64,000 nucleotides of DNA from Bacillota bacterium (GCA_023412665.1 JAEZCA010000041.1:2058-66057); one strand, 5' to 3'. Positions 1-64,000 are shown, counted from the stretch's first letter. Notes: generated by a model from the sequence alone, not told the origin. Translations and numbers: made by a program.

Positions 1-211
1 TCGAAAGAAAACGATGTGAGTATATCTCCCGCCTCGTTGAAACGCGCATAGGTAAGAAAAATTTTCTACAATCGAAAATTTTTCTTTGAACGATGCGTTA
101 TAAAACTAGTATGAATGAATCAAAAACCATCCTTTGAATTTATTCTGGACATATGTTATCCTATGATTTGTTGCTGAAGAATGCAGCAGTAAGGGTAATA
201 AATAACGAGGC

Positions 212-1135
212 ATGATGGAAAGGGTGTATTTTGATTTGATGCAGCTTCCCTTTGACGGCAAGCTTTTAGTTTGTGATATGGATGGAACGCTGCTAAACAG
301 CAGCAGTAAAGTAAGCGCGGGTAATATAAAGGCGCTGGAGAGATTCGTTGAGGGCGGCGGGATGTTTACCGTTGCCACAGGAAGGATGGAGAGGTCAGTC
401 CTGCCATATCTGGACATGCTGCCTGTCAATGTTCCCGCAATAGTATATAATGGAGCGGCAATCTATGATTTCAAGGCTGAAAGGATACTCTGGCAGGCGG
501 ATATTGACACGGCAGTCGCCGGGGCGGTGAGGGATGCAATGGAAAGGTTCCCGGGAATCAGTGTGCAGGTGTATCATGGCGGCAGGACATACTTTGTAAG
601 TGAAAACGAGCATTCGGAGGCCCACAGGATAAGGGAGCATTTCGAACCCGTCAGGACAGGCCTGGACGGGGTGCCGGCGCCGTGGTTCAAGATCATACTT
701 GCATGGGATCCTCCGAAGCTGAAGGATGTGGAAGAGTTCTTGAGAGGTTATGAGCTAGCAGACGGCGGCACAGCAGACGGCGGCACAGCAGACGGCACCA
801 AAACCAAAGACAGCAGTGCGGCGATAAGCAGCAAGGCGGCCTTCAGGCAGGTCTACTCCGAGCCCCAGTTCCTCGAGCTGCTGAATCCGGCTGCAACCAA
901 GGGCAGTGCGCTCAAGGTGCTGACCGGCATACTGGGGATAGACAGGTCAAGGGTCATATCAATGGGTGATAACCTCAACGACATAGAACTCATTAAAGAA
1001 GCGGGGACAGGCATAGCAGTAGGTAATGCCCATAGTACCCTTAAGGCCGCGGCGTGTATGTGTTGTACAGATCATGACAACGATGCTGTTTCTGAAGTGA
1101 TCCGCTGGCTGGAGGATGGCAAAATTTCGTTTTAA
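212..1135 (+). CDS. HAD-superfamily Cof-type (IIB) phosphatase
   Basis: 307-aa ORF. It has the N-terminal nucleophile motif 'VCDMDGTLL' and the C-terminal 'GDNLNDIEL' motif typical of Cof-like HAD hydrolases. It also contains an in-frame ADGGT repeat. Confidence 0.8.
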   Translation: MMERVYFDLMQLPFDGKLLVCDMDGTLLNSSSKVSAGNIKALERFVEGGGMFTVATGRMERSVLPYLDMLPVNVPAIVYNGAAIYDFKAERILWQADIDTAVAGAVRDAMERFPGISVQVYHGGRTYFVSENEHSEAHRIREHFEPVRTGLDGVPAPWFKIILAWDPPKLKDVEEFLRGYELADGGTADGGTADGTKTKDSSAAISSKAAFRQVYSEPQFLELLNPAATKGSALKVLTGILGIDRSRVISMGDNLNDIELIKEAGTGIAVGNAHSTLKAAACMCCTDHDNDAVSEVIRWLEDGKISF

Positions 1136-1269
1136 TTTGAAGGAAAACTGCTTATCATTATTGAATTTCTATATATCGTTCATACATTGCAGTACAAATC
1201 AGCCGAGCACATCAGTTAGATAAATAGCTGTTTAACTGGCGAGCCCGGCACAATAGAGGTTGATTTTTC

Positions 1270-1365
1270 ATGGATAGAAAAATAGTCAAATGGATAGCAA
1301 TAATAACTGTGCTGGTATTTTTATTGACAACTTTCAGTTTCGTCGGATATCTGCTGTTCAGCTGA
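1270..1365 (+). CDS. Candidate 31-aa hydrophobic small protein (below the ORF-track cutoff)
   Basis: ATG at 1270 follows AGAGGT (1254-1259). Hand translation gives MDRKIVKWIAIITVLVFLLTTFSFVGYLLFS*, which looks like a single TM helix. It sits 45 nt upstream of the AMMECR1-fusion gene. Confidence 0.3.
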   Translation: MDRKIVKWIAIITVLVFLLTTFSFVGYLLFS

Positions 1366-1410
1366 CAAATATCTGTCGTTGTCAAACAAGAGCAGAAAGG
1401 ATGTGGGCAA

Positions 1411-2820
1411 ATGGGCACTATAAAAAAGGCATTCATCTCTCCACACCCACCGATAGTTGTTCCTGAGGTCGGGAGGGGCGAAGAGGCAAAAGCCGGCGCC
1501 ACTGTACAGGCGCTTTTGAAAGCGGCAGAGGAGATTGGCAGGATAAAGCCTTCCACTATAATCGTCACTACGCCCCACGGTCCTGTTTTCAAGGATTTTG
1601 TCCATATCAACATCAAAGAGACACTGGCAGGGGATCTAAGAAAGTTTGGCGCGCCGGGAGTCAGTCTGAGGTATATGAATGACCTCGAGCTGGCAGGCGA
1701 AATCGCCAGGCTGTCCAACAGCCAGGGCATACCCTGCGGAGCACTTGATAAGCCTCTCGTTATAAAATACGGCATATCGGAAGAACTGGATCACGGGGTT
1801 GTGGTTCCGCTGTATTACATCGGCAAGGTGTACAATGATTTCAAGCTGGTGCATATTTCTGTGGCAGGCTTACCCTTCAAAGAACTTTACAAGTTTGGCA
1901 GCTGTATTGCAAAAGCAGTCGAGCAATCCGAGGGCGATGTCGTATTTCTGGCCAGCGGTGACCTGTCTCACAGGCTTTCGCCGGATGGTCCGTACGGCTT
2001 TAATGATTGCGGACCGGAGTTTGACGGCAGGCTCGTTGATTATTTGAGGGTGCCGGATCCCGAAGGTCTGCTGGAATTTGAAGAGGGCTTCCTGGAAGAG
2101 GCGGGTGAATGCGGCCTGCGCTCATTCATAATGATGTTTGGCGCGCTGGACGGTTTGAAGCTCAAATCACAGGTTTATTCGTATGAAGGCCCATTTGGGG
2201 TGGGCTATGCTGTGGCTGAATTCACGCCGGTCGGAATGGCAGACGGTGAAACCCTGCTGGATAAGATGGAAAGGCAGGATATTGAGAAACTCAGTGAAGT
2301 GCGAAACAATGAAGACCCGTATATTGCCCTTGCAAGAAAGACGCTGGAAATATATGTGGCAAGCGGTATCATAATTGACGTGCCTGATGTGCTGCCGGCT
2401 GAGATGGCCGACAAAAGGGCAGGGGTATTTGTCTCGATAAAGAAGCAAGGCAAGCTGAGAGGCTGTATCGGCACCATCATGCCTGCCTGCGAAAACATTG
2501 CCGCAGAGATCATAAACAATGCTATCAGCGCCGGTACCGGCGATCCCAGGTTTGAGCCGGTGGAAGAGGATGAACTGGACAGCCTGGTTTACTCAGTGGA
2601 TGTGCTTGGCGAGGCTGAACCTGTCAGCTCCATTGATGAACTGGACGTCAAAAGATATGGGGTCATAGTCAGGGCCGGCAGACGTTCGGGCTTGCTGTTG
2701 CCTGACTTGGAGGGCATAGACACGCCGCTGGAGCAGGTAGGCATCGCGCTGCAGAAGGCAGGCATAAAGCCGGATGAAAAATATTCCATGGAGCGTTTTG
2801 AGGTAATACGGCATAAATAG
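1411..2820 (+). CDS. Fusion of a class III extradiol dioxygenase/Memo-like N-terminal domain with a C-terminal AMMECR1 domain (AmmeMemoRadiSam system protein A-like)
   Basis: 469 aa. The N-terminal ~270 aa carry 'ISPHPPIVVPE', 'TTPHGP' and 'ASGDLSHRL', which are LigB/Memo-like metal-site motifs. The C-terminal ~190 aa carry 'KLRGCIGTI' and 'DPRF', the AMMECR1 signature. The next gene is the matching radical SAM enzyme. Confidence 0.75.
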   Translation: MGTIKKAFISPHPPIVVPEVGRGEEAKAGATVQALLKAAEEIGRIKPSTIIVTTPHGPVFKDFVHINIKETLAGDLRKFGAPGVSLRYMNDLELAGEIARLSNSQGIPCGALDKPLVIKYGISEELDHGVVVPLYYIGKVYNDFKLVHISVAGLPFKELYKFGSCIAKAVEQSEGDVVFLASGDLSHRLSPDGPYGFNDCGPEFDGRLVDYLRVPDPEGLLEFEEGFLEEAGECGLRSFIMMFGALDGLKLKSQVYSYEGPFGVGYAVAEFTPVGMADGETLLDKMERQDIEKLSEVRNNEDPYIALARKTLEIYVASGIIIDVPDVLPAEMADKRAGVFVSIKKQGKLRGCIGTIMPACENIAAEIINNAISAGTGDPRFEPVEEDELDSLVYSVDVLGEAEPVSSIDELDVKRYGVIVRAGRRSGLLLPDLEGIDTPLEQVGIALQKAGIKPDEKYSMERFEVIRHK

Positions 2821-2872
2821 TCATTTATGCTTATACAGTCGTGGCGGAACAATGATTGAGGCAGGTTGTGTC

Positions 2873-3730
2873 ATGAAGGAAGCGTTGTTCTATGAAAAAC
2901 TCGATAACAGCAAGGTTCGATGTCTGCTCTGCCCGCATGAGTGCGTGCTGCCGCATGCCGGAACCGGTGTCTGTCGGGCACGAAGGAACACGGACGGCAG
3001 CCTGTATTCGCTCAATTACTCCTGTGTAACCTCTGTTGCTCTGGATCCAATAGAGAAAAAGCCGCTTTACCACTTCCGTCCCGGCAGCCTTATATTGTCG
3101 GCGGGCACCTTCGGCTGCAACTTCAAATGCAGCTGGTGCCAAAACTGGACCATCGCCCATAAGGATCCAAGGACAATGGAGCTGACACCCCAGGGTCTGG
3201 CAGAGCTGGCAGTGGAATATGCTTCCCGTGGGAGCATTGGTGTGGCGTATACATATAACGAACCCTCGATATGGTATGAATTCATATATGATGCAGCAAG
3301 GCTGGTCAAAGAGCAGGGGCTTGTGAATGTCTTGGTGACCAACGGTTTCATTAACCCCGAACCTCTGGAACAGCTGCTGCCGTACGTTGATGCCATGAAT
3401 ATCGATGTAAAAGCGTTTACTGAAGATTTCTACAACAAATACTGCAAAGGCGCTCTCAGCAGTGTGATGAGAACAGTGGAAAAGGCTGCCCGCAGCTGCC
3501 ACGTCGAGATCACAACACTGGTGATACCAGGACTGAACGACTCCTCTGCGGAGATAGGAAGTCTTGCGTCATGGCTTGCTTCGATCAGTCCTGATATCGT
3601 ACTTCATCTGTCAAGATTTTTTCCCAGTTACCAAATGAACGACATAATACCCACACCCAGGGAGACACTTGAGAATGCTCGAAACAGCGCGCTCAGACAC
3701 CTTAGGTACGTATACCTTGGCAACATTTAA
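2873..3730 (+). CDS. AmmeMemoRadiSam-system radical SAM enzyme
   Basis: CxxxCxxC cluster motif 'CNFKCSWCQN'. The N-terminal Cys-rich 'VRCLLCPHECVLPHAGTGVCRAR' is typical of this family. ATG 2873 is preferred because GAGGCAGG lies 7 nt upstream; the ORF could start at 2852. Confidence 0.8.
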   Translation: MKEALFYEKLDNSKVRCLLCPHECVLPHAGTGVCRARRNTDGSLYSLNYSCVTSVALDPIEKKPLYHFRPGSLILSAGTFGCNFKCSWCQNWTIAHKDPRTMELTPQGLAELAVEYASRGSIGVAYTYNEPSIWYEFIYDAARLVKEQGLVNVLVTNGFINPEPLEQLLPYVDAMNIDVKAFTEDFYNKYCKGALSSVMRTVEKAARSCHVEITTLVIPGLNDSSAEIGSLASWLASISPDIVLHLSRFFPSYQMNDIIPTPRETLENARNSALRHLRYVYLGNI

Positions 3731-3881
3731 GCGAGTAATTGCTCAATCTGTGAAAATTGCACAAATAATCCAGCAATTATTTTTATATAAAGTTAAAAAA
3801 TCGCTTAACAAATGTATTAAAAAGAAGGTATAATTCTATTGAGTAGGCATTTCGTCAATACGAGCAGGGGTGTGAGTTTAT

Positions 3882-4760
3882 TTGGATTTGTTTGACAGTA
3901 TAAATCTACGTGACTTGTTTAATAATTTTGCCGGATATATGGGCCTGAATGATCCGTTATATACGATCAAGGCCATTATTGACGTGAGCATAGTCACATG
4001 GGTCATATACAAGCTCATCGTCCTTGTGAGGGAAACCCGGGCATGGCAGCTGATAAAGGGTATACTGCTGATACTCGTGGCAACTGAGATGAGCGGCTTT
4101 CTGGGATTCAAGACCATCAACTACCTGCTGCAGTCCATGCTTTCGGTATTGGCAATAGGTGCTATCGTGCTTTTCCAGCCTGAGTTGAGAAGAGCGCTGG
4201 AGAAGATAGGTCGAAGCAGGTTCAAGGACCTGTTCAATTTCGACGATACAGCTAACATCAGAGTCCAGACTACAGCAGTTATCGAGGAAATCGTCAAAGC
4301 CTGCCAGGATATGGCATCAAGGTATGTAGGCGCCCTCATCGTAATAGAGCGGGATGTTAAGATCGGAGAGATAATAAATACCGGGACACAGCTCGATTCG
4401 CATGTTTCAAGCGAGCTGATCATCAACCTGTTTGTTCCCGATACTCCGCTTCACGACGGAGCGCTGGTCATACGTGACAACAAGGTAAAAGCGGCTGCCT
4501 GCTTCCTGCCGCTGACCGATAACCCCAACCTGAGCAAGGAGCTCGGCACCAGGCACAGGGCAGCACTGGGCATCACAGAGGTTTCCGACAGCATAGCGGT
4601 AGTGGTATCCGAAGAGTCAGGGAAAATTTCCTTTGCACTCAACGGAGGACTTACGAGGAATCTCACGCCGGATACTCTCAGAAAAGCGTTGAACAAGAAT
4701 CTGGTCGAGCGTGAGACCACTCCTAAAAAACTTATTCTGTGGAGGGGAAAAACCAAGTGA
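3882..4760 (+). CDS. cdaA: Diadenylate cyclase CdaA (DisA_N/DAC domain, N-terminal TM helices)
   Basis: DAC motifs 'HDGALVI' and 'GTRHRAALGITE', plus three predicted N-terminal TM helices. The track start is a TTG, so the start is uncertain. Confidence 0.9.
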   Translation: MDLFDSINLRDLFNNFAGYMGLNDPLYTIKAIIDVSIVTWVIYKLIVLVRETRAWQLIKGILLILVATEMSGFLGFKTINYLLQSMLSVLAIGAIVLFQPELRRALEKIGRSRFKDLFNFDDTANIRVQTTAVIEEIVKACQDMASRYVGALIVIERDVKIGEIINTGTQLDSHVSSELIINLFVPDTPLHDGALVIRDNKVKAAACFLPLTDNPNLSKELGTRHRAALGITEVSDSIAVVVSEESGKISFALNGGLTRNLTPDTLRKALNKNLVERETTPKKLILWRGKTK

Positions 4761-6022
4761 GAATCGGTGATTGGTTCAAAAAAGACCTGAAAACAAAAAT
4801 AATAGCACTGCTGCTCGCACTGCTTTTCTGGCTCTATGTATCTAATGTGACAAACCCATTTAAGTCAGTGATCATATATAACGTGCCTGTAACGGTCACA
4901 AATGAAGAGTTTCTGGATCAGAACGATTACACCCTGAAAAACACTCTGAGGACATACATTGACGTGACCATCAGAGGACGCCAGGATGTAGTTGACAAGG
5001 TCAGATCCACAGATTTTGTGACAACGCTGGATCTGTCCCAGATACAGTCGGTGAATGACAAGAAGCTCACACTGTCAGAGCCTGAATGTCTGGTGAAGGA
5101 GGTCACAGTGGAATCGTATAATCCCCCTGAGATCGACATACAGTTGGCCAGGAACAAAACGGGCACCTTTGAGGTCGAGCTTGTGCCAAGCATAAAGATG
5201 AAGACGGGCTATGTGCTGCTCAATACTACAGTATCCCCCGAGAAGATACAGATAATGAACGAAGAGGCCACTATAGACAGCATCGGCTCCATAAAGGCAT
5301 TTTTAGAACTGACGGATCTGGATAGAGACACGGTGAAGCAGGTCCAGTGCAAGGTCTATAACAAGGCCGGCAAGGAGATAAGCAGCCTCAGCAGGGATCT
5401 CAATGTGAAGGTTACTGTAGAGACAGCCAAGGAGGTGCCGGTTTCACTTGTGACAAGGGGAAGGCTGGCCACCAACTATATCGAGACACAGAGGATCATA
5501 GAGCCTATGAAGGTATTGGTAACAGGCCCTGCAGATGTTTTGGATAACCTTAAGGATATTAAGACAGAGCAGGTCGACATTGACAGGATAAGCGGCAATT
5601 TCACCACCACAGTTCCGCTTGTTGTACCGGAAGGCACAAAGATAGTGAATTCGACAAATGAGATAAACGTTCGGATAGATGTCGAGAAGCTGGTCGTAAG
5701 GAACTTCCAGTTCGTGAAGAATGACATATCGATCCTCAATGCCAGAAATGACGGTACGCTTGTTTACGAGATCATTTCCGATAGCGCGCTGGTCCAGTTC
5801 CGCGGCAGAGAGGCCGATCTGGATGAGATAAATGAAGACTCACTCAAGCCTGCGGTGGATGTTTCAAACCTTGGAGAAGGTGTTCACAGGCTTCAGTTGA
5901 ACATTACGATGCCCGGAAAGGGAACGCTGGTGCAGAGGGCCAATGTGGATGTGAAGATATCCAAGACGCCTCTGCCGGAACCCGAGAATGAGATACCGGT
6001 CTCCAATCCCGGCCAGCCGTGA
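4757..6022 (+). CDS. cdaR: CdaA regulatory protein CdaR (YbbR-repeat protein)
   Basis: N-terminal TM anchor 'IIALLLALLFWLYVSNV' followed by repeated beta-rich YbbR-like modules. GTG 4757 overlaps the cdaA stop (GTGA), with GGAGGGG upstream. The gene sits in the conserved position after cdaA. Confidence 0.8.
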   Translation: MRIGDWFKKDLKTKIIALLLALLFWLYVSNVTNPFKSVIIYNVPVTVTNEEFLDQNDYTLKNTLRTYIDVTIRGRQDVVDKVRSTDFVTTLDLSQIQSVNDKKLTLSEPECLVKEVTVESYNPPEIDIQLARNKTGTFEVELVPSIKMKTGYVLLNTTVSPEKIQIMNEEATIDSIGSIKAFLELTDLDRDTVKQVQCKVYNKAGKEISSLSRDLNVKVTVETAKEVPVSLVTRGRLATNYIETQRIIEPMKVLVTGPADVLDNLKDIKTEQVDIDRISGNFTTTVPLVVPEGTKIVNSTNEINVRIDVEKLVVRNFQFVKNDISILNARNDGTLVYEIISDSALVQFRGREADLDEINEDSLKPAVDVSNLGEGVHRLQLNITMPGKGTLVQRANVDVKISKTPLPEPENEIPVSNPGQP

Positions 6023-6078
6023 TATTGCAGGCGCAAGTATGAAATACTATCAGTAATATCAACATGAGGATGTAATAG

Positions 6079-7692
6079 ATGAAGCTTATCATAAATGAAC
6101 TCAGGCTGCCGCTGGATGCAGGCAGCAACGAACTCAGGAGGATGGCGGCCCGAAGGCTTGGGATCGGCGCCTCCGATATTCTCAATTTCAAAATAACAAA
6201 AGAAGCTATAGATGCCAGAAGAAAACCCGACGTGAGCCGGGTTTATTCTGTTCTGGCAGAGATAAGCGATACCCGGTTATGGAAAAAAGGCAGTGGGGTG
6301 AGAGAAGTCACGGAGGAACCTGAGGAGCCAATAGTTCCGGGGACACTTAAGATGGACGGAAGACCTGTGGTTGTGGGAAGCGGTCCGGCAGGCATTTTTG
6401 CCGCGCTGACGCTTGCCGAGGCGGGTTACAGGCCGTTGGTGCTGGAGAGGGGAGAATGCGTCGAGAAACGTGCTGCTGCCGTAGATACATATTGGGAGAC
6501 AGGCAAGCTAGACCCGCAAAGCAATGTCCAATTCGGAGAAGGCGGAGCCGGCACGTTCTCGGACGGCAAGCTGACCACCCGCATCAACGACAGGCGTTGT
6601 GAAAAAGTACTGCAGCTGTACCACAGCGCGGGAGCACCGGAAGAAATACTTTACAAGTCCAAGCCCCACATCGGATCTGATGTGCTGCGGACCGTCGTTT
6701 CAAACATGAGAAGAAGGCTCGTTGAACTGGGAGGAGAAATACGTTTCGGGGCAAAGGTGACCTCTGTAGTGTACCGTGGCGGGCGTGCTGCAGGTGTGAC
6801 GGTAAACGGAAATGAGGATATAAAAGCGGGAGCTGTAGTGCTAGCTCCAGGCCACAGCGCAAGAGATACATTTACCGAACTGCTGGGAAGCGGTGTCCGC
6901 ATGGTGCAAAAGCCATTTTCCATAGGCGTGCGGATCGAGCATCCACAGGAAATAGTGAACCTGGCGCAGTACGGAAACGCCAGAATCAGTCAGACGCTTG
7001 GACCTGCGGATTATCAGCTGTTTTACAAAACAGGCGGCAGGACGGCATATTCCTTCTGTATGTGCCCCGGAGGCGTCGTGGTTGCTGCTGCTTCAGAGCC
7101 GGATACTATAGTTACCAACGGGATGAGCTATTTTGCACGCGACAGGGAGAATGCTAACAGCGCATTTGTCGTATCAGTTGAGCCGGGAGATTTCGGCAGC
7201 AGCGAACCGCTGGCCGGAGTTGCATTCCAGCGCCGATGGGAGCATGCGGCGTTCAAGGCAGGCGGAGGCAGAGGGGCGGCTCCTGTGCAGCTGCTGGGTG
7301 ATTTTTTGGAGGGCAGGCCGTCCCGGCGCCTTGGATCAGTGAGACCCAGCTACCCGGGCAAGGTCGAACCCAGCCGCACCGGCAGGATCGAGCCCGGCGA
7401 TATAAACCTGTGTCTACCGGATTTTGTTACTGCAACAATGAAAGAGGCTGTCACGTATTTTGACCGCAGGCTGAAGGGCTTCGCGATGACGGATGCAGTC
7501 CTGACCGGAGTCGAGACAAGGACATCATCGCCCGTCAGGATAATGCGCACAGAAACATATGAAGCCGAAGGCATCAGCGGATTATATCCGTGCGGCGAGG
7601 GCGCAGGCTATGCAGGCGGCATCATCAGCGCAGCTGTTGACGGCATGCGTGTTGCCGAGCAGTTAATCCGGACGTATTCAGAGCCTGTGTGA
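6079..7692 (+). CDS. NAD(P)/FAD-dependent oxidoreductase (uncharacterised FAD-dependent dehydrogenase family)
   Basis: 537 aa with the dinucleotide fold 'VVVGSGPAGIFAALTLAEAG' and C-terminal 'CGEGAGYAGGI'. Confidence 0.75.
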   Translation: MKLIINELRLPLDAGSNELRRMAARRLGIGASDILNFKITKEAIDARRKPDVSRVYSVLAEISDTRLWKKGSGVREVTEEPEEPIVPGTLKMDGRPVVVGSGPAGIFAALTLAEAGYRPLVLERGECVEKRAAAVDTYWETGKLDPQSNVQFGEGGAGTFSDGKLTTRINDRRCEKVLQLYHSAGAPEEILYKSKPHIGSDVLRTVVSNMRRRLVELGGEIRFGAKVTSVVYRGGRAAGVTVNGNEDIKAGAVVLAPGHSARDTFTELLGSGVRMVQKPFSIGVRIEHPQEIVNLAQYGNARISQTLGPADYQLFYKTGGRTAYSFCMCPGGVVVAAASEPDTIVTNGMSYFARDRENANSAFVVSVEPGDFGSSEPLAGVAFQRRWEHAAFKAGGGRGAAPVQLLGDFLEGRPSRRLGSVRPSYPGKVEPSRTGRIEPGDINLCLPDFVTATMKEAVTYFDRRLKGFAMTDAVLTGVETRTSSPVRIMRTETYEAEGISGLYPCGEGAGYAGGIISAAVDGMRVAEQLIRTYSEPV

Positions 7693-7783
7693 AATTTAGT
7701 GAAATTTCATTTTTCATGCTGACGACGGCTACACTGACTATGAGGATTGTATGAAGGCGGTATATGAATTTTGAATTAAATAC

Positions 7784-7812
7784 TTGTTATGTAAAAAATT
7801 AAAAGATATAAT
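7784..7812 (+). promoter_or_regulatory. Sigma-A-type promoter candidate for glmM
   Basis: TTGTTA (7784-7789), a 17-nt spacer, then TATAAT (7807-7812), about 30 nt upstream of the glmM RBS AGGAGG. Confidence 0.4.
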
Positions 7813-7844
7813 TACTTTGGTAAAGATAACAGGAGGTCAAACGT

Positions 7845-9194
7845 ATGGCAAGACTTTTTGGGACAGATGGGGTTAGAGGCGTAGCAAATACTGAGCTTAC
7901 GGCTGAGCTGGCATATAAGCTGGGTCAGGCAGGGGCGTATGTGCTGGCGTCAGAGACAAAGCATAATGCAAAAATATTGGTGGGTATGGATACAAGGATA
8001 TCGGGACACATGCTGGAGGCCGCACTGGTGGCTGGTATATGCTCGGTGGGAGCTGAGGCTGTATGCCTTGGAGTGCTGCCCACACCGGCCATTGCTTACC
8101 TGACAAGGCTTTACAATGCAGATGCAGGTGTGGTAATATCGGCATCCCATAATCCATTCGAATTCAATGGCATCAAATTCTTTGACTCAAAGGGCTACAA
8201 GCTGCCCGATGCAACGGAGGACAAAATTGAAGAGCTTATAAAGAACGGTCTTGGAGATATTTCACTCCCGACCGGCGCAGGTGTAGGAAAGAAAAGCGAA
8301 GGAAAAGACGCGCTTAGGGATTATGTGGATTTCCTCAAGAGCACTGTTGACTGTGACCTGAAGGGACTGAAGATCGCTATCGACTGTGCAAACGGTGCCT
8401 CATATCTGCCGGCTCCCATACTGTTCAAGGAACTGGGCGCCGAGGTGTTAACTATCAACAATGAACCCGATGGATTGAACATAAACCGTGACTGTGGTTC
8501 CACACATATGTCACAGCTTAAAAAATACGTCGTTGAAAATGGTGCTGATATCGGCTTTGCTTTTGACGGTGACGCTGACAGGGTCCTTGCAGTAGATGAA
8601 AACGGTCAACTGGTGGATGGCGACCAGACGATGGCGATAATAGGCCTGGAATTGAAAAAAGCCGGAAACCTGCCAAATGATACTGTAGTTGCTACAGTGA
8701 TGAGCAACCTGGGCTTTGACATAATGGCTCAAAAAAATGATCTGAAGCTGGTTAAGACCAAAGTCGGCGACAGATACGTGCTGGAGGAGATGCTTGACAA
8801 AGGATATGTACTGGGCGGGGAACAGTCCGGCCATGTAATATTCCTTAAGTACAACACCACCGGTGACGGCCTGCTGACCGCTATACAGCTGCTTTGCGTG
8901 CTGAGATCCACCGGAAAGAAGCTTTCCGAGCTGGCAAGCATTATGCAGGTACTTCCGCAGGTGCTGAAGAATGCAAAAGTCAAGAATGAGAACAAGTACA
9001 GTTACATGGAGGATGAGCTGGTGGCAAAGCTTTGCCGGGAGCTGGAGGACGAGTTCCATGGCGAGGGCAGGGTGCTGATAAGGCCTTCCGGAACTGAGCC
9101 GCTGGTACGTGTAATGATAGAAGGCAAGGATCAGGAATACATCACAAAACGCGCGGCTGAGCTGGCAGCCATCATTGAGCAGAGGCTCGGCTAG
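7845..9194 (+). CDS. glmM: Phosphoglucosamine mutase
   Basis: 449 aa. It starts '[12 protein letters not shown]', has the phosphoserine loop '[16 protein letters not shown]', the Mg site 'FDGDADR' and 'GGEQSGH'. Confidence 0.95.
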
Positions 9195-9218
9195 GATACA
9201 GCTTCTACATAAAATAAA

Positions 9219-9258
9219 GCCATAAGAGGGGCGATGAACCTCTCTTATGGCTTTGATT
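9219..9258. terminator. Hairpin + T-run between convergent genes
   Basis: GCCATAAGAGG ... CCTCTCTTATGGC forms a stem with one bulge, followed by TTTGATTATT. Confidence 0.5.
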
Positions 9259-9295
9259 ATTATGGCAGAAAGCATGCTATCATTGTCGTCAATGC

Positions 9296-9955
9296 TTACA
9301 CCCTCGGAACCATGGTTCCGTTGTTCTTGAGTATATGGCAGCTTGGCACATAGCCTCTGACGGGGGTCAGCGGATAAACGATGCTGTTTTTTCCGATGAC
9401 TGTACCCGGGTTTAGTACCGAGTTGCAGCCCACTTCAGAGTTATCGCCCACCATAGCGCCGAATTTTCTCAGGCCTGTTTCTATTGTATCGATTCCATTG
9501 GTCACTTTTACATGGGTACCGTTTGACTTCAGGTTTGAGCAGATAACACCTGCGCCGGTGTGGGCCTTATATCCGAGAATAGAGTCGCCTATATAATTGA
9601 AATGAGGCACCTGCACCTTGTTGAACAGCAGCGCGTTCTTTAGCTCAGTTGAGTTGCCGATGACACATTCGTTGCCTATGATTACGTTGTCCCTGATAAA
9701 CGCGCACTGCCTGAGTTCACAGCTATAACCAATGATGGCTGGCCCTTTTATCAGCACTGTTTTTTCAATAGTTGTGCCCTTGCCGACCCAGACAAATTCG
9801 CTGATCTGCTCAAAATCAGAAGGCAGTGTTTTGGCAAACTCCAGCAGGAAGCTCTTTATTCTCGGCAGCGCCTCCCACGGATACTCCAAACCATTGAAAA
9901 TATCTCTTTCAAAGCATTCGTTCAGATCAAAAAGATCGTTTATTCTCACATCCAT
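9296..9955 (-). CDS. Left-handed beta-helix (hexapeptide-repeat) transferase-like protein, resembling a GlmU C-terminal domain
   Basis: 219 aa with repeated [LIV]-G-x-x-x-x hexapeptide pattern, e.g. 'VIIGNECVIGNSTELKNALL', 'IGDSILGYKAHTGAGVI' and 'MVGDNSEVGCNSVLNPGTVIGKNS'. Confidence 0.6.
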   Translation of the reverse strand: MDVRINDLFDLNECFERDIFNGLEYPWEALPRIKSFLLEFAKTLPSDFEQISEFVWVGKGTTIEKTVLIKGPAIIGYSCELRQCAFIRDNVIIGNECVIGNSTELKNALLFNKVQVPHFNYIGDSILGYKAHTGAGVICSNLKSNGTHVKVTNGIDTIETGLRKFGAMVGDNSEVGCNSVLNPGTVIGKNSIVYPLTPVRGYVPSCHILKNNGTMVPRV

Positions 9956-10056
9956 ACATTAATCCTCTTTTCATAAAACTCAGCTTATTTACAATAAATG
10001 TAATATACATACATCAAAATAATACACCATTTTTATTTAATTGGGTAGTATTAATT

Positions 10057-10800
10057 TTATGGCAGCAGTAACTCCCTCAGCATTTTTTCCTTGTTGTTGA
10101 TGAACGCCTTCATGATCTGATAATGCTCTGTCTCCTCGTAGCTGACCCGCTTGATGCCATCTCCTATTTCGTAGATATATGAATCGGGGTAAGCCATAAG
10201 GATAGGAGAGTGAGTGGCAATGATGAACTGGGATTCAGTATCTATCAGATCGTGCATCCTGGTGAGCAGGGACATCTGTCTGGTGGGGGACAGAGCCGCC
10301 TCAGGCTCATCGAGAATATACAGGCCATTGCCCCTCAGCCTGTTCTGGAAGAGTGCAAAGAAGGATTCGCCGTGGGACTGCGCATGGAGCGATTTTCCGC
10401 CGTAGGCCGCTTTGATGGGGGACCCGTAGCTTGGCTCACTGTCTATCTCGTCAATATAGGATGCTACATTGTAATAGCTCTCCGCCCGCAGAAAGAAACC
10501 GTCCCGCGGCCTTTTAATGCCTTTGACCAGCCTTATGTAGTTGTAGAGGTCTGAATGGGAGTCAGCAGTGGAGAACAAGAAGTTTTTGGACCCACCCTCG
10601 GGATTAAAGCCGAACGCAGCAGCAATTGATTCCAGTATCGTTGACTTACCTGTGCCGTTTTCTCCAATAATGTAGGTCACCTTTGGATGCAGCTCCAGAC
10701 AGTCAAAATTCTTTATTGCAGGCAGGCAGAACGGATATTTATCAAATGATCCGATCAGCTCTCTCTTCAAATCAATACTCTTTATAAACTGATTAGTCAT
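10057..10800 (-). CDS. Stand-alone ABC/SMC-like AAA ATPase (predicted ATPase family)
   Basis: Walker A 'GENGTGKST', Walker B/D-loop 'LYILDEPEAALSP' and H-loop 'IIATHSP'. No adjacent permease or partner gene. Confidence 0.7.
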   Translation of the reverse strand: MTNQFIKSIDLKRELIGSFDKYPFCLPAIKNFDCLELHPKVTYIIGENGTGKSTILESIAAAFGFNPEGGSKNFLFSTADSHSDLYNYIRLVKGIKRPRDGFFLRAESYYNVASYIDEIDSEPSYGSPIKAAYGGKSLHAQSHGESFFALFQNRLRGNGLYILDEPEAALSPTRQMSLLTRMHDLIDTESQFIIATHSPILMAYPDSYIYEIGDGIKRVSYEETEHYQIMKAFINNKEKMLRELLLP

Positions 10801-10995
10801 GATAATATTTTAGCACAACGCTACTGTTTATACATCTTGAAAAATCGCATGTGACATATTACCATGGAAAGGCTTTGCTGCAGAAAGGCCGGACATGGTT
10901 CATGAGCAGGTATTACGAGGCATTGATTGTTAATTGGACAAGACTATTATATAATCTTTATATAGAAAAATATACTCATAGAGGTAATAATTCTA

Positions 10996-12923
10996 TGCAT
11001 AATCCGGACGGATATACCAGTAGCAAAACTGATACAAAAAATGAGACTGAGCAGGTGTGCCAGTTGAGTGAGGCTAGCTATAAAGCGCTGCTGAAAACAA
11101 TTCCTCATATTGTATTGGATATATATAACAATAGAGTTTATTGGTCCGATGAAATGTTCCGGATACTTGGTTACCGTCCGCAGGAGTTTGTACCTCAGGA
11201 GGATTCGCTAATAAGGCATATAAAGGCTGACGACCTGGCATGTATAAAGCTCAAATGTGACAGCAGAAGCCCTATTGATCCATTCTTCAGCTATGAGTGC
11301 AGATTTGCCAGCTCTGACGGAAATGAAGGATGGTTTAGAATAAATGTCGAGGTCGAATTTATCAGCGATTCTCTAAAAAAATCCAAGATTTATGCAATTG
11401 TGCAGGATATCACTGAAATCAAACAGGTTGAGCATCTAAAAGGAGAAAAGGAAGCAGCAGAAGCTTCAAACAAGGCAAAAAGCGAATTTCTCGCAAATAT
11501 GAGCCATGAGATCAGGACACCGCTTAATGGTATAATCGGAATGGCACAGCTTACTCTGCTTACCAGCCTAAACGATGAACAAAGAGCGAATGTAAGTACT
11601 ATTTTGAGTTGTTCAAGGACTTTGTTAAAGCTGATTAATGACATATTGGATCTTTCCAGAATAGAAGCAGGTAAATTGGTTTTTGACAAGAAAAGCTTTA
11701 ATGTAAGAGAGGTAATAAGGGATTCGGTAGATATGCATCTGCCTGCGGCAAGCAAAAAAGGACTGGAGATATGCTGCAGGATAAGTGAGCATATTCCTTA
11801 TCATCTGCTTGGTGATGCGGACAGGTTGAAACAGATTTTATGTAACCTTATCAACAACGCTGTAAAATTCACCGATAGCGGAAGTGTTGAGATTAGAGCG
11901 GATAGGCTTCCGGATAAGGATTACAAGATCATTTTGAGATTTGAAGTACAGGATACGGGCATAGGAATAGCGGAGAATGAGATGGAACACCTGTTTAAGC
12001 TCTTTAGTCAAATCAATGCATCAGCATCCAGGAGATTTGGAGGGACAGGACTTGGACTTGCTATCAGCAAGCAGCTTGTAGACAGGATGGGCGGAGTAAT
12101 ATGGGCAGAGAGTACAAAGGGCAGGGGAAGCACATTTGTTTTCACATGTGAATTCGATGACGCAGCTGATTTCTCTGAAGATGTGGCAGTTAAAGCCTTG
12201 GAAATGACAGAGCTGGGACTGAGGATCCTCGCAGTGGAGGATGACGAGATGAACCGGAATGTCTTAAGGAGTATGCTTGAGAAGATGGGGAATCATGCGG
12301 AGGTCGTAGACAGCGGCAAAGCGGCAATTGAAATGCTTCAGGAGAACAGCTTCGACCTAATACTGATGGACATAATGCTGCCTGAACTTGACGGTATGCA
12401 AACTACTGCCAGAATAAGAGAGATTGAAACAGGCGCGGAAAGGATTCCGATCATTGCCGTGACAGCCCTTGCTCTAAAGGAGGACAGAGAGAGGTTTATT
12501 TCTGCGGGAATGGATGACTATATTTCCAAGCCATATGATATTGAAGAGATGTACAGGACCATCTCCAAATATAGTATGAGGACTTTACCGGACAGTGAGG
12601 CTGCAGCTGACAGCCTGATGAAATACAAGCTGCTGAAGGAGCATTACTACAGAAATGAAATAGAAGCGATTTGTGATGATCCGGAAAGCGCCGTTATAGA
12701 AATATTCAAGCTTAGAGATGAGCTGAGTTTGGCAATAGAACGGCATGATTATATAAAAATAGAAGCGATCGTATTAAAAATAAAGAAGTATGCGTTGAAG
12801 CTAAAAGCTGAGCATATCAGCAATATGTCTATTAAAATCGTATTTGCTGCAAGGAGAGAGAACATGGCTGATATAATGAAATGGTTTAATTCATTGTCTT
12901 TGGGTATAAAATCAATGAGGTGA
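10996..12923 (+). CDS. Hybrid sensor histidine kinase (PAS - HisKA - HATPase_c - REC - C-terminal Hpt-like helical region)
   Basis: H-box 'MSHEIRTPLNGIIG', N/G boxes 'NLINNAVKFT', 'DTGIGI' and 'GGTGLGLAISK', and REC 'ILAVEDDEMN...LILMDIMLP...AVTALA...SKP'. The ORF opens at 10851. ATG 10996 is preferred for its AGAGGT upstream, but the start is uncertain. Confidence 0.85.
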
Positions 12924-12930
12924 TTATTAG

Positions 12931-13329
12931 ATGGAAAGTTTAAAAATACTTATCATTGATGATGATAAAGCGAGCAGTAATTTCCTGCTCAAAGTCTTTT
13001 CGGATTATGGGGACTGCGATATAGCAATTGATGGTATTGAGGCAGTGGATGCATTCATTTTGGCTCTTGAAGAGGGTGTCCCCTATGAACTGATCAGCCT
13101 GGATCTTATGTTGCCGCTGCTGGAAGGGGAAAACGTGCTTGCTGCCATACGGAAGATTGAAAATGATAAGCGGGTTGACAGCTTAAAGAGAGTAAAGGTC
13201 ATCGTTACGTCAGCTCTAAATGATACAGGTCTTACCAGGGATCTTGAGAAATTTGGTATCAGCGGGTACTTTATGAAGCCCCTGGATGTTGATCAAATCA
13301 AAAAATTTATTTCCAGCATTCAACTCTGA
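12931..13329 (+). CDS. Single-domain response regulator (REC only)
   Basis: 132 aa with 'ILIIDDD', phospho-acceptor 'LISLDLMLP', 'VTSAL' and 'FMKP'. Paralog of the 23311-23709 gene. Confidence 0.85.
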   Translation: MESLKILIIDDDKASSNFLLKVFSDYGDCDIAIDGIEAVDAFILALEEGVPYELISLDLMLPLLEGENVLAAIRKIENDKRVDSLKRVKVIVTSALNDTGLTRDLEKFGISGYFMKPLDVDQIKKFISSIQL

Positions 13330-13415
13330 AAAAAGCTATCATTACCATGAAAACACAGTGGCTTTTCTGTGTAATAATTTGCAAATTGCATTATACAAAA
13401 ACAAAATGGATTCTA

Positions 13416-13444
13416 TTGACAAATGAAAATATTGGCATTATACT
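13416..13444 (+). promoter_or_regulatory. Sigma-A-type promoter candidate upstream of the TetR gene and che operon
   Basis: TTGACA (13416-13421), a 17-nt spacer, then TATACT (13439-13444). Confidence 0.45.
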
Positions 13445-13452
13445 TGTTTCAA

Positions 13453-13474
13453 GGTAAGTTAACGATTACTTACC
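13453..13474. promoter_or_regulatory. Palindromic candidate operator
   Basis: GGTAAGT-N8-ACTTACC is a perfect 7-bp inverted repeat. It lies between the -10 box and the RBS of the TetR gene. Confidence 0.3.
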
Positions 13475-13490
13475 AAAGGAGAGAAGTAGT

Positions 13491-14084
13491 ATTAAACCCT
13501 TTTTATCAAGAAAGCAAAGTATTATCATCAGCGCACTGGAAATAATCGATGAGGTCGGCATAGACGGATTATCACTCCGGGAGCTTGCAAAGCGGCAGGG
13601 CATCACGGAGGGTGCGCTGTACAAGCACTTCGACTGTAAAGAAGAAATACTAATTGCGGTTATTGATTATTATGCCCGGTATGATAATAAAATTATGAAC
13701 ACCATTCAAAATGGCGAAATGACGCCAAAAGAGAGTATAGAATTTTTCATCAGCTCAATAGCAGAAACTTGCGAAAGCCATCCTGCCTCAACATGTATAG
13801 TGAATTCTTACGAAGTGTTGACAGAAGACAGCGCGCCGGTCAGAAGAGTCAAGGAAATATTCAATTCGAGATCCGATTACTTAACAGACCTTGTTGAAAA
13901 GGGGCAGAGGGATGGGAGTATCATTGGCGAGTTCTGCAGTGAATACCTTTCAGATATGATTATAGGATTAGTAAGAACAACAATAATAAAGTGGAGGATG
14001 AGCGGCTTCAGCTTTTCATTAAAAGCCAGGACCGTTTCTGCCCTGGAGCTTCTTCTTTCGCGGTTCTTAACAAATAAGCATTAA
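13491..14084 (+). CDS. TetR/AcrR-family transcriptional regulator (probable non-ATG start)
   Basis: The frame is open from 13458, after an in-frame TAA at 13455-13457. It encodes the TetR HTH '...RKQSIIISALEIIDEVGIDGLSLRELAKRQGITEGALYKHFDCKEEIL' upstream of the first ATG (13695). There is no ATG/GTG/TTG in that stretch. ATT 13491 lies 7-9 nt after AAAGGAGAG. Confidence 0.7.
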   Translation: MKPFLSRKQSIIISALEIIDEVGIDGLSLRELAKRQGITEGALYKHFDCKEEILIAVIDYYARYDNKIMNTIQNGEMTPKESIEFFISSIAETCESHPASTCIVNSYEVLTEDSAPVRRVKEIFNSRSDYLTDLVEKGQRDGSIIGEFCSEYLSDMIIGLVRTTIIKWRMSGFSFSLKARTVSALELLLSRFLTNKH

Positions 14085-14097
14085 GGTGAGTGATTAA

Positions 14098-14460
14098 ATG
14101 CCAAGTGTATTAATAGTAGATGATGCTGCCTTCATGAGGTTCAGTATAAGATCGATTCTTGAGAAAAGCGGTTTTACAATTGCCGGTGAAGCTGAAAATG
14201 GCACCGAGTGCATTAAAAAATATAAGGAGCTAAGACCGGATATAGTTACAATGGATATCACCATGCCTGTTATGTCCGGAATCCAAGCGCTAAAGGAAAT
14301 AGTAAGCTTTGATCCCAAGGCCAAGGTAGTAATGGTGTCGGCTATGGGACAGGAAGTACTTGTGAAGGAAGCGGTTCTGGCAGGCGCCAAATCGTTTGTT
14401 GTAAAGCCCTTTAAGGATGAGCATATTGTTCGGACACTTAAAACTCTATTATCCATGTAA
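14098..14460 (+). CDS. cheY: Chemotaxis response regulator CheY
   Basis: 120 aa with 'VLIVDDAAFMR', 'IVTMDITMP', 'VMVSAMG' and 'FVVKPF'. First gene of the che gene order. Confidence 0.9.
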   Translation: MPSVLIVDDAAFMRFSIRSILEKSGFTIAGEAENGTECIKKYKELRPDIVTMDITMPVMSGIQALKEIVSFDPKAKVVMVSAMGQEVLVKEAVLAGAKSFVVKPFKDEHIVRTLKTLLSM

Positions 14461-14492
14461 GCACCACAAGTAATTTGCAAAGGGGATTCGAC

Positions 14493-16556
14493 ATGACAGA
14501 CCGGTGTTCGAACGAGCCATTGCTGGACATGTTTGTATTTGAGACAAGTCAATTAATTGAGCAGCTTGAAGAGTTAACACTGTCAACTGAAAAATCAAGC
14601 TGCTTTACTCAATCCGCCATTGACGAGATTTTCAGAATTATGCATACGATAAAGGGCTCATCAGCGATGATGATGTTTGAAAATATATCGACACTGGCAC
14701 ATTCCATTGAAGACGTATTCTATTTCATTAGGCAAGAAAAGCCTGAGAATATCGATTGTTCTGCTATATTTGATCTAATCCTGGAAGGTATAGATTTTAT
14801 AAAGACAGAGATCGGTAAAATAATGGGAGGTTCTGAAGCCGACGGTGATGCTGCTGAGCTGATTGCAAGTCTGAAGGCCTTCCTGGTTGTCATGAAACAG
14901 AATAATGGAACCGGGAATGAGGAAAAAAGGGAAGAAAAGGTAAAGCAGCAGTATTATATAAGTCCCGAAAAGAATTTTAGTATCAGCCCGAAAAATATCT
15001 TTAAGGCAACCATCTACTTTGAGAATGGATGTGAGATGGAGAATATACGGGCCTACTCAATTGTACATAACATTAAAAGGCTTTCAGATGAAATTTACTA
15101 TATTCCGAATAACATTGTTGAAAATGACGGAAGTGCGGAGCTGATAAGAAAAGACGGATTTACAATATACATCAAATCAGAATGCACATATGAAGAAATA
15201 AATGAATTCCTGGCAGGGACAGTTTTCTTGAAAAAGCTTGAGCTTGCACAGCTTCAGAACGATGATGAGCTGATACGATTATCAGAGGCCGGGTGCTTCT
15301 GTTCCGACAGAGCATCAAATCAATCTTCAGGCAAGGCGGTCAGCGAAGAACGGGATTCAGTCTGCAGGGATGCGCATAATGCAGTATCCCAGAACAGTAT
15401 TATAAGTGTAAGCGTTTCAAAGCTGGACAAGCTCATGGATCTGGTGGGGGAGATGGTCATTGCAGAGGCAATGGTCATTCAAAATCCCGATTTAAAAGGA
15501 CTGGAGCTTGACAGCTTTCAGAAATCTGCCCGTCACCTCAGTAAAATTACCGATGAGATTCAGGATATGGTCATGTCTATACGGATGGTCCCTCTTTCTA
15601 CAACATTCCACAAAATGCACAGGATTGTGCGTGATATGTGCAAGAAGCTGGAGAAGGAAGTTGAGCTAGAAATAATAGGAGAGGAAACCGAGGTTGACAA
15701 GAACATAATTGAACATATATCAGACCCGCTGATGCACCTTGTCAGAAATTCTCTCGATCATGGCATTGAAACCTACGAGGAAAGGATTTCAAGCGGAAAG
15801 CCCCGTGCGGGAAGAATAACGCTGGAGGCCAAAAATGCGGGCAGTGATGTACAGATCATTATCAATGATGATGGAAGAGGGTTAAATAAAGAAAAAATCC
15901 TACAAAAGGCTAGAGATAACGATCTGCTGCATAAGCCTCCTGAGGATATGACAGATAGGGAAATATACAGCCTCATATTCCTTCCGGGCTTTTCCACAAA
16001 GGAAAACGTTACTGAGTTTTCGGGACGTGGCGTAGGTATGGATGTAGTTACCAGGAATATTGAGGCCATAGGTGGTGTTGTCTCCGTAGACAGTATTGCT
16101 GATAAGGGAACAACAATTATCCTGCGAATACCTCTTACACTGGCTATTATCGACGGAATGAATATAAAGGTAGGCAACTCAAGGTATACTATTCCGACAA
16201 TTTCCATAAAAGAATCCTTCAGACCAAAAGAGAGCGATATTATTACAGACCCACAGGGCAATGAAATGATCATGGTGAGGGGCCAGTGCTATCCAATACT
16301 GCGGCTTCATGAAATATACAGGGTAAAAACCTGCTGTACAAAAATCCATGAAGGAATAATAATCATGGTCGAGCAGGATGGTGAAAGCCTCTGTATCTTC
16401 GCAGATGAGCTTCTCGGGCAGCAGCAGGTGGTAGTCAAGTCGCTGCCTGAGTACATAAAACGCTTTAAAGCTATAAAAGGACTTGCAAGCTGCACACTTC
16501 TTGGAGATGGAAGTATCAGTCTGATACTTGATATAGCAGGTTTAATTGGTCTATGA
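14493..16556 (+). CDS. cheA: Chemotaxis histidine kinase CheA
   Basis: P1 Hpt 'FRIMHTIKGSSAMM', 'HLVRNSLDHGIE', 'DDGRGLN', 'GRGVGMDVV', and a C-terminal CheW-like domain. ATG 14493 follows AAAGGGGA. Confidence 0.9.
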   Translation: MTDRCSNEPLLDMFVFETSQLIEQLEELTLSTEKSSCFTQSAIDEIFRIMHTIKGSSAMMMFENISTLAHSIEDVFYFIRQEKPENIDCSAIFDLILEGIDFIKTEIGKIMGGSEADGDAAELIASLKAFLVVMKQNNGTGNEEKREEKVKQQYYISPEKNFSISPKNIFKATIYFENGCEMENIRAYSIVHNIKRLSDEIYYIPNNIVENDGSAELIRKDGFTIYIKSECTYEEINEFLAGTVFLKKLELAQLQNDDELIRLSEAGCFCSDRASNQSSGKAVSEERDSVCRDAHNAVSQNSIISVSVSKLDKLMDLVGEMVIAEAMVIQNPDLKGLELDSFQKSARHLSKITDEIQDMVMSIRMVPLSTTFHKMHRIVRDMCKKLEKEVELEIIGEETEVDKNIIEHISDPLMHLVRNSLDHGIETYEERISSGKPRAGRITLEAKNAGSDVQIIINDDGRGLNKEKILQKARDNDLLHKPPEDMTDREIYSLIFLPGFSTKENVTEFSGRGVGMDVVTRNIEAIGGVVSVDSIADKGTTIILRIPLTLAIIDGMNIKVGNSRYTIPTISIKESFRPKESDIITDPQGNEMIMVRGQCYPILRLHEIYRVKTCCTKIHEGIIIMVEQDGESLCIFADELLGQQQVVVKSLPEYIKRFKAIKGLASCTLLGDGSISLILDIAGLIGL

Positions 16557-16587
16557 AATTTACTGTAAAGAGAAAGGAGATGAAGAC

Positions 16588-17082
16588 ATGGCAGAAAAAA
16601 CAGAAAATGTAGCTGTAATTGAGGAAGATACGCAAAATGGAAGATTTTTAACCTTTTCACTTGGAAACGAAAGCTACGGTATAGAGATTAAATATGTGAC
16701 AGAGATAATTGGTATCCAGGCTATAACCGAAATACCAGAGCTCCCCAAGTATGTCAAGGGTATTATTAATCTGCGGGGAAAGATCATTCCGGTAATGGAT
16801 GTCAGGCTGCGATTTAAAAAAGAACGAAGAGAATACAATGACAGGACATGTATCATTGTAATAGACATTAGTGATCTATCCATAGGTTTGATAGTCGATG
16901 CTGTCTCGGAGGTTCTCACCATACCCGAGGATGGGATTGTAGACCCGCCGAAGATGAACAAGGGAGCGGGCAATAGATATATCAAAAGCATCGGAAAGGT
17001 TGGAAATGATGTTAAGCTGCTGCTTGACTGCGAAAAGCTGCTGACGGAAGAAGAGCTTGAGGACATAAGCGATGCGATATAA
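16588..17082 (+). CDS. cheW: Chemotaxis coupling protein CheW
   Basis: CheW-like fold with 'FLTFSLGNESYGIEIKYVTEI...INLRGKIIPVMDVR'. ATG 16588 follows AAAGGAGA. Confidence 0.9.
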   Translation: MAEKTENVAVIEEDTQNGRFLTFSLGNESYGIEIKYVTEIIGIQAITEIPELPKYVKGIINLRGKIIPVMDVRLRFKKERREYNDRTCIIVIDISDLSIGLIVDAVSEVLTIPEDGIVDPPKMNKGAGNRYIKSIGKVGNDVKLLLDCEKLLTEEELEDISDAI

Positions 17083-17106
17083 AGATTTATAAGGGGGAGA
17101 ATCAGA

Positions 17107-18939
17107 ATGCGATGGTTTTTTAATTTAAAGATAGCGGCAAAACTTATATCCGGTTTTATCCTGGTTGCCGTAATCGCAGGAATAGTAGGGGTTGTCGGTA
17201 TTATCAACCTTAATGAAATCAGCAGTGCAGATAAGCTTTTGTATGAGGAAAACACGCTGGGGCTGAACCATGCAGGTTATGCTGCCATATATTACCAAAG
17301 AATAAGGTTTAACGCAGTAAAAATGATAGCAGTGGAGGATGCGTTAGTGCAGGATGAATGTATTAGCGGGATAGAAGAATGCATCCTTTTGAGCGAAGAA
17401 AATCTGACGCTGTACAAAGAAGGCACTAACGAAGAAGGACTCATTCTTTTCAATGAATTGATGCCCCAATGGGAGAAATACAAGTCGCTGATAAATGAAA
17501 CAGTTGATTTTATGAGGTCAGGTCAGAAGGAAGAAGCGCAAGCTCTTATTTTTGGTGAAATTGCCGCTGTGGGAAACGGATTGGAGAGTGCTTATGATGA
17601 ATTGTTCAAATATAATGCCGATGGAGGCGATGTCAGGTCAGCGCAAAATACCAAAATGGCACAAAAGGCCATTGTTGTAATGCTCGCTGTAGTTGCTGCT
17701 GGTATTCTGATAGCTATAGTTCTTGGAATCTTCATATCAGGAGCAATAAGCAAGCCGGTGAACAAGATGGTTCTGGCTGCAGACAAGCTTGCTCTGGGAG
17801 ACATCAATGTAAATGTGGATGCGGATACAAAGGATGAAATAGGAGAACTTGCCCAAGCCTTCGGAAGGATGATTGAAAATATCCGGGGACAGGCCCGGGC
17901 GGCGGAAAGGATAGCTGCAGGCGACCTGACTTTAGATGTGGCCGTAAGGTCTGAAAACGATATTCTGGGCAAGAAGCTTTCTGAAATGGTAGAAAAAAAT
18001 AATGAAGTATTGAGAAATATTGCCTCAGCAGCCGAGCAGGTGGCGGCAGGATCAAAGCAGGTATCGGATTCAAGCATGGCACTTTCTCAGGGATCGACGG
18101 AACAGGCGAGCTCGATAGAACAGCTTACGGCATCGCTAGAGGAAATCTCCTCACAAACCAGGCTTAATGCGCAGAATGCAAACCAGGCCAATGAGCTTGC
18201 TGTGCACGCCAAGGAAAACGCTATTCTTGGTAACTCTCAGATGAAGGAAATGCTTAATGCAATGGAAGATATCAATGAGTCATCTGCAAATATTTCCAAG
18301 ATAATAAAGGTTATTGATGACATAGCCTTCCAGACTAACATCCTTGCACTTAACGCCGCAGTCGAAGCTGCAAGGGCGGGACAGCACGGCAAGGGCTTTG
18401 CTGTGGTAGCCGAGGAAGTAAGGAACCTGGCTGCACGTTCTGCCAATGCGGCAAAAGAGACCACAGATATGATAGAAGGTTCAATAAAGAAGACAGAGGG
18501 CGGTACAAAGATTGCGAGGGATACTGCCGGTGCCCTCGATAAAATAGTGGATGGAATTGAAAAGGTAGCTAATCTGGTCAGTGACATTGATATAGCTTCC
18601 AACGAGCAGGCATCAGGCATCGGACAGATAAACCAGGGGATAATGCAGGTATCCCAAGTTGTACAGGCCAACTCAGCGACCTCTGAGGAAAGCGCAGCAG
18701 CCAGCGAGGAGCTTTCAAGCCAGGCTGTACTCCTGAGAGAAATGGTAGGCAAATTCAAGCTGAAGGAAAAAGCCAGAGCAAACGGTAACCTGGACGAGAT
18801 AAGCCCGGAGGTCTTGAGAATGCTTGAGAGCATGTCAAGCAAAAGAAAAGCAGAGGGATATGAAGAGCTACCATCAGGCGAAGGCCTGATGGCAAAAAGC
18901 AAAATCGCACTAAGCGATATTGAATTCGGCAAGTATTAA
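17107..18939 (+). CDS. Methyl-accepting chemotaxis protein (two TM helices, periplasmic helical sensor, HAMP, MA domain)
   Basis: Highly conserved signalling hairpin 'IAFQTNILALNAAVEAARAGQHGKGFAVVAEEVRNLA', plus a HAMP region 'DEIGELAQAFGRM'. Confidence 0.9.
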   Translation: MRWFFNLKIAAKLISGFILVAVIAGIVGVVGIINLNEISSADKLLYEENTLGLNHAGYAAIYYQRIRFNAVKMIAVEDALVQDECISGIEECILLSEENLTLYKEGTNEEGLILFNELMPQWEKYKSLINETVDFMRSGQKEEAQALIFGEIAAVGNGLESAYDELFKYNADGGDVRSAQNTKMAQKAIVVMLAVVAAGILIAIVLGIFISGAISKPVNKMVLAADKLALGDINVNVDADTKDEIGELAQAFGRMIENIRGQARAAERIAAGDLTLDVAVRSENDILGKKLSEMVEKNNEVLRNIASAAEQVAAGSKQVSDSSMALSQGSTEQASSIEQLTASLEEISSQTRLNAQNANQANELAVHAKENAILGNSQMKEMLNAMEDINESSANISKIIKVIDDIAFQTNILALNAAVEAARAGQHGKGFAVVAEEVRNLAARSANAAKETTDMIEGSIKKTEGGTKIARDTAGALDKIVDGIEKVANLVSDIDIASNEQASGIGQINQGIMQVSQVVQANSATSEESAAASEELSSQAVLLREMVGKFKLKEKARANGNLDEISPEVLRMLESMSSKRKAEGYEELPSGEGLMAKSKIALSDIEFGKY

Positions 18940-18946
18940 TAATCAA

Positions 18947-18972
18947 GCCGGAGCGGTATTTGCCGCTCCGGC
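18947..18972 (+). other. Perfect GC-rich hairpin between mcp and cheR (no T-tract)
   Basis: GCCGGAGCGG-TATTTG-CCGCTCCGGC gives a 10-bp perfect stem, 8 nt after the mcp stop. It is followed by CGGCATAT rather than a U-run. Confidence 0.4.
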
Positions 18973-19031
18973 CGGCATATAGCCATGAGATATATTAGGT
19001 GGAAATGCTGATACTGCGGCGGGTGGAGTAA

Positions 19032-19847
19032 ATGTATACAATTACTGATAGTGAATTTAAGAAGCTGGCTGATTTTATAGAAGCTAATTATGGTATATAT
19101 ATGAAAGATGAGAAGCGTACCCTTTTATCCAGCAGATTGAGCAGTGTTTTACAGCAGTATAACTTTAACAGCTTCAGCGATTATTATAGTTACGTCATTT
19201 CAGATAAATCAGGAAACGCGGCAGCTACACTAATTAACAAAATAACCACCAACCACACCTATTTTATGAGGGAAGCAGACCATTTCCGTTTTTTTAGTGA
19301 GAAGGCTCTACCTTATTTTGCAAGTGTAGTAAGGGAAAAGGATCTGAGGATCTGGAGCGCAGGATGCTCTACAGGTGAAGAACCGTATACGCTGGCAATG
19401 ATACTGGATGAGTTCTTTGGAAAGGAAAAGGTTCTGTGGGACTCCAAGATCCTGGCAACAGACATATCAAGCAAAGTCCTGGATGAAGCCCGCAAGGGTG
19501 TTTACAGTAATGAAGATCTAAAGGACGTCCCTTTGCATTGGAGAAACAATTACTACAAAAAGATTGACAATGATAATTCAATTGTTACGGAAAAGATAAA
19601 GAGCGAGGTAATTTTCAGAAAGTTCAATCTAATGGAAGAGGTATTCCCATTTAAGCGCAAGTTCCATGTGATATATTGCAGAAATGTAATGATATATTTC
19701 AACACCGGGACAAAGCGGGAATTGATTAATAAATTTTACGATTGCATGGAGTATGGAGGATACTTGTTTATAGGTCACTCTGAATCTCTCGCCCGTGAAG
19801 ATACGAAGTTCAAATATATTCTTCCGGCAATATACAGAAAAGAGTAA
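19032..19847 (+). CDS. cheR: Chemotaxis protein methyltransferase CheR
   Basis: 271 aa with 'TTNHTYFMRE' and the SAM-binding 'RIWSAGCSTGEEPYTLAM'. Confidence 0.9.
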   Translation: MYTITDSEFKKLADFIEANYGIYMKDEKRTLLSSRLSSVLQQYNFNSFSDYYSYVISDKSGNAAATLINKITTNHTYFMREADHFRFFSEKALPYFASVVREKDLRIWSAGCSTGEEPYTLAMILDEFFGKEKVLWDSKILATDISSKVLDEARKGVYSNEDLKDVPLHWRNNYYKKIDNDNSIVTEKIKSEVIFRKFNLMEEVFPFKRKFHVIYCRNVMIYFNTGTKRELINKFYDCMEYGGYLFIGHSESLAREDTKFKYILPAIYRKE

Positions 19848-19858
19848 GGGGTAATACT

Positions 19859-20884
19859 GTGAATACAAAAAAACCAGTAAAAGTGCTGGTGGTTGATGAC
19901 AGCATCGTTTTTCGGGAGGTTTTGGCAAGGGGGATATCCTGCGATCCTGGAATTATAGTTGTTGCTGTGGCAAAGGATCCATTTGAAGCCAGAGATAAAA
20001 TAATCCAGTTCGATCCGGATGTAATGACCTGCGATGTGGAAATGCCTAAAATGAACGGTATAGAATTCATCAGAAGGCTAATGCCGCAGCATCCCATTCC
20101 GGTCATTGTTGTAAGCGCCGCCAGCAATGCGGTCTTTGAGGCTATGAATGCGGGTGCGGTTGATTTTGTGATGAAGCCTGATGTAAGGTCGGTTATAAGT
20201 GTAGGAAATTTTATGGAAGAGATGATAGAAAAAATAAAAATATGCTCATTGGCAAAGGTCGGTTGTTTAAAAACCAGCCATTCTGCAGTACAAATGAAAA
20301 CCAGTAATCCGGCCAATGCCGACAGAATTATTGCAATCGGTGCTTCTACGGGAGGTACGGAAGCAATCTACAAAATACTTAAATGTTTTCCCGGCAATAT
20401 GCCCGGAGTAGTGCTCGTTCAGCACATCCCACCGGTATTCTCCCGTATGTTTGCTGAAAGGCTTAATAATTCCACTGCCCTTCGGGTAAAAGAGGCTAGC
20501 ACAGGAGACTGTCTGGAAATCGGGAGCGTATTGGTGGCACCTGGAGATCGTCATATGATGGTCAGAAGGTTTGGAGGCAAATATAAAGTAGAATGCTTTG
20601 AGGGCGAGAAGGTGAATGGCCACCGCCCGTCTGTGGATATTTTGTTTGAATCCGTGGCAAAGGAAGCCGGTGACAAGGCAGTTGGCATCATACTCTCAGG
20701 TATGGGCTATGATGGAGCAAAGGGCTTGCTTTCAATGAGGAAAAGGGGCGCAAGGACAATAGGACAGGATGAAGGCTCCTCTGTCGTTTATGGCATGCCC
20801 AAGGTGGCATTTAACATAGGAGCAGTTGAAAAACAAGCACCCCTTGAGGACATACCGGCGCTTGTACAATCAATGCTTGGCTAA
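19859..20884 (+). CDS. cheB: Protein-glutamate methylesterase/deamidase CheB (REC + esterase)
   Basis: REC 'VLVVDDS...VMTCDVEMPKMNG'. Catalytic domain 'IGASTGG', 'GHRPSVD' and 'GMGYDGA'. GTG start. Confidence 0.9.
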   Translation: MNTKKPVKVLVVDDSIVFREVLARGISCDPGIIVVAVAKDPFEARDKIIQFDPDVMTCDVEMPKMNGIEFIRRLMPQHPIPVIVVSAASNAVFEAMNAGAVDFVMKPDVRSVISVGNFMEEMIEKIKICSLAKVGCLKTSHSAVQMKTSNPANADRIIAIGASTGGTEAIYKILKCFPGNMPGVVLVQHIPPVFSRMFAERLNNSTALRVKEASTGDCLEIGSVLVAPGDRHMMVRRFGGKYKVECFEGEKVNGHRPSVDILFESVAKEAGDKAVGIILSGMGYDGAKGLLSMRKRGARTIGQDEGSSVVYGMPKVAFNIGAVEKQAPLEDIPALVQSMLG

Positions 20885-20899
20885 AGGTGATGGCTTAAT

Positions 20900-21367
20900 A
20901 TGGAGATAGTTGTTGGCATAGGGGAATATGCAATATCAAATAAAAGCGATGTAATTAAAACATATGCACTGGCATCCTGCATTGCTGTGACCGTATACAG
21001 TCCAAAAAGTAAATCGGCCGGAATGGCGCATATAGTACTTCCTTCACCGGGGGATACAAGAATGGATATGTCGCGTCCATGCTATTATGCAAATATTGCT
21101 GTACCGTTTCTTATCGGGGAAATATGCAAAAGCTTCGGATGCTCAAAGGATGAGCTACAGATAAGTATTTTTGGCGGCGCTGATTCTGTTAGGAAAGAAG
21201 ATGTCTTCAAAATCGGAGCAAGGAACATAAAGGCGGTAAAGAGCGCCATTAATAGCTTGAAGCTGACATGCGGTATTTCAGAGGTAGGCGGAACAAACAG
21301 CAGGACTATTGAATTGGATTCGGAAACAGGCAGGATAAAGGTGGTAAGACAGCCACTTGTGTTATGA
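20900..21367 (+). CDS. cheD: Chemoreceptor glutamine deamidase CheD
   Basis: 155 aa with 'ALASCIAVTVY...GMAHIVLP' and 'IFGGA'. Sits in the typical post-cheB position. Confidence 0.85.
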   Translation: MEIVVGIGEYAISNKSDVIKTYALASCIAVTVYSPKSKSAGMAHIVLPSPGDTRMDMSRPCYYANIAVPFLIGEICKSFGCSKDELQISIFGGADSVRKEDVFKIGARNIKAVKSAINSLKLTCGISEVGGTNSRTIELDSETGRIKVVRQPLVL

Positions 21368-21388
21368 TAATATGCAGTGAGGTAGCAG

Positions 21389-23284
21389 ATGTTCAATAAA
21401 CTAACTGCGGAAGAGGAGCTGAGAAGGTACAAGCTTCTATCAGAAAATGCCAATGACATTATACTTTTTTCGGATGCTGACGGCTTTGTGACGGAGGTTA
21501 ATGCGGCGGCCATCAGAGCTTTTGGATATAGCAGGGAGGAGCTTGTCGGTAAGCCTATATTCTATCTGGTAAGCCCTGATCCGAAAGCGCCGGTTGTTGC
21601 CGGACCCTATCAGGAAAATTCAGGGGGCATATATTATGAAGCCATGGCTTTCCGTAAGGATGGAACTGCTTTTACAGCAGAAGTGAGTATGCAGGGCACA
21701 GGAACAGGAAAAGACTTACTGCTCATTGCCATATTACGTGATGTGACCGAAAGAAAACGAATAAATGATGAATTAAAGAGAGCAAAGGAGTCGGCGGAGG
21801 CTGCAAACCGCGCAAAAAGTGAATTCCTGGCAAATATGAGCCATGAGATACGCACGCCGCTTAACGGTATTATAGGCATGATTGGCCTGACATTGCTGAC
21901 TGAGCTAAACAGCGAACAGAAGGATAATCTCTGCACAGCAAAGAACTGCGCAAATAATCTTTTAAATCTGATAAACGACATTCTGGATTTTTCAAAAATA
22001 GAGGCTGGAATGCTTACATTAGAAAACGTTAACTTCAATATCAGGGAGTTGATTGAGCAGACAACCAGGACACACATAGTAAAAGCTGCTAAAAAGGGCT
22101 TGATATTTAACTGTAGTATAGACGATAATATTCCTCAGGTGATAAACGGAGATTCCCACAGGCTCAGGCAGATATTGAGCAATCTCCTCGGAAACGCAGT
22201 AAAGTTCACTGATTCAGGCAGTGTCAGTATTGCTGCTAGTCTTTTGAAAAGCTATGATGAGGCTCTGGAGCTAGAATTCCGGATATCGGATACAGGTATC
22301 GGGATACCGCAAGAGGGTATGCACAAGCTGTTCAGCTCCTTTACTCAAGTAGACAGCTCACACACAAGAAAATACGGAGGTACCGGTCTGGGGCTTGCTA
22401 TATCAAAACAGCTTTCAGAGAAAATGGGTGGATCCATAAGTGTAAAAAGCACGGTGAACCAGGGGAGTGAATTCAGCTTTACAATCAAGGTTACACAGGG
22501 CGTTTCCGCCGACATAGTACATAAGGATATAAATCAGATTAAAAAAACCAGGGAGCCATTGAGAATATTGCTTGTCGAGGACGACCAGATAAACCAGTAT
22601 GTAACAAGACGCATGCTTCTGGAAAAAGGCCATGAGGTAGTGACTGCCGACAACGGGGTCATTGCGCTGGAAATACTGGACAAGGAATGTATAGATGTTA
22701 TATTGATGGATATTCAAATGCCCGGTATGGACGGTATTGAAGCTACTAGAAGAATAAGAAGGCAGGAAAGGATTTTAGGTGGCCATATACCGATAATTGC
22801 CCTTACTGCTTATGCTCTTAAAGGAGACAGGGAGAAATTCTTATCAGCGGGCATGGATGAATACCTGACCAAGCCGGTGCAAATAAATGATCTGTTAAGT
22901 GCCGTTGAGCGTGTGTCAGAAATTATAGTGAGTAAAAAACACATCACCAGAGCTCAGGCTGACATGGGTTATGAAGATGAAAACAGAAGTACCGGAAACA
23001 ATACCGGGTATATAAAAAGCATAGAACTTTTATTACACGAAATTGAAGACAAAATCAGATTACTGGAGGATGCCTTCAGTAGAAAGGAATTATCCGTCAT
23101 AGAAAAATATGCCCATGCGGTCAAAAAGCATGCCTGGGATATAAGTGCAGTCGGGTTGCGGAGCGCTGCATTTAAGGTAGAGCTTGCTATTAGGAGAGGA
23201 AATATTGCAGAAGCATCTGAGCTTTTTAAATGTGTTGTAGATGAGTTTCAAAGCACTAAGATTAATTTAATTAGATTTCAATAA
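21389..23284 (+). CDS. Hybrid sensor histidine kinase (PAS - HisKA - HATPase_c - REC - Hpt-like)
   Basis: PAS 'FSDADGFVTEVNAAAIRAFGYSREELVGKPI', H-box 'MSHEIRTPLNGIIG', 'GGTGLGLAISK', REC 'ILLVEDDQIN...ILMDIQMPGMDG...ALTAYA...TKP', and C-terminal 'YAHAVKKHA' (HxxK Hpt-like). Confidence 0.85.
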   Translation: MFNKLTAEEELRRYKLLSENANDIILFSDADGFVTEVNAAAIRAFGYSREELVGKPIFYLVSPDPKAPVVAGPYQENSGGIYYEAMAFRKDGTAFTAEVSMQGTGTGKDLLLIAILRDVTERKRINDELKRAKESAEAANRAKSEFLANMSHEIRTPLNGIIGMIGLTLLTELNSEQKDNLCTAKNCANNLLNLINDILDFSKIEAGMLTLENVNFNIRELIEQTTRTHIVKAAKKGLIFNCSIDDNIPQVINGDSHRLRQILSNLLGNAVKFTDSGSVSIAASLLKSYDEALELEFRISDTGIGIPQEGMHKLFSSFTQVDSSHTRKYGGTGLGLAISKQLSEKMGGSISVKSTVNQGSEFSFTIKVTQGVSADIVHKDINQIKKTREPLRILLVEDDQINQYVTRRMLLEKGHEVVTADNGVIALEILDKECIDVILMDIQMPGMDGIEATRRIRRQERILGGHIPIIALTAYALKGDREKFLSAGMDEYLTKPVQINDLLSAVERVSEIIVSKKHITRAQADMGYEDENRSTGNNTGYIKSIELLLHEIEDKIRLLEDAFSRKELSVIEKYAHAVKKHAWDISAVGLRSAAFKVELAIRRGNIAEASELFKCVVDEFQSTKINLIRFQ

Positions 23285-23310
23285 AATTATTATAGAAAAA
23301 GGAGTTGCAA

Positions 23311-23709
23311 ATGTTAAGGATACTTATAGCAGAAGATGATCTTGCAAGCAGAAGGTTTTTGTCGAAGTTTTTATCGGCATACGGCGAATGTGATATAACC
23401 ATAGATGGAATGGAGGCGCTGGAAGCCTTCATGATATCCTGGGATGAAGGAAGGCCGTATGATTTGATATGTCTGGATATAATGATGCCTGAACTGGATG
23501 GTATAAAGACACTTCGTACTATCAGAGATATAGAAAACCAGAAAGGTATCGAAGAATCCAAACGTGTCAAAATCATAATGACCACAGCGCTTAATGATAA
23601 GGACAGTATATTGAATGCGTTTGACACAGGCTGTGAGGCATATGCAGGAAAGCCTATTGATACAAAAAAGCTAATTGAGGTCATGATGAAGCTTGAGCTG
23701 ATAAAATAA
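23311..23709 (+). CDS. Single-domain response regulator (REC only), paralog of 12931-13329
   Basis: 'ILIAEDD', 'LICLDIMMPELDG', 'MTTAL' and 'AGKP'. ATG 23311 lies 7 nt after AAAGGAG. Confidence 0.85.
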   Translation: MLRILIAEDDLASRRFLSKFLSAYGECDITIDGMEALEAFMISWDEGRPYDLICLDIMMPELDGIKTLRTIRDIENQKGIEESKRVKIIMTTALNDKDSILNAFDTGCEAYAGKPIDTKKLIEVMMKLELIK

Positions 23710-23749
23710 CAGCACTTACTCCACTTGGGTCGGAAAACGGGGGACAGGT

Positions 23750-24115
23750 ATGCGAAAAAAAATTATCGCAGCAGATGATGAAAGAGCGTTGAGGTTACTT
23801 GTGTCAGGGACACTTGAGATATGTGATTATCTGGTCATTGAGGCAGAGAACGGTTTACAGGCATTGGAACTGGCTCGGCAGGAAAAACCGGATCTGATCA
23901 TACTGGATGTAATGATGCCCGGGATGTCGGGACTGGAGGTTTGTAAGCATATTAAAACAGATCCGGACTTACAGGGGACAAAGGTTCTCATACTGACTGC
24001 AAAAGGGCAGCAGAGCGACAAAGAGGCAGCAAAAGAGGTAATGGCCGACTGCTACCTGTCAAAGCCCTTTAGCCCGGCGATCCTTCTTGCAATAGTAGAA
24101 GAGGTGCTTGGATGA
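23750..24115 (+). CDS. Single-domain response regulator (REC only)
   Basis: 121 aa with 'IIAADDE', 'LIILDVMMPGMSG', 'ILTAKG' and 'LSKPF'. Confidence 0.85.
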   Translation: MRKKIIAADDERALRLLVSGTLEICDYLVIEAENGLQALELARQEKPDLIILDVMMPGMSGLEVCKHIKTDPDLQGTKVLILTAKGQQSDKEAAKEVMADCYLSKPFSPAILLAIVEEVLG

Positions 24116-24141
24116 AATAGAATCCACTATGAGAGGTAAAA

Positions 24142-26400
24142 ATGACTGAACACAATACATACCCTGAGAATAATGGCGAATACAGCAGAAGAATTGAATT
24201 AGAAAGAATCAATACATCCCTGCTTGAAAGCCGGGAAAATATCCGCCTGCTCCTGGATTCTACCGCCGAAGCGATTTATGGTGTAGATATGGAGGGGAAG
24301 TGCACCTTCTGTAATAAAAGCTTCCTAATGATGATGGGTTATACCTGCGAAGAAGAGCTGATTGGTAAGAACATGCATCAGATGATACATTATATGTATG
24401 ATGATGGGATGGCTATCCCGCAGGAGGCATGTGAGATTTACAAAGCCTTCATAAACGGGCAAGGTACTCATAGAGAAGATGAGGTGTTCTACAGAGCCGA
24501 CGGAACGAGAGTTCCTGTTGAGTACCACTCCTACCCCCAGATAAAAAACGGCAAGGTAGTAGGGGCTGTAGTAACATTTATGGATATAACGGAAAGGAAA
24601 AAGGCAAGGGATGAAATATTAAAGGCAAATGAACAGCTGGAAGCTATAAATGATCAGCTACAGGAAAAACAGTACGCCCTTGAGGAGCAGAACACGCTTA
24701 TTGAGGAGCTGAACTCACAGCTGGAGGATGAAAACATCAGATACCTGCAGCAAAAAGAAATACTACAGGCCATAATAGATTCTCTGGGCGCAGGAATCCT
24801 GATGGTGGATACTGAAGGCAGGGCAATGTTCATCAATAATGCATGGAAGGAGCTTTTCAGTTATCTGGATATAGGCGTAGAATTAAAGCCCAATGATAAT
24901 TTCTATATAAATATTGACGGTTTTCCAAATACAAGAGAGATTATAAGAAGCATGCTGTATGGCATGGAAAACGGGCAGGAAGAAACCCAAAAGCTGTTGG
25001 AGCTGCTGGGTGACAACGTAAAAAGGTATAACTGCGACCTGGAGCAGGTATACCCTGTAAAAAGATTCCTGAATATTTACTCAAATCCATGTATAAGCAG
25101 TACAAATCATAGCTTTGGACGTGTGTATGTCATTAGGGATATATCTCACCAAAAGGGAGTAGACAAGCTTAAAACGGAGCTGATAAGTACCGTAAGCCAT
25201 GAGCTGAGGACTCCGATGAGCAGTATCCTTGGATTTTCAGAGCTTTTGTTGACCAGGGAGCTTACCGGAGAACGCAGTAAGGAATATGTTGGCATTATTA
25301 ATTCGGAGGCAAAAAGACTTACAGAGCTTATAAATGATTTTCTCGATATACAGAGGATGGAGGACGGCAAACAGGAGTTCAGCAAACAACTCAGTTCCAT
25401 AAGTACAATTATTGAGGAAGCCTTAAAGCTTTTTAAAGATAATGAGGACATACACAACATCATATACAACAAAGACTCTGCGAAAGATTACAAGGTTTAC
25501 TGCGACAGGAGTAAAATACTCCGGGTCATTACAAACCTGTTATCAAATGCAGTTAAGTATTCTCCCGGCGGCGGAGATATAGCAGTGCGCATGGAGCCTT
25601 CAAATGGGGACATCCTTGTAAGCGTGGAGGATCATGGCTTGGGTATTCCACAGGATGCCGTAAGCAAGCTTTTTACAAAATTCTACCGAGTAGATAATGA
25701 CGACCGAAGAAAAATAGGTGGCACCGGCCTTGGACTGGCCATATGCAAAGAAATCATAAAAGCCCATGACGGGCAAATCGGAGTCAACTCCGACTATGGA
25801 AGGGGCAGTACCTTCTGGTTCACCCTTCCTTGTTTCAATGTGTGTAGTAATGTAACCGAAGCAGCGGTAAAGACCGATCATTCTTCAGGATGCTTTTTTG
25901 ATTTGCTTATAATAGAGAATGACATATCGACTGTTAAGCTTATCAAAGAGGTACTAAAGGACGAGAAGCTGAAGATACATGATACAGGCAGCGGCGAGGA
26001 AGCTTTGGAGCTGTTATTGAAAAACAATTATAAAATTGTACTGCTTGATATCGCACTAAACGGTCAAATGAGCGGATGGGATGTCATTAGGGAGTTTAAA
26101 AAAAATAGGGCCACTACGGGCACACCTATCGTCATTATAAGCGCTTATGAAAATAAATCCATTGCTTCAGAGCGCGGGATAAACGACTATCTGGTCAAGC
26201 CCTTTGAACCGGATCAGCTTCTGAACGCTATAAATAAAGCACTGGACGGCAAGCTGGACTCGGGGAAGACGGTAGGAAACGGGAACGGTCTTACAAATAT
26301 GGTATCTAAAATGTTGGGCGGCTACAACATAGAAGTCAAGCACGTTGATCACTCCGAGAATATTCTAATTATTACGCTGAACAGGGAAGAAGGAAAATAA
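24142..26400 (+). CDS. Sensor histidine kinase with PAS, coiled coil, a second sensory region, HisKA/HATPase_c and a C-terminal REC-like domain
   Basis: PAS 'IYGVDMEGKCTFCNKSFLMMMGY', H-box 'VSHELRTPMSSILG', 'NLLSNAVKYSP', 'GGTGLGLAICK' and REC-like 'LLIIENDIS...VLLDIAL...ISAY...VKPF'. Confidence 0.85.
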   Translation: MTEHNTYPENNGEYSRRIELERINTSLLESRENIRLLLDSTAEAIYGVDMEGKCTFCNKSFLMMMGYTCEEELIGKNMHQMIHYMYDDGMAIPQEACEIYKAFINGQGTHREDEVFYRADGTRVPVEYHSYPQIKNGKVVGAVVTFMDITERKKARDEILKANEQLEAINDQLQEKQYALEEQNTLIEELNSQLEDENIRYLQQKEILQAIIDSLGAGILMVDTEGRAMFINNAWKELFSYLDIGVELKPNDNFYINIDGFPNTREIIRSMLYGMENGQEETQKLLELLGDNVKRYNCDLEQVYPVKRFLNIYSNPCISSTNHSFGRVYVIRDISHQKGVDKLKTELISTVSHELRTPMSSILGFSELLLTRELTGERSKEYVGIINSEAKRLTELINDFLDIQRMEDGKQEFSKQLSSISTIIEEALKLFKDNEDIHNIIYNKDSAKDYKVYCDRSKILRVITNLLSNAVKYSPGGGDIAVRMEPSNGDILVSVEDHGLGIPQDAVSKLFTKFYRVDNDDRRKIGGTGLGLAICKEIIKAHDGQIGVNSDYGRGSTFWFTLPCFNVCSNVTEAAVKTDHSSGCFFDLLIIENDISTVKLIKEVLKDEKLKIHDTGSGEEALELLLKNNYKIVLLDIALNGQMSGWDVIREFKKNRATTGTPIVIISAYENKSIASERGINDYLVKPFEPDQLLNAINKALDGKLDSGKTVGNGNGLTNMVSKMLGGYNIEVKHVDHSENILIITLNREEGK

Positions 26401-26401
26401 A

Positions 26402-28048
26402 ATGAAAAATGATCAAATCAACAGAGTAATGGAGTCAGCCAGAGAGGTGTATATAACGGAGCTTGATGTAAGGACTTCTGAGCTTGAGAGCTTTATCAAT
26501 GCTTGCGGAGAATTTACCGAGGCCGATATCAACAGGCTAGAGAGGTTCTTTCACTCCATGAGCGGGACAGCTGCCACATTGGGGCTGGACTATCTGTCCT
26601 CCATCGGCAGGGAGTGGGAGAATAAGCTGAGGACAAGGAACGGCCCGGTGACTATTGGGGATAGCACCATAGTGGATTGCATGCTGTCAGCGGTGAAAGA
26701 TATTAAGAGGAATATATCCGATATGCACATCCAAAGGGAAGCAACCCGTAAAAGCAATGGGGAAGGTAGGTATGGTCATACGGCAAGAGGCAAGATACTG
26801 CTGGTTGACGATGATATATCAATACTTAAGCTGTTGGAAAATGCGTTTACGATAGAGGGCTATGAGGTTTACATATGCGACGATCCTGTGACAGCAATGG
26901 ATATGATATCCGTTACAATGCCGGACATAATACTACTGGATGTGATGATGCCTGACATAAGCGGATTTGAATTGCTGGGGCAGATCAGGAGTAAAGAGGA
27001 GTATTCGGATATACATATTGTTATTTTAAGCGCAAAGGGCGATATAGACGACAAAATACTAGGTATAAAGTCAGGTGCCGATGATTATATAGTAAAGCCT
27101 TTTGCAATAGGTGAGGTAACAACAAGAGTGGAAATGATCATGAGGAGGTCTAAGAATTACCGGGAAAAACTGATGAAGGATCACGTGACCGGCGCTTGCT
27201 CCAGATATTATTTCAATCTCAGGATATCGGAGGAATTTGAAAGGTATAAAAGATACGGATCAATATTTTCCATAGTTTTTCTGGATATAGATAATTACAA
27301 GCATATCAATGACAATTACGGACACCATACCGGCGAATACGTCCTGAGAAAATACATTTCCAGTATGATTGCGAGTATGAGAGGGTGTGACAGCATTTAC
27401 CGATACGGGTGTGGGGAGTTTATAATTCTTATGCCGGATACACCAGAAGAACAGGCGTATCTTGCTATAGAAAGAATCAGGGGTGAATTGGAAGGCGGAA
27501 CCATTTCTGCCGGAGGGGAGGATTTTTATATTACCTTCAGTGCAGGTATAAATCAAGCCGGTGACAAGAGTGAAAGCGTAGAGAAGCTGATAAGCGACGC
27601 TGACAAAGCTATGTACTTCGCCAAGAAAAGGGGCAGGGACAAAACGGTGATCTATAGCGACAAGATAGATGATATGCTCATAAAGAAAACACTTCTAGTC
27701 GTCGATGATGAAAACACCATATTAAAGCTTCTTACAGAAAGGCTGGCCTGTATCGGATATAATGTCGCTGCCGCGCGGGACGGAAACCATGCTGTGGCAC
27801 TGGCCTCAGAAATCCGGCCGGATGCTGTAGTACTGGATCTGAACCTGCCGGATATAGATGGCTTTGAAGTCTGCAGAAGGATAAAGGAGGGCGCAGGAGC
27901 CTATCCTGTAAAGGTCATCATTCTATTGAAAAAGGAGGAGAAAGAGCATATAGAAAAATGTCTTAGGTCAGAGGCGGACGACTATGTCACAAAGCCATTT
28001 TCCATGGCTAAACTGGAAGAAAGAATAAAGGAAATACTTCATGACTAA
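26402..28048 (+). CDS. Hpt-like - REC - degenerate GGDEF - REC multidomain response regulator
   Basis: N-terminal 'FFHSMSGTAATLGL' (HxxKG-like). REC1 'ILLVDDD...ILLDVMMP...LSAKG...VKPF'. GGDEF fold 'FLDIDNYKHINDNYGHHTGE' but the signature reads 'RYGCGEF', preceded by 'RGCD' exactly 5 residues upstream. REC2 'LLVVDDE...VVLDLNLP...TKPF'. Confidence 0.8.
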   Translation: MKNDQINRVMESAREVYITELDVRTSELESFINACGEFTEADINRLERFFHSMSGTAATLGLDYLSSIGREWENKLRTRNGPVTIGDSTIVDCMLSAVKDIKRNISDMHIQREATRKSNGEGRYGHTARGKILLVDDDISILKLLENAFTIEGYEVYICDDPVTAMDMISVTMPDIILLDVMMPDISGFELLGQIRSKEEYSDIHIVILSAKGDIDDKILGIKSGADDYIVKPFAIGEVTTRVEMIMRRSKNYREKLMKDHVTGACSRYYFNLRISEEFERYKRYGSIFSIVFLDIDNYKHINDNYGHHTGEYVLRKYISSMIASMRGCDSIYRYGCGEFIILMPDTPEEQAYLAIERIRGELEGGTISAGGEDFYITFSAGINQAGDKSESVEKLISDADKAMYFAKKRGRDKTVIYSDKIDDMLIKKTLLVVDDENTILKLLTERLACIGYNVAAARDGNHAVALASEIRPDAVVLDLNLPDIDGFEVCRRIKEGAGAYPVKVIILLKKEEKEHIEKCLRSEADDYVTKPFSMAKLEERIKEILHD

Positions 28049-28083
28049 TATTTTCCGGCCTGTATTCTTTAACTAAATTTTAA

Positions 28084-28113
28084 TTGACAATACGGAGCTT
28101 GTGTGAATATACT
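28084..28113 (+). promoter_or_regulatory. Sigma-A-type promoter candidate for the glmS leader
   Basis: TTGACA (28084-28089), an 18-nt spacer, then TATACT (28108-28113), about 75 nt upstream of the ribozyme core. Confidence 0.5.
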
Positions 28114-28185
28114 AAAGTGAGGAATTTGAAAGAGGATTGATTACCCGGAAAGGCAGGGTAGAAGGCAGTTTCAGACAAGGGTATA

Positions 28186-28405
28186 GAAAAGGCGCCAGGA
28201 CACGGCTGATTTTTCAGCGTGTTGACGAGGGGGAGGAGGTCACAGTCCCCAGCGGTAAAGTAAATGCTGCAATGCATCGAAGCCGCTATTGCTGTGAGTT
28301 ATCGAAAGTTTCGGCGGAAACCTCCCGGTTGGCCACGATCGCAGGGCTTAACAAAAACTGCAGGCAACTGCAGAACAGAAAAAGCTCAGGTGGCAGTCCT
28401 ATCAT
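28186..28405 (+). ncRNA. glmS ribozyme (GlcN6P-dependent self-cleaving riboswitch)
   Basis: The core strings 'GGCGCCAGGAC', 'GACGAGG' and 'GUUAUCGAAAGUUUCGGCGGAAACCUCCCGGUUG' match the conserved glmS ribozyme core as I recall it from Bacillus. It lies in the 5' leader of glmS. The ORFs the track predicts here are not credible. Confidence 0.85.
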
Positions 28406-28728
28406 AGATTCAAATTCTCCGCTAATTAAACTGAATATCTCTGTTAGAAAGCTGCACTGTCAGTAATTCGGTGCGCACATTTGTCGAACAAATCTGTAGA
28501 TATACAGATTTGACAGGCTGGTCAGCAGGCATGTTTTACAGGCATGTTAACAGGCGGATCAGGCAGACAGGATATCATGCTGGTCAGACAGATTGGCATG
28601 TTGGCTGTGTGTTTAATAATATTCGGCGAAAAAATGCTGATGCATTGCTGTGCTGTGTTCAGCTGATTGCAGGGTATTTCAGCCATTATCTTATTGTTTA
28701 AAATTATGAAAATCGAGGGAGAGTATTT

Positions 28729-30606
28729 ATGTGTGGAATAGTTGGTTATATAGGAGAAAAGAAGGCAGTACCTGTTTTGGTGAATGGACTCAAAAAGCTG
28801 GAATACAGGGGCTATGACTCGGCTGGTGTTGCACTGCTGGACAGTGGAAGGCTTTCTGTCATCAAATGTAAGGGCAGGCTTTCAGCCCTTGAAGAGAAGC
28901 TGAATTCAATAAACTGCGGCTGTGATCCAAAGGGCAGCAGCCAGGAACGCACAACAGGAATGGATAGCTGTATCGGCATCGGGCACACCAGGTGGGCAAC
29001 CCATGGCGAGCCCAACGACATCAACTCCCATCCCCATCTGAGCAATTCCGGCAAAATAGCCATAGTGCACAACGGTATAATAGAAAACTATATGAAGCTG
29101 AAGAAATTTCTTGTCTCTCAGGGCTGCAATTTCCTGTCGGATACCGATACGGAAGTTGTCGCGCACCTTGTAGAGCATTATTATCGCCTGTGCGATGATC
29201 TTGTCACAGCCGTCATGGAGACAGTTGACCAGCTTGAGGGCTCGTATGCTCTGGGCGTTATATGCAGTGATTACCCGGATACGTTGGTTGCGGCCAGAAA
29301 GGACAGCCCGCTGATTGTCGGACTTGGCAAGGGTGAAAACTATATAGCCTCCGACATACCTGCCATATTGGAACACACACGCGATATATATATTCTCGAG
29401 GATAAGGATGTGGCAGTGCTGACCAGAGACAGCATTATGATTTACGACAACTACGGCGCCTTGGTCCAGAAGGATGTATTCCATGTGGATTGGGATGTGG
29501 AAGCGGCTGAGAAATCCGGTTACGAGCATTTCATGATGAAGGAGATGTGCGAGGAGCCCAAGGTGATAAAGGAAACCTTCGGTTCCAGAATAAAGGACGG
29601 ACAAATAGTCCTGGACAGCATCAGTATCACCCCCGAATACCTCAATAATATCGAGAAGATATTTATTGTAGCCTGCGGTACCGCATACCATGCCGGAATG
29701 GTTGGAAAGCGCCTGATTGAAAATCTTGCACGCATACCTGTTGAGACCGATGTAGCATCGGAATTCAGATACAGAGATCCTATCATAAACGACAGGAACC
29801 TTGTCATCATCATCAGCCAGTCCGGCGAGACGATAGATACATTGTTTGCATTGAGGGAAGCAAAGAAAAAAGGAGCAAGGGTGTTGTCCATCGTTAATGT
29901 CATAGGAAGCTCCATCGCAAGAGAATCAGACGATGTGCTATATACATGGGCGGGACCTGAGATCGCCGTTGCATCCACCAAAGCATACAATACACAGCTG
30001 GCAGCTTTGACCCTTATCGCGCTTGATTTTGCATACAAAAGAGGCAACCTGGATAAGTCCAGACTGAACGCTGTCATTGAAGAGCTGAAGGCCATTCCTG
30101 AAGCAATAGAACAGATTCTGTATCACAGGGAAGATATACAGAAGTTTGCGGCAGAGCATTACAACGCAAAGAGCATCTTCTTTATCGGCAGGGGCCTTGA
30201 CTATGCGCTTTCAATGGAAGGCTCGCTGAAGCTGAAGGAAATCTCCTACATTCACTCCGAGGCATACGCCGGCGGTGAAATGAAGCACGGTACTATTGCG
30301 TTGATCGAAGCAGGCACGCTTGTAGTCTGTTCCATGACCCAGGAGAGCCTCTTTGAAAAGATGATCAGCAACATCCGCGAAGTTAAAGCCAGAGGCGCCG
30401 TAGTTATGGCAATTACTCAGCAGAAGCACGCTGACGACGCAGCCAGGGTGGCCGACATGGTCGTCACCATACCCGACATCGACCCGCTGCTTGCCCCCAT
30501 CGCGGCTGTCACCCCGATGCAGCTCTTCGCCTACTACATGGCCGTGCTCAAGGGCTGCGACGTCGACAAGCCCAGGAACCTGGCCAAGAGTGTTACTGTG
30601 GAATAA
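28729..30606 (+). CDS. glmS: Glutamine--fructose-6-phosphate aminotransferase (isomerising)
   Basis: 625 aa. N-terminal nucleophile 'MCGIVGY', 'GIGHTRWATHG', two SIS domains, and C-terminal 'NLAKSVTVE'. Confidence 0.95.
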   Translation: MCGIVGYIGEKKAVPVLVNGLKKLEYRGYDSAGVALLDSGRLSVIKCKGRLSALEEKLNSINCGCDPKGSSQERTTGMDSCIGIGHTRWATHGEPNDINSHPHLSNSGKIAIVHNGIIENYMKLKKFLVSQGCNFLSDTDTEVVAHLVEHYYRLCDDLVTAVMETVDQLEGSYALGVICSDYPDTLVAARKDSPLIVGLGKGENYIASDIPAILEHTRDIYILEDKDVAVLTRDSIMIYDNYGALVQKDVFHVDWDVEAAEKSGYEHFMMKEMCEEPKVIKETFGSRIKDGQIVLDSISITPEYLNNIEKIFIVACGTAYHAGMVGKRLIENLARIPVETDVASEFRYRDPIINDRNLVIIISQSGETIDTLFALREAKKKGARVLSIVNVIGSSIARESDDVLYTWAGPEIAVASTKAYNTQLAALTLIALDFAYKRGNLDKSRLNAVIEELKAIPEAIEQILYHREDIQKFAAEHYNAKSIFFIGRGLDYALSMEGSLKLKEISYIHSEAYAGGEMKHGTIALIEAGTLVVCSMTQESLFEKMISNIREVKARGAVVMAITQQKHADDAARVADMVVTIPDIDPLLAPIAAVTPMQLFAYYMAVLKGCDVDKPRNLAKSVTVE

Positions 30607-30620
30607 AAAATTAATGCAAG

Positions 30621-30666
30621 GGCAGGGGAGAATCGGACGCAAATCCGAAGACCTCCTGCCTTTTTA
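30621..30666 (+). terminator. Rho-independent terminator candidate after glmS
   Basis: Imperfect stem GGCAGG...CCTGCC enclosing TCGGA/TCCGA, followed by TTTTT. Confidence 0.55.
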
Positions 30667-30672
30667 ATTAGA

Positions 30673-30921
30673 TTGAAACATGGAAAAATCCACAGTGATG
30701 ATAATGACGCAAAAGAAAAGACTTATGCCTTAATAAAAGAGTTCACGAAGCAATTCAAGGATATCAATGGTTCTGTAAAATGTACGGAATTGCTTGGGTA
30801 CGATATGAGTACTGCCGAGGGACTTAAAGCCGCGAGGGAAGCAAGTCTGTGGAGCACAGTATGTGCAAAGCTTGTAAGAGACTCATCGCAAATTGTAGAA
30901 GGATTACTTGATTTAAAATGA
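30673..30921 (+). pseudogene. C-terminal remnant of a C_GCAxxG_C_C-family protein
   Basis: The 82-aa ORF retains only the distal part of the family pattern ('FKDINGSVKCTELLG...CAKLVRD'). The N-terminal half with the GCAxxG motif is absent, and no ATG or RBS is present. Confidence 0.5.
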
Positions 30922-31049
30922 TACAAAACAGAAAAATGCAAAACTTATTTTTGTTTAAGCGCGATGATATCCAGAAATGGCTTCTCCTTGCCGGGTTGAA
31001 AAGACAAAAACTCATTGACAAAGCTTCATTGTTCGATTAGCATAGAACT

Positions 31050-31361
31050 ATGGATAATTTTGATATGGTGAAAATTTTCAAAGCTCTGTCTTGCGAACAG
31101 AGACTAAACCTTTTTAAAGCACTATATGACTGGTATAAGACCGACGATGCCGCAGATGGAGAGTACAGCTTTTGCGAAGACGGCCTGGAAAAATGCTTTA
31201 CAAGAGCTTGCTGTTCTTTCAGCTTGTCACGGTCGACCATATCCCACCACTTCAAGGAACTGCAAAATGCCGGCCTTATTTCCTATACGCGCAATGGGCA
31301 ATGCTTTGTATGTAAGGTCAATATGGATGCAGTACAGGCAATTCAGGATTTCTTGAAGTGA
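31050..31361 (+). CDS. ArsR/SmtB-family metalloregulator-type HTH repressor (Cys-rich)
   Basis: 'FKALSCEQRLNLFKAL' and the recognition helix 'SRSTISHHFKELQNAGLI'. Seven Cys residues, including CC and CxxC-like pairs. Confidence 0.8.
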   Translation: MDNFDMVKIFKALSCEQRLNLFKALYDWYKTDDAADGEYSFCEDGLEKCFTRACCSFSLSRSTISHHFKELQNAGLISYTRNGQCFVCKVNMDAVQAIQDFLK

Positions 31362-31497
31362 TTTATATTACTAATGATCTTTATTGCTGAATAATCGACT
31401 GAAGAGAGACTATAGATTAAGTGGGAAGGATTTTTTTACTCACAAAGTTCGATGGTTATAAAACAATGGTACAAAGATATATTATGGAGGTTTTATT

Positions 31498-32985
31498 ATG
31501 GACTGGGATTTTGAAAAAGCAGCCGGTTTGTTTTCAAGCGAAAATTGTCAACTGCTTCTTGATGGCTTATACGGTATCGAAAGAGAAGCACAGAGAATTG
31601 CTCCTACCGGGGAGGTGGTCATGACACCACATCCTGCTGTATTTGGAAACAAACTCGAAAATACCTTAATCACAGTAGATTTTTCCGAAAGCCAAATTGA
31701 ACTGATTACTCCACCTTTTGAGTCTGTTGAAAAAACGTATGAGTTCCTGAAGGAGTTACATCTCCTGGTCGACAAAGAATTGGAATCTGAGTATCTATGG
31801 CCTCTCAGTATGCCTCCAAGGCTGCCTGAAGAGAAAATGATCCCGATAGCGAAATTTGATGATTCCCCTGAAGGCAGAGAGAAGGAATTATATAGGATTG
31901 GCCTGGCGGCCCGGTACGGTCGGAAAATGCAAATGATATCCGGTATTCACTATAATTTTTCCTTCGGAGACAGCCTTGTAGATTATCTTTATCATAGGTT
32001 GGGCAACGGTACGGATAAGCGTACTTTTACAGACAACATGTATTTTTCGATGGCCAGGAACTTTTTGAGATACCGATGGTTGTTAATATATCTTTTTGGT
32101 GCATCACCCTGTGCCGACCAGACCTATTATCCGGTCATTGGGAATGAAATGAAGATGGTAAGAAAATGCTGTCCCGAATGCTGCAGCCCTAAGCATAGCT
32201 ATAAGCGAAATGCCATTTCTCTGAGAGTAAGCCGGTTTGGATATTCGGACTCTGTTCAGGGTAAATACAGCGTCTCATATAACAGCTTGAAGGATTACAC
32301 TACTGGTATACGCAGACTTCTGGTTGCTAAGAGCAGAAAGTTCACGAGGATTGGTTTGTATCAGAACGGCAGACAAATCCAGATAAATGGAAATATCCTT
32401 CAAAAAGAGAGTGAGTTCTATTCTTCTATTCGTATCAAGCAGAACATTAAAAAAGGGGAAACCCAATTGGACGCACTTGATGACAGGGGTGCTAAATATG
32501 CAGAGGTTAGGATCATTGATCTTAATCCATTTAATAAAACCGGAATCAGCCTGGAGCAGCTACAATTTTTACAGGTGTTCATGCTCTTTTGTCTGTTTGA
32601 GTACAGTCCTCCGATCGAGAGCGGGGAGTTAGAGAGGATTAACAAAAATCATCACCTGGTTGCACTTTCGGGACGAAGGAATAATCTTAAACTCTTTAGT
32701 TATGATGGCCAGGTAGGACTTACTGAATGGAGCAGGAAGATATTCAACAAATTAAGCTCTATTGCGTCACTGATAGATCTGATAAATATAGACAGCAGAT
32801 ACCAGAAATGTGTTCAGAGTGAATATGAAAAAATAACGGATCCATCTCTGCTTCCTTCATCAATGATTGAAAGAGATATTAATCGGGAGGGATACTTGGA
32901 ATTCGGTACTCGTAAAGCCATAGAACACTATAAGTCGGAAAATGCTGGTTCTCATTATGCTATGCAATCTAGCCGCATGAATTGA
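31498..32985 (+). CDS. gshA: Glutamate--cysteine ligase (GshA-type, like the N-terminal module of GshF)
   Basis: 'GIEREAQRI' and 'ITVDFSESQIELITPP' parallel E. coli GshA 'GLERETLRV' and 'ITTDFAEALLEFITPV' (recalled from memory). 495 aa. Confidence 0.85.
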   Translation: MDWDFEKAAGLFSSENCQLLLDGLYGIEREAQRIAPTGEVVMTPHPAVFGNKLENTLITVDFSESQIELITPPFESVEKTYEFLKELHLLVDKELESEYLWPLSMPPRLPEEKMIPIAKFDDSPEGREKELYRIGLAARYGRKMQMISGIHYNFSFGDSLVDYLYHRLGNGTDKRTFTDNMYFSMARNFLRYRWLLIYLFGASPCADQTYYPVIGNEMKMVRKCCPECCSPKHSYKRNAISLRVSRFGYSDSVQGKYSVSYNSLKDYTTGIRRLLVAKSRKFTRIGLYQNGRQIQINGNILQKESEFYSSIRIKQNIKKGETQLDALDDRGAKYAEVRIIDLNPFNKTGISLEQLQFLQVFMLFCLFEYSPPIESGELERINKNHHLVALSGRRNNLKLFSYDGQVGLTEWSRKIFNKLSSIASLIDLINIDSRYQKCVQSEYEKITDPSLLPSSMIERDINREGYLEFGTRKAIEHYKSENAGSHYAMQSSRMN

Positions 32986-33010
32986 TTAATAAAACAAGGG
33001 GGTCAGTCAA

Positions 33011-34000
33011 ATGATTGAGAAAAAGTTTGAAGCATTGGAGCTTTCTACGCAGATAATAATTAAAGATGCTCTTGAAAGAAATATTGCGGTAGAGGTACTT
33101 GATTATGATGATAACTTTATCAGACTAAAAAGCGGCGGTAAAACAGAAATTATTAAACAAGCTACAAGGACTTCTCTTGACTCCTATATTTCTCCGCTGA
33201 TCATGGAGAACAAGGAGGTCACTAAAATAATCTTAAGAGAAAACGGTATCAATGTTCCGGATGGCATTTCTGCCAAATCCACAGATGAAGCTCTAAGGTA
33301 TTATCACATGTTCAGCAATAAGAATATTGTTGTGAAGCCAAAAACAACTAATTTCGGGAAAGGTGTAGTGATACTTAAGCAGCCTTATAGCATAGACGAT
33401 TATAAGAGTGCAATAGAATATGCATTTACCTATGATAATTCAATACTGGTCGAGGAGTTTGCATCCGGAAAGGAATACAGGTTCCTTGTTGTCGGAGATG
33501 AAGTAGTAGCGATACTTCATCGTGTACCTGCAAATGTGACCGGGGACGGAATTCACACAATTGCTGAGCTTGTTCAGGAAAAAAATAAGGATCCACTAAG
33601 AGGAACGGGATATGTAACTCCTCTGGAGAAAATTTGCCTTGGTGAAGTTGAAAAGGAGTACCTCGGATTTTCAGGTAAAAGTTTTGAATATATCCCACTG
33701 AAAGACGAAACGGTATATCTGAGAGAGAACTCCAATATCAGCACCGGTGGCGACAGTATTGATTTTACTGACGATATCATTGACGAATATAAAAGCATTG
33801 CAGTAAAGGCAGCGAAGGCCGTTGGAGCAAGGATCTGCGGAGCAGACATCATTATAAGGGATATCGGGGAAAAGCCTGAAAGTGGGAACTACAGTGTAAT
33901 CGAACTTAACTTCAACCCCGCACTTCATATTCACAACTATCCATATAAGGGTATGAACCGGCAGGTTGGGAAAAAAGTTCTTGATCTTTTAGGCTTCTGA
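33011..34000 (+). CDS. ATP-grasp ligase resembling the C-terminal glutathione-synthetase module of GshF
   Basis: 329 aa with an ATP-grasp layout ('NKEVTKIILRENGINVP', 'VVKPKTTNFGKGV', 'LVEEFASGKEYRFLV', 'IELNFNP'). It sits 25 nt after gshA, in the same order as the fused GshF. Confidence 0.8.
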   Translation: MIEKKFEALELSTQIIIKDALERNIAVEVLDYDDNFIRLKSGGKTEIIKQATRTSLDSYISPLIMENKEVTKIILRENGINVPDGISAKSTDEALRYYHMFSNKNIVVKPKTTNFGKGVVILKQPYSIDDYKSAIEYAFTYDNSILVEEFASGKEYRFLVVGDEVVAILHRVPANVTGDGIHTIAELVQEKNKDPLRGTGYVTPLEKICLGEVEKEYLGFSGKSFEYIPLKDETVYLRENSNISTGGDSIDFTDDIIDEYKSIAVKAAKAVGARICGADIIIRDIGEKPESGNYSVIELNFNPALHIHNYPYKGMNRQVGKKVLDLLGF

Positions 34001-34234
34001 CGAAGCAATATGCTTGGTTCATTATTTGACGACATGGGGAAATTTTGATAAAATTGGTATTAGATTGTGAATTGATGATTATTTTTATATTGCATTAACA
34101 AAGCTCCGCAAGGAGTCTTGGTTTATATAGATATTTTGGTAATAGGAGATGATGTATTATGATAAAAACTTTTATCAATAAGATCAAACGGAGAGTGACT
34201 ATATTTTAGCTCTCCGTAAGTAAAGGAGAGTATA

Positions 34235-34687
34235 ATGAATAAACAAATTACATTAGAAGCATTGGATGTTAACAACTGGCTTAAGGTTTGCGACCTATCT
34301 GTTAGTGACGAGCAAAAAAAGATCTTTACAATTCCCAATGTTTACTGGATTGGTATTAGCAGATATGAGGAAAAATCTGAGCTTTTTGCAATAAAGGCTG
34401 ATTGTGAATATGTTGGCCTGATTGGTGGAGGATTTGATGAAGATGGTATTACAGGCTATATTAATCCATTTATGATTGACCGCCATCATCAAAAAAACGG
34501 ATATGCAAAACCAGCAATTTTATTGATGATTAATTATTTACGCCAAACCTTAGGTGTCGAAAAAATTAACATTAATCATCATAAAGAGAATGTAATAGCT
34601 GGTAAAATATATGAGTCACTTGGATTTACGATTTACAACGAAACCGATATGGAATATCAAAGAAAGCTGGATTTACTAAAGTATTAA
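34235..34687 (+). CDS. GNAT-family N-acetyltransferase
   Basis: 150 aa with the acetyl-CoA motif region 'IDRHHQKNGYAKPAILLMINYL' and a strong RBS AAAGGAGAG. Confidence 0.75.
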   Translation: MNKQITLEALDVNNWLKVCDLSVSDEQKKIFTIPNVYWIGISRYEEKSELFAIKADCEYVGLIGGGFDEDGITGYINPFMIDRHHQKNGYAKPAILLMINYLRQTLGVEKININHHKENVIAGKIYESLGFTIYNETDMEYQRKLDLLKY

Positions 34688-34760
34688 TCCTTACATAGCA
34701 AAAACCAAAGGAGTCACTGGGGTATCCTGGCATAGAAGACAGGATACCCCATATTCATGT

Positions 34761-35615
34761 TTAAGGCTGTATTGTGACCTTTGTACCGACTTTCACATAG
34801 CCATAGAAGTCCTGGACATCCTTGTTGGTCAGCCCGGTGCACCCGTAAGTCCAATTAGTTCCGAGTTCAGGAGTACTTCCACCATGGATCCCGATTCCAC
34901 CGCCAAGTGCAGTGTTCTGCGGAGGCGTCTGCCCGTTGTTGATAGCATTAACAATCTGGTTGTAGGTGGTCTGGTTAATAAGTCCGCTCTTTAGACCACG
35001 CTGTGCATCCTCAATGTTTGGGTAGCTAAGTCTCATCCACCTGGTACCGAGGAACTGATCAGCAGGATCAAGTACCAGCTTCTGAGTTATATAGAAGCTG
35101 CCCTCGGGCGTTTTGTGGTCACCGGCAACATATTTGTCGCCAGGGCCGCTGTCTCCGAGCTCCACATGGTATGCCTTCAGAGGAGTACTGCCGTTGTATA
35201 CGGTCAGAAGCTTGTCTGATTTATCTATAACCAGACTTATCTGAAGGGTGCTTGCACTTAGGCCTCTCTGAAGGATAATTTTGTCCAGAGACATCCATTG
35301 TGTGGAAGCCTGCGTAATCGGTATATTCAATGTCCTGCCTGCATATATCATATCGCCGCTCAGGTTGTTTGCAGCTTTAAGGCTGGCAATAGTCAAACCG
35401 TAAGCTCTGGAGATTTTGTAAAGAGAATCCCCTGGCTTAATGGTATACTTGACGTAAGGCTGTCCGGAAGCTGCCGAAGAACTGCCAGATGCTGTGTAAG
35501 CATCAGTTGCTGCGTAAGCATTTGCCGGTTCAACACTATTAAGGCCTGCGGATGAAACAATTACCAGTGCCATTACTGATAATCCGGCTAATAGCTTCTT
35601 TATTCTATTCAGCAT
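34761..35615 (-). CDS. Secreted LysM-domain L,D-transpeptidase (YkuD family)
   Basis: Signal/anchor 'LLAGLSVMALVIVSSAG', LysM 'YTIKPGDSLYKISRAYGLTIASLKAANNL', and YkuD catalytic region 'IGIHGG...YGCTGL'. Confidence 0.8.
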   Translation of the reverse strand: MLNRIKKLLAGLSVMALVIVSSAGLNSVEPANAYAATDAYTASGSSSAASGQPYVKYTIKPGDSLYKISRAYGLTIASLKAANNLSGDMIYAGRTLNIPITQASTQWMSLDKIILQRGLSASTLQISLVIDKSDKLLTVYNGSTPLKAYHVELGDSGPGDKYVAGDHKTPEGSFYITQKLVLDPADQFLGTRWMRLSYPNIEDAQRGLKSGLINQTTYNQIVNAINNGQTPPQNTALGGGIGIHGGSTPELGTNWTYGCTGLTNKDVQDFYGYVKVGTKVTIQP

Positions 35616-35689
35616 TGTACTTACCCCCTTTATCTCACATATCTCTGTAGTTTTCTTCCCAGCCAGGAGGGCTATGGCGTATATGGATC

Positions 35690-35921
35690 CCCCCGGCAGG
35701 CGTGATACCTACCCTGCTACAGATCCCCCCTGACAGGATAAGTATTATAACATACATCAGTCTGCTAACGACGATGTAATTTGTGGAAGCATGAGTCTGC
35801 ATTCGTAGAATAACTGCATATAATGGCATCGGGAAACAGTTTAGTGAATCAACAATAATAAAAATGGGCTATATATATGAACAGGCTACAAAACACCGCA
35901 TCGACAACCAGTTATTGATCT
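35690..35921 (+). pseudogene. Decayed 3' fragment of an amidase paralog
   Basis: 35828-35921 aligns by hand to 39059-39152, the 3' end of the intact amidase, at about 81 of 94 nt. Translation gives 'GIGKQFSESTIIKMGYIYEQATKHRIDNQL' versus 'FIGKQFSEPTIIKLGYVYEQATKHRIDPQL*'. The stop codon TAG has become TTG. Similarity upstream of 35828 is weak. Confidence 0.6.
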
Positions 35922-35984
35922 CTTTGAGACAGAGGGAATATACATTTTCGGAGAAAAGGGAATAATTCAAGCCTGACCCCGTAC

Positions 35985-37340
35985 TTATTTCCATTTTCGA
36001 CGCAGCATCAGTATTTCCTGGCAATATCCGATGACAGACATAGGACTCATCAACATCTGATAAAACAGAACATATACAATAAATCCAAAACGGTTGCGCC
36101 GAATTCGTAAATCAAGTTTTCTGAACACTTTGCGCTGATAGCTATAGAGTATATAGCTTTGAAGCATGGCAAGGGGAACAACAAACAGGGTTGCAGGTCC
36201 CACTATCCAGTAATTACCGAAGAAAGCCATGACCAGCCCCGGCATCCAGCAAAAGGTGTAAACAAGATCTAAATAGGGCATAATCAGGTTAATACCTGTC
36301 AGGTATCTGACATATTTGATCGGTTGCTGCCAGGGCTTAAATAACTTCAGTGCTTCAATCATCCCTCGCGCCCAGCGGCTTCGCTGACGCAACAGGTGTT
36401 TGGTCGAAACGGGAACTTCGGTAAAGGCTACAGCTAGTGGTTCAAAAAAAACTCTTTTCTTGCTGCTCAGGAACCTCCAGGTCAAGACGATGTCTTCACC
36501 AATGGCATCAGGCCAGCCACCGGCCTCCCTCAACGCTTCCGTCCTGTACAGAGAATAGGCTCCTTGTGCAACCAAGGTGCCCTGATACAAGCCCTGCATG
36601 CGCTTGATACTGGCTATACCTAGAAAGTAATCCCATTCCTGAAGACGGGACAATAGATTTTCTCTGCTGTTTTTGACCAGCACCGCCCCAGCTACTGCAC
36701 ATACCTCTCCGGGAGCAGATTTGATGCGGGAAACCAAATAACGGATTGCCGATTGATGGAGTATGGTATCAGCATCCAGGGTTATTGCGTACTCGGTATT
36801 TACATGTTCCAGTGCTTTATTTAACGCATTGTACTTTCCGGGTTTTTCTTCAAATATGACCTGTATGTCTATTCCCAGGTCTTCTCCCGCTTTTTGGGCT
36901 GTTTCTGCTGTTTTGTCAGTAGACCCATTGTCTACCACAATTACCCTGAGCGATCCATGGTAATCCTGACTCTTAATATAGCTAAGTGTATGGGCAATGC
37001 TTTTTTCTTCATTGTGGCAGGCAATGATGACGGTGACAGTGTTTGTAGGGTTAGTAGTCTTAAACTGAGGCTGTCGATCGAAAATCAGACTTACCGCTAT
37101 AAACATATTAATATACCCGGGGATATATCCTATACCGGCAATCAGGATAAAAGCAAGGGGTCTGCCAATGAGAGCTCCGAGGTCCTTCAACCAGGGAATG
37201 GATACAATTATTGAAAAAAGTAACCATAGCAAAGCCGCGCAATGCCCAATCCAAAACTTTTTTGACACTTCAATATAATGGTGCTTTTTATTGTTGGTTT
37301 TAAAAATCCGCTGTCCCAGCGGCACATTGGGAATATCCAT
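35985..37340 (-). CDS. Processive family-2 glycosyltransferase (PgaC/IcaA/cellulose-synthase-like beta-glycan synthase)
   Basis: 451 aa with N- and C-terminal TM helices, 'VIIACHNEE', 'VVDNGSTD', 'TLDADT' and the processive motif 'QRSRWARG' (Q-x-x-RW). Confidence 0.85.
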   Translation of the reverse strand: MDIPNVPLGQRIFKTNNKKHHYIEVSKKFWIGHCAALLWLLFSIIVSIPWLKDLGALIGRPLAFILIAGIGYIPGYINMFIAVSLIFDRQPQFKTTNPTNTVTVIIACHNEEKSIAHTLSYIKSQDYHGSLRVIVVDNGSTDKTAETAQKAGEDLGIDIQVIFEEKPGKYNALNKALEHVNTEYAITLDADTILHQSAIRYLVSRIKSAPGEVCAVAGAVLVKNSRENLLSRLQEWDYFLGIASIKRMQGLYQGTLVAQGAYSLYRTEALREAGGWPDAIGEDIVLTWRFLSSKKRVFFEPLAVAFTEVPVSTKHLLRQRSRWARGMIEALKLFKPWQQPIKYVRYLTGINLIMPYLDLVYTFCWMPGLVMAFFGNYWIVGPATLFVVPLAMLQSYILYSYQRKVFRKLDLRIRRNRFGFIVYVLFYQMLMSPMSVIGYCQEILMLRRKWK

Positions 37341-37726
37341 ACAGTCAAACTACTCCCCTTTTGCCTTAATTGATTGGCATATAATAACAAGCTTACGTTC
37401 TGTTAAATTTTTTCTGCCCGTTGCCCTAATACTTCACTTTCATTTGCCAGATGCTCCGACAGATGCCTCACTAGAAAAATATACATAAACAAATGTGATT
37501 TATGTAAACTATTTAATACAAGAAATATTATACTATTTTATTGACGAATTTCAATACTTCTTTCATAATTAAAGTGTTGCATTATTTTTCTATTGCATAA
37601 TATGACAAAATTGAAAGAATTAAGTGAAACGATAGGCGGCGGATAGGCTACATTCAAAGAATAATTGTATATATGGGAAATTATTGATATTATTATTGAT
37701 AGAATTGTTTTGTCAAAGGAGTCACT

Positions 37727-39148
37727 ATGCTTAATATTAATGAAGCATCAATTATAGAAATTCAAAAGGAAATGGATGAAGGAAACCTTTCTTCAGTTGA
37801 TCTAATTACATACTATCTTGAAAGAATCGCTAAATTTGATAAGGATGGGCCCACATTAAATTCTATACTTGAGCTTAATCCTGACCTGCTATTTATTGCA
37901 GAGTCATTGGATGATGAAAGACGAAGAAAGGGTAAAAGAAGTCTGATGCATGGTATTCCGGTACTTATTAAAGATAATATCAATACCGGAGACAAAATGC
38001 ATACCAGTGGAGGGTCATTAGCGCTTGCCGATTCATTTGCTCCTGAAGATGCTTTTGTAGTAAAGAAGCTTCGTGAGGCCGGAGCAATCATCATGGGTAA
38101 ATCAAATATGACAGAGTTTGCCAATTTTATGGCAGAAAACATGCCTTCCGGCTATAGCTCCAGAGGCGGGCAGGTCCTTAACCCATATGATCATACAAAA
38201 GATCCCTCCGGTTCGAGTTCAGGTTCGGCTGTTGCTGTTACATCTAGTTTCTGTACAGTAGCTGTTGGTACTGAAACTGATGGCTCTATTTTGAGTCCGT
38301 CGTGTGTGAATTGTATTGTCGGCATAAAACCTACAGTTGGGCTGATCAGTAGAAGCGGCATTATTCCTATCAGTCACAGCCAGGATACTGCAGGTCCAAT
38401 GGCAAAAACGGTCACAGATGCTGCAATTTTATTAGGTGCTATGATAGGGGCTGATGAAAAAGATCCTGCTACTTGGGGAAGTGAAAGTATTCAGCCAGGA
38501 CAATTGTTGAATGCTGTTAATAACCCGGATATAGAGGGCTTGCGAATTGGTGTCAGTATTGTTTATTATGAAATGTCTACTCCGGAACAGCGACAAATAC
38601 TGGATGAAGCAATAGAGGTTATGCAGCAAAAGGGAGCTGTCATTATAAAACAAGATAAGCTATCTCAAGGCCCGGAGGAAGAGTCCTCTGTTTTGGGGCA
38701 TGAGTTTAAATCAGGGATCAACTATTATTTATCGAAACTGGGGCATCAAAAGATCAGAACGCTTTCTGATATTATAGAATTTAATAAAATGCATGCTGAT
38801 AAGGCACTTAAATATGGTCAGAAAACACTTGAACGATCAGAGCAGACAAGTGGGACTCTTACTGAAAGCAAGTACATTCATGATAGGTTACGTGATATTG
38901 ATTTTGCAAGAAAAAACGGTATAGATAAATTAATGGATGAATATAAGCTGGATGCACTTATGTTTCTTGAACCTACAAGTCTTGCGGCTATTTCCGGCTA
39001 TCCATCGATTATTGTACCTGCCGGTGTAGACAACGATGAGTCATATGGACTTCAATTTATCGGAAAACAATTTAGCGAACCAACAATTATAAAATTGGGC
39101 TATGTATATGAACAGGCGACAAAACACCGCATCGATCCACAGTTATAG
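37727..39148 (+). CDS. Amidase-signature family amidase
   Basis: 473 aa with the AS motif 'GGSLALADS...PSGSSSGSAVAV', the catalytic Lys context 'VLIKDNI', and strong RBS AAAGGAG. Confidence 0.9.
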   Translation: MLNINEASIIEIQKEMDEGNLSSVDLITYYLERIAKFDKDGPTLNSILELNPDLLFIAESLDDERRRKGKRSLMHGIPVLIKDNINTGDKMHTSGGSLALADSFAPEDAFVVKKLREAGAIIMGKSNMTEFANFMAENMPSGYSSRGGQVLNPYDHTKDPSGSSSGSAVAVTSSFCTVAVGTETDGSILSPSCVNCIVGIKPTVGLISRSGIIPISHSQDTAGPMAKTVTDAAILLGAMIGADEKDPATWGSESIQPGQLLNAVNNPDIEGLRIGVSIVYYEMSTPEQRQILDEAIEVMQQKGAVIIKQDKLSQGPEEESSVLGHEFKSGINYYLSKLGHQKIRTLSDIIEFNKMHADKALKYGQKTLERSEQTSGTLTESKYIHDRLRDIDFARKNGIDKLMDEYKLDALMFLEPTSLAAISGYPSIIVPAGVDNDESYGLQFIGKQFSEPTIIKLGYVYEQATKHRIDPQL

Positions 39149-39327
39149 ATCTTGAGCCTTATTTTTGTGTTATAATCTGCATAACAGCGAAAACTCATTT
39201 ATTACTGGAATTTGTACGTGCTGACATAATGCTTGCGAACATTTTAGACCCTTTGTATAATGAACTATCAGTTAATAACTCGTTTTGATGTAGCAAAAGC
39301 TAACTGAGTAAAGCAGTTGAGGTGACC

Positions 39328-39999
39328 ATGACAAGGATTTTGCTTGTTGAAGATGACAGCGGTATTGTTGACAATCTGACGGAATTTCTTAAAAGTGAAG
39401 GCTTTTCAGTTGATTATGTTAACGGGCAGGCCGCTGCGATACAAAAAATCGAGAATAATTCATATGACCTGTTGCTTGTGGACATATCATTAGCGGATGG
39501 AAACGGATTTGCCGTATGTGCTGCTGCAAAGGCTATTACAGATGTTCCCGTGATTTTTCTTACCGCTTCCGGCGATGAGTACAGCGTTGTTACCGGCCTG
39601 GATATGGGGGCGGACGACTATATAGGAAAACCGTTCAGGCCCAGAGAGCTGGTGTCGCGAATAAAAAATGCACTCCGGCGTGCCGGAAGAGTGCAATCTG
39701 TCATAGAGCTTGACGGCATTCGGGTGGATACTGTAAAAGGAACGGTAATGAAAAAAGGCTCTGAGATTTTTCTCTCAGCACTTGAATACCGTCTATTGCT
39801 AATATTTATCAACAACAGGGGCATCGTGCTTTCCAGGAGCAAGCTTCTGGAGGATATATGGGATATCGCGGGGGAGTTTGTGAATGATAATACGCTGACT
39901 GTATATATTAAGCGGCTGCGAGAAAAAATCGAGGATGACCCGCAGAATCCTTCCATTATCAAAACAGTCCGTGGCATTGGGTATAAGGTAGGCGAGTAA
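39328..39999 (+). CDS. OmpR-family response regulator (BceR-like)
   Basis: REC 'ILLVEDD...LLLVDISL...LTASG...GKPF' plus a winged-helix 'TVRGIGYKV'. Confidence 0.9.
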   Translation: MTRILLVEDDSGIVDNLTEFLKSEGFSVDYVNGQAAAIQKIENNSYDLLLVDISLADGNGFAVCAAAKAITDVPVIFLTASGDEYSVVTGLDMGADDYIGKPFRPRELVSRIKNALRRAGRVQSVIELDGIRVDTVKGTVMKKGSEIFLSALEYRLLLIFINNRGIVLSRSKLLEDIWDIAGEFVNDNTLTVYIKRLREKIEDDPQNPSIIKTVRGIGYKVGE

Positions 40000-41007
40000 A
40001 TGGACGTTTTTAAGAATCCCTGGATCAAAAAAAATATGCTGCTGCATCTTATACTTGGCGCTGCGGCAACCATCATCGGGTTTGCGATCGGAACGGCCAG
40101 TGGTATTCTGGTGCTATGCCTGAGCCTGGTGTTTACCCTCATTCACCTTTTGCACGATCGAAAGAGGTATAAAAGAATTTCTGACTTAAGCGGGGATATA
40201 GACAGGATTCTTCACTGTCAGCACTCTCATGATTTTAATGAATATGCGGAAGGGGAGCTGGCAATTCTCAGCAGTGAGATATATAAGATGACAGTTCGTA
40301 TGAGGGAGCAGTCAGAGCTTCTGAAAAAAGACAAGCAGTATCTTTCTGATTCCATGGCAAACATTTCACATCAAATAAAGACGCCCCTTACTTCTGTCAA
40401 CTTAATTGCCGCATTATTGAAGAAGCCTGAATTATCATATGAGCGCCGTTTGGAGCTAACCCGGGATATGACCAAGCTGTTGGAGCATATTGAACGGCTT
40501 GTCACCGTTCTTTTGAAGCTTTCCAGATTTGATGCCGGGACAATTGAATTTAAATCGGAGACCATTTCTGCGGCAGATCTGATAAATAAAGCTTCAGAAC
40601 CGCTGCTGATACCGATGGAGCTAAGGAATCAACAGCTATGTGTAAATATAGACGGCAACGGGAGCTTTTCAGGTGACCTGGCGTGGACTGCCGAAGCTGT
40701 TGAAAATATACTTAAAAACTGTATGGAGCATACACCTGAAGGTGGAATTATAAAAATCGACGCGTCTGAGAATGCTCTGTTTACAGAACTAATCATATCT
40801 GATAACGGAAGCGGAATAGATAAGGATGATTTACCGCATTTGTTTGAACGCTTCTATCGTGGAAAAAATGCTTCAGGTCAGAACTATGGCATCGGATTAT
40901 CTCTTGCTCGACTTATTATTTCTGAGCAAAATGGCACGATCAAGGCTGAAAATGTGACGGGCGGCGGTGCAAAATTCACAATCAGGTTTTATAAAAGCAC
41001 AGTTTAA
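40000..41007 (+). CDS. Intramembrane-sensing histidine kinase (BceS-like)
   Basis: Two N-terminal TM helices with almost no external loop. H-box 'ISHQIKTPLT', 'NILKNCMEHTP', 'DNGSGI' and 'GIGLSLA'. Confidence 0.85.
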   Translation: MDVFKNPWIKKNMLLHLILGAAATIIGFAIGTASGILVLCLSLVFTLIHLLHDRKRYKRISDLSGDIDRILHCQHSHDFNEYAEGELAILSSEIYKMTVRMREQSELLKKDKQYLSDSMANISHQIKTPLTSVNLIAALLKKPELSYERRLELTRDMTKLLEHIERLVTVLLKLSRFDAGTIEFKSETISAADLINKASEPLLIPMELRNQQLCVNIDGNGSFSGDLAWTAEAVENILKNCMEHTPEGGIIKIDASENALFTELIISDNGSGIDKDDLPHLFERFYRGKNASGQNYGIGLSLARLIISEQNGTIKAENVTGGGAKFTIRFYKSTV

Positions 41008-41089
41008 GTGACGTTTTTGTTATAAAAAAGTCATGGCAGTGTCACCTGGCGGCGGTATGATATATCCATGAGCTTTAAGGAGGATAATA

Positions 41090-41773
41090 ATGGATATATT
41101 AAGGATCGAGAATCTAACAAAAACCTATGGTACGGCTGATAATATAGTTAAGGCACTGGACAACGTGAGCTTTACTGTGAAAAAGGGTGAATTTATAGCA
41201 ATAATCGGGCCTTCAGGCTCAGGTAAATCAACTCTTTTGCACATACTTGGCGGAGTGGACAAGCCGACATCCGGCAAGGTATATATGGATGGGCATGATG
41301 TCTATGCTCAGAACGACGAGCAGCTTGCAATTTTCCGCCGGAGACAGGTGGGGCTGATCTATCAGTTTTACAACCTTATTCCGGTTCTGGATGTTAACGA
41401 AAATATTACTCTTCCGGTTCTTATGGACGGCAGAAAGATAAATGTAGAACGTTTTAATGAGCTAATTACCTTTTTAGGCCTGAAGGGCAGAGAAAAGCAT
41501 CTTCCAAATCAGCTTTCCGGAGGACAGCAGCAGCGTGTTTCAATAGGCAGAGCATTGATGAACGCACCGGCTGTTGTGCTGGCGGACGAACCTACCGGAA
41601 ACCTTGATTCCAAAAGCAGCCACGAAATTGTTGAGCTGTTGAAAATGTCAAATCAGAAATATAATCAAACCCTTATTGTTATTACCCACGATGAAAATAT
41701 TGCATTGCAGGCTGACCGCATAATAGCAATCGAGGACGGCAGAATTACACGTGACGAGGTGAAACGGATATGA
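41090..41773 (+). CDS. ABC transporter ATP-binding protein (MacB/BceA type)
   Basis: Walker A 'GPSGSGKST', signature 'LSGGQQQRV' and Walker B 'VVLADEPT'. Confidence 0.9.
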   Translation: MDILRIENLTKTYGTADNIVKALDNVSFTVKKGEFIAIIGPSGSGKSTLLHILGGVDKPTSGKVYMDGHDVYAQNDEQLAIFRRRQVGLIYQFYNLIPVLDVNENITLPVLMDGRKINVERFNELITFLGLKGREKHLPNQLSGGQQQRVSIGRALMNAPAVVLADEPTGNLDSKSSHEIVELLKMSNQKYNQTLIVITHDENIALQADRIIAIEDGRITRDEVKRI

Positions 41774-44394
41774 ATATTTTCTCCAAGGTCACGTTGAAAA
41801 CACTTTCCAGGAATAAAACACGTACACTTGTCACAATAATCGGTATTATTTTGTCTGCAGCAATGTTGACTGCTGTGACAGCCTTTATAACGAGTCTTCA
41901 GGACTATATGCTTGGCGTGGCGGTGTATAATTACGGTGATTGGCATGGATGCCTTTATGATGCGGGGGCAGATAAAACCGCAGAGCTGAAAAGTAATCAG
42001 GAGGTAATGAAGGTTGCAGAGTGTGAGAATATTGGCTATGCGGCTCTGCCTAACCCCAAATATGAGTATTCGCCTTATATTTACATTATCGGCGCAGACA
42101 GTAATTTTAATACAATGATGCCTGTTCACATCACAGGGGGGAGACTTCCGGAGAAGACAGATGAGATCATATTACCGGATCATTTGCTGAAAAACGGAGG
42201 GACAGCCTTTTCTATAGGAGACACGATTAGCCTGGATATCGGTGTGCGGATGTATGAAAATACAGTACTCAATCAGCATAATATGTACATGAAGGATCAA
42301 AAAGGGGTGGTTCAGGAGAAGCTGGAAATTCAGGAAACCCGTAACTATACGGTAGTCGGATTCTATGAACGCCCGAGCTTTGAGGACCCCTCTTCTCCGG
42401 GCTATACTGCCATTACGGTTATGGATGGCACCGAACGGGGAGGCAAGGTCTATGACGTATATTTTAAGCTTAAAAAGCCTGCCGGTGTATATGACTTCAT
42501 ACGGGCGGAGGAGCAAAAAGAGGGCTTTGGCGGAGGCTCATACAATGATGATGTGCTTATGTACAGCGGCGTATCAAAGTATTCACGCTTTTATGTCGTT
42601 CTTTACAGCCTTGCAGCCATTCTTATTTTACTGATCATGGCCGGCTCTGTTTCGCTGATTTACAATGCATTTTCAATCTCTGTAAGTGAAAGGACAAAAC
42701 AAATCGGGCTTTTGTCATCTGTGGGTGCTACTCAAAAGCAAATCAGGAAAAGCATATTATTTGAAGCCATGTTTGTAAGCGTGATAGGTATACCAATAGG
42801 TATACTTTCAGGAATAGCGGGTATCGGTGTGACTCTTTCATTAATCGGACAGAGGTTTTCATCCCTCTACTCAGGCGAAGTGCCATATTCACTGTCACTC
42901 CATGTGAACCTCTGGACAATCTTTACGGCGGTGCTGTTCGCGCTGATAACTGTTTTGATTTCCGCGTGGATTCCATCGAGGCGTGCAACACGCATCACTG
43001 CGATAGAAGCAATACGGCAGACAAACGATATTTCTGTAAAGGCCAAGGATATACGTACACTAAAGTTCACTTACAGACTATTTGGACTTGAGGGTGTTCT
43101 TGCCCGAAAGCACTTCAGACGCAGCAGGAAAAGGTACAGAACCACTGTCGTATCTCTGTTTATGAGCATAGTACTGTTTATCTCTGCAAGCTCCTTTTGC
43201 TCATATATCAAGGATAGTGTTACGGATGTTTTTGAAACCAGAGATTATGATATCAGCTGGTATTACGATGCCAGAACCATTACGGAGATGACCCCTCGTG
43301 AGGTGTATGAATTACTGGCTCAGACCGAGGGCTTGACAAACTCTGCCTATGCTTATGTCAAGGAGGGTTCTGCAATGATAAACAAGGATGATCTCCTTGA
43401 TGAGTTTAAAAAACGTTATGATGTGTTAACCGGTGATAGCGAGGGAAGCAGTGATGTTTATAGCTTACCTGCAGCTGTATACATCGTGCCGGACGAGGTG
43501 TTTGAAGGATATGCAGCCGCCGGGGGCTTGGGCGGCGCAGACGCAGTTGTTATGGCATATATGGAGGGAATTGATCCTGAAACAAACAAGTATTCGAAAA
43601 TCGATGTGCTGCGTGACACATTATCTGTTATGAATTTAAAGCTATATGATGAAAGCAGGGAACCCATCCCTGATAGTATTACACAAGAAGAACTGGATGC
43701 GCTGCTGTATAAAAATACAGTCATTGATGTGGGGGCAATTGTTGATTCTCTGCCGTTTGCTATCAATGCCTCCTATCACGGGTACACTATCACGGTAATG
43801 GTTCCGGAACGCTGTATTTCAAAGTATTTTGCAAATATGGATATAACGGATACGGTTTATTATTTTAAAGGAGATGACCATGCGGTCCTGGCTGGTAATC
43901 TCATAACCGTTATGGATGAGAATGGCCTGCCCTCAGAAAATTTGCAGGATACAGCTACTCGTGACGATACAGACAGAAATACGATATTTATCATCAATGT
44001 TTTTGCTTATGGCTTCATTATTCTGATTTCCCTGATAGCGGCAGCAAACGTGTTCAACACGATATCGACCGGTATCAACCTGCGGCGCCGGGAGTTTGCA
44101 ATGCTTAAGTCTGTGGGTATGGCACAGAAGGGCTTCCGGAAAATGATGAATTATGAGTGCCTGATGTATGGTACAAAATCCTTGATGTGGGGACTGCCTG
44201 CAGCAGTAGGAGTCACTTATCTGATTTTCCGGAGTATAAACGCGGGCTATGTTACAAGCTTCTATATTCCATGGATATCAATCGTCGTTGCAATATTCAG
44301 CGTATTTGCTGTGGTCTTTGCAACAATGCTTTACTCCATGAACAAACTAAAGGATGACAATACCATAGACTCGTTAAGAAATGAAAATTTGTAA
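41770..44394 (+). CDS. FtsX-family ABC permease with two FtsX modules and large extracytoplasmic domains (BceB-like, unusually long)
   Basis: 874 aa. Start codon overlaps the ATPase stop (ATGA). FtsX signature regions 'ERTKQIGLLSSVGAT' and 'RRREFAMLKSVGMA'. Confidence 0.85.
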   Translation: MNIFSKVTLKTLSRNKTRTLVTIIGIILSAAMLTAVTAFITSLQDYMLGVAVYNYGDWHGCLYDAGADKTAELKSNQEVMKVAECENIGYAALPNPKYEYSPYIYIIGADSNFNTMMPVHITGGRLPEKTDEIILPDHLLKNGGTAFSIGDTISLDIGVRMYENTVLNQHNMYMKDQKGVVQEKLEIQETRNYTVVGFYERPSFEDPSSPGYTAITVMDGTERGGKVYDVYFKLKKPAGVYDFIRAEEQKEGFGGGSYNDDVLMYSGVSKYSRFYVVLYSLAAILILLIMAGSVSLIYNAFSISVSERTKQIGLLSSVGATQKQIRKSILFEAMFVSVIGIPIGILSGIAGIGVTLSLIGQRFSSLYSGEVPYSLSLHVNLWTIFTAVLFALITVLISAWIPSRRATRITAIEAIRQTNDISVKAKDIRTLKFTYRLFGLEGVLARKHFRRSRKRYRTTVVSLFMSIVLFISASSFCSYIKDSVTDVFETRDYDISWYYDARTITEMTPREVYELLAQTEGLTNSAYAYVKEGSAMINKDDLLDEFKKRYDVLTGDSEGSSDVYSLPAAVYIVPDEVFEGYAAAGGLGGADAVVMAYMEGIDPETNKYSKIDVLRDTLSVMNLKLYDESREPIPDSITQEELDALLYKNTVIDVGAIVDSLPFAINASYHGYTITVMVPERCISKYFANMDITDTVYYFKGDDHAVLAGNLITVMDENGLPSENLQDTATRDDTDRNTIFIINVFAYGFIILISLIAAANVFNTISTGINLRRREFAMLKSVGMAQKGFRKMMNYECLMYGTKSLMWGLPAAVGVTYLIFRSINAGYVTSFYIPWISIVVAIFSVFAVVFATMLYSMNKLKDDNTIDSLRNENL

Positions 44395-44423
44395 CTAGGG
44401 CTGAAAAGGTGTTATTCAGTGGC

Positions 44424-44472
44424 AAGAAAAAGCCGGCGGCGGCGGCTCTCCAAGTTGATAGCCGCCGCTGGC
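44424..44472 (-). terminator. GC-rich hairpin + U-run terminator (read on the minus strand)
   Basis: GCGGCGGCT / AGCCGCCGC forms a stem. On the minus strand it is followed by TTTTTCTT, downstream of the 44501-45325 gene. Confidence 0.5.
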
Positions 44473-44500
44473 AGTTGTGAATATTCCTATAAAATTGAGT

Positions 44501-45325
44501 TTACTTGATGAAATCAACCTTCTGCAGTGAATGTAAGGGCACCAATGGCAGGAGGATGGGGGTTTCCTTTACATAAGCCTGATACTCGGGGTCAGCACCA
44601 TAACTTTTATTCTGTCGCCCCTCAAGCCGCTTGGCACCACTGAACATCACATATAACAGCAGGATATAGCCGAAGATGGCGATGGCCCATTGAACTACGC
44701 CTCGTAATGCACCAAAACCCGAAATCAATACACCTGTCCAGAACAATACCTCACCCAGGTAATTAGGGCAGCGAACAATCCTGTACAAGCCAGTGTCACA
44801 AAATCTATCGGGATTTACCTTTTTGGCAGCGGTTTTCTGCTGATCTGCCAGGGTTTCTATAATAAGTGCAATGGCCATGATTATGGCACTTACTACAGGC
44901 ATTACATCACTGCCGGAGTTTGCCTCCAGACGGTAAAGTACAGGGGACACCTGGCATGTATACATCAAAAAACATGCTATCCAGATAGCAGCCTTAACAA
45001 AAATAGGCATGGGTTTTTCACTACCGGCCACTTTGCTTAGTGTTTTCCGGTATGTGGCACTTTTAATTTCGCGCACCAGCAAATAGCCGCTGAGCCGAAC
45101 ACCATACGCAACTAAAAGAAGACACAGGAGTATCATTGGCAGCCTCATCCCGGAGCCGTAAAGAACCAGCAGACCTATGCCGCTCCCGGCAATTGCAAAA
45201 CCATATCCAATGGAAAGGAAGTAAACAAATTTATAAAAACCTACAGCGGACAAAGCAGCGCATACTAAAGCAATAATCAACATTGACTGTGGAAAGGCTA
45301 TTGTCCAAGCCTCGGAAAAACTCAT
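44501..45325 (-). CDS. DUF1295 / steroid-5-alpha-reductase-like polytopic membrane protein
   Basis: 274 aa with multiple TM helices and the C-terminal 'GLYRIVRCPNYLGEVLFWTG' motif typical of this family. Confidence 0.7.
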   Translation of the reverse strand: MSFSEAWTIAFPQSMLIIALVCAALSAVGFYKFVYFLSIGYGFAIAGSGIGLLVLYGSGMRLPMILLCLLLVAYGVRLSGYLLVREIKSATYRKTLSKVAGSEKPMPIFVKAAIWIACFLMYTCQVSPVLYRLEANSGSDVMPVVSAIIMAIALIIETLADQQKTAAKKVNPDRFCDTGLYRIVRCPNYLGEVLFWTGVLISGFGALRGVVQWAIAIFGYILLLYVMFSGAKRLEGRQNKSYGADPEYQAYVKETPILLPLVPLHSLQKVDFIK

Positions 45326-46182
45326 TATTTTGCACCTCCTCTATAGCAGTTCTTAACATACTCCTTGAAGCTAAGTTTACCAAATATGTTGTCGCCCACC
45401 AGATCATGGGTCAGTGTCCATTTTGAGAAACGGATGATAGCTTCCTTGCCATTCTTTTTCAGCTTATTTATATATGCCAATACTGAGAACAGCCACTCTG
45501 GAGCCCGTTTGATAACCGGTGTTTTACCTGCTGCTTCAAAAAACATATTTGCCATTTCCTCATAGCTGTAGGTCTCGGTGCCGCCTACATCAAAAGTTTT
45601 GTTTTCATCATTCATATGCAATACAATGAAGTCGGCAAGATCGGTGGTGTCTATTACATTGGCATAGACAGGCTTTTTGCCAAGCAAGGTAACCTCGCCT
45701 TTTTCAATCATCGGCATAAACACTTTTGCTATGTCATAAAAGTAGCCTGTGGGACGAAAAATTACATAAGGAATACTGCTTTTCTTAAGTTCATCTTCAA
45801 ACATTGCCTTGGCATGGAGCATGGGGACAGTTTTATCGGAGTCAGCCTTGATGACCGAGATATAGGCGAACTTCTTCACCCCGGCGCGCTTAGCCTCATT
45901 TAAAAGATTCAGATTTCCCTGGTAGTCGATCTCATGGTTGGTATGGGTGGCTGAGGTGGCAGTTAGTCCAACTGTGGTAATGACAGCATCCATACCATCA
46001 CACAGACCGGCCAGTGAACCGGCATCGGTCACATCCAGCTTTTTAGCAGTATATTTCCCTTCGATTTCTGGGATATCACGTGTTACCAGATCCGCGGCAA
46101 CAACAGTATGACCTTCACGTATCAGTGCCTTTAAAATATCACTTCCCAGCTTTCCAAAGGCACCCGCAAGAACAATTTTCAT
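45325..46182 (-). CDS. NmrA-like/atypical SDR NAD(P)-binding protein
   Basis: Rossmann N-terminus 'MKIVLAGAFGKLGSDILKAL'. 285 aa. Stop/start overlaps the downstream gene. Confidence 0.75.
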   Translation of the reverse strand: MKIVLAGAFGKLGSDILKALIREGHTVVAADLVTRDIPEIEGKYTAKKLDVTDAGSLAGLCDGMDAVITTVGLTATSATHTNHEIDYQGNLNLLNEAKRAGVKKFAYISVIKADSDKTVPMLHAKAMFEDELKKSSIPYVIFRPTGYFYDIAKVFMPMIEKGEVTLLGKKPVYANVIDTTDLADFIVLHMNDENKTFDVGGTETYSYEEMANMFFEAAGKTPVIKRAPEWLFSVLAYINKLKKNGKEAIIRFSKWTLTHDLVGDNIFGKLSFKEYVKNCYRGGAK

Positions 46183-46211
46183 AGCCGTCTCCTCCTAGTG
46201 TTGATAAGTTA

Positions 46212-47141
46212 TTATTTTCTTTGCTTTTCCTTGGAACGTTTATCGTTGATAATATCCATGTGTTCTGCATCAATGCGCTCCACACCGTGTTCCCTTGCCC
46301 AGGCCACACAGCCCTTTAGCGCCGTATTCAGAAATATACGGGGAACCTTCACCAGCTTGGCGCAGGCTTCGTCGGTGAAGGTGATATTGTCATCAATGCG
46401 GTCCGCTGCGTAGCGCACCGATTGAATGCTTCCTTCTCTTACCGGAAGCAGCTCAGCCAGAGGTCTTCTAAATCGGGTATACCAAAAGTTTTTTGAGTCC
46501 CGGTAGCCGTAATCCACAGGCACCCGTGGGAATCCCTTGGCGGTAACGCCGTTGATGATGGTATTACGATATTTGGGTTTCATCAGTATTTTGTCTATGC
46601 GCAGAATAAAATGAGCCCCAAACTCTGAAGTAATGCCATTAAAGTCATGGTAGGGCGGAGGATATCCGTCCAACTTGCCGGGCGCATCATCTTGAGCGCT
46701 GTCAAGCTGTCTCATCCAGGTACACTCCATTACCTGAAATGATTCGGCCACAACCTTTGGGTATTTTTCAGAGGGATTATTTTCAGCCATTAAGCCTTCT
46801 TCTAAAGTAAAAAGACAATTTTTCATCTTTTCCTCCGGTGTGTCGCCGGGAAAGCCCATTCGAACTGCTTCTCTAAAGTATTTTCTATCATCTGGAATAA
46901 AGTTGATGCTGCATTTGCCATCACGTAAAATATTTTGGGCAGTGTTGGATGAGTTGCGGCAGCACAACAGCATGGCATAATAATCCTTGCCGGCCACATA
47001 ATACGGCTGCACCAGCGAATAGGAGCCAAGGGTTGTCATACCGGTTTCCGTTAGCGTACCGACCATAGCAGTAGGCATGGGAAAAAATGCAGAGGTTTGA
47101 TAAAAATTATCAACGATTCGTAGGTCTTGAAAGCTGCTCAT
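46212..47141 (-). CDS. Flavin-reductase-like (FMN-binding split-barrel) protein with an extra C-terminal domain
   Basis: ATG at 47141 follows AGGAGGAG. The N-terminal 'FPMPTAMVGT...GSYSLVQPY' resembles flavin reductase-like domains. The family assignment is tentative. Confidence 0.5.
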   Translation of the reverse strand: MSSFQDLRIVDNFYQTSAFFPMPTAMVGTLTETGMTTLGSYSLVQPYYVAGKDYYAMLLCCRNSSNTAQNILRDGKCSINFIPDDRKYFREAVRMGFPGDTPEEKMKNCLFTLEEGLMAENNPSEKYPKVVAESFQVMECTWMRQLDSAQDDAPGKLDGYPPPYHDFNGITSEFGAHFILRIDKILMKPKYRNTIINGVTAKGFPRVPVDYGYRDSKNFWYTRFRRPLAELLPVREGSIQSVRYAADRIDDNITFTDEACAKLVKVPRIFLNTALKGCVAWAREHGVERIDAEHMDIINDKRSKEKQRK

Positions 47142-47164
47142 GTGCTCTCCTCCTAAATAATAAT

Positions 47165-47686
47165 TTATGGGAATAAACGGCCGATCATCTGAGATAATGC
47201 GGAATAGGGGATATCTGTCTGCATCGCACAAGCCAGGATGGTTTCCGCCAGCAATGGGCAAAGCTCAGCATCCTTTTTGTGATCCAGGTGCTCAAGCAAT
47301 TCAGCCAGCAGCTTGGATAGCTGGCTGCGAAGCAATGCCTTGTACTGCCCAAAGCCACCGGGCATTCCTTTATATTCACACCAAATAGGTTCATATTTTC
47401 TTACATAATCTCTGATCGCATCATAGATTGCTCTAATACCTTGTTCTACAGTAATGGCAGTCTCGCAGGTTTTTTTCATGTCTTTTAGGGACACATGCCA
47501 GTCTTCTGCCATGATGGAGGCAATGAGCATGTCTTTGCCGGGAAAATAATTGTATATAGTACCCACAGCTATACCGCTTTGAGCGGCAACCTGACGCAAT
47601 GTAAGCCCCATATATCCTTTTTCAAATAAATGCTTTCTGGAGACGGCAAATATTGTCTCTCTGGCGTTTGGAATTTGTTTTGACAT
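47165..47686 (-). CDS. TetR/AcrR-family transcriptional regulator
   Basis: HTH 'LTLRQVAAQSGIAVGTIYNYFPGKDML'. ATG 47686 follows GGAGGTG. First gene of the minus-strand operon. Confidence 0.85.
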   Translation of the reverse strand: MSKQIPNARETIFAVSRKHLFEKGYMGLTLRQVAAQSGIAVGTIYNYFPGKDMLIASIMAEDWHVSLKDMKKTCETAITVEQGIRAIYDAIRDYVRKYEPIWCEYKGMPGGFGQYKALLRSQLSKLLAELLEHLDHKKDAELCPLLAETILACAMQTDIPYSALSQMIGRLFP

Positions 47687-47897
47687 GGAAACACCTCCAC
47701 TGCACAATGCAAATGAACACGTTCATATAAATAGTATAAGATATCGTTAAATAAACGTCAATGTAGAGGGCTGAAAAACAACAAAAACTATGCACATTGT
47801 AGTCTTAAGTAAGAATAGAAATTTTATATGAATATCTGTATTTGCTAGTAAGGTGGATGATTTTATAGCTTAACGAGTATTTTACACACAGATTTAG

Positions 47898-47990
47898 ACT
47901 TGACCGGGGATTGAGCGCTTGCTTATTTTCACTTGACCGGGGGATTGGGGGCTTGTTGATTTTCACTTGACCGGGGATTGGGAGCTTGCT
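47898..47990. repeat. Tandem repeat family A (3 copies of 33-34 bp)
   Basis: The unit ACTTGACCGGGGATTG[A/G]G[C/G/A]GCTTG[C/T]T... starts at 47898, 47931 and 47965. Confidence 0.85.
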
Positions 47991-48178
47991 GCTCAAAAAT
48001 GCAAGTTAAGGCAAGCAATTGCAGGTTGGATGCTCAAAAATGCAAGTAAAGGCAGCAATTGCAGGTTAGATGCTCAAAAATGCAAGTATAGGCAAGCATC
48101 TGTCGGTCGGATGCTCAAAAATGCAAGTTAAGGCGAGCAATTGCAGGTCGGATGCTCAAAAATGCAAGTTAAGGGGTA
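47991..48178. repeat. Tandem repeat family B (5 copies of 40-41 bp)
   Basis: The unit GCTCAAAAATGCAAGTTAAGGCAAGCAATTGCAGGTTGGAT starts at 47991, 48032, 48072, 48113 and 48154. Four of the five units contain the 8-bp palindrome GCAATTGC or a close variant. A degenerate partial copy lies near 48197 and an inverted core at 48311-48325. Confidence 0.85.
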
Positions 48179-48345
48179 GTGATTGTAATAAAAGAAGCTC
48201 AAAATTGCTGGATTAGGGGTAGATACCTGTGTTTAACTCCATTATCTATTATCAAAACTCCATAAATATAGCTGGTTAGCACAAAAACAGCTCCAATAAT
48301 TTCCCATTTATTGCATGTTTGAGCAGTGCGGTGTAAAATTTATTT

Positions 48346-49215
48346 ATGAAGGGTTATTTAAGTCATTTTTCAGCGGTTAAAATATGGGATATACCATACA
48401 TAGAAGCTATCCTCGGTAATGAAATAGCAAAAATCAATTCGGATGAAATGACTGTTTTCGAGCAGAATCAGCGATTTAACATTAATGGCAAAAAGGTCCA
48501 TTCGTGTAAGATTGCTCTTCCGGCCGGTGCAGTGACAGTTCGAAACGGAATGACAGTATCATCACCGGAGCTTTTGTTCTTGGAACTTGCTGGAAAATTA
48601 AGTATTTTTCGCTTAATTCTGCTGGGCTTGCAGTTATGTTCATATCCTCCGGGTAAACCATCTGATGCAATAACAACAAAGCAGAAACTCACTGCATTTC
48701 ATGCAAAGGCTGCCGGACACCGTGGATATAGAAAAGCCGAACGTGCGTTGAAGTATGTGGAAAACGGCTCAGCTTCAATCATGGAATCGATCGCTTATAT
48801 GATTCTGGGTCTGCCGCATACACTGGGAGGCTACGGGCTTAATGGCGCTGTTTTCAATCGTGAGATAAGCTTAACAGTTGAAGCGCAGGAGCAGCTAGGA
48901 CAAAATTGCTGTTTTGTGGATCTATACTATAAAAAGGCGAGGTTGGCAGTTGAATATGAGAGTTTTGCTCACCATAACAGCCCGGCGGAGCAGGGGAAAG
49001 ATTATGTGCGGGCGGAGGTCCTTAAAAAGCAGGGTATTGAGGTGATGCATCTGAGTACAATACAGCTATACAACAAAGACGCTTGCCGAAATTTTGCCTA
49101 TAATCTCGCAACCCGACTTGGGAAGCGTATGCAAATTCGTACAAAGAAGTTTGAAGAGATGCATGCTTCGTTAAGAGCTCTGCTGCCAAATCAGAAATTA
49201 TCAGTTCAAAAATGA
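48346..49215 (+). CDS. Hypothetical protein with a C-terminal DUF559/Vsr-like endonuclease-type region
   Basis: 289 aa. The C-terminal 'CFVDLYYKKARLAVEYESFAHH...GKDYVRAEVLKKQGIEVMHL' resembles the DUF559 fold pattern (D...E-x-D/E...H). The N-terminal part was not recognised. Confidence 0.45.
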   Translation: MKGYLSHFSAVKIWDIPYIEAILGNEIAKINSDEMTVFEQNQRFNINGKKVHSCKIALPAGAVTVRNGMTVSSPELLFLELAGKLSIFRLILLGLQLCSYPPGKPSDAITTKQKLTAFHAKAAGHRGYRKAERALKYVENGSASIMESIAYMILGLPHTLGGYGLNGAVFNREISLTVEAQEQLGQNCCFVDLYYKKARLAVEYESFAHHNSPAEQGKDYVRAEVLKKQGIEVMHLSTIQLYNKDACRNFAYNLATRLGKRMQIRTKKFEEMHASLRALLPNQKLSVQK

Positions 49216-49336
49216 ATAAGCATGAAGAGGCCCGCTGAGTGAGCAAATTCCAGCAGATAATTCAAACTAGGGAAGATGAGTCCCAGCAATAAGATCTACA
49301 TGTAGTACAGTCGGAGCTTTGTGGACTAAATGCAAT

Positions 49337-49367
49337 AAAGGAGCAGTTTTTAAATAACTGCTCCTTT
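49337..49367. terminator. Bidirectional terminator between convergent genes
   Basis: AAAGGAGCAGTT-N7-AACTGCTCCTTT is a perfect 12-bp stem, with T-rich flanks on both strands. Confidence 0.65.
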
Positions 49368-49416
49368 CATATTTTTGCTGCTCATCTATCACTTTTGTAT
49401 TTCCAGTACGGAATGT

Positions 49417-50592
49417 CTATTCGCGGAAAGCCTTCTTGAGCTTCTCAAGGGCGCTTTCCAGAATGGATGCGGGGCATGCAATGTTAATGCGTTGAAAGCC
49501 CTCTCCACCGGCACCGAAGATGGTTCCGGCGTCAAGCCACAGGCCTGCCTTGTGTATGATCAGCTTATCCAGCTCGCTGTCCGATAGCTCCAGAGCGCGG
49601 CAGTCAAGCCAGATCAGATACGTACCCTCCGGTTCGATTAGCCTGATAGACGGAAGCTCCTTCGCCAGGAAATCCCTTGCGAGGCTGAGGTTTGATGAGA
49701 GGTAGACCTTCAGCTCCTCCAGCCACGGAGCGCCGTACTTATAGGCGGCTCTGCATGCTGCAAGCCCCATTACATTGGGTTGGCTGTAGCCGGTTCTGTC
49801 GATTTCCAGCTTGAACTGTTTACGCATGCCGGTGTTGGATATAAAAATATTTGAAATCTGCAGGCCCGCCAGGTTAAATGTCTTGCTGGGCGCTGTGCAG
49901 GTAATGGTAATCTCCGAAAACTCGGGCTTGATTGCCTCAAAAACCTCATGGCGGTGCCCGGGGTAGACAAAATCGGCGTGAATTTCATCCGAAACCACCT
50001 TGACGCCGTGCTTTACACAGATATCACCCATTGCGGTCAGCTCATCCCTTGTCCATACACGCCCGACCGGGTTATGAGGACTGCAGAGTATAAACATCTT
50101 CACCTGATTCGCGACCACTTTGCTTTCAAAGTCAGCCAGATCTATGGAATATTTGCCGTCATGATACACAAGCTCGTTGACTACCAGCTTGCGGTCGTTT
50201 ACGAGTATTGATGATCTAAAAGGATAGTAAACCGGCTCCTGGATCAAGATAGCGTCACCCTCATTGGTCAGCGAGCGGATGGCGGTGCAAATGGCGTACA
50301 CAACACTGGGTGTCTTAACGAGGGATTTGGAAGAAGGATGCCAGTCGAAGCGGTCGGCATACCAGCCGGCCAGGGCGTTGAAATAATCGTCGCCGGCAGA
50401 ATCACTGTATCCGAAGATCCCGTGACAGCTTTTTTCAGCCAGTACCTCCAGTACCTCCGGCGGGGCCTGAAAATCCATATCAGCCACCCACAGCGGGAGG
50501 ATATCCTCAGGCATTCCTCTTCTTGCGGCAAAGTCATACTTCAATGAGTCTGTTCCGCGACGTTCGATGATTTTATCAAAAGAATATGTCAT
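49417..50592 (-). CDS. PatB/MalY-type PLP-dependent C-S lyase (cystathionine beta-lyase/aminotransferase class I-II)
   Basis: 391 aa with 'LCSPHNPVGRVW' and the PLP-Lys motif 'APSKTFNLAGL'. Confidence 0.85.
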   Translation of the reverse strand: MTYSFDKIIERRGTDSLKYDFAARRGMPEDILPLWVADMDFQAPPEVLEVLAEKSCHGIFGYSDSAGDDYFNALAGWYADRFDWHPSSKSLVKTPSVVYAICTAIRSLTNEGDAILIQEPVYYPFRSSILVNDRKLVVNELVYHDGKYSIDLADFESKVVANQVKMFILCSPHNPVGRVWTRDELTAMGDICVKHGVKVVSDEIHADFVYPGHRHEVFEAIKPEFSEITITCTAPSKTFNLAGLQISNIFISNTGMRKQFKLEIDRTGYSQPNVMGLAACRAAYKYGAPWLEELKVYLSSNLSLARDFLAKELPSIRLIEPEGTYLIWLDCRALELSDSELDKLIIHKAGLWLDAGTIFGAGGEGFQRINIACPASILESALEKLKKAFRE

Positions 50593-51734
50593 ATCCTATT
50601 TACCTCCAAAGCCTGCTTCAGATCCTCAATAAGGTCTCCTGCGGATTCAAGCCCGACGGAAAGCCGCAGCAGACGTTCATTTATGCCCTTGGCTTCGCGA
50701 GCCTCCCTTGGTATGTCGGCGTGGGTCTGCAGCATTGGGTATGTAATAAGGCTTTCCACTCCTCCCAGGCTTTCTGCGTACTGAATCACCCGTACACTCT
50801 CCAGAAGTCTGAGTGCAGTACTCTCACAATCCGTTTCAAAGGAAATCATGGCTCCGAAACCGGTTGTCTGTTTCCTTGAAATCTCATAGTGAGGGTGGGA
50901 GGGAAGCCCCGCGTAGTGCACAGCTTTGATTCTTTCATGTGAACTAAGCCACTGTGCTATTTTTAGCGCGCTCTCCTGCTGCCGTTCCATACGGACGGCC
51001 AATGTTTTGATCCCGCGGATCATTAGCCAGCTGTCGAAGGGGGAAAGGCAGGCGCCTGTCGTTTTATAAATGAAGCGCAGCCGCTCTGACAGAGCACTGG
51101 CGGAAACCACCAGAAAACCAGCCAGTGTGTCGTTGTGCCCACCTAAATATTTCGTGCCGCTGTGGACCACAATGTCCGCTCCAAGCTCAAGAGGCTTTTG
51201 AAAATACGGCGTTAGAAAAGTATTGTCCACGATCATCAGCAGACTGTGTTTTTTGCAGAGCGCCGAGACAGCGGCTAGATCTGTGACCTGCATCATCGGA
51301 TTTGTCGGTGTTTCAATGAAGACAGCCCTTGTCTCAGGTCTAATGCATGAGGCAACCATTGAAACATCCGAGGTATCGACAAGGTTAAAGGTGAGGCCGT
51401 TTTTCATCGAAATGCGGTGGAACAGTCGGTGAGATCCGCCGTACAGATCGTCCGAAGCAATAATATGGTCTCCGGGGCAAAAGAGCTCCATCAGCGCTGT
51501 GACAGCGGCCATGCCTGTAGAAAATGCCATGGCATCGCTACCGTTTTCAAGCTTTTTAATGGTATTCTCTAGATGCTCCCTGGTCGGATTCTGTAGTCTG
51601 GAATAGTCGTATCCCGTACTCAGCCCGACACCGGGGTGCGCAAAGGTGGCCGACTGAAAAATCGGTACACTGACAGCACCTGTCGTATCATATTTATTAT
51701 CGCTTCCATGAATGCATAATGTATTAAACTCCAT
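50589..51734 (-). CDS. Cys/Met-metabolism PLP enzyme (cystathionine gamma-synthase/gamma-lyase, MetB/MccB type)
   Basis: 381 aa with the PLP-Lys motif 'HSGTKYLGGHND' and C-terminal 'LLRLSVGLE'. Confidence 0.85.
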   Translation of the reverse strand: MEFNTLCIHGSDNKYDTTGAVSVPIFQSATFAHPGVGLSTGYDYSRLQNPTREHLENTIKKLENGSDAMAFSTGMAAVTALMELFCPGDHIIASDDLYGGSHRLFHRISMKNGLTFNLVDTSDVSMVASCIRPETRAVFIETPTNPMMQVTDLAAVSALCKKHSLLMIVDNTFLTPYFQKPLELGADIVVHSGTKYLGGHNDTLAGFLVVSASALSERLRFIYKTTGACLSPFDSWLMIRGIKTLAVRMERQQESALKIAQWLSSHERIKAVHYAGLPSHPHYEISRKQTTGFGAMISFETDCESTALRLLESVRVIQYAESLGGVESLITYPMLQTHADIPREAREAKGINERLLRLSVGLESAGDLIEDLKQALEVNRI

Positions 51735-51764
51735 AAGCTTCTCCTGTCATGAGGTTATATGCGG

Positions 51765-52211
51765 TTATATATAGTACATAATTGAACGTTCCTGCTTGTG
51801 CTTTTCGGCCTCTGTGACCAAATCCTCAAGGGTGACCCGGGACAATGCGTCGTTGACTGATTTGTCCATGGTATCAAAAACATACGAGCGCAAGGCCGCC
51901 TCGATATCAGGCGCTTTTTCCGGCACAGTGTCTTCCGCTGCCTCAAATAAAGAGGTTTCAACAGCCGACAGCACGTCCAGAACAGTTATCTGCCCGGGCA
52001 TTCGGACAAGCTGATAGCCGCCCTGTGCGCCCTTGACCGATTTGACAATTTCGCCGCGCTTTAGCATCGAAAAGACCTGCTCCAGATAAATTTTTGAGAT
52101 GCCCAGCCTCTCGGAGATGCTGATGACCGTAATATATTCACCATTGTTATACTGCTGGGCCATATTTATAACGGCTGCCAGCGCGTATCGTCCCTTGGCG
52201 GAGATTCTCAT
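51765..52211 (-). CDS. Rrf2-family regulator, cysteine-free (CymR-like)
   Basis: N-terminal wHTH 'MRISAKGRYALAAVINMA...ISERLGISKIYLEQVF'. There is no Cys anywhere in the 148 aa, so it is not an Fe-S-type Rrf2. It heads the sulfur-amino-acid operon. Confidence 0.85.
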   Translation of the reverse strand: MRISAKGRYALAAVINMAQQYNNGEYITVISISERLGISKIYLEQVFSMLKRGEIVKSVKGAQGGYQLVRMPGQITVLDVLSAVETSLFEAAEDTVPEKAPDIEAALRSYVFDTMDKSVNDALSRVTLEDLVTEAEKHKQERSIMYYI

Positions 52212-52324
52212 AGCAAATTCCTCATTTCATATATAATTAGTATGTATTCATATAATAGGATATAACATAGTATTTGTCAATAGCATACAATTCATATATG
52301 GTATATATTTTTTTAATAAAGCTA

Positions 52325-52353
52325 TTGACAATATTTGTGTAACGCAGTATGAT
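52325..52353 (+). promoter_or_regulatory. Sigma-A-type promoter candidate for cysK
   Basis: TTGACA (52325-52330), a 17-nt spacer, then TATGAT (52348-52353). Confidence 0.5.
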
Positions 52354-52481
52354 AGCTATAGTATACTAAACATATATGAATTATATGAACAGAATTGACC
52401 GGGTCTTTTAAAAAACTAATTAGGTTAAGTTATCAATATCAAGGTATAATTAAAATGTGAGTTAATTAAGGAGGATGTGTT

Positions 52482-53414
52482 ATGTCGAAAATTTTTAAGA
52501 ACCTTACCGATCTGATTGGAAAAACGCCGCTGCTTGAGCTTTCCAATTATGAAAAAAAGCATAAGCTGGGAGCGACTGTCATAGGAAAGCTGGAGTACTT
52601 CAATCCGGCGGGCAGTGTGAAGGACAGGATCGCCAAGGCGATGATTGAAGACGCCGAGGCCAAAGGGCTGTTGAATTCCGAGTCTGTCATTATAGAGCCG
52701 ACCAGCGGCAACACCGGTATAGGCCTTGCTTCAGTTGCCGCATCACGCAGTTACCGCATCATCCTCACAATGCCTGAGACTATGAGCGTCGAGCGCAGAA
52801 ACCTTTTGAAGGCATATGGAGCTGAGTTGGTTCTGACCGAGGGCTCCAAGGGAATGTCGGGCGCCATCGCAAAGGCAAAGGAACTGGCAGCAGAAATCCC
52901 GAACTCCTTTATCCCGGGCCAATTTGTAAACCCCGCAAACCCCAAGGTACACAGAGAAACCACCGGCCCTGAGATATGGGATGATACAGACGGCAAGGTA
53001 GACATCCTGGTTTCTGGAATCGGCACCGGCGGCACTATCACCGGCGCAGGTGAATATCTGAAGTCAAAGAATCCAAATGTCAAGGTAGTCGCAGTAGAGC
53101 CGGAGGCATCACCGGTATTATCCGGCGGCAAACCTGGACCCCATAAGATCCAGGGCATCGGAGCCGGCTTTATCCCTGATGTTTTAAATACAAAGGTATT
53201 CGATGAGATTATTCAGGTGAAAAACGAAGATGCTTTTGAAGCCGGCCGCGAGCTGTCCAGGACCGAAGGCCTACTGATCGGCATATCCTCCGGCGCCGCA
53301 GTCTGGGCAGCAACCGAGCTTGCCAAACGCCCCGAAAACGCCGGAAAGACTATAGTAGTCATTCTGCCGGACACCGGCGAACGCTACCTCTCAACACCAC
53401 TGTTCTCCGAATAA
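52482..53414 (+). CDS. cysK: Cysteine synthase A (O-acetylserine sulfhydrylase)
   Basis: 310 aa with PLP-Lys '[11 protein letters not shown]', '[12 protein letters not shown]' and '[10 protein letters not shown]'. Confidence 0.95.
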
Positions 53415-53433
53415 TAAATACTTTGTGTGATAT

Positions 53434-53470
53434 GAGGAGCCGCCTGCACGAATGGGACGGCTCCTTTTTG
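53434..53470 (+). terminator. Rho-independent terminator after cysK
   Basis: GAGGAGCCG-N15-CGGCTCCT followed by TTTTG. Confidence 0.65.
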
Positions 53471-53681
53471 ATGGCACGCAGTTCAGATTATGTTAACAGA
53501 GTAGGACTTTGTGACCGAAGCCATGGGCGGCAGGTTTGGCATAAATATAAAAGGCGACGGCTCCTTTTATTTTGCGTACAGTATGTACATAGCATTATTT
53601 GAAAAATCTTAACATTTTATAACTCTTATCTTTGAAACACCTCTTCATAATGGAATAAAAACCGATGAAGAGGTGCCATTT

Positions 53682-54647
53682 ATGTCAGCAACAGACGGAA
53701 GGACCAATGGAACCACCAGTCCAGAAACCTATAGCAGAGATAGCCACAGAATCAATAGAAGAAGGAATAGGAGAATCATTAGTAACACATTAGTATTCCT
53801 TTCAGTTATATTAATTTCTTCCGTGCTTTATCTCGAATCAGGCCACAATGCATTTAGCATAATAGAAGCAAAGCCGGGCTATGGATCATTTAAGAATGGG
53901 ATGGATATAATTGAGACCAGGCAAACTGGTATATCCAAGGTCGGCCAGTCACAGGTGCATTTACCCGAGCTCGATTTATCGAATGAGCTCATGCTTGTTA
54001 ATTCCGAAAACACAATAGATGAGGATTTTGCTGCTGAGCTTTCTTCTGCATATCGCGTCGTTCCGCTTTCCACAAGCGACATACAAATGAACGAAGCTGT
54101 TCTGGAGGCTGTGGCAGACATGTTTGAGAAAGCAAGGGAGAAAGGCTACAAGGATTTCTTCGTCAATAGCGGGTTCAGATCCTATCAGAAGCAAAAGGAG
54201 CTGTACGACAGCTCAAAAGACAAAAGCTTTGTGCAGCTGCCGGGCGCCAGCGAGCATCAGACGGGGTATGCCCTCGATATAGCATATAACGGGCTGACCG
54301 GTGATTCCCCTCAAGGAAAATGGCTTATGGAAAACGCTCATAAATACGGCTTTATCCTAAGATACCCGGAAGACAAGACCGAAATAACAAAAATCAGCTA
54401 CGAGCCCTGGCATTACCGCTATGTGGGCATTCCACATGCGTATTACTGTTACGAAAGCAATTTGTGCCTCGAGGAATATGTCAACTTTCTTGCAATGGGC
54501 GGCAGCTATTCGATATCTATTGACAAAACAGTCTATACTGTATATTATGCAACTGAAAACGATGGTTTCATCGATGTTCCGGCAGATAAAGCATGCAAGG
54601 TCTCGTCAGATAACATGGGCGGGTATGCTGTGGTGATAATGGGGTGA
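53682..54647 (+). CDS. VanY-family D-alanyl-D-alanine carboxypeptidase (peptidase M15B), membrane anchored
   Basis: 'SGFRSYQKQ', 'ASEHQTGYALD' and 'EPWHYRYVG' are the Zn-ligand and catalytic motifs. TM anchor 'LVFLSVILISSVLYL'. ATG 53682 follows GAAGAGGTG. Confidence 0.85.
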   Translation: MSATDGRTNGTTSPETYSRDSHRINRRRNRRIISNTLVFLSVILISSVLYLESGHNAFSIIEAKPGYGSFKNGMDIIETRQTGISKVGQSQVHLPELDLSNELMLVNSENTIDEDFAAELSSAYRVVPLSTSDIQMNEAVLEAVADMFEKAREKGYKDFFVNSGFRSYQKQKELYDSSKDKSFVQLPGASEHQTGYALDIAYNGLTGDSPQGKWLMENAHKYGFILRYPEDKTEITKISYEPWHYRYVGIPHAYYCYESNLCLEEYVNFLAMGGSYSISIDKTVYTVYYATENDGFIDVPADKACKVSSDNMGGYAVVIMG

Positions 54648-54651
54648 GTCT

Positions 54652-55374
54652 TTGGACTATAACGTGGGCTATAACGTATTGATATGTGATGACGACAGGG
54701 ACATATTAAATGCACTGGAAATATACCTGAAGCAGGACGGATACAATGTGATAAAGGCCGAAAACGGCGTACAGGCTATGGAAGTATTAAAAGCCTCAGT
54801 TGTACACCTGATCCTGCTTGATGTAATGATGCCGCTAATGGATGGCATCATGACTGCCGTGAAAATCCGCGAGAACAACATCAACATACCGATCATATTC
54901 TTAAGCGCAAAAAGCGAGGATACGGACCGGGTGTTGGGCCTCAATATGGGCGGTGACGATTACGTTACAAAGCCCTTCAACACAGTCGAGCTGCTGGCCA
55001 GAGTAAAGGCGCATCTGCGGCGTTATGCCAGACTGGGCGGCATTGCGGAACAGGCCCCGGAGTCCCGGAACATATATACGACCGGCGGCCTTGTTGTCGA
55101 TGATAATAAAAAGCAGGTCACTGTTGACGGTGACGAAGTAGCGCTGACCGCAACGGAATATAACATATTAAAGCTGCTTGCCAGCAACCTGGAGCGTGTT
55201 TTTACTGCCAATCAAATATATGAAACGGTTTGGAATGAGCCTGCTTTTAATGTCGGTAAAATCATTTCGGTCCATATTCGGCACATCAGAGAAAAAATTG
55301 AAATCAACCCAAAAGAGCCAAGATACCTGAAAATCGTCTATGGTCTTGGATACAAGGTGGTGCAAATAGTTTGA
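54652..55374 (+). CDS. OmpR-family response regulator (VanR-like)
   Basis: REC 'VLICDDD...LILLDVMMP...LSAKS...TKPF' plus a winged helix 'IVYGLGYKV'. The track start is a TTG, so the start is uncertain. Confidence 0.85.
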   Translation: MDYNVGYNVLICDDDRDILNALEIYLKQDGYNVIKAENGVQAMEVLKASVVHLILLDVMMPLMDGIMTAVKIRENNINIPIIFLSAKSEDTDRVLGLNMGGDDYVTKPFNTVELLARVKAHLRRYARLGGIAEQAPESRNIYTTGGLVVDDNKKQVTVDGDEVALTATEYNILKLLASNLERVFTANQIYETVWNEPAFNVGKIISVHIRHIREKIEINPKEPRYLKIVYGLGYKVVQIV

Positions 55375-56738
55375 AGAAGCTTCTTAACTCTTATCTGTCA
55401 TTTACGCTTCTGTTGGCTGCTTTATATTGCTGTTCCTTCATAATAGCGTGCAATGCACTTCGTTCCTTTGGATATTATGCAAAAGTGCTGTTTCAGCGGA
55501 GCTTTGATTTAGGTGAATGGACGGCAGCTACTTTTGTGTTGGGCATTGTCCTGTTCGCCTTGCTTGCTGCATCAATATGGATCCTGAACGAAAACGGCAG
55601 GCTGAAGCTTTGGAAATCGTCAAAATTAGAGTTCATTGTCGTTTCAGTACTTATATTTTCAATGACCACTATGATTTTCATTATTGTGAGATACGGAAGA
55701 TTGATGAATACGCTTCTGAGAATCATAGCGTTTCCTTTGGCAGCCTACATTCTTTTTGCATTTTGGCTTATAAGGCTGATCGTATTCCTGCAGACAGGCG
55801 GCAAGTACAAGAAAATGTCCTGGTATAAATTCTATAAGCAGTTTCCAATCAAACAGCCGGTTTCTGTTTTTGTCACAATCCTTTCACTGATGTCATTTAT
55901 ATATTTGCTGTTTAATATAAATGTGGGCACTATTTTTCTGACATTAGCCCAGTTTGCTTTAGTAACTGCATTGGCCGAACATCTGTCAAGGTTTTCGGAG
56001 ATCAGGGCCGCCCAATTTGAGAAAATCGCCGAGGACAGGCTGAAATCCGAGAGATTGAAGACCGAACTCATTACCAATGTATCTCATGATATTAAAACGC
56101 CTATCACTTCCATAATAAACTATGCGGACCTTATCAGCAGAGAAAGCACCGAAAATGAGCTGCTAAAGGAATACACCTCGGTGATCCGCAAAAAGTCGCT
56201 GAGGCTGAAGTCCTTGATGGAGGATTTGATCGAGGCCAGTAAAGCGGGAACCGGCAACATAAAAATGAAGATGGAGACCATCAACTTCTGTGAGCTTCTG
56301 GGACAGATCATGGGTGAATTTGACGAGCAGCTGGATAAAAACCAGCTTCAGCTCGTAGCAAAGATCCCCGAGACGGCGGTAAGCATTCAGACTGATGGAA
56401 GGTATTTATGGAGGGTGCTGGAGAATATATTCTCCAATGCGGTCAAATACTCCATGAGCGGGACGCGTGTGTATGCCGATCTGTCTGCCGCTAGCGACAC
56501 AACCGCAGGCGGTATGCATATATTCACACTGAAGAACATTTCTAAGGACCCGTTGAATATTTCTGCGGACGAGCTCACCGAGCAATTCGTCAGGGGCGAC
56601 CGCGCCCGCTTCACCGAGGGCAACGGACTCGGGCTTTACATTGCAAAAAGCCTGACCGAAGCTATGGGCGGCCGGTTTAACATCAACATAAGCGGTGATC
56701 TTTTTGAAGTACAGATATCTTTCAAAGCGCCATACTAA
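55371..56738 (+). CDS. Membrane sensor histidine kinase (VanS-like)
   Basis: Multiple TM helices, H-box 'VSHDIKTPITS', 'NIFSNAVKYS' and 'GNGLGLYIAK'. The TTG start overlaps the regulator stop. Confidence 0.85.
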   Translation: MKKLLNSYLSFTLLLAALYCCSFIIACNALRSFGYYAKVLFQRSFDLGEWTAATFVLGIVLFALLAASIWILNENGRLKLWKSSKLEFIVVSVLIFSMTTMIFIIVRYGRLMNTLLRIIAFPLAAYILFAFWLIRLIVFLQTGGKYKKMSWYKFYKQFPIKQPVSVFVTILSLMSFIYLLFNINVGTIFLTLAQFALVTALAEHLSRFSEIRAAQFEKIAEDRLKSERLKTELITNVSHDIKTPITSIINYADLISRESTENELLKEYTSVIRKKSLRLKSLMEDLIEASKAGTGNIKMKMETINFCELLGQIMGEFDEQLDKNQLQLVAKIPETAVSIQTDGRYLWRVLENIFSNAVKYSMSGTRVYADLSAASDTTAGGMHIFTLKNISKDPLNISADELTEQFVRGDRARFTEGNGLGLYIAKSLTEAMGGRFNINISGDLFEVQISFKAPY

Positions 56739-56772
56739 TGTAAATGCTAGCTGGAGGAATTCCTCAAGGGGC

Positions 56773-57090
56773 CTATTTCCGGCTCATAATACCATTCTTT
56801 TCAAGGAAATTTTCATCTTTATCAATGAGATCCAAAAGCCTTTGTGCCGGCCCCTCAGGTATGTTTTTACCTGCCTCCCATGCTTCTACTGTTTTAATGG
56901 ATACACCTAAAACAGCGGCCAGTGATTTTTGTGTCATGTTTTGCTTCAGGCGTATTTCTCTTATTTTGGTTCCGTGGAACTGTGGAAGGGCAGCAATATA
57001 TATATGCCTGGATTTTGCTGTTTTCAATTCACCTTTTTCGTATTGTATAGCTTCATTTATGCCTTTTATAATGCTATCGTATACTCCCAT
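56773..57090 (-). CDS. higA: HigA-2-like antitoxin (XRE-type HTH in the C-terminal half)
   Basis: 105 aa with HTH 'MTQKSLAAVLGVSIKTVEAWEAG'. It lies 4 nt downstream of the toxin gene, in the toxin-first HigBA order. Confidence 0.75.
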   Translation of the reverse strand: MGVYDSIIKGINEAIQYEKGELKTAKSRHIYIAALPQFHGTKIREIRLKQNMTQKSLAAVLGVSIKTVEAWEAGKNIPEGPAQRLLDLIDKDENFLEKNGIMSRK

Positions 57091-57094
57091 TCCA

Positions 57095-57436
57095 TCACTT
57101 CCTTCTCAATTCTTCCTCAAGAAGTTTAATAAGCTTTTTTACTTCATTACGTTCCTCTTTCGAAAGATTATCCTTTTCATTCTTAGCATATGCAGAAATC
57201 AGATACAATTTTTCATAATAAACAAAATCCACGTATATAACACGTATGCTGCCGCTTTTTCCCCTGTTTGGCAGCGCCCATCTTAGCTTTCTTAATCCAC
57301 CTGTTCCTTCCAAAATGCTACCGCTCTCTGGATTTATACACAAATGATATTCCAGATCAGCTAAATCATCTTCAGTAAGGCCAAAATTGCTCCAGCATTT
57401 CTCGAACTCCGGTAACCTTACAAATTCTCTATACAT
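57095..57436 (-). CDS. higB: HigB-2/RelE-superfamily type II toxin
   Basis: 'EGTGGLRKLRWALPNRGKSGSIRVIYV...LYLISAYAKNEKDNLS' closely parallels Vibrio HigB-2 'GTGGLRKIRVA...GGSRIIYY...YLLTIYGKNEMSDL' (recalled from memory). Confidence 0.7.
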   Translation of the reverse strand: MYREFVRLPEFEKCWSNFGLTEDDLADLEYHLCINPESGSILEGTGGLRKLRWALPNRGKSGSIRVIYVDFVYYEKLYLISAYAKNEKDNLSKEERNEVKKLIKLLEEELRRK

Positions 57437-57701
57437 CTAGACTCCTACAAGTATTATACCCTATTTAATAGGATATAATCAATGAATTATTATGTATAAA
57501 TGTGACATGTAAAACAATACCTTATTCAGCTTTATCTTCAAAAAGTCTACCACTTATGTCAAAAACATTCAATATATCTGTCGTGCTTATAACAGATTGA
57601 TCAGTGGAGCATTTGAGTATAAAGAAGGATATTAAGTATTTATATGGCGGATCTCTATCAGCCTTTTCATAATTTTTCCATGTCATATCTTATTATAGGC
57701 C

Positions 57702-57731
57702 TTTACACGAACATGTGTTCGGTACTATAAT
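57702..57731 (+). promoter_or_regulatory. SOS promoter: -35/-10 with a LexA (Cheo) box in the spacer
   Basis: TTTACA (57702-57707), then CGAACATGTGTTCG (57708-57721; matches CGAAC-N4-GTTCG), then TATAAT (57726-57731), directly upstream of the polymerase gene. Confidence 0.65.
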
Positions 57732-57751
57732 AAACCTACGAGGTGTATTCA

Positions 57752-59002
57752 ATGGGCGAGCGGATCATTTTCCATATAGATGCAAACAGTGCGTTTCTAT
57801 CCTGGTCTGCAGTCAATGCATTGCAGCATGGTGCGACTGTTGATTTCAGGGAAATTCCATCGATCGTGGGAGGTAATCAGGCAACCCGGCATGGCATAGT
57901 GCTTGCAAAGAGCATTCCCGCAAAGAAGTATGGAATACAGACTGGCGAGCCGGTCATCGATGCAAGACAAAAATGTCCCGGCCTCCTGGTAGTGCCCCCG
58001 GAGTATTTCGTCTATATGAAATGCAGCTCAGCCATGGTCGACATCGTTAAGGATTATTCCGACATCATCCAGGTATTTTCCATCGATGAAATGTTCGTTG
58101 ACTATACCGGCATGGAAAAGCTGCTTGGAGACCCGGTCGAGTCGGCTCACCAGATAAAGGACAGGATCAAAAAGGAGCTGGGGTTCACCGTTTCAGTGGG
58201 CGTTTCTTCAAATAAACTATTGGCGAAAATGGCATCCGACCTTAAAAAGCCAGATGCTGTCACAACACTTTTCAAGGACGAGATACCATCGAAAATGTGG
58301 GGGCTCGGCGTGAGAGACCTTTACATGGTTGGGCAGGCAACAGAGGCAAAATTACAAAGGATGGGGATATTCACGATCGGAGACCTGGCCAATACTGAAA
58401 TCGAATTTCTGAAATACAAATTCAAGAGCTGGGGTGAGGTCCTTTGGTGTTATGCCAATGGAATCGAAGAGTCTCCTGTGAAGCCTGACGGAGCGATACC
58501 TTATATCAAAGGCATCGGCAACAGTTGCACCATACATTTTGACGTTGAGGACAAGGACACCGCACATAAGGTCCTGCTTTCCCTTGTTGAAACAGTAGGC
58601 ATGAGGCTCAGAAACGGCAAGTTTTGCTGCAGATTGGTCCAGGTTTCGATAAAAACCAGCGAACTCAAGTCTTACTCGCACCAGCATAAATTTTTTGTAC
58701 CCACCGATTGTACAAACGCCATCTACAAGGAAGCCTGCAGGCTCTTTGATAACATGTGGAAGGGCGAGCCGATCAGACATCTGGGTGTGAGGGTATCGGA
58801 GCTTTGCGGGAATGATTTTGTTCAGCTTTCCTTATTGGAGAACAGTTTTGAGAAGCAGAGACTGGTCGATCTGGCAGTTGATGATATCAGGCTGAAATAC
58901 GGAAACTTCAGTGTATTTCGAGCCGGATTCCTCCATACCAGGCTGGCGCCGATGCAAGGCGGCATTGTAGAGGACTTCCCAATAATGACAAGTATTCTAT
59001 GA
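57752..59002 (+). CDS. Y-family (DinB/UmuC/UvrX-like) translesion DNA polymerase
   Basis: Catalytic motifs 'IFHIDANSAFLS' and 'FSIDEMFVD', 'SVGVSSNKLLAKMASDLKKP', and a little-finger C-terminus. ATG 57752 lies 6 nt after GAGGTG. Confidence 0.9.
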   Translation: MGERIIFHIDANSAFLSWSAVNALQHGATVDFREIPSIVGGNQATRHGIVLAKSIPAKKYGIQTGEPVIDARQKCPGLLVVPPEYFVYMKCSSAMVDIVKDYSDIIQVFSIDEMFVDYTGMEKLLGDPVESAHQIKDRIKKELGFTVSVGVSSNKLLAKMASDLKKPDAVTTLFKDEIPSKMWGLGVRDLYMVGQATEAKLQRMGIFTIGDLANTEIEFLKYKFKSWGEVLWCYANGIEESPVKPDGAIPYIKGIGNSCTIHFDVEDKDTAHKVLLSLVETVGMRLRNGKFCCRLVQVSIKTSELKSYSHQHKFFVPTDCTNAIYKEACRLFDNMWKGEPIRHLGVRVSELCGNDFVQLSLLENSFEKQRLVDLAVDDIRLKYGNFSVFRAGFLHTRLAPMQGGIVEDFPIMTSIL

Positions 59003-59013
59003 GGGTGATATCG

Positions 59014-59277
59014 ATGAAGGTATATATGAAGCAAATCAAGATGATAGCATGGTTTACTGAGCATGGGATGCTGACTCCCTTAAAGTTTCAAATACAGGGC
59101 AGTGAAAATGACCTTGTCACTATCAGGGTCGATAATATAACGGAAAGGGGAGAGGAAAAGCTGGCCGGGAACAAGATGATGGTTTACAGGTGCCAGAGCG
59201 AGATCGATGGGGTGGAGAGGATTTATGAGCTGAAGTATGAGGTTGGGACGTGCAAATGGTATTTGTATAAGATGTGA
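59014..59277 (+). CDS. Small conserved-looking hypothetical protein, translationally coupled to the polymerase
   Basis: 87 aa starting 'MKVYMKQIKMIAWF'. GAGGGTGA lies 5 nt upstream and overlaps the polymerase stop. The same ORF recurs, broken, in both downstream repeat copies. Confidence 0.6.
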   Translation: MKVYMKQIKMIAWFTEHGMLTPLKFQIQGSENDLVTIRVDNITERGEEKLAGNKMMVYRCQSEIDGVERIYELKYEVGTCKWYLYKM

Positions 59278-59618
59278 AACATGTCTTTTATGTAGAATAA
59301 TAAAGGATTTTGAGTATATATGTTGGATTAAAATAGAATATAAACCTGTGAAGAAAAGTCTGTAAAATAAGCTTTCTATGATAAAATAAAAATGAGTATA
59401 TAAACGCCCTTTTCAAGGGCACTTTTGACATGCCATTTGCTTTTCTCTATATTGTAATCAAGGCTTGCAAGCCAAAATCTGGCTTACAAGCCCCAATAAA
59501 AATTATCGTAGAAAGCTAATTTACAGAGAAATATTCACACTCTCATTTTTTTCTTAAACATATTCAAACTCTTTTCACTAATATTTTATAATAGTTTAGT
59601 CAATATTATTTGATCACA

Positions 59619-59652
59619 AAGAAACTAAGATGAAAAATCATCTTAGTTTCTT
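59619..59652 (-). terminator. Terminator hairpin after the SDR gene
   Basis: AAGAAACTAAGATG-AAAAAT-CATCTTAGTTTCTT is a perfect 14-bp stem, 7 nt beyond the SDR stop. Confidence 0.5.
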
Positions 59653-59658
59653 GTTTAT

Positions 59659-60438
59659 TTAAAATGTAAATCCACCATCTACACCAATGTTTTGTGAAGT
59701 TATATATCTTGCTTCTTCAGTACATAAGAATGCAACCATATTTGCAATATCTATTGGATCTTGAGGTTTACCATTAGGTGTTCCTTTAGTCCATTCTGCC
59801 CATACACGATCACGTTCTGCTTGATCATCACCAGCCATTTGGTCTAAAATTTCTTCCCACATACTTGTTTTGATAATACCTGGACAAATACAGTTAACAG
59901 TTACATTATCAAGTGCAGCTTCTCTTCCTAAAGATGCTGTTGCTGCTAATACTGCTGCTTTTGTTGCACTATAAACACTAAATCCGCCAAGGCAAGCTTT
60001 TGCTGCGATTGAAGACATATTAACAATTTTACCAAACTTTTTAGGTCTCATGATTGCTAAAGCTTCTCTACATGAGTATAAAACCCCTTTAACATTAACA
60101 TCAATTGATAAATTAATATCATTTATACTTTGTTTTGTAAGTTCTTCTGTTAAACATACACCAGCACTATTTACAACATAATCAACAGTACCCCATTGTT
60201 CAACTATTGTTCTATACATTTTTGCTACTTGCTCGTAATCAGTCATATCTACTTCATATGCAATAGCTTGTGCACCAAGATTTCTTACTTCTTCAGCAAC
60301 CTTTTCACATCTTTCTCTTTTTACATCAGCAATTAATACATCTACTCCATTTTGAGCAAATAATAGTGCGCATTCTCTTCCAAGTCCACTACCACCACCA
60401 GTTACTAATGCTTTATTTCCTATAAAATTAAATTTCAT
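59659..60438 (-). CDS. Classical short-chain dehydrogenase/reductase (SDR)
   Basis: Cofactor motif 'TGGGSGLG', 'NSAG', and the catalytic 'S...YSATK' triad. ATG 60438 follows GAGGAGG. AT-rich codon usage. Confidence 0.85.
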   Translation of the reverse strand: MKFNFIGNKALVTGGGSGLGRECALLFAQNGVDVLIADVKRERCEKVAEEVRNLGAQAIAYEVDMTDYEQVAKMYRTIVEQWGTVDYVVNSAGVCLTEELTKQSINDINLSIDVNVKGVLYSCREALAIMRPKKFGKIVNMSSIAAKACLGGFSVYSATKAAVLAATASLGREAALDNVTVNCICPGIIKTSMWEEILDQMAGDDQAERDRVWAEWTKGTPNGKPQDPIDIANMVAFLCTEEARYITSQNIGVDGGFTF

Positions 60439-60889
60439 AAAAATCCTCCTCATTCCTTACTTTTTGTTTTATATTATTTTTTCTATATTATTTCTATTTT
60501 TGAAAATTATTATACAGCCAACAATGATAGCGGTTCCTTATAACATCACTAGGTCCGTGCAGGAGTTTAACTGTTGCTTTCATTTCGCTCCATAATACAA
60601 ATCCTTATCTGTACCAGAGCCTTGCCACTGAGGAAATAATAACTTTAAACACTCAGTCAAAATAATTATCCCCTTTTCTTATGCAATAATGTTCACGAGT
60701 GAACATTATTAACTGCTTATGATAAACTTCACTGTATATGAAATTACTCAAATAATCCTTAGTAACCCTGCTTACAGCAGGTAAAAACAATATGGTTGGA
60801 TTTTATACCATAAAATGCTATAATATCTATGCATTTATCAACATTATTATATCAACCTCAAAATAAAAAGATATCAAGGAGTGCCAACT

Positions 60890-61675
60890 ATGTATAAACA
60901 CCATATAGCAGCAATCGAAACAATAACTGACAAACTCAAAGCACGTGACGAGATCCTTGGTGTAATTATTGGAGGTTCAATAGCTCACGGATTTGCAAGT
61001 GAAGATTCCGATATTGACATAATGATTGTGCTATCTGAAGAGGATTACAAGAGAGCGTTAAAGGGAAATACCGTATTCTATTATGAAACGGAGTCCTGTA
61101 ATTATGAGGGTGGTTATGTTGATGGAAAATGTACATGTACCGATTATATAAAAAAAGTTGCCGAATTCGGCAGCGAACCTGCTAAATTTGCTTTTCAGGG
61201 TGCTTTTATTTCATATTCCAAAGTAAATGGGTTGGAGGAGCTTATTAAAGACGCGTCAAAGTACCCCGTGGAAAGGAAGCAAGAGAATATAAATAAATTC
61301 TATGCTCAATTTGAAACATGGAAGTGGTATTATTACGAAGGATTAAGAAAAAATAACAAATTGTTAATGTATTATAGCCTTTCCAACTATGTCTTATTTG
61401 CAGGAAGGCTCGTATTGGCATACAATGAGACTTTATTCCCTTCATACAAATGGTTTCTTAAAGTTTTGGAGGGTGTCGATAAAAAACCAGACAATCTTAT
61501 GTTGAACATAAATAACGTTATAGAACTAAAAGATAGTGCGTCCGTAGAGGCTTTGTACAATAGCATCAACAGCTTTAACGATTGGTATACTTCTGACAGG
61601 CACTGGTGTGAACAGTTTATGATTGATAGCCAGTTAAATTGGGTTGATGGGCCTGTGCCTGTTTTAGATATCTAG
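60890..61675 (+). CDS. Nucleotidyltransferase-domain protein (Pol-beta-superfamily NTase, KNTase-like architecture)
   Basis: 'GVIIGGSIAHGFASEDSDIDIMIV' carries the G-S...D-x-D NTase motif, followed by a helical C-terminal domain. ATG 60890 lies 9 nt after AAGGAG. The substrate cannot be inferred from sequence. Confidence 0.65.
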   Translation: MYKHHIAAIETITDKLKARDEILGVIIGGSIAHGFASEDSDIDIMIVLSEEDYKRALKGNTVFYYETESCNYEGGYVDGKCTCTDYIKKVAEFGSEPAKFAFQGAFISYSKVNGLEELIKDASKYPVERKQENINKFYAQFETWKWYYYEGLRKNNKLLMYYSLSNYVLFAGRLVLAYNETLFPSYKWFLKVLEGVDKKPDNLMLNINNVIELKDSASVEALYNSINSFNDWYTSDRHWCEQFMIDSQLNWVDGPVPVLDI

Positions 61676-61682
61676 TATCAGC

Positions 61683-62236
61683 TTTTGTCCCCACCGATTG
61701 TACAAACGCCATCTACAAAGAAGCCTGCAGGCTCTTTGATATCATGTGGAAGGGTGAGCCGATAAGGCATCTGGGCGTGAGGGTATCAGAGCTTTGCGGG
61801 AATGATTTTGTTCAGCTTTCCTTATTGGAAAACAGTTTTGAGAAGCAGAGACTGGTCGATCTGGCAGTTGATGATATCAGGCTGAAATACGGAAACTTCA
61901 GTGTATTTCGGGCCGGATTCCTTTATACCAGGCTGGCACCGATGCAAGGCGGCATTGTAGAGGATTTCCCAATAATGACAAGTATTCTATGAGGGTGATA
62001 TCGATGAAGGTATATATGAAGCAAATCAAGATGATACCATGGTTTACTGAGCATGGGATGCCGATTCCCTTAAGGTTTCTATCAGGGTCGATAATGTAAC
62101 GGAAAGAGGAGAGGAAAAGCTGGCCGGGAATAAGATGATGGTTTACAGGTGCCAGAGCGAGATCGATGGAGTTGAAAGGATTTATGAGCTGAAGTATGAG
62201 GTTGGGACGTGCAAGTGGTACTTGTATAAGATGTGA
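61683..62236 (+). pseudogene. Repeat copy B: the last ~100 codons of the Y-family polymerase plus a frameshifted small ORF
   Basis: Aligns to 58693-59277 base-for-base with scattered substitutions. A 31-nt deletion lies inside the small ORF ('TTAAGGTTTC|TATCAGGG'). Confidence 0.9.
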
Positions 62237-62432
62237 CAAGCAAGTGATAAATATTATTGAATTTTGCTTTGCCAGATACTAATCAGGTATAATGGTTTGA
62301 GAACAGGAAGCAGGTATCCAGGTTGAGAAGCTAGAGATTTTAATACCAATACTAAATTAAGGACAGCTTGCTTCCTTGTGTATATTAAATATGATATTTA
62401 GGAATTATCATTGAAAGTAAAATGGGGAAGAT

Positions 62433-63053
62433 ATGAATAGTGTTCGTAAATTATCAAATAAATGGATAGTTACTTGGGTAGTTTTAACTATATGTATATT
62501 GTTTATCGGATATTTGTCTTATGCAAAAAGATTAGAAATAGTTGTATTTCTATCATCACATAATGATTATGCACCTACATGGTCCTTGAATTATGTCGCA
62601 GTTGATGAGGGGAATTCGACGGTTGAGATATACTTTGACGACAACCATAAAAACAGGTCAGAAAGGATGGAAAGAATCAAAAAGACTTATCTATCAATTA
62701 AGGAAAAATTTCTAGACGATCCGGAAAGCCGTTATAGAAACTATACAATTAACATATATTTCAGAAATATAGGAGATGGTTTTGCAATCACCGGTATTAG
62801 CTCCGATTCTGATGATATACAGGTTCATGTAGGCATGGATGACCTGGGACTGTCAGTAAAAACTATTGCTGAATATTTTCCTAATGCCACAGGTTTAAGT
62901 TTATCGGGGGTACACTATGATGATATTAGTGAGTTCACTAATTTTGATCACCTGGAATATATATTTTTTGGACAGCGAGTATCCCAGGAAGAATGTGACA
63001 GTATTCAAAAAATGTTTCCTGGATGTGTAATAGACAAAATCAAGCAGGATTAG
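62433..63053 (+). CDS. Hypothetical membrane-anchored protein (cargo between copies B and C)
   Basis: 206 aa with N-terminal TM 'WIVTWVVLTICILFIGYLSY'. No motif recognised. AT-rich. Confidence 0.5.
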   Translation: MNSVRKLSNKWIVTWVVLTICILFIGYLSYAKRLEIVVFLSSHNDYAPTWSLNYVAVDEGNSTVEIYFDDNHKNRSERMERIKKTYLSIKEKFLDDPESRYRNYTINIYFRNIGDGFAITGISSDSDDIQVHVGMDDLGLSVKTIAEYFPNATGLSLSGVHYDDISEFTNFDHLEYIFFGQRVSQEECDSIQKMFPGCVIDKIKQD

Positions 63054-63134
63054 GAAGATAAATCCTATAAAGGCACTCCGGCTAAAGGTTTCAAGTTATA
63101 TTGGAACTCTTCTTTTATGCCTTTGACACCTAAT

Positions 63135-63947
63135 GATGCTGTCACAACACTTTTCAAGGACGAGATACCATCGAAAATGTGGAGGCTTGGCGTAAGAGAC
63201 CTTTACATGTTCGGGCAGGCAACAGAGGCAAAACTGCAAAGGATGGGGATATTCACGATCGGAGACCTGGCCAATACTGAAATCGAATTTCTGAAATGTT
63301 GCTGCAGATTGGTCCAGGTTTCGATAAAAACCAACGAACTGAAGTCTTACTCGCACCAGCACAAATTTTTTGTACCCACCGATTGTACAAACGCCATCTA
63401 TAAAGAGGCCTGCAGGCTCTTTGATAACATGTGGAAGGGCGAACCGATAAGGCATCTGGGTGTGAGGGTATCGGAGCTTTGCGGGAATGATTTTGTTCAG
63501 CTTTCCTTATTGGAAAATAGTTTTGAGAAGCAGAGACTGGTCGATCTGGCCGTTGATGATATCAGGCTGAAATACGGAAACTTCAGTGTATTTCGGGCCG
63601 GGTTCCTTCATACCAGGCTGGCGCCGATGCAAGGCGGCATTGTAGAGGACTTCCCAATAATGACAAGTATTCTATGAGGGTGATATCGATGAAGGTATAT
63701 ATGAAGCAAATCAAGATGATAACATGGTCTACAGAGTATGGGATGCTGACTCCCTTAAAGTTTCAAATACAGGGCAAACGACCTTGTCACTATCAGGGTC
63801 GATAACATAACGGAAAGGGGAGAGGAAAAGCTAGCCGGGAATAAGATGATGGTTTACAGGTGCCAGAGCGAGATCGATGGGATTGAGAAGGTATATGAGC
63901 TCAAGTATGAGGTTGGGACATGCAAGTGGTATTTGTATAAGATGTGA
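63135..63947 (+). pseudogene. Repeat copy C: internally deleted 3' portion of the Y-family polymerase plus a frameshifted small ORF
   Basis: Aligns to the intact unit from 58254 onward. It lacks about 58416-58622, an in-frame junction 'EIEFLK|CCRLVQ'. The small ORF has a net 5-nt loss ('CAGGGCAAACGACC' versus 'CAGGGCAGTGAAAATGACC'). Confidence 0.9.
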
Positions 63948-64000
63948 AACTTCCCCTAAGATTAACCAGTTTATAGTTAAAATCTTAGAATGATAATGAG

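What the first reader, a model, noticed from the sequence alone, without database searches (positions are those of the whole stretch)
13416..28048. TetR-led Che-like operon that runs into a multi-kinase phosphorelay and a c-di-GMP-type output instead of flagellar genes
Seen directly: thirteen same-strand genes with tiny or overlapping gaps. The order is tetR (13 nt) cheY, cheA, cheW, mcp, cheR, cheB, cheD, hybrid HK (PAS-HK-REC-Hpt), REC, REC, PAS-HK-REC, and Hpt-REC-GGDEF*-REC. No fli, flg or mot genes are in the window. Established knowledge: chemosensory pathways with 'alternative cellular functions' exist, for example Wsp, where CheA-like signalling controls a REC-GGDEF protein. Inference: this is such a pathway, but with unusual additions.
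- A TetR regulator is the first cistron.
- Two extra kinases and three extra receiver domains sit between the Che core and the output.
- The GGDEF output appears catalytically degenerate.
I do not recognise this wiring from characterised systems.
Basis: partly seen in the sequence, partly recalled or inferred. Interest (0 to 1): 0.62.

Follow-up and report, generated by a model that had tools for sequence, protein, structure and literature searches.

The report
Clostridial Che operon feeding a phosphorelay
This is a real, intact chemotaxis-type gene cluster of a kind conserved but unstudied in many Clostridia: it starts with a TetR repressor gene, ends in extra kinases and receiver proteins, and here carries a c-di-GMP cyclase whose active site is broken.

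Summary
Thirteen same-strand genes at 13491-28048 have the stated domains. One correction: 13416 is the -35 box of the operon promoter, not the tetR start. tetR has no canonical start codon; ATT at 13491 is the likely start.

This wiring is not a one-off. tetR-cheY-cheA-cheW-mcp-cheR-cheB-(cheD)-hybrid kinase-REC recurs in about half of 80 related loci from many clostridial genera. A conserved promoter and palindrome sit before tetR.

The receptor is heptad class 36H (Tsr-like) with a conserved C-terminal EFGKY. CheB is closer to enteric CheB than to Thermotoga CheB. The system is therefore F7-like, not the Firmicute F1 type.

REC2, HK2 and Hpt-REC-GGDEF-REC follow the core in all five loci where the cyclase gene's surroundings were read. 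Of 31 cyclase orthologues, 27 have GG[DE]EF. The window has GCGEF plus D312E and S509L, and keeps the RxxD I-site.

Other c-di-GMP genes recur in related loci. A paralogous kinase-REC pair lies upstream (10995-13329).

Best reading: a Che-like pathway with a phosphorelay and c-di-GMP-type output. The couplings between modules are inferred from gene order. This is a new variant of a known kind, of moderate interest.

The parts
10995..12923 (+). HKup: PAS-HisKA-HATPase-REC hybrid kinase, a paralogue of HK1. Its C-terminal Hpt-like tail lacks the His.
   Evidence: Pfam. 44% identical to HK1. Gene callers give 642 aa from ATG 10995. Promoter-like site at 10927-10955. No Hpt hit; VLKIKK stands in place of AHxIK.
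12931..13329 (+). RECup: stand-alone receiver, a paralogue of REC1.
   Evidence: Pfam. 45% identical to REC1.
13416..13444 (+). Sigma-A type promoter: TTGACA, 17 nt spacer, TATACT.
   Evidence: Joint-best + strand match (11 of 12) in 19 kb. Most orthologous tetR upstream regions show a TTGACA-like and a TATAAT-like box in a similar position (by eye).
13453..13474 (+). Inverted repeat GGTAAGT-N8-ACTTACC, the probable TetR operator, between the -10 box and the ribosome-binding site.
   Evidence: A GTAAGT-type element lies 27-36 nt before the tetR start in 28 of 33 loci (29 have the motif within 60 nt), against 8.7% of random 60-mers. L063 has a perfect 20-bp palindrome there.
13491..14084 (+). 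tetR (197 codons). No canonical start; ATT is the likely start.
   Evidence: Pfam TetR_N plus TetR_C_4. Alignment with 32 orthologues. Identical sequence in 4 assemblies. Gene callers skip it or call a 121-aa fragment.
14098..14460 (+). cheY
   Evidence: Pfam. 0 of 44 conserved positions changed.
14493..16556 (+). cheA, domains P1-P5.
   Evidence: Pfam. PDB hits to E. coli and T. maritima CheA.
16588..17082 (+). cheW
   Evidence: Pfam. Called as 164 aa in L082 and L088.
17107..18939 (+). mcp: transmembrane 4HB-HAMP receptor with a 36H signalling domain and a C-terminal EFGKY.
   Evidence: Pfam. Gapless alignment to Tsr 267-520. EFGKY in 53 of 59 orthologues.
18946..18973 (+). 11-bp GC-rich hairpin just after the mcp stop codon, with no U-tract.
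   Evidence: Strong hairpins of unrelated sequence sit in most orthologous mcp-cheR gaps.
19032..19847 (+). cheR
   Evidence: Pfam. PDB.
19859..20884 (+). cheB
   Evidence: Pfam. 295 bits to Salmonella CheB; for the catalytic domain alone, 193.7 bits to Salmonella against 119.9 bits to T. maritima.
20900..21367 (+). cheD
   Evidence: Pfam. Thr, Cys and His are spaced as recalled for the T. maritima CheD triad.
21389..23284 (+). HK1: PAS-HisKA-HATPase-REC-Hpt hybrid kinase. It is short here; orthologues run about 650-1290 aa, most 900-1290 aa, with several PAS domains.
   Evidence: hhalign puts its His on the His of the GGDEF protein's Hpt.
23311..23709 (+). REC1: stand-alone receiver. It is the conserved last gene of the family core.
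   Evidence: Pfam. 46-85% identical across genera. Nearest solved relatives are SLN1-type receivers that work with Hpt partners.
23750..24115 (+). REC2: stand-alone receiver.
   Evidence: Pfam. Conserved in L002 and L084-L086.
24142..26400 (+). HK2: PAS-PAS-HisKA-HATPase-REC with no Hpt. The receiver's acidic pocket reads END here, against EDD in three of four orthologues.
   Evidence: Pfam. Alignment.
26402..28048 (+). Hpt-REC-GGDEF-REC protein. A-site is GCGEF with D312E; the I-site RGCD is kept; REC-b has S509L.
   Evidence: AlphaFold model, pLDDT 80.9. Best structural matches are WspR, PleD and DgcR.

Best explanation
This is one member of a conserved, uncharacterised clostridial chemosensory family of 36H / F7-like type.

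Shown:
- A sigma-A type promoter and a palindrome precede tetR and the rest of the operon.
- All Che parts are present: a transmembrane 4HB receptor with a C-terminal EFGKY, CheW, a P1-P5 CheA, CheR, CheB and CheD.
- The catalytic motifs of the kinases and Che enzymes that I checked are intact.

Inferred from gene order, co-conservation and which domains complement each other:
1. TetR represses the operon at the palindrome until an unknown ligand binds.
2. CheA~P passes phosphate to CheY and CheB. It also modulates the cytoplasmic PAS hybrid kinase HK1, directly or through CheY, as CheA3 does with CheS3 in Rhodospirillum centenum.
3. HK1 runs a His-Asp-His-Asp relay through its own Hpt to REC1. 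REC1 is the family's conserved end point.
4. In this subclade a second relay is appended. HK2 has no Hpt and passes phosphate through the N-terminal Hpt of the last protein to that protein's receivers. In most orthologues this would switch on a GG[DE]EF cyclase.
5. In this genome the cyclase site is dead (GCGEF, D312E) while the RxxD I-site survives. The last protein more likely acts as a c-di-GMP-binding or phosphate-buffering adaptor than as a c-di-GMP source.
For: - Domains.
- Family conservation: tetR lies immediately upstream in 26 of 60 loci with enough upstream sequence. HK1 plus REC1 lie immediately downstream in 34 of 67 loci with enough downstream sequence. Named genera include Ruminiclostridium, Anaerocolumna, Clostridium, Anaerovirgula and Formimonas.
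- What follows REC1 in core loci is unrelated housekeeping.
- The extension REC2-HK2-GGDEF protein follows cheR-cheB-(cheD)-HK1-REC1 in the window, L002, L084, L085 and L086.
- Conserved promoter and operator.
- 36H / F7-like type. The gene order matches ancestral F7 (PMC7184735).
- c-di-GMP genes recur in related loci: a DnaJ-GGDEF gene between mcp and cheR (L002, L084), PAS-GGDEF-EAL plus an extra MCP in place of tetR (L012 scanned; L020, L022, L038 and L066 look the same by BLAST), and an HD_5/HD protein (L086).
- Cyclase family: 27 of 31 have GG[DE]EF with RxxD; the window is degenerate.
- Fold nearest WspR, PleD and DgcR.
- A precedent exists for a Che kinase feeding a second hybrid kinase: PMC3868531.
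- The core proteins are under normal constraint.
Against: - No phosphotransfer step was tested, and none can be with these tools.
- A stand-alone CheY, a complete adaptation set and a Tar-like receptor are what a true taxis system would have.
- About half of the related loci lack tetR or HK1-REC1 next to the Che genes.
- The Hpt His of HK1 is replaced in about one third of orthologues, so the relay to REC1 cannot be universal.
- The mcp-cheR hairpin may split the transcript.
- In this genome several peripheral parts deviate at conserved sites: the tetR start codon, HK2 receiver END, the GGDEF site, REC-b S509L, and CheD. Part of the circuit may therefore be inactive.
Confidence: 0.55

Rival explanations
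1. It is an ordinary flagellar chemotaxis system of F7 type acquired by Clostridia. CheY~P acts on the flagellar switch. The kinases, receivers and GGDEF protein are neighbouring two-component genes that take no phosphate or signal from CheA.
For: It has a full taxis-type parts list. That includes a stand-alone CheY, CheR, CheB and CheD, and a transmembrane Tar-like 36H receptor with a pentapeptide-like tail. F7 systems drive flagella in enteric bacteria (PMC7184735). From my own recollection, several carrier genera are described as motile; I did not check this.
Against: HK1-REC1 follow cheB or cheD at short gaps in 34 of 67 loci across genera. A GGDEF gene sits inside the Che block in L002 and L084. 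There are no flagellar genes in the window. According to PMC7184735, ancestral F7 systems in species that also carry F6 do not control the motor.
Confidence: 0.25
2. In this particular genome the circuit is a decaying relic. The sensing core persists, but tetR and the REC2-HK2-GGDEF branch have lost function and do nothing.
For: - tetR has no ATG, GTG or TTG start, and 11 of 34 conserved positions are changed.
- The GGDEF protein deviates at 22 of 167 conserved positions, second most of 31, including G337C, D312E and S509L.
- The HK2 receiver reads END instead of EDD.
- HK1 has only one PAS domain and is far shorter than most orthologues.
- The Hpt His of HKup is lost.
Against: - All 13 reading frames are intact and identical in four independent assemblies.
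- ATT sits at ideal spacing from a strong ribosome-binding site.
- The I-site, the Hpt His and both phospho-acceptor Asp residues of the last protein are kept.
- The kinase H, N and G boxes are intact.
- Deviation counts partly reflect a sparsely sampled sub-branch.
Confidence: 0.15
3. The thirteen genes are a chance pile-up of signalling genes (a 'signalling island') with no shared transcript or function.
For: A 92-nt gap with a strong hairpin separates mcp from cheR. Weak internal promoter-like sites exist. The locus lies between glmM and glmS, where insertions may accumulate.
Against: The order is conserved across many genera and in all five extended loci. In the 19 kb scanned, the only 11-of-12 promoter matches on the + strand are the one before tetR and the one after the cluster; internal + strand sites score 10 of 12 at most. 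Orthologues show overlapping stop and start codons for REC2/HK2 and HK2/GGDEF.
Confidence: 0.05

Closest known systems
Wsp system of Pseudomonas (WspA-F plus WspR)
   Same: A Che-type operon whose last gene encodes a receiver-GGDEF protein. The REC-GGDEF part of the window protein is structurally closest to WspR (3I5A, 3BRE). The WspR-type RxxD I-site is present.
   Different: From established knowledge, Wsp is the ACF class with a 40H receptor, and its CheA-REC hybrid WspE phosphorylates WspR directly. Here the receptor is 36H and CheA has no receiver. Two PAS hybrid kinases, two stand-alone receivers and an Hpt domain intervene. tetR leads the operon, and the cyclase motif is GCGEF.
Che3 cascade of Rhodospirillum centenum (CheA3, CheS3, CheY3)
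   Same: A Che cluster that contains a second hybrid kinase and a single-domain receiver. CheA phosphorylates a receiver of the second kinase, and only that kinase phosphorylates the end receiver (PMC3868531). This is the best mechanistic precedent for CheA to HK1 to REC1.
   Different: It is alphaproteobacterial and CheA3 is itself a hybrid. The paper's abstract mentions no Hpt, tetR or GGDEF protein. Its output is cyst formation.
Ancestral F7 systems (Pseudomonas aeruginosa Che2, Vibrio cholerae cluster III)
   Same: Nearly the same gene order: cheY-cheA-cheW-mcp-cheR-cheD-cheB there, cheB before cheD here. Both have a 36H receptor, CheD and an unknown non-motor function (PMC7184735). From my own knowledge, the Che2 receptor McpB also carries a C-terminal pentapeptide.
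   Different: Those receptors are cytoplasmic PAS-HAMP Aer2 types, and the flanking genes are STAS and serine-phosphatase partner-switching genes. Here the receptor is a transmembrane 4HB type, and the flanks are tetR, a hybrid kinase and a receiver.
PleD and PopA of Caulobacter
   Same: Multi-receiver GGDEF response regulators. NCBIfam's best hit is the PleD family at 294.7 bits, below the 474-bit cut-off. From established knowledge, PopA has a degenerate A-site with a working I-site and acts as a c-di-GMP receptor, which is the model for the window protein.
   Different: The domain order here is Hpt-REC-GGDEF-REC, not REC-REC-GGDEF. The protein carries its own Hpt.

Membership tests
Chemosensory (Che) system | CheA with P1-P5, CheW and an MCP together, plus the adaptation enzymes CheR and CheB. 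| tested here: met
   Pfam hits are all above the curated cut-offs. PDB hits to CheA, CheR and CheB.
F7 class (Wuichet and Zhulin) | Receptor of heptad class 36H. | tested here: met
   Gapless alignment of the signalling domain to E. coli Tsr 267-520. Length offsets appear against a 44H receptor (2CH7) and a Pseudomonas aromatic-acid receptor that I take to be 40H (6S18).
F7 class (Wuichet and Zhulin) | Placement of CheA, CheB and CheR by the class-specific profile models or phylogeny. | not testable with these tools
   The class models are not available here. Indirect support only: CheB scores 295 bits to Salmonella CheB, and its catalytic domain 193.7 bits to Salmonella against 119.9 bits to T. 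maritima. CheA scores 341 bits to E. coli (full length) against 315 bits to T. maritima (P3-P5 construct).
F7 class (Wuichet and Zhulin) | Gene order cheY-cheA-cheW-mcp-cheR-cheD-cheB. | tested here: inconclusive
   Same order except that cheB precedes cheD (PMC7184735).
ACF class / Wsp-like | 40H receptor and a CheA-REC hybrid kinase that directly phosphorylates a REC-GGDEF output. | tested here: not met
   The receptor is 36H. CheA has no receiver. Kinases, receivers and an Hpt lie between the Che core and the GGDEF protein.
Active diguanylate cyclase (GGDEF) | A-site GG[DE]EF plus the guanine-binding Asp. | tested here: not met
   GCGEF and D312E in the window. 27 of 31 orthologues have GG[DE]EF, and all 30 others have G at 337 and D at 312.
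c-di-GMP-binding GGDEF (I-site receptor, PopA-like) | RxxD five residues before the A-site. | tested here: met
   RGCD-SIYRY-GCGEF. Binding itself was not tested.
Multistep phosphorelay (His-Asp-His-Asp) | Hybrid kinase with a receiver, an Hpt domain carrying a His, and a terminal receiver carrying an Asp. | tested here: met
   HK1: HisKA, REC, a weak Hpt (18.6 bits; 19.9-24.9 bits in three of four orthologues scanned) with AHAVKK, then REC1. HK2 (no Hpt) plus the Hpt of the last protein (29-33 bits, FHSMSGTA). Phosphotransfer was not tested.
TetR-family autoregulated operon | TetR_N helix-turn-helix protein encoded next to a palindromic operator that overlaps its own promoter region. | tested here: met
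   TetR_N at 43.8 bits. Inverted repeat at 13453-13474, between the -10 box and the ribosome-binding site. The element is conserved at a fixed position in 28 of 33 loci. Binding was not tested, and the start codon is non-canonical here.

The most novel reading that the evidence does not exclude
Clostridia carry a widespread Che family of proteobacterial F7-like type that has not been described. It is not a motility controller. It is a TetR-gated sensory module whose native output is a His-Asp-His-Asp relay ending in a stand-alone receiver (REC1). c-di-GMP enzymes have been attached to it repeatedly and independently. That would make it a Gram-positive counterpart of Wsp, reached by a different route. 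The window would then show a later step, in which the attached cyclase has turned into a non-catalytic c-di-GMP sensor.
Probability: 0.35. Interest if true: 0.7.

Novelty: new variant of a known kind. Interest (0 to 1): 0.5.

Why it matters
Che-like pathways with non-motility outputs are known almost only from Proteobacteria. In Firmicutes almost nothing is known beyond the F1 flagellar system. This family offers three things:
- A defined, conserved and cultivable test case (Ruminiclostridium, Anaerocolumna, Clostridium) for how a receptor array is coupled to a phosphorelay and to c-di-GMP.
- A possible clue to the still unknown function of ancestral F7 systems.
- A natural series from active to degenerate cyclase, useful for studying how GGDEF enzymes become receptors.

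The TetR operator also gives a simple handle for finding what induces the system.

Tried and rejected
- tetR starting at 13416: rejected, because of the in-frame TAA at 13455 and because 13416 is the -35 box.
- The 109-aa ORF at 28137-28466 as a fourteenth gene: rejected. It overlaps the glmS ribozyme and has no Pfam hit.
- NCBIfam naming: no protein reaches an equivalog cut-off.
- Literature: searches for a described clostridial 36H/F7 system, a TetR-led che operon or the EFGKY tail found nothing relevant. The Wuichet and Zhulin classification paper is not held.
- Motility of carrier species: one search and one paper gave no information.
- The operator as a decayed version with a 4-bp insertion: rejected. 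L001 has a 22-bp element of the same length, so this is a sub-branch variant.
- Sequencing error as the cause of GCGEF or of the missing tetR start: rejected. The same sequences occur in three or more independent assemblies and in a one-residue strain variant.

Full report
**1. Observation**

They are TetR, CheY, CheA (P1-P5), CheW, a 4HB-HAMP MCP, CheR, CheB, CheD, HK1, REC1, REC2, HK2 and a final Hpt-REC-GGDEF-REC protein.
- HK1 is PAS-HisKA-HATPase-REC with a weak C-terminal Hpt. The Hpt scores 18.6 bits here and 19.9-24.9 bits in three of four orthologues scanned.
- hhalign places the HK1 His on the Hpt His of the last protein.
- HK2 is PAS-PAS-HisKA-HATPase-REC.
- The last protein's GGDEF motif reads GCGEF.
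- An AlphaFold model of it (pLDDT 80.9) shows a four-helix bundle, a receiver, a GGDEF domain and a second receiver. Its best structural matches are WspR, PleD and DgcR.

With corrected starts the gaps are 1-40 nt, except 92 nt between mcp and cheR. None of the roughly 55 larger ORFs I scanned across the 64 kb has a flagellar or motor domain.

**2. Corrections**

The stated start, 13416, is the TTG of a TTGACA -35 box. The site TTGACA-17-TATACT at 13416-13444 is one of the two best + strand promoter matches in 19 kb. The frame from 13416 has a TAA at 13455. No ATG, GTG or TTG occurs before 13695, which would remove the DNA-binding domain.

Thirty-two orthologous tetR genes were aligned. In most, the start is an ATG at the position where the window reads AGT ATT. 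ATT (13491) lies 7 nt after AAGGAGAG. The sequence is identical in four independent metagenome assemblies. Their gene callers skip tetR or call only a 121-aa fragment.

A hybrid kinase plus receiver pair lies directly upstream on the same strand with its own promoter-like site (10995-13329). It is 44-45% identical to HK1 and REC1. Downstream, the glmS ribozyme (28180-28397) and glmS mark the end of the cluster.

**3. This is a conserved family**

A genome-collection scan with CheB returned 80 loci at 64-74% identity, all but one from Clostridia or unclassified Bacillota by record title. Mapping the window proteins onto them gave these counts:
- tetR lies immediately upstream of cheY or cheA in 26 of 60 loci with enough upstream sequence. 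Several more have tetR inside a rearranged cluster.
- HK1 plus REC1 lie immediately after cheB or cheD in 34 of 67 loci with enough downstream sequence.
- cheD is present in 19 of those 67.

Named carriers include Ruminiclostridium cellobioparum, Anaerocolumna, Anaerovirgula, Anaerosolibacter, Clostridium species, Petroclostridium and Formimonas. After REC1 the neighbours are unrelated housekeeping genes. REC1 is therefore the conserved end of the core.

Most tetR genes are preceded by TTGACA-like and TATAAT-like boxes, then a palindrome of the GTAAGT...ACTTAC type just before the ribosome-binding site.
- The GTAAGT-type element sits 27-36 nt before the start in 28 of 33 loci, against 8.7% of random 60-mers.
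- In the window it is GGTAAGT-N8-ACTTACC at 13453-13474.

This is the usual layout of a TetR-autoregulated operon. Binding is inferred, not shown.

**4. Class**

The MCP signalling domain aligns without gaps to E. coli Tsr residues 267-520. Tsr is the standard 36H receptor. Length offsets appear against a 44H receptor and a Pseudomonas aromatic-acid receptor that I take to be 40H.
- The best NCBIfam matches are enteric Tcp and Tar and Vibrio Aer2, all below cut-off.
- The CheB catalytic domain scores 193.7 bits to Salmonella CheB against 119.9 bits to T. maritima.
- The MCP ends in ...LSDxEFGKY in 53 of 59 orthologues, after a variable linker. It has aromatic residues at positions 2 and 5, like the NWETF tether. 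Such tails are rare in Clostridiales, at 2.9% of receptors (PMC7390727).
- The gene order nearly matches ancestral F7 clusters, whose function is unknown and is not motor control (PMC7184735).

I therefore call the system 36H / F7-like. It is neither the Firmicute F1 type nor the ACF/Wsp class. Formal class assignment needs models that I do not have.

**5. The extension and the cyclase**

A protein search found about 58 full-length orthologues of the last protein at 42-58% identity. In the four other loci where the cyclase gene's surroundings were read (three contig look-ups and L002), it follows cheR-cheB-(cheD)-HK1-REC1-REC2-HK2. The whole 3' branch is thus conserved in a subclade.

Of 31 aligned orthologues, 27 have GG[DE]EF, and all but one keep RxxD. 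The window protein has these features:
- GCGEF and D312E; all 30 others have G at 337 and D at 312.
- S509L in the second receiver.
- An intact RGCD I-site, the Hpt His and both acceptor Asp residues.
- Deviations at 22 of 167 strongly conserved positions, the second most of 31.

A strain variant that differs by one residue has the same motif.

c-di-GMP genes recur elsewhere in the family:
- A DnaJ-GGDEF gene lies between mcp and cheR in L002 and L084.
- PAS-GGDEF-EAL plus an extra MCP replaces tetR in the R. cellobioparum group. L012 was scanned; the others look the same by BLAST.
- An HD_5/HD protein is present in L086.

**6. State of the circuit in this genome**

I counted deviations from positions that are at least 90% conserved among orthologues.
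- Typical or better: CheY 0 of 44, CheA 8 of 267, CheW 1 of 77, MCP 3 of 184.
- Outliers: TetR 11 of 34 and CheD 6 of 48, and the GGDEF protein.

The HK2 receiver reads END where three of four orthologues read EDD. HK1 has one PAS domain and 631 aa; orthologues run about 650-1290 aa, most 900-1290 aa. The sensing core is under normal constraint, while the periphery is diverging. All frames are nevertheless intact, so I do not call any of them pseudogenes.

**7. Mechanism**

The parts list and its conservation are shown. The links are inferred from domain complementarity and from precedent.
- HK1 carries its own Hpt and is followed by REC1.
- HK2 lacks an Hpt, and the next protein begins with one.
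- In R. centenum, CheA3 phosphorylates a receiver of the hybrid kinase CheS3, and only CheS3 phosphorylates CheY3 (PMC3868531).

The model is as follows. TetR gates transcription. The receptor array controls CheA. CheA, or CheY, modulates HK1 and its relay to REC1. In this subclade a second relay runs from HK2 to the GGDEF protein. Here the last protein cannot make c-di-GMP and probably binds it or buffers phosphate.

Two caveats apply. The Hpt His of HK1 is replaced in about one third of orthologues. A strong hairpin directly after mcp, present with unrelated sequences in most orthologous loci, may lower expression of everything downstream.

**8. Rivals and novelty**

- A plain flagellar taxis system with bystander neighbours remains possible (0.25).
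- Partial decay in this genome is possible (0.15).
- Chance adjacency is unlikely (0.05).

Searches of the held literature found no description of this family. It is a new variant of a known kind, namely Che-like pathways with alternative outputs. It is of moderate interest because it is conserved, it occurs in Gram-positive bacteria, and it can be tested in cultivable species.

Noticed in passing
window 28180-28397: glmS ribozyme (52.7 bits against a gathering score of 37) ahead of glmS (28729-30606). The 109-aa ORF at 28137-28466 overlaps it and is spurious.
   Followed up: yes
window 3882-9194 and 28180-30606: The whole signalling cluster lies between cdaA-cdaR(YbbR)-FAD protein-glmM and glmS. 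So do two minus-strand genes: a hexapeptide transferase (9296-9955) and an AAA_15/AAA_21 ATPase (10057-10800). From my own knowledge, cdaA, cdaR, glmM and glmS are contiguous in Bacillus, so this looks like an insertion. The location is not shared by L084-L086.
   Followed up: partly
window 18925-18939; 59 orthologous MCPs in L001-L080: The receptor ends in ...LSDxEFGKY after a variable linker in 53 of 59 orthologues (57 of 59 end in xFGKY). This looks like a clostridial version of the NWETF CheR/CheB tether. No paper in the library mentions EFGKY in this context.
   Followed up: partly
window 18946-18973; mcp-cheR gaps of L004-L029: A strong hairpin with no sequence conservation sits just after the mcp stop codon in most related loci, some with a short U-run. 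It is probably an attenuator or an mRNA stabiliser that sets the ratio of array proteins to enzymes.
   Followed up: partly
window 13488-13493: tetR has AGT ATT where orthologues have ATG. It would be a rare ATT-initiated gene, or a recently silenced one. The sequence is identical in four assemblies.
   Followed up: yes
HK1 orthologues in 43 loci; window 23100-23284 and 12800-12923: In the C-terminal Hpt-like domain, the motif AFKIELAARRGN is more conserved than the phospho-accepting His. The His is replaced by S, K, N, Q, Y, R or L in about one third of orthologues and in HKup. Some of these domains may be pseudo-Hpt.
   Followed up: partly
window 26250-26397; L002, L084, L085, L086 HK2 C-termini: HK2 has a conserved tail of about 45 residues after its receiver (GxGLT...GIxVKxxxHSGNxLIITLxGEEG) with no Pfam match. 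In L085 most of the receiver appears to be missing from the alignment while the tail is kept.
   Followed up: no
L002 2098-2727 (minus strand): In the closest relative that has the full extension, a phage-integrase-family gene sits divergently upstream of cheY in place of tetR.
   Followed up: partly
L002 7979-9142; L084 76-1239: A DnaJ-GGDEF fusion gene is inserted between mcp and cheR in two related loci. I do not recognise this domain pairing.
   Followed up: no
window 57743-59002 and 63117-63677: A full Y-family polymerase gene (IMS plus IMS_C) and, 4 kb further on, a 186-aa ORF with only the IMS_C domain. The second may be a truncated duplicate.
   Followed up: no
window 39322-44394 and 54652-56738: Two OmpR-type two-component pairs. 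The first is followed by an ABC ATPase and a large FtsX permease. VanY (53673-54647) precedes the second. A second tetR-family gene lies at 47165-47707 on the minus strand.
   Followed up: no
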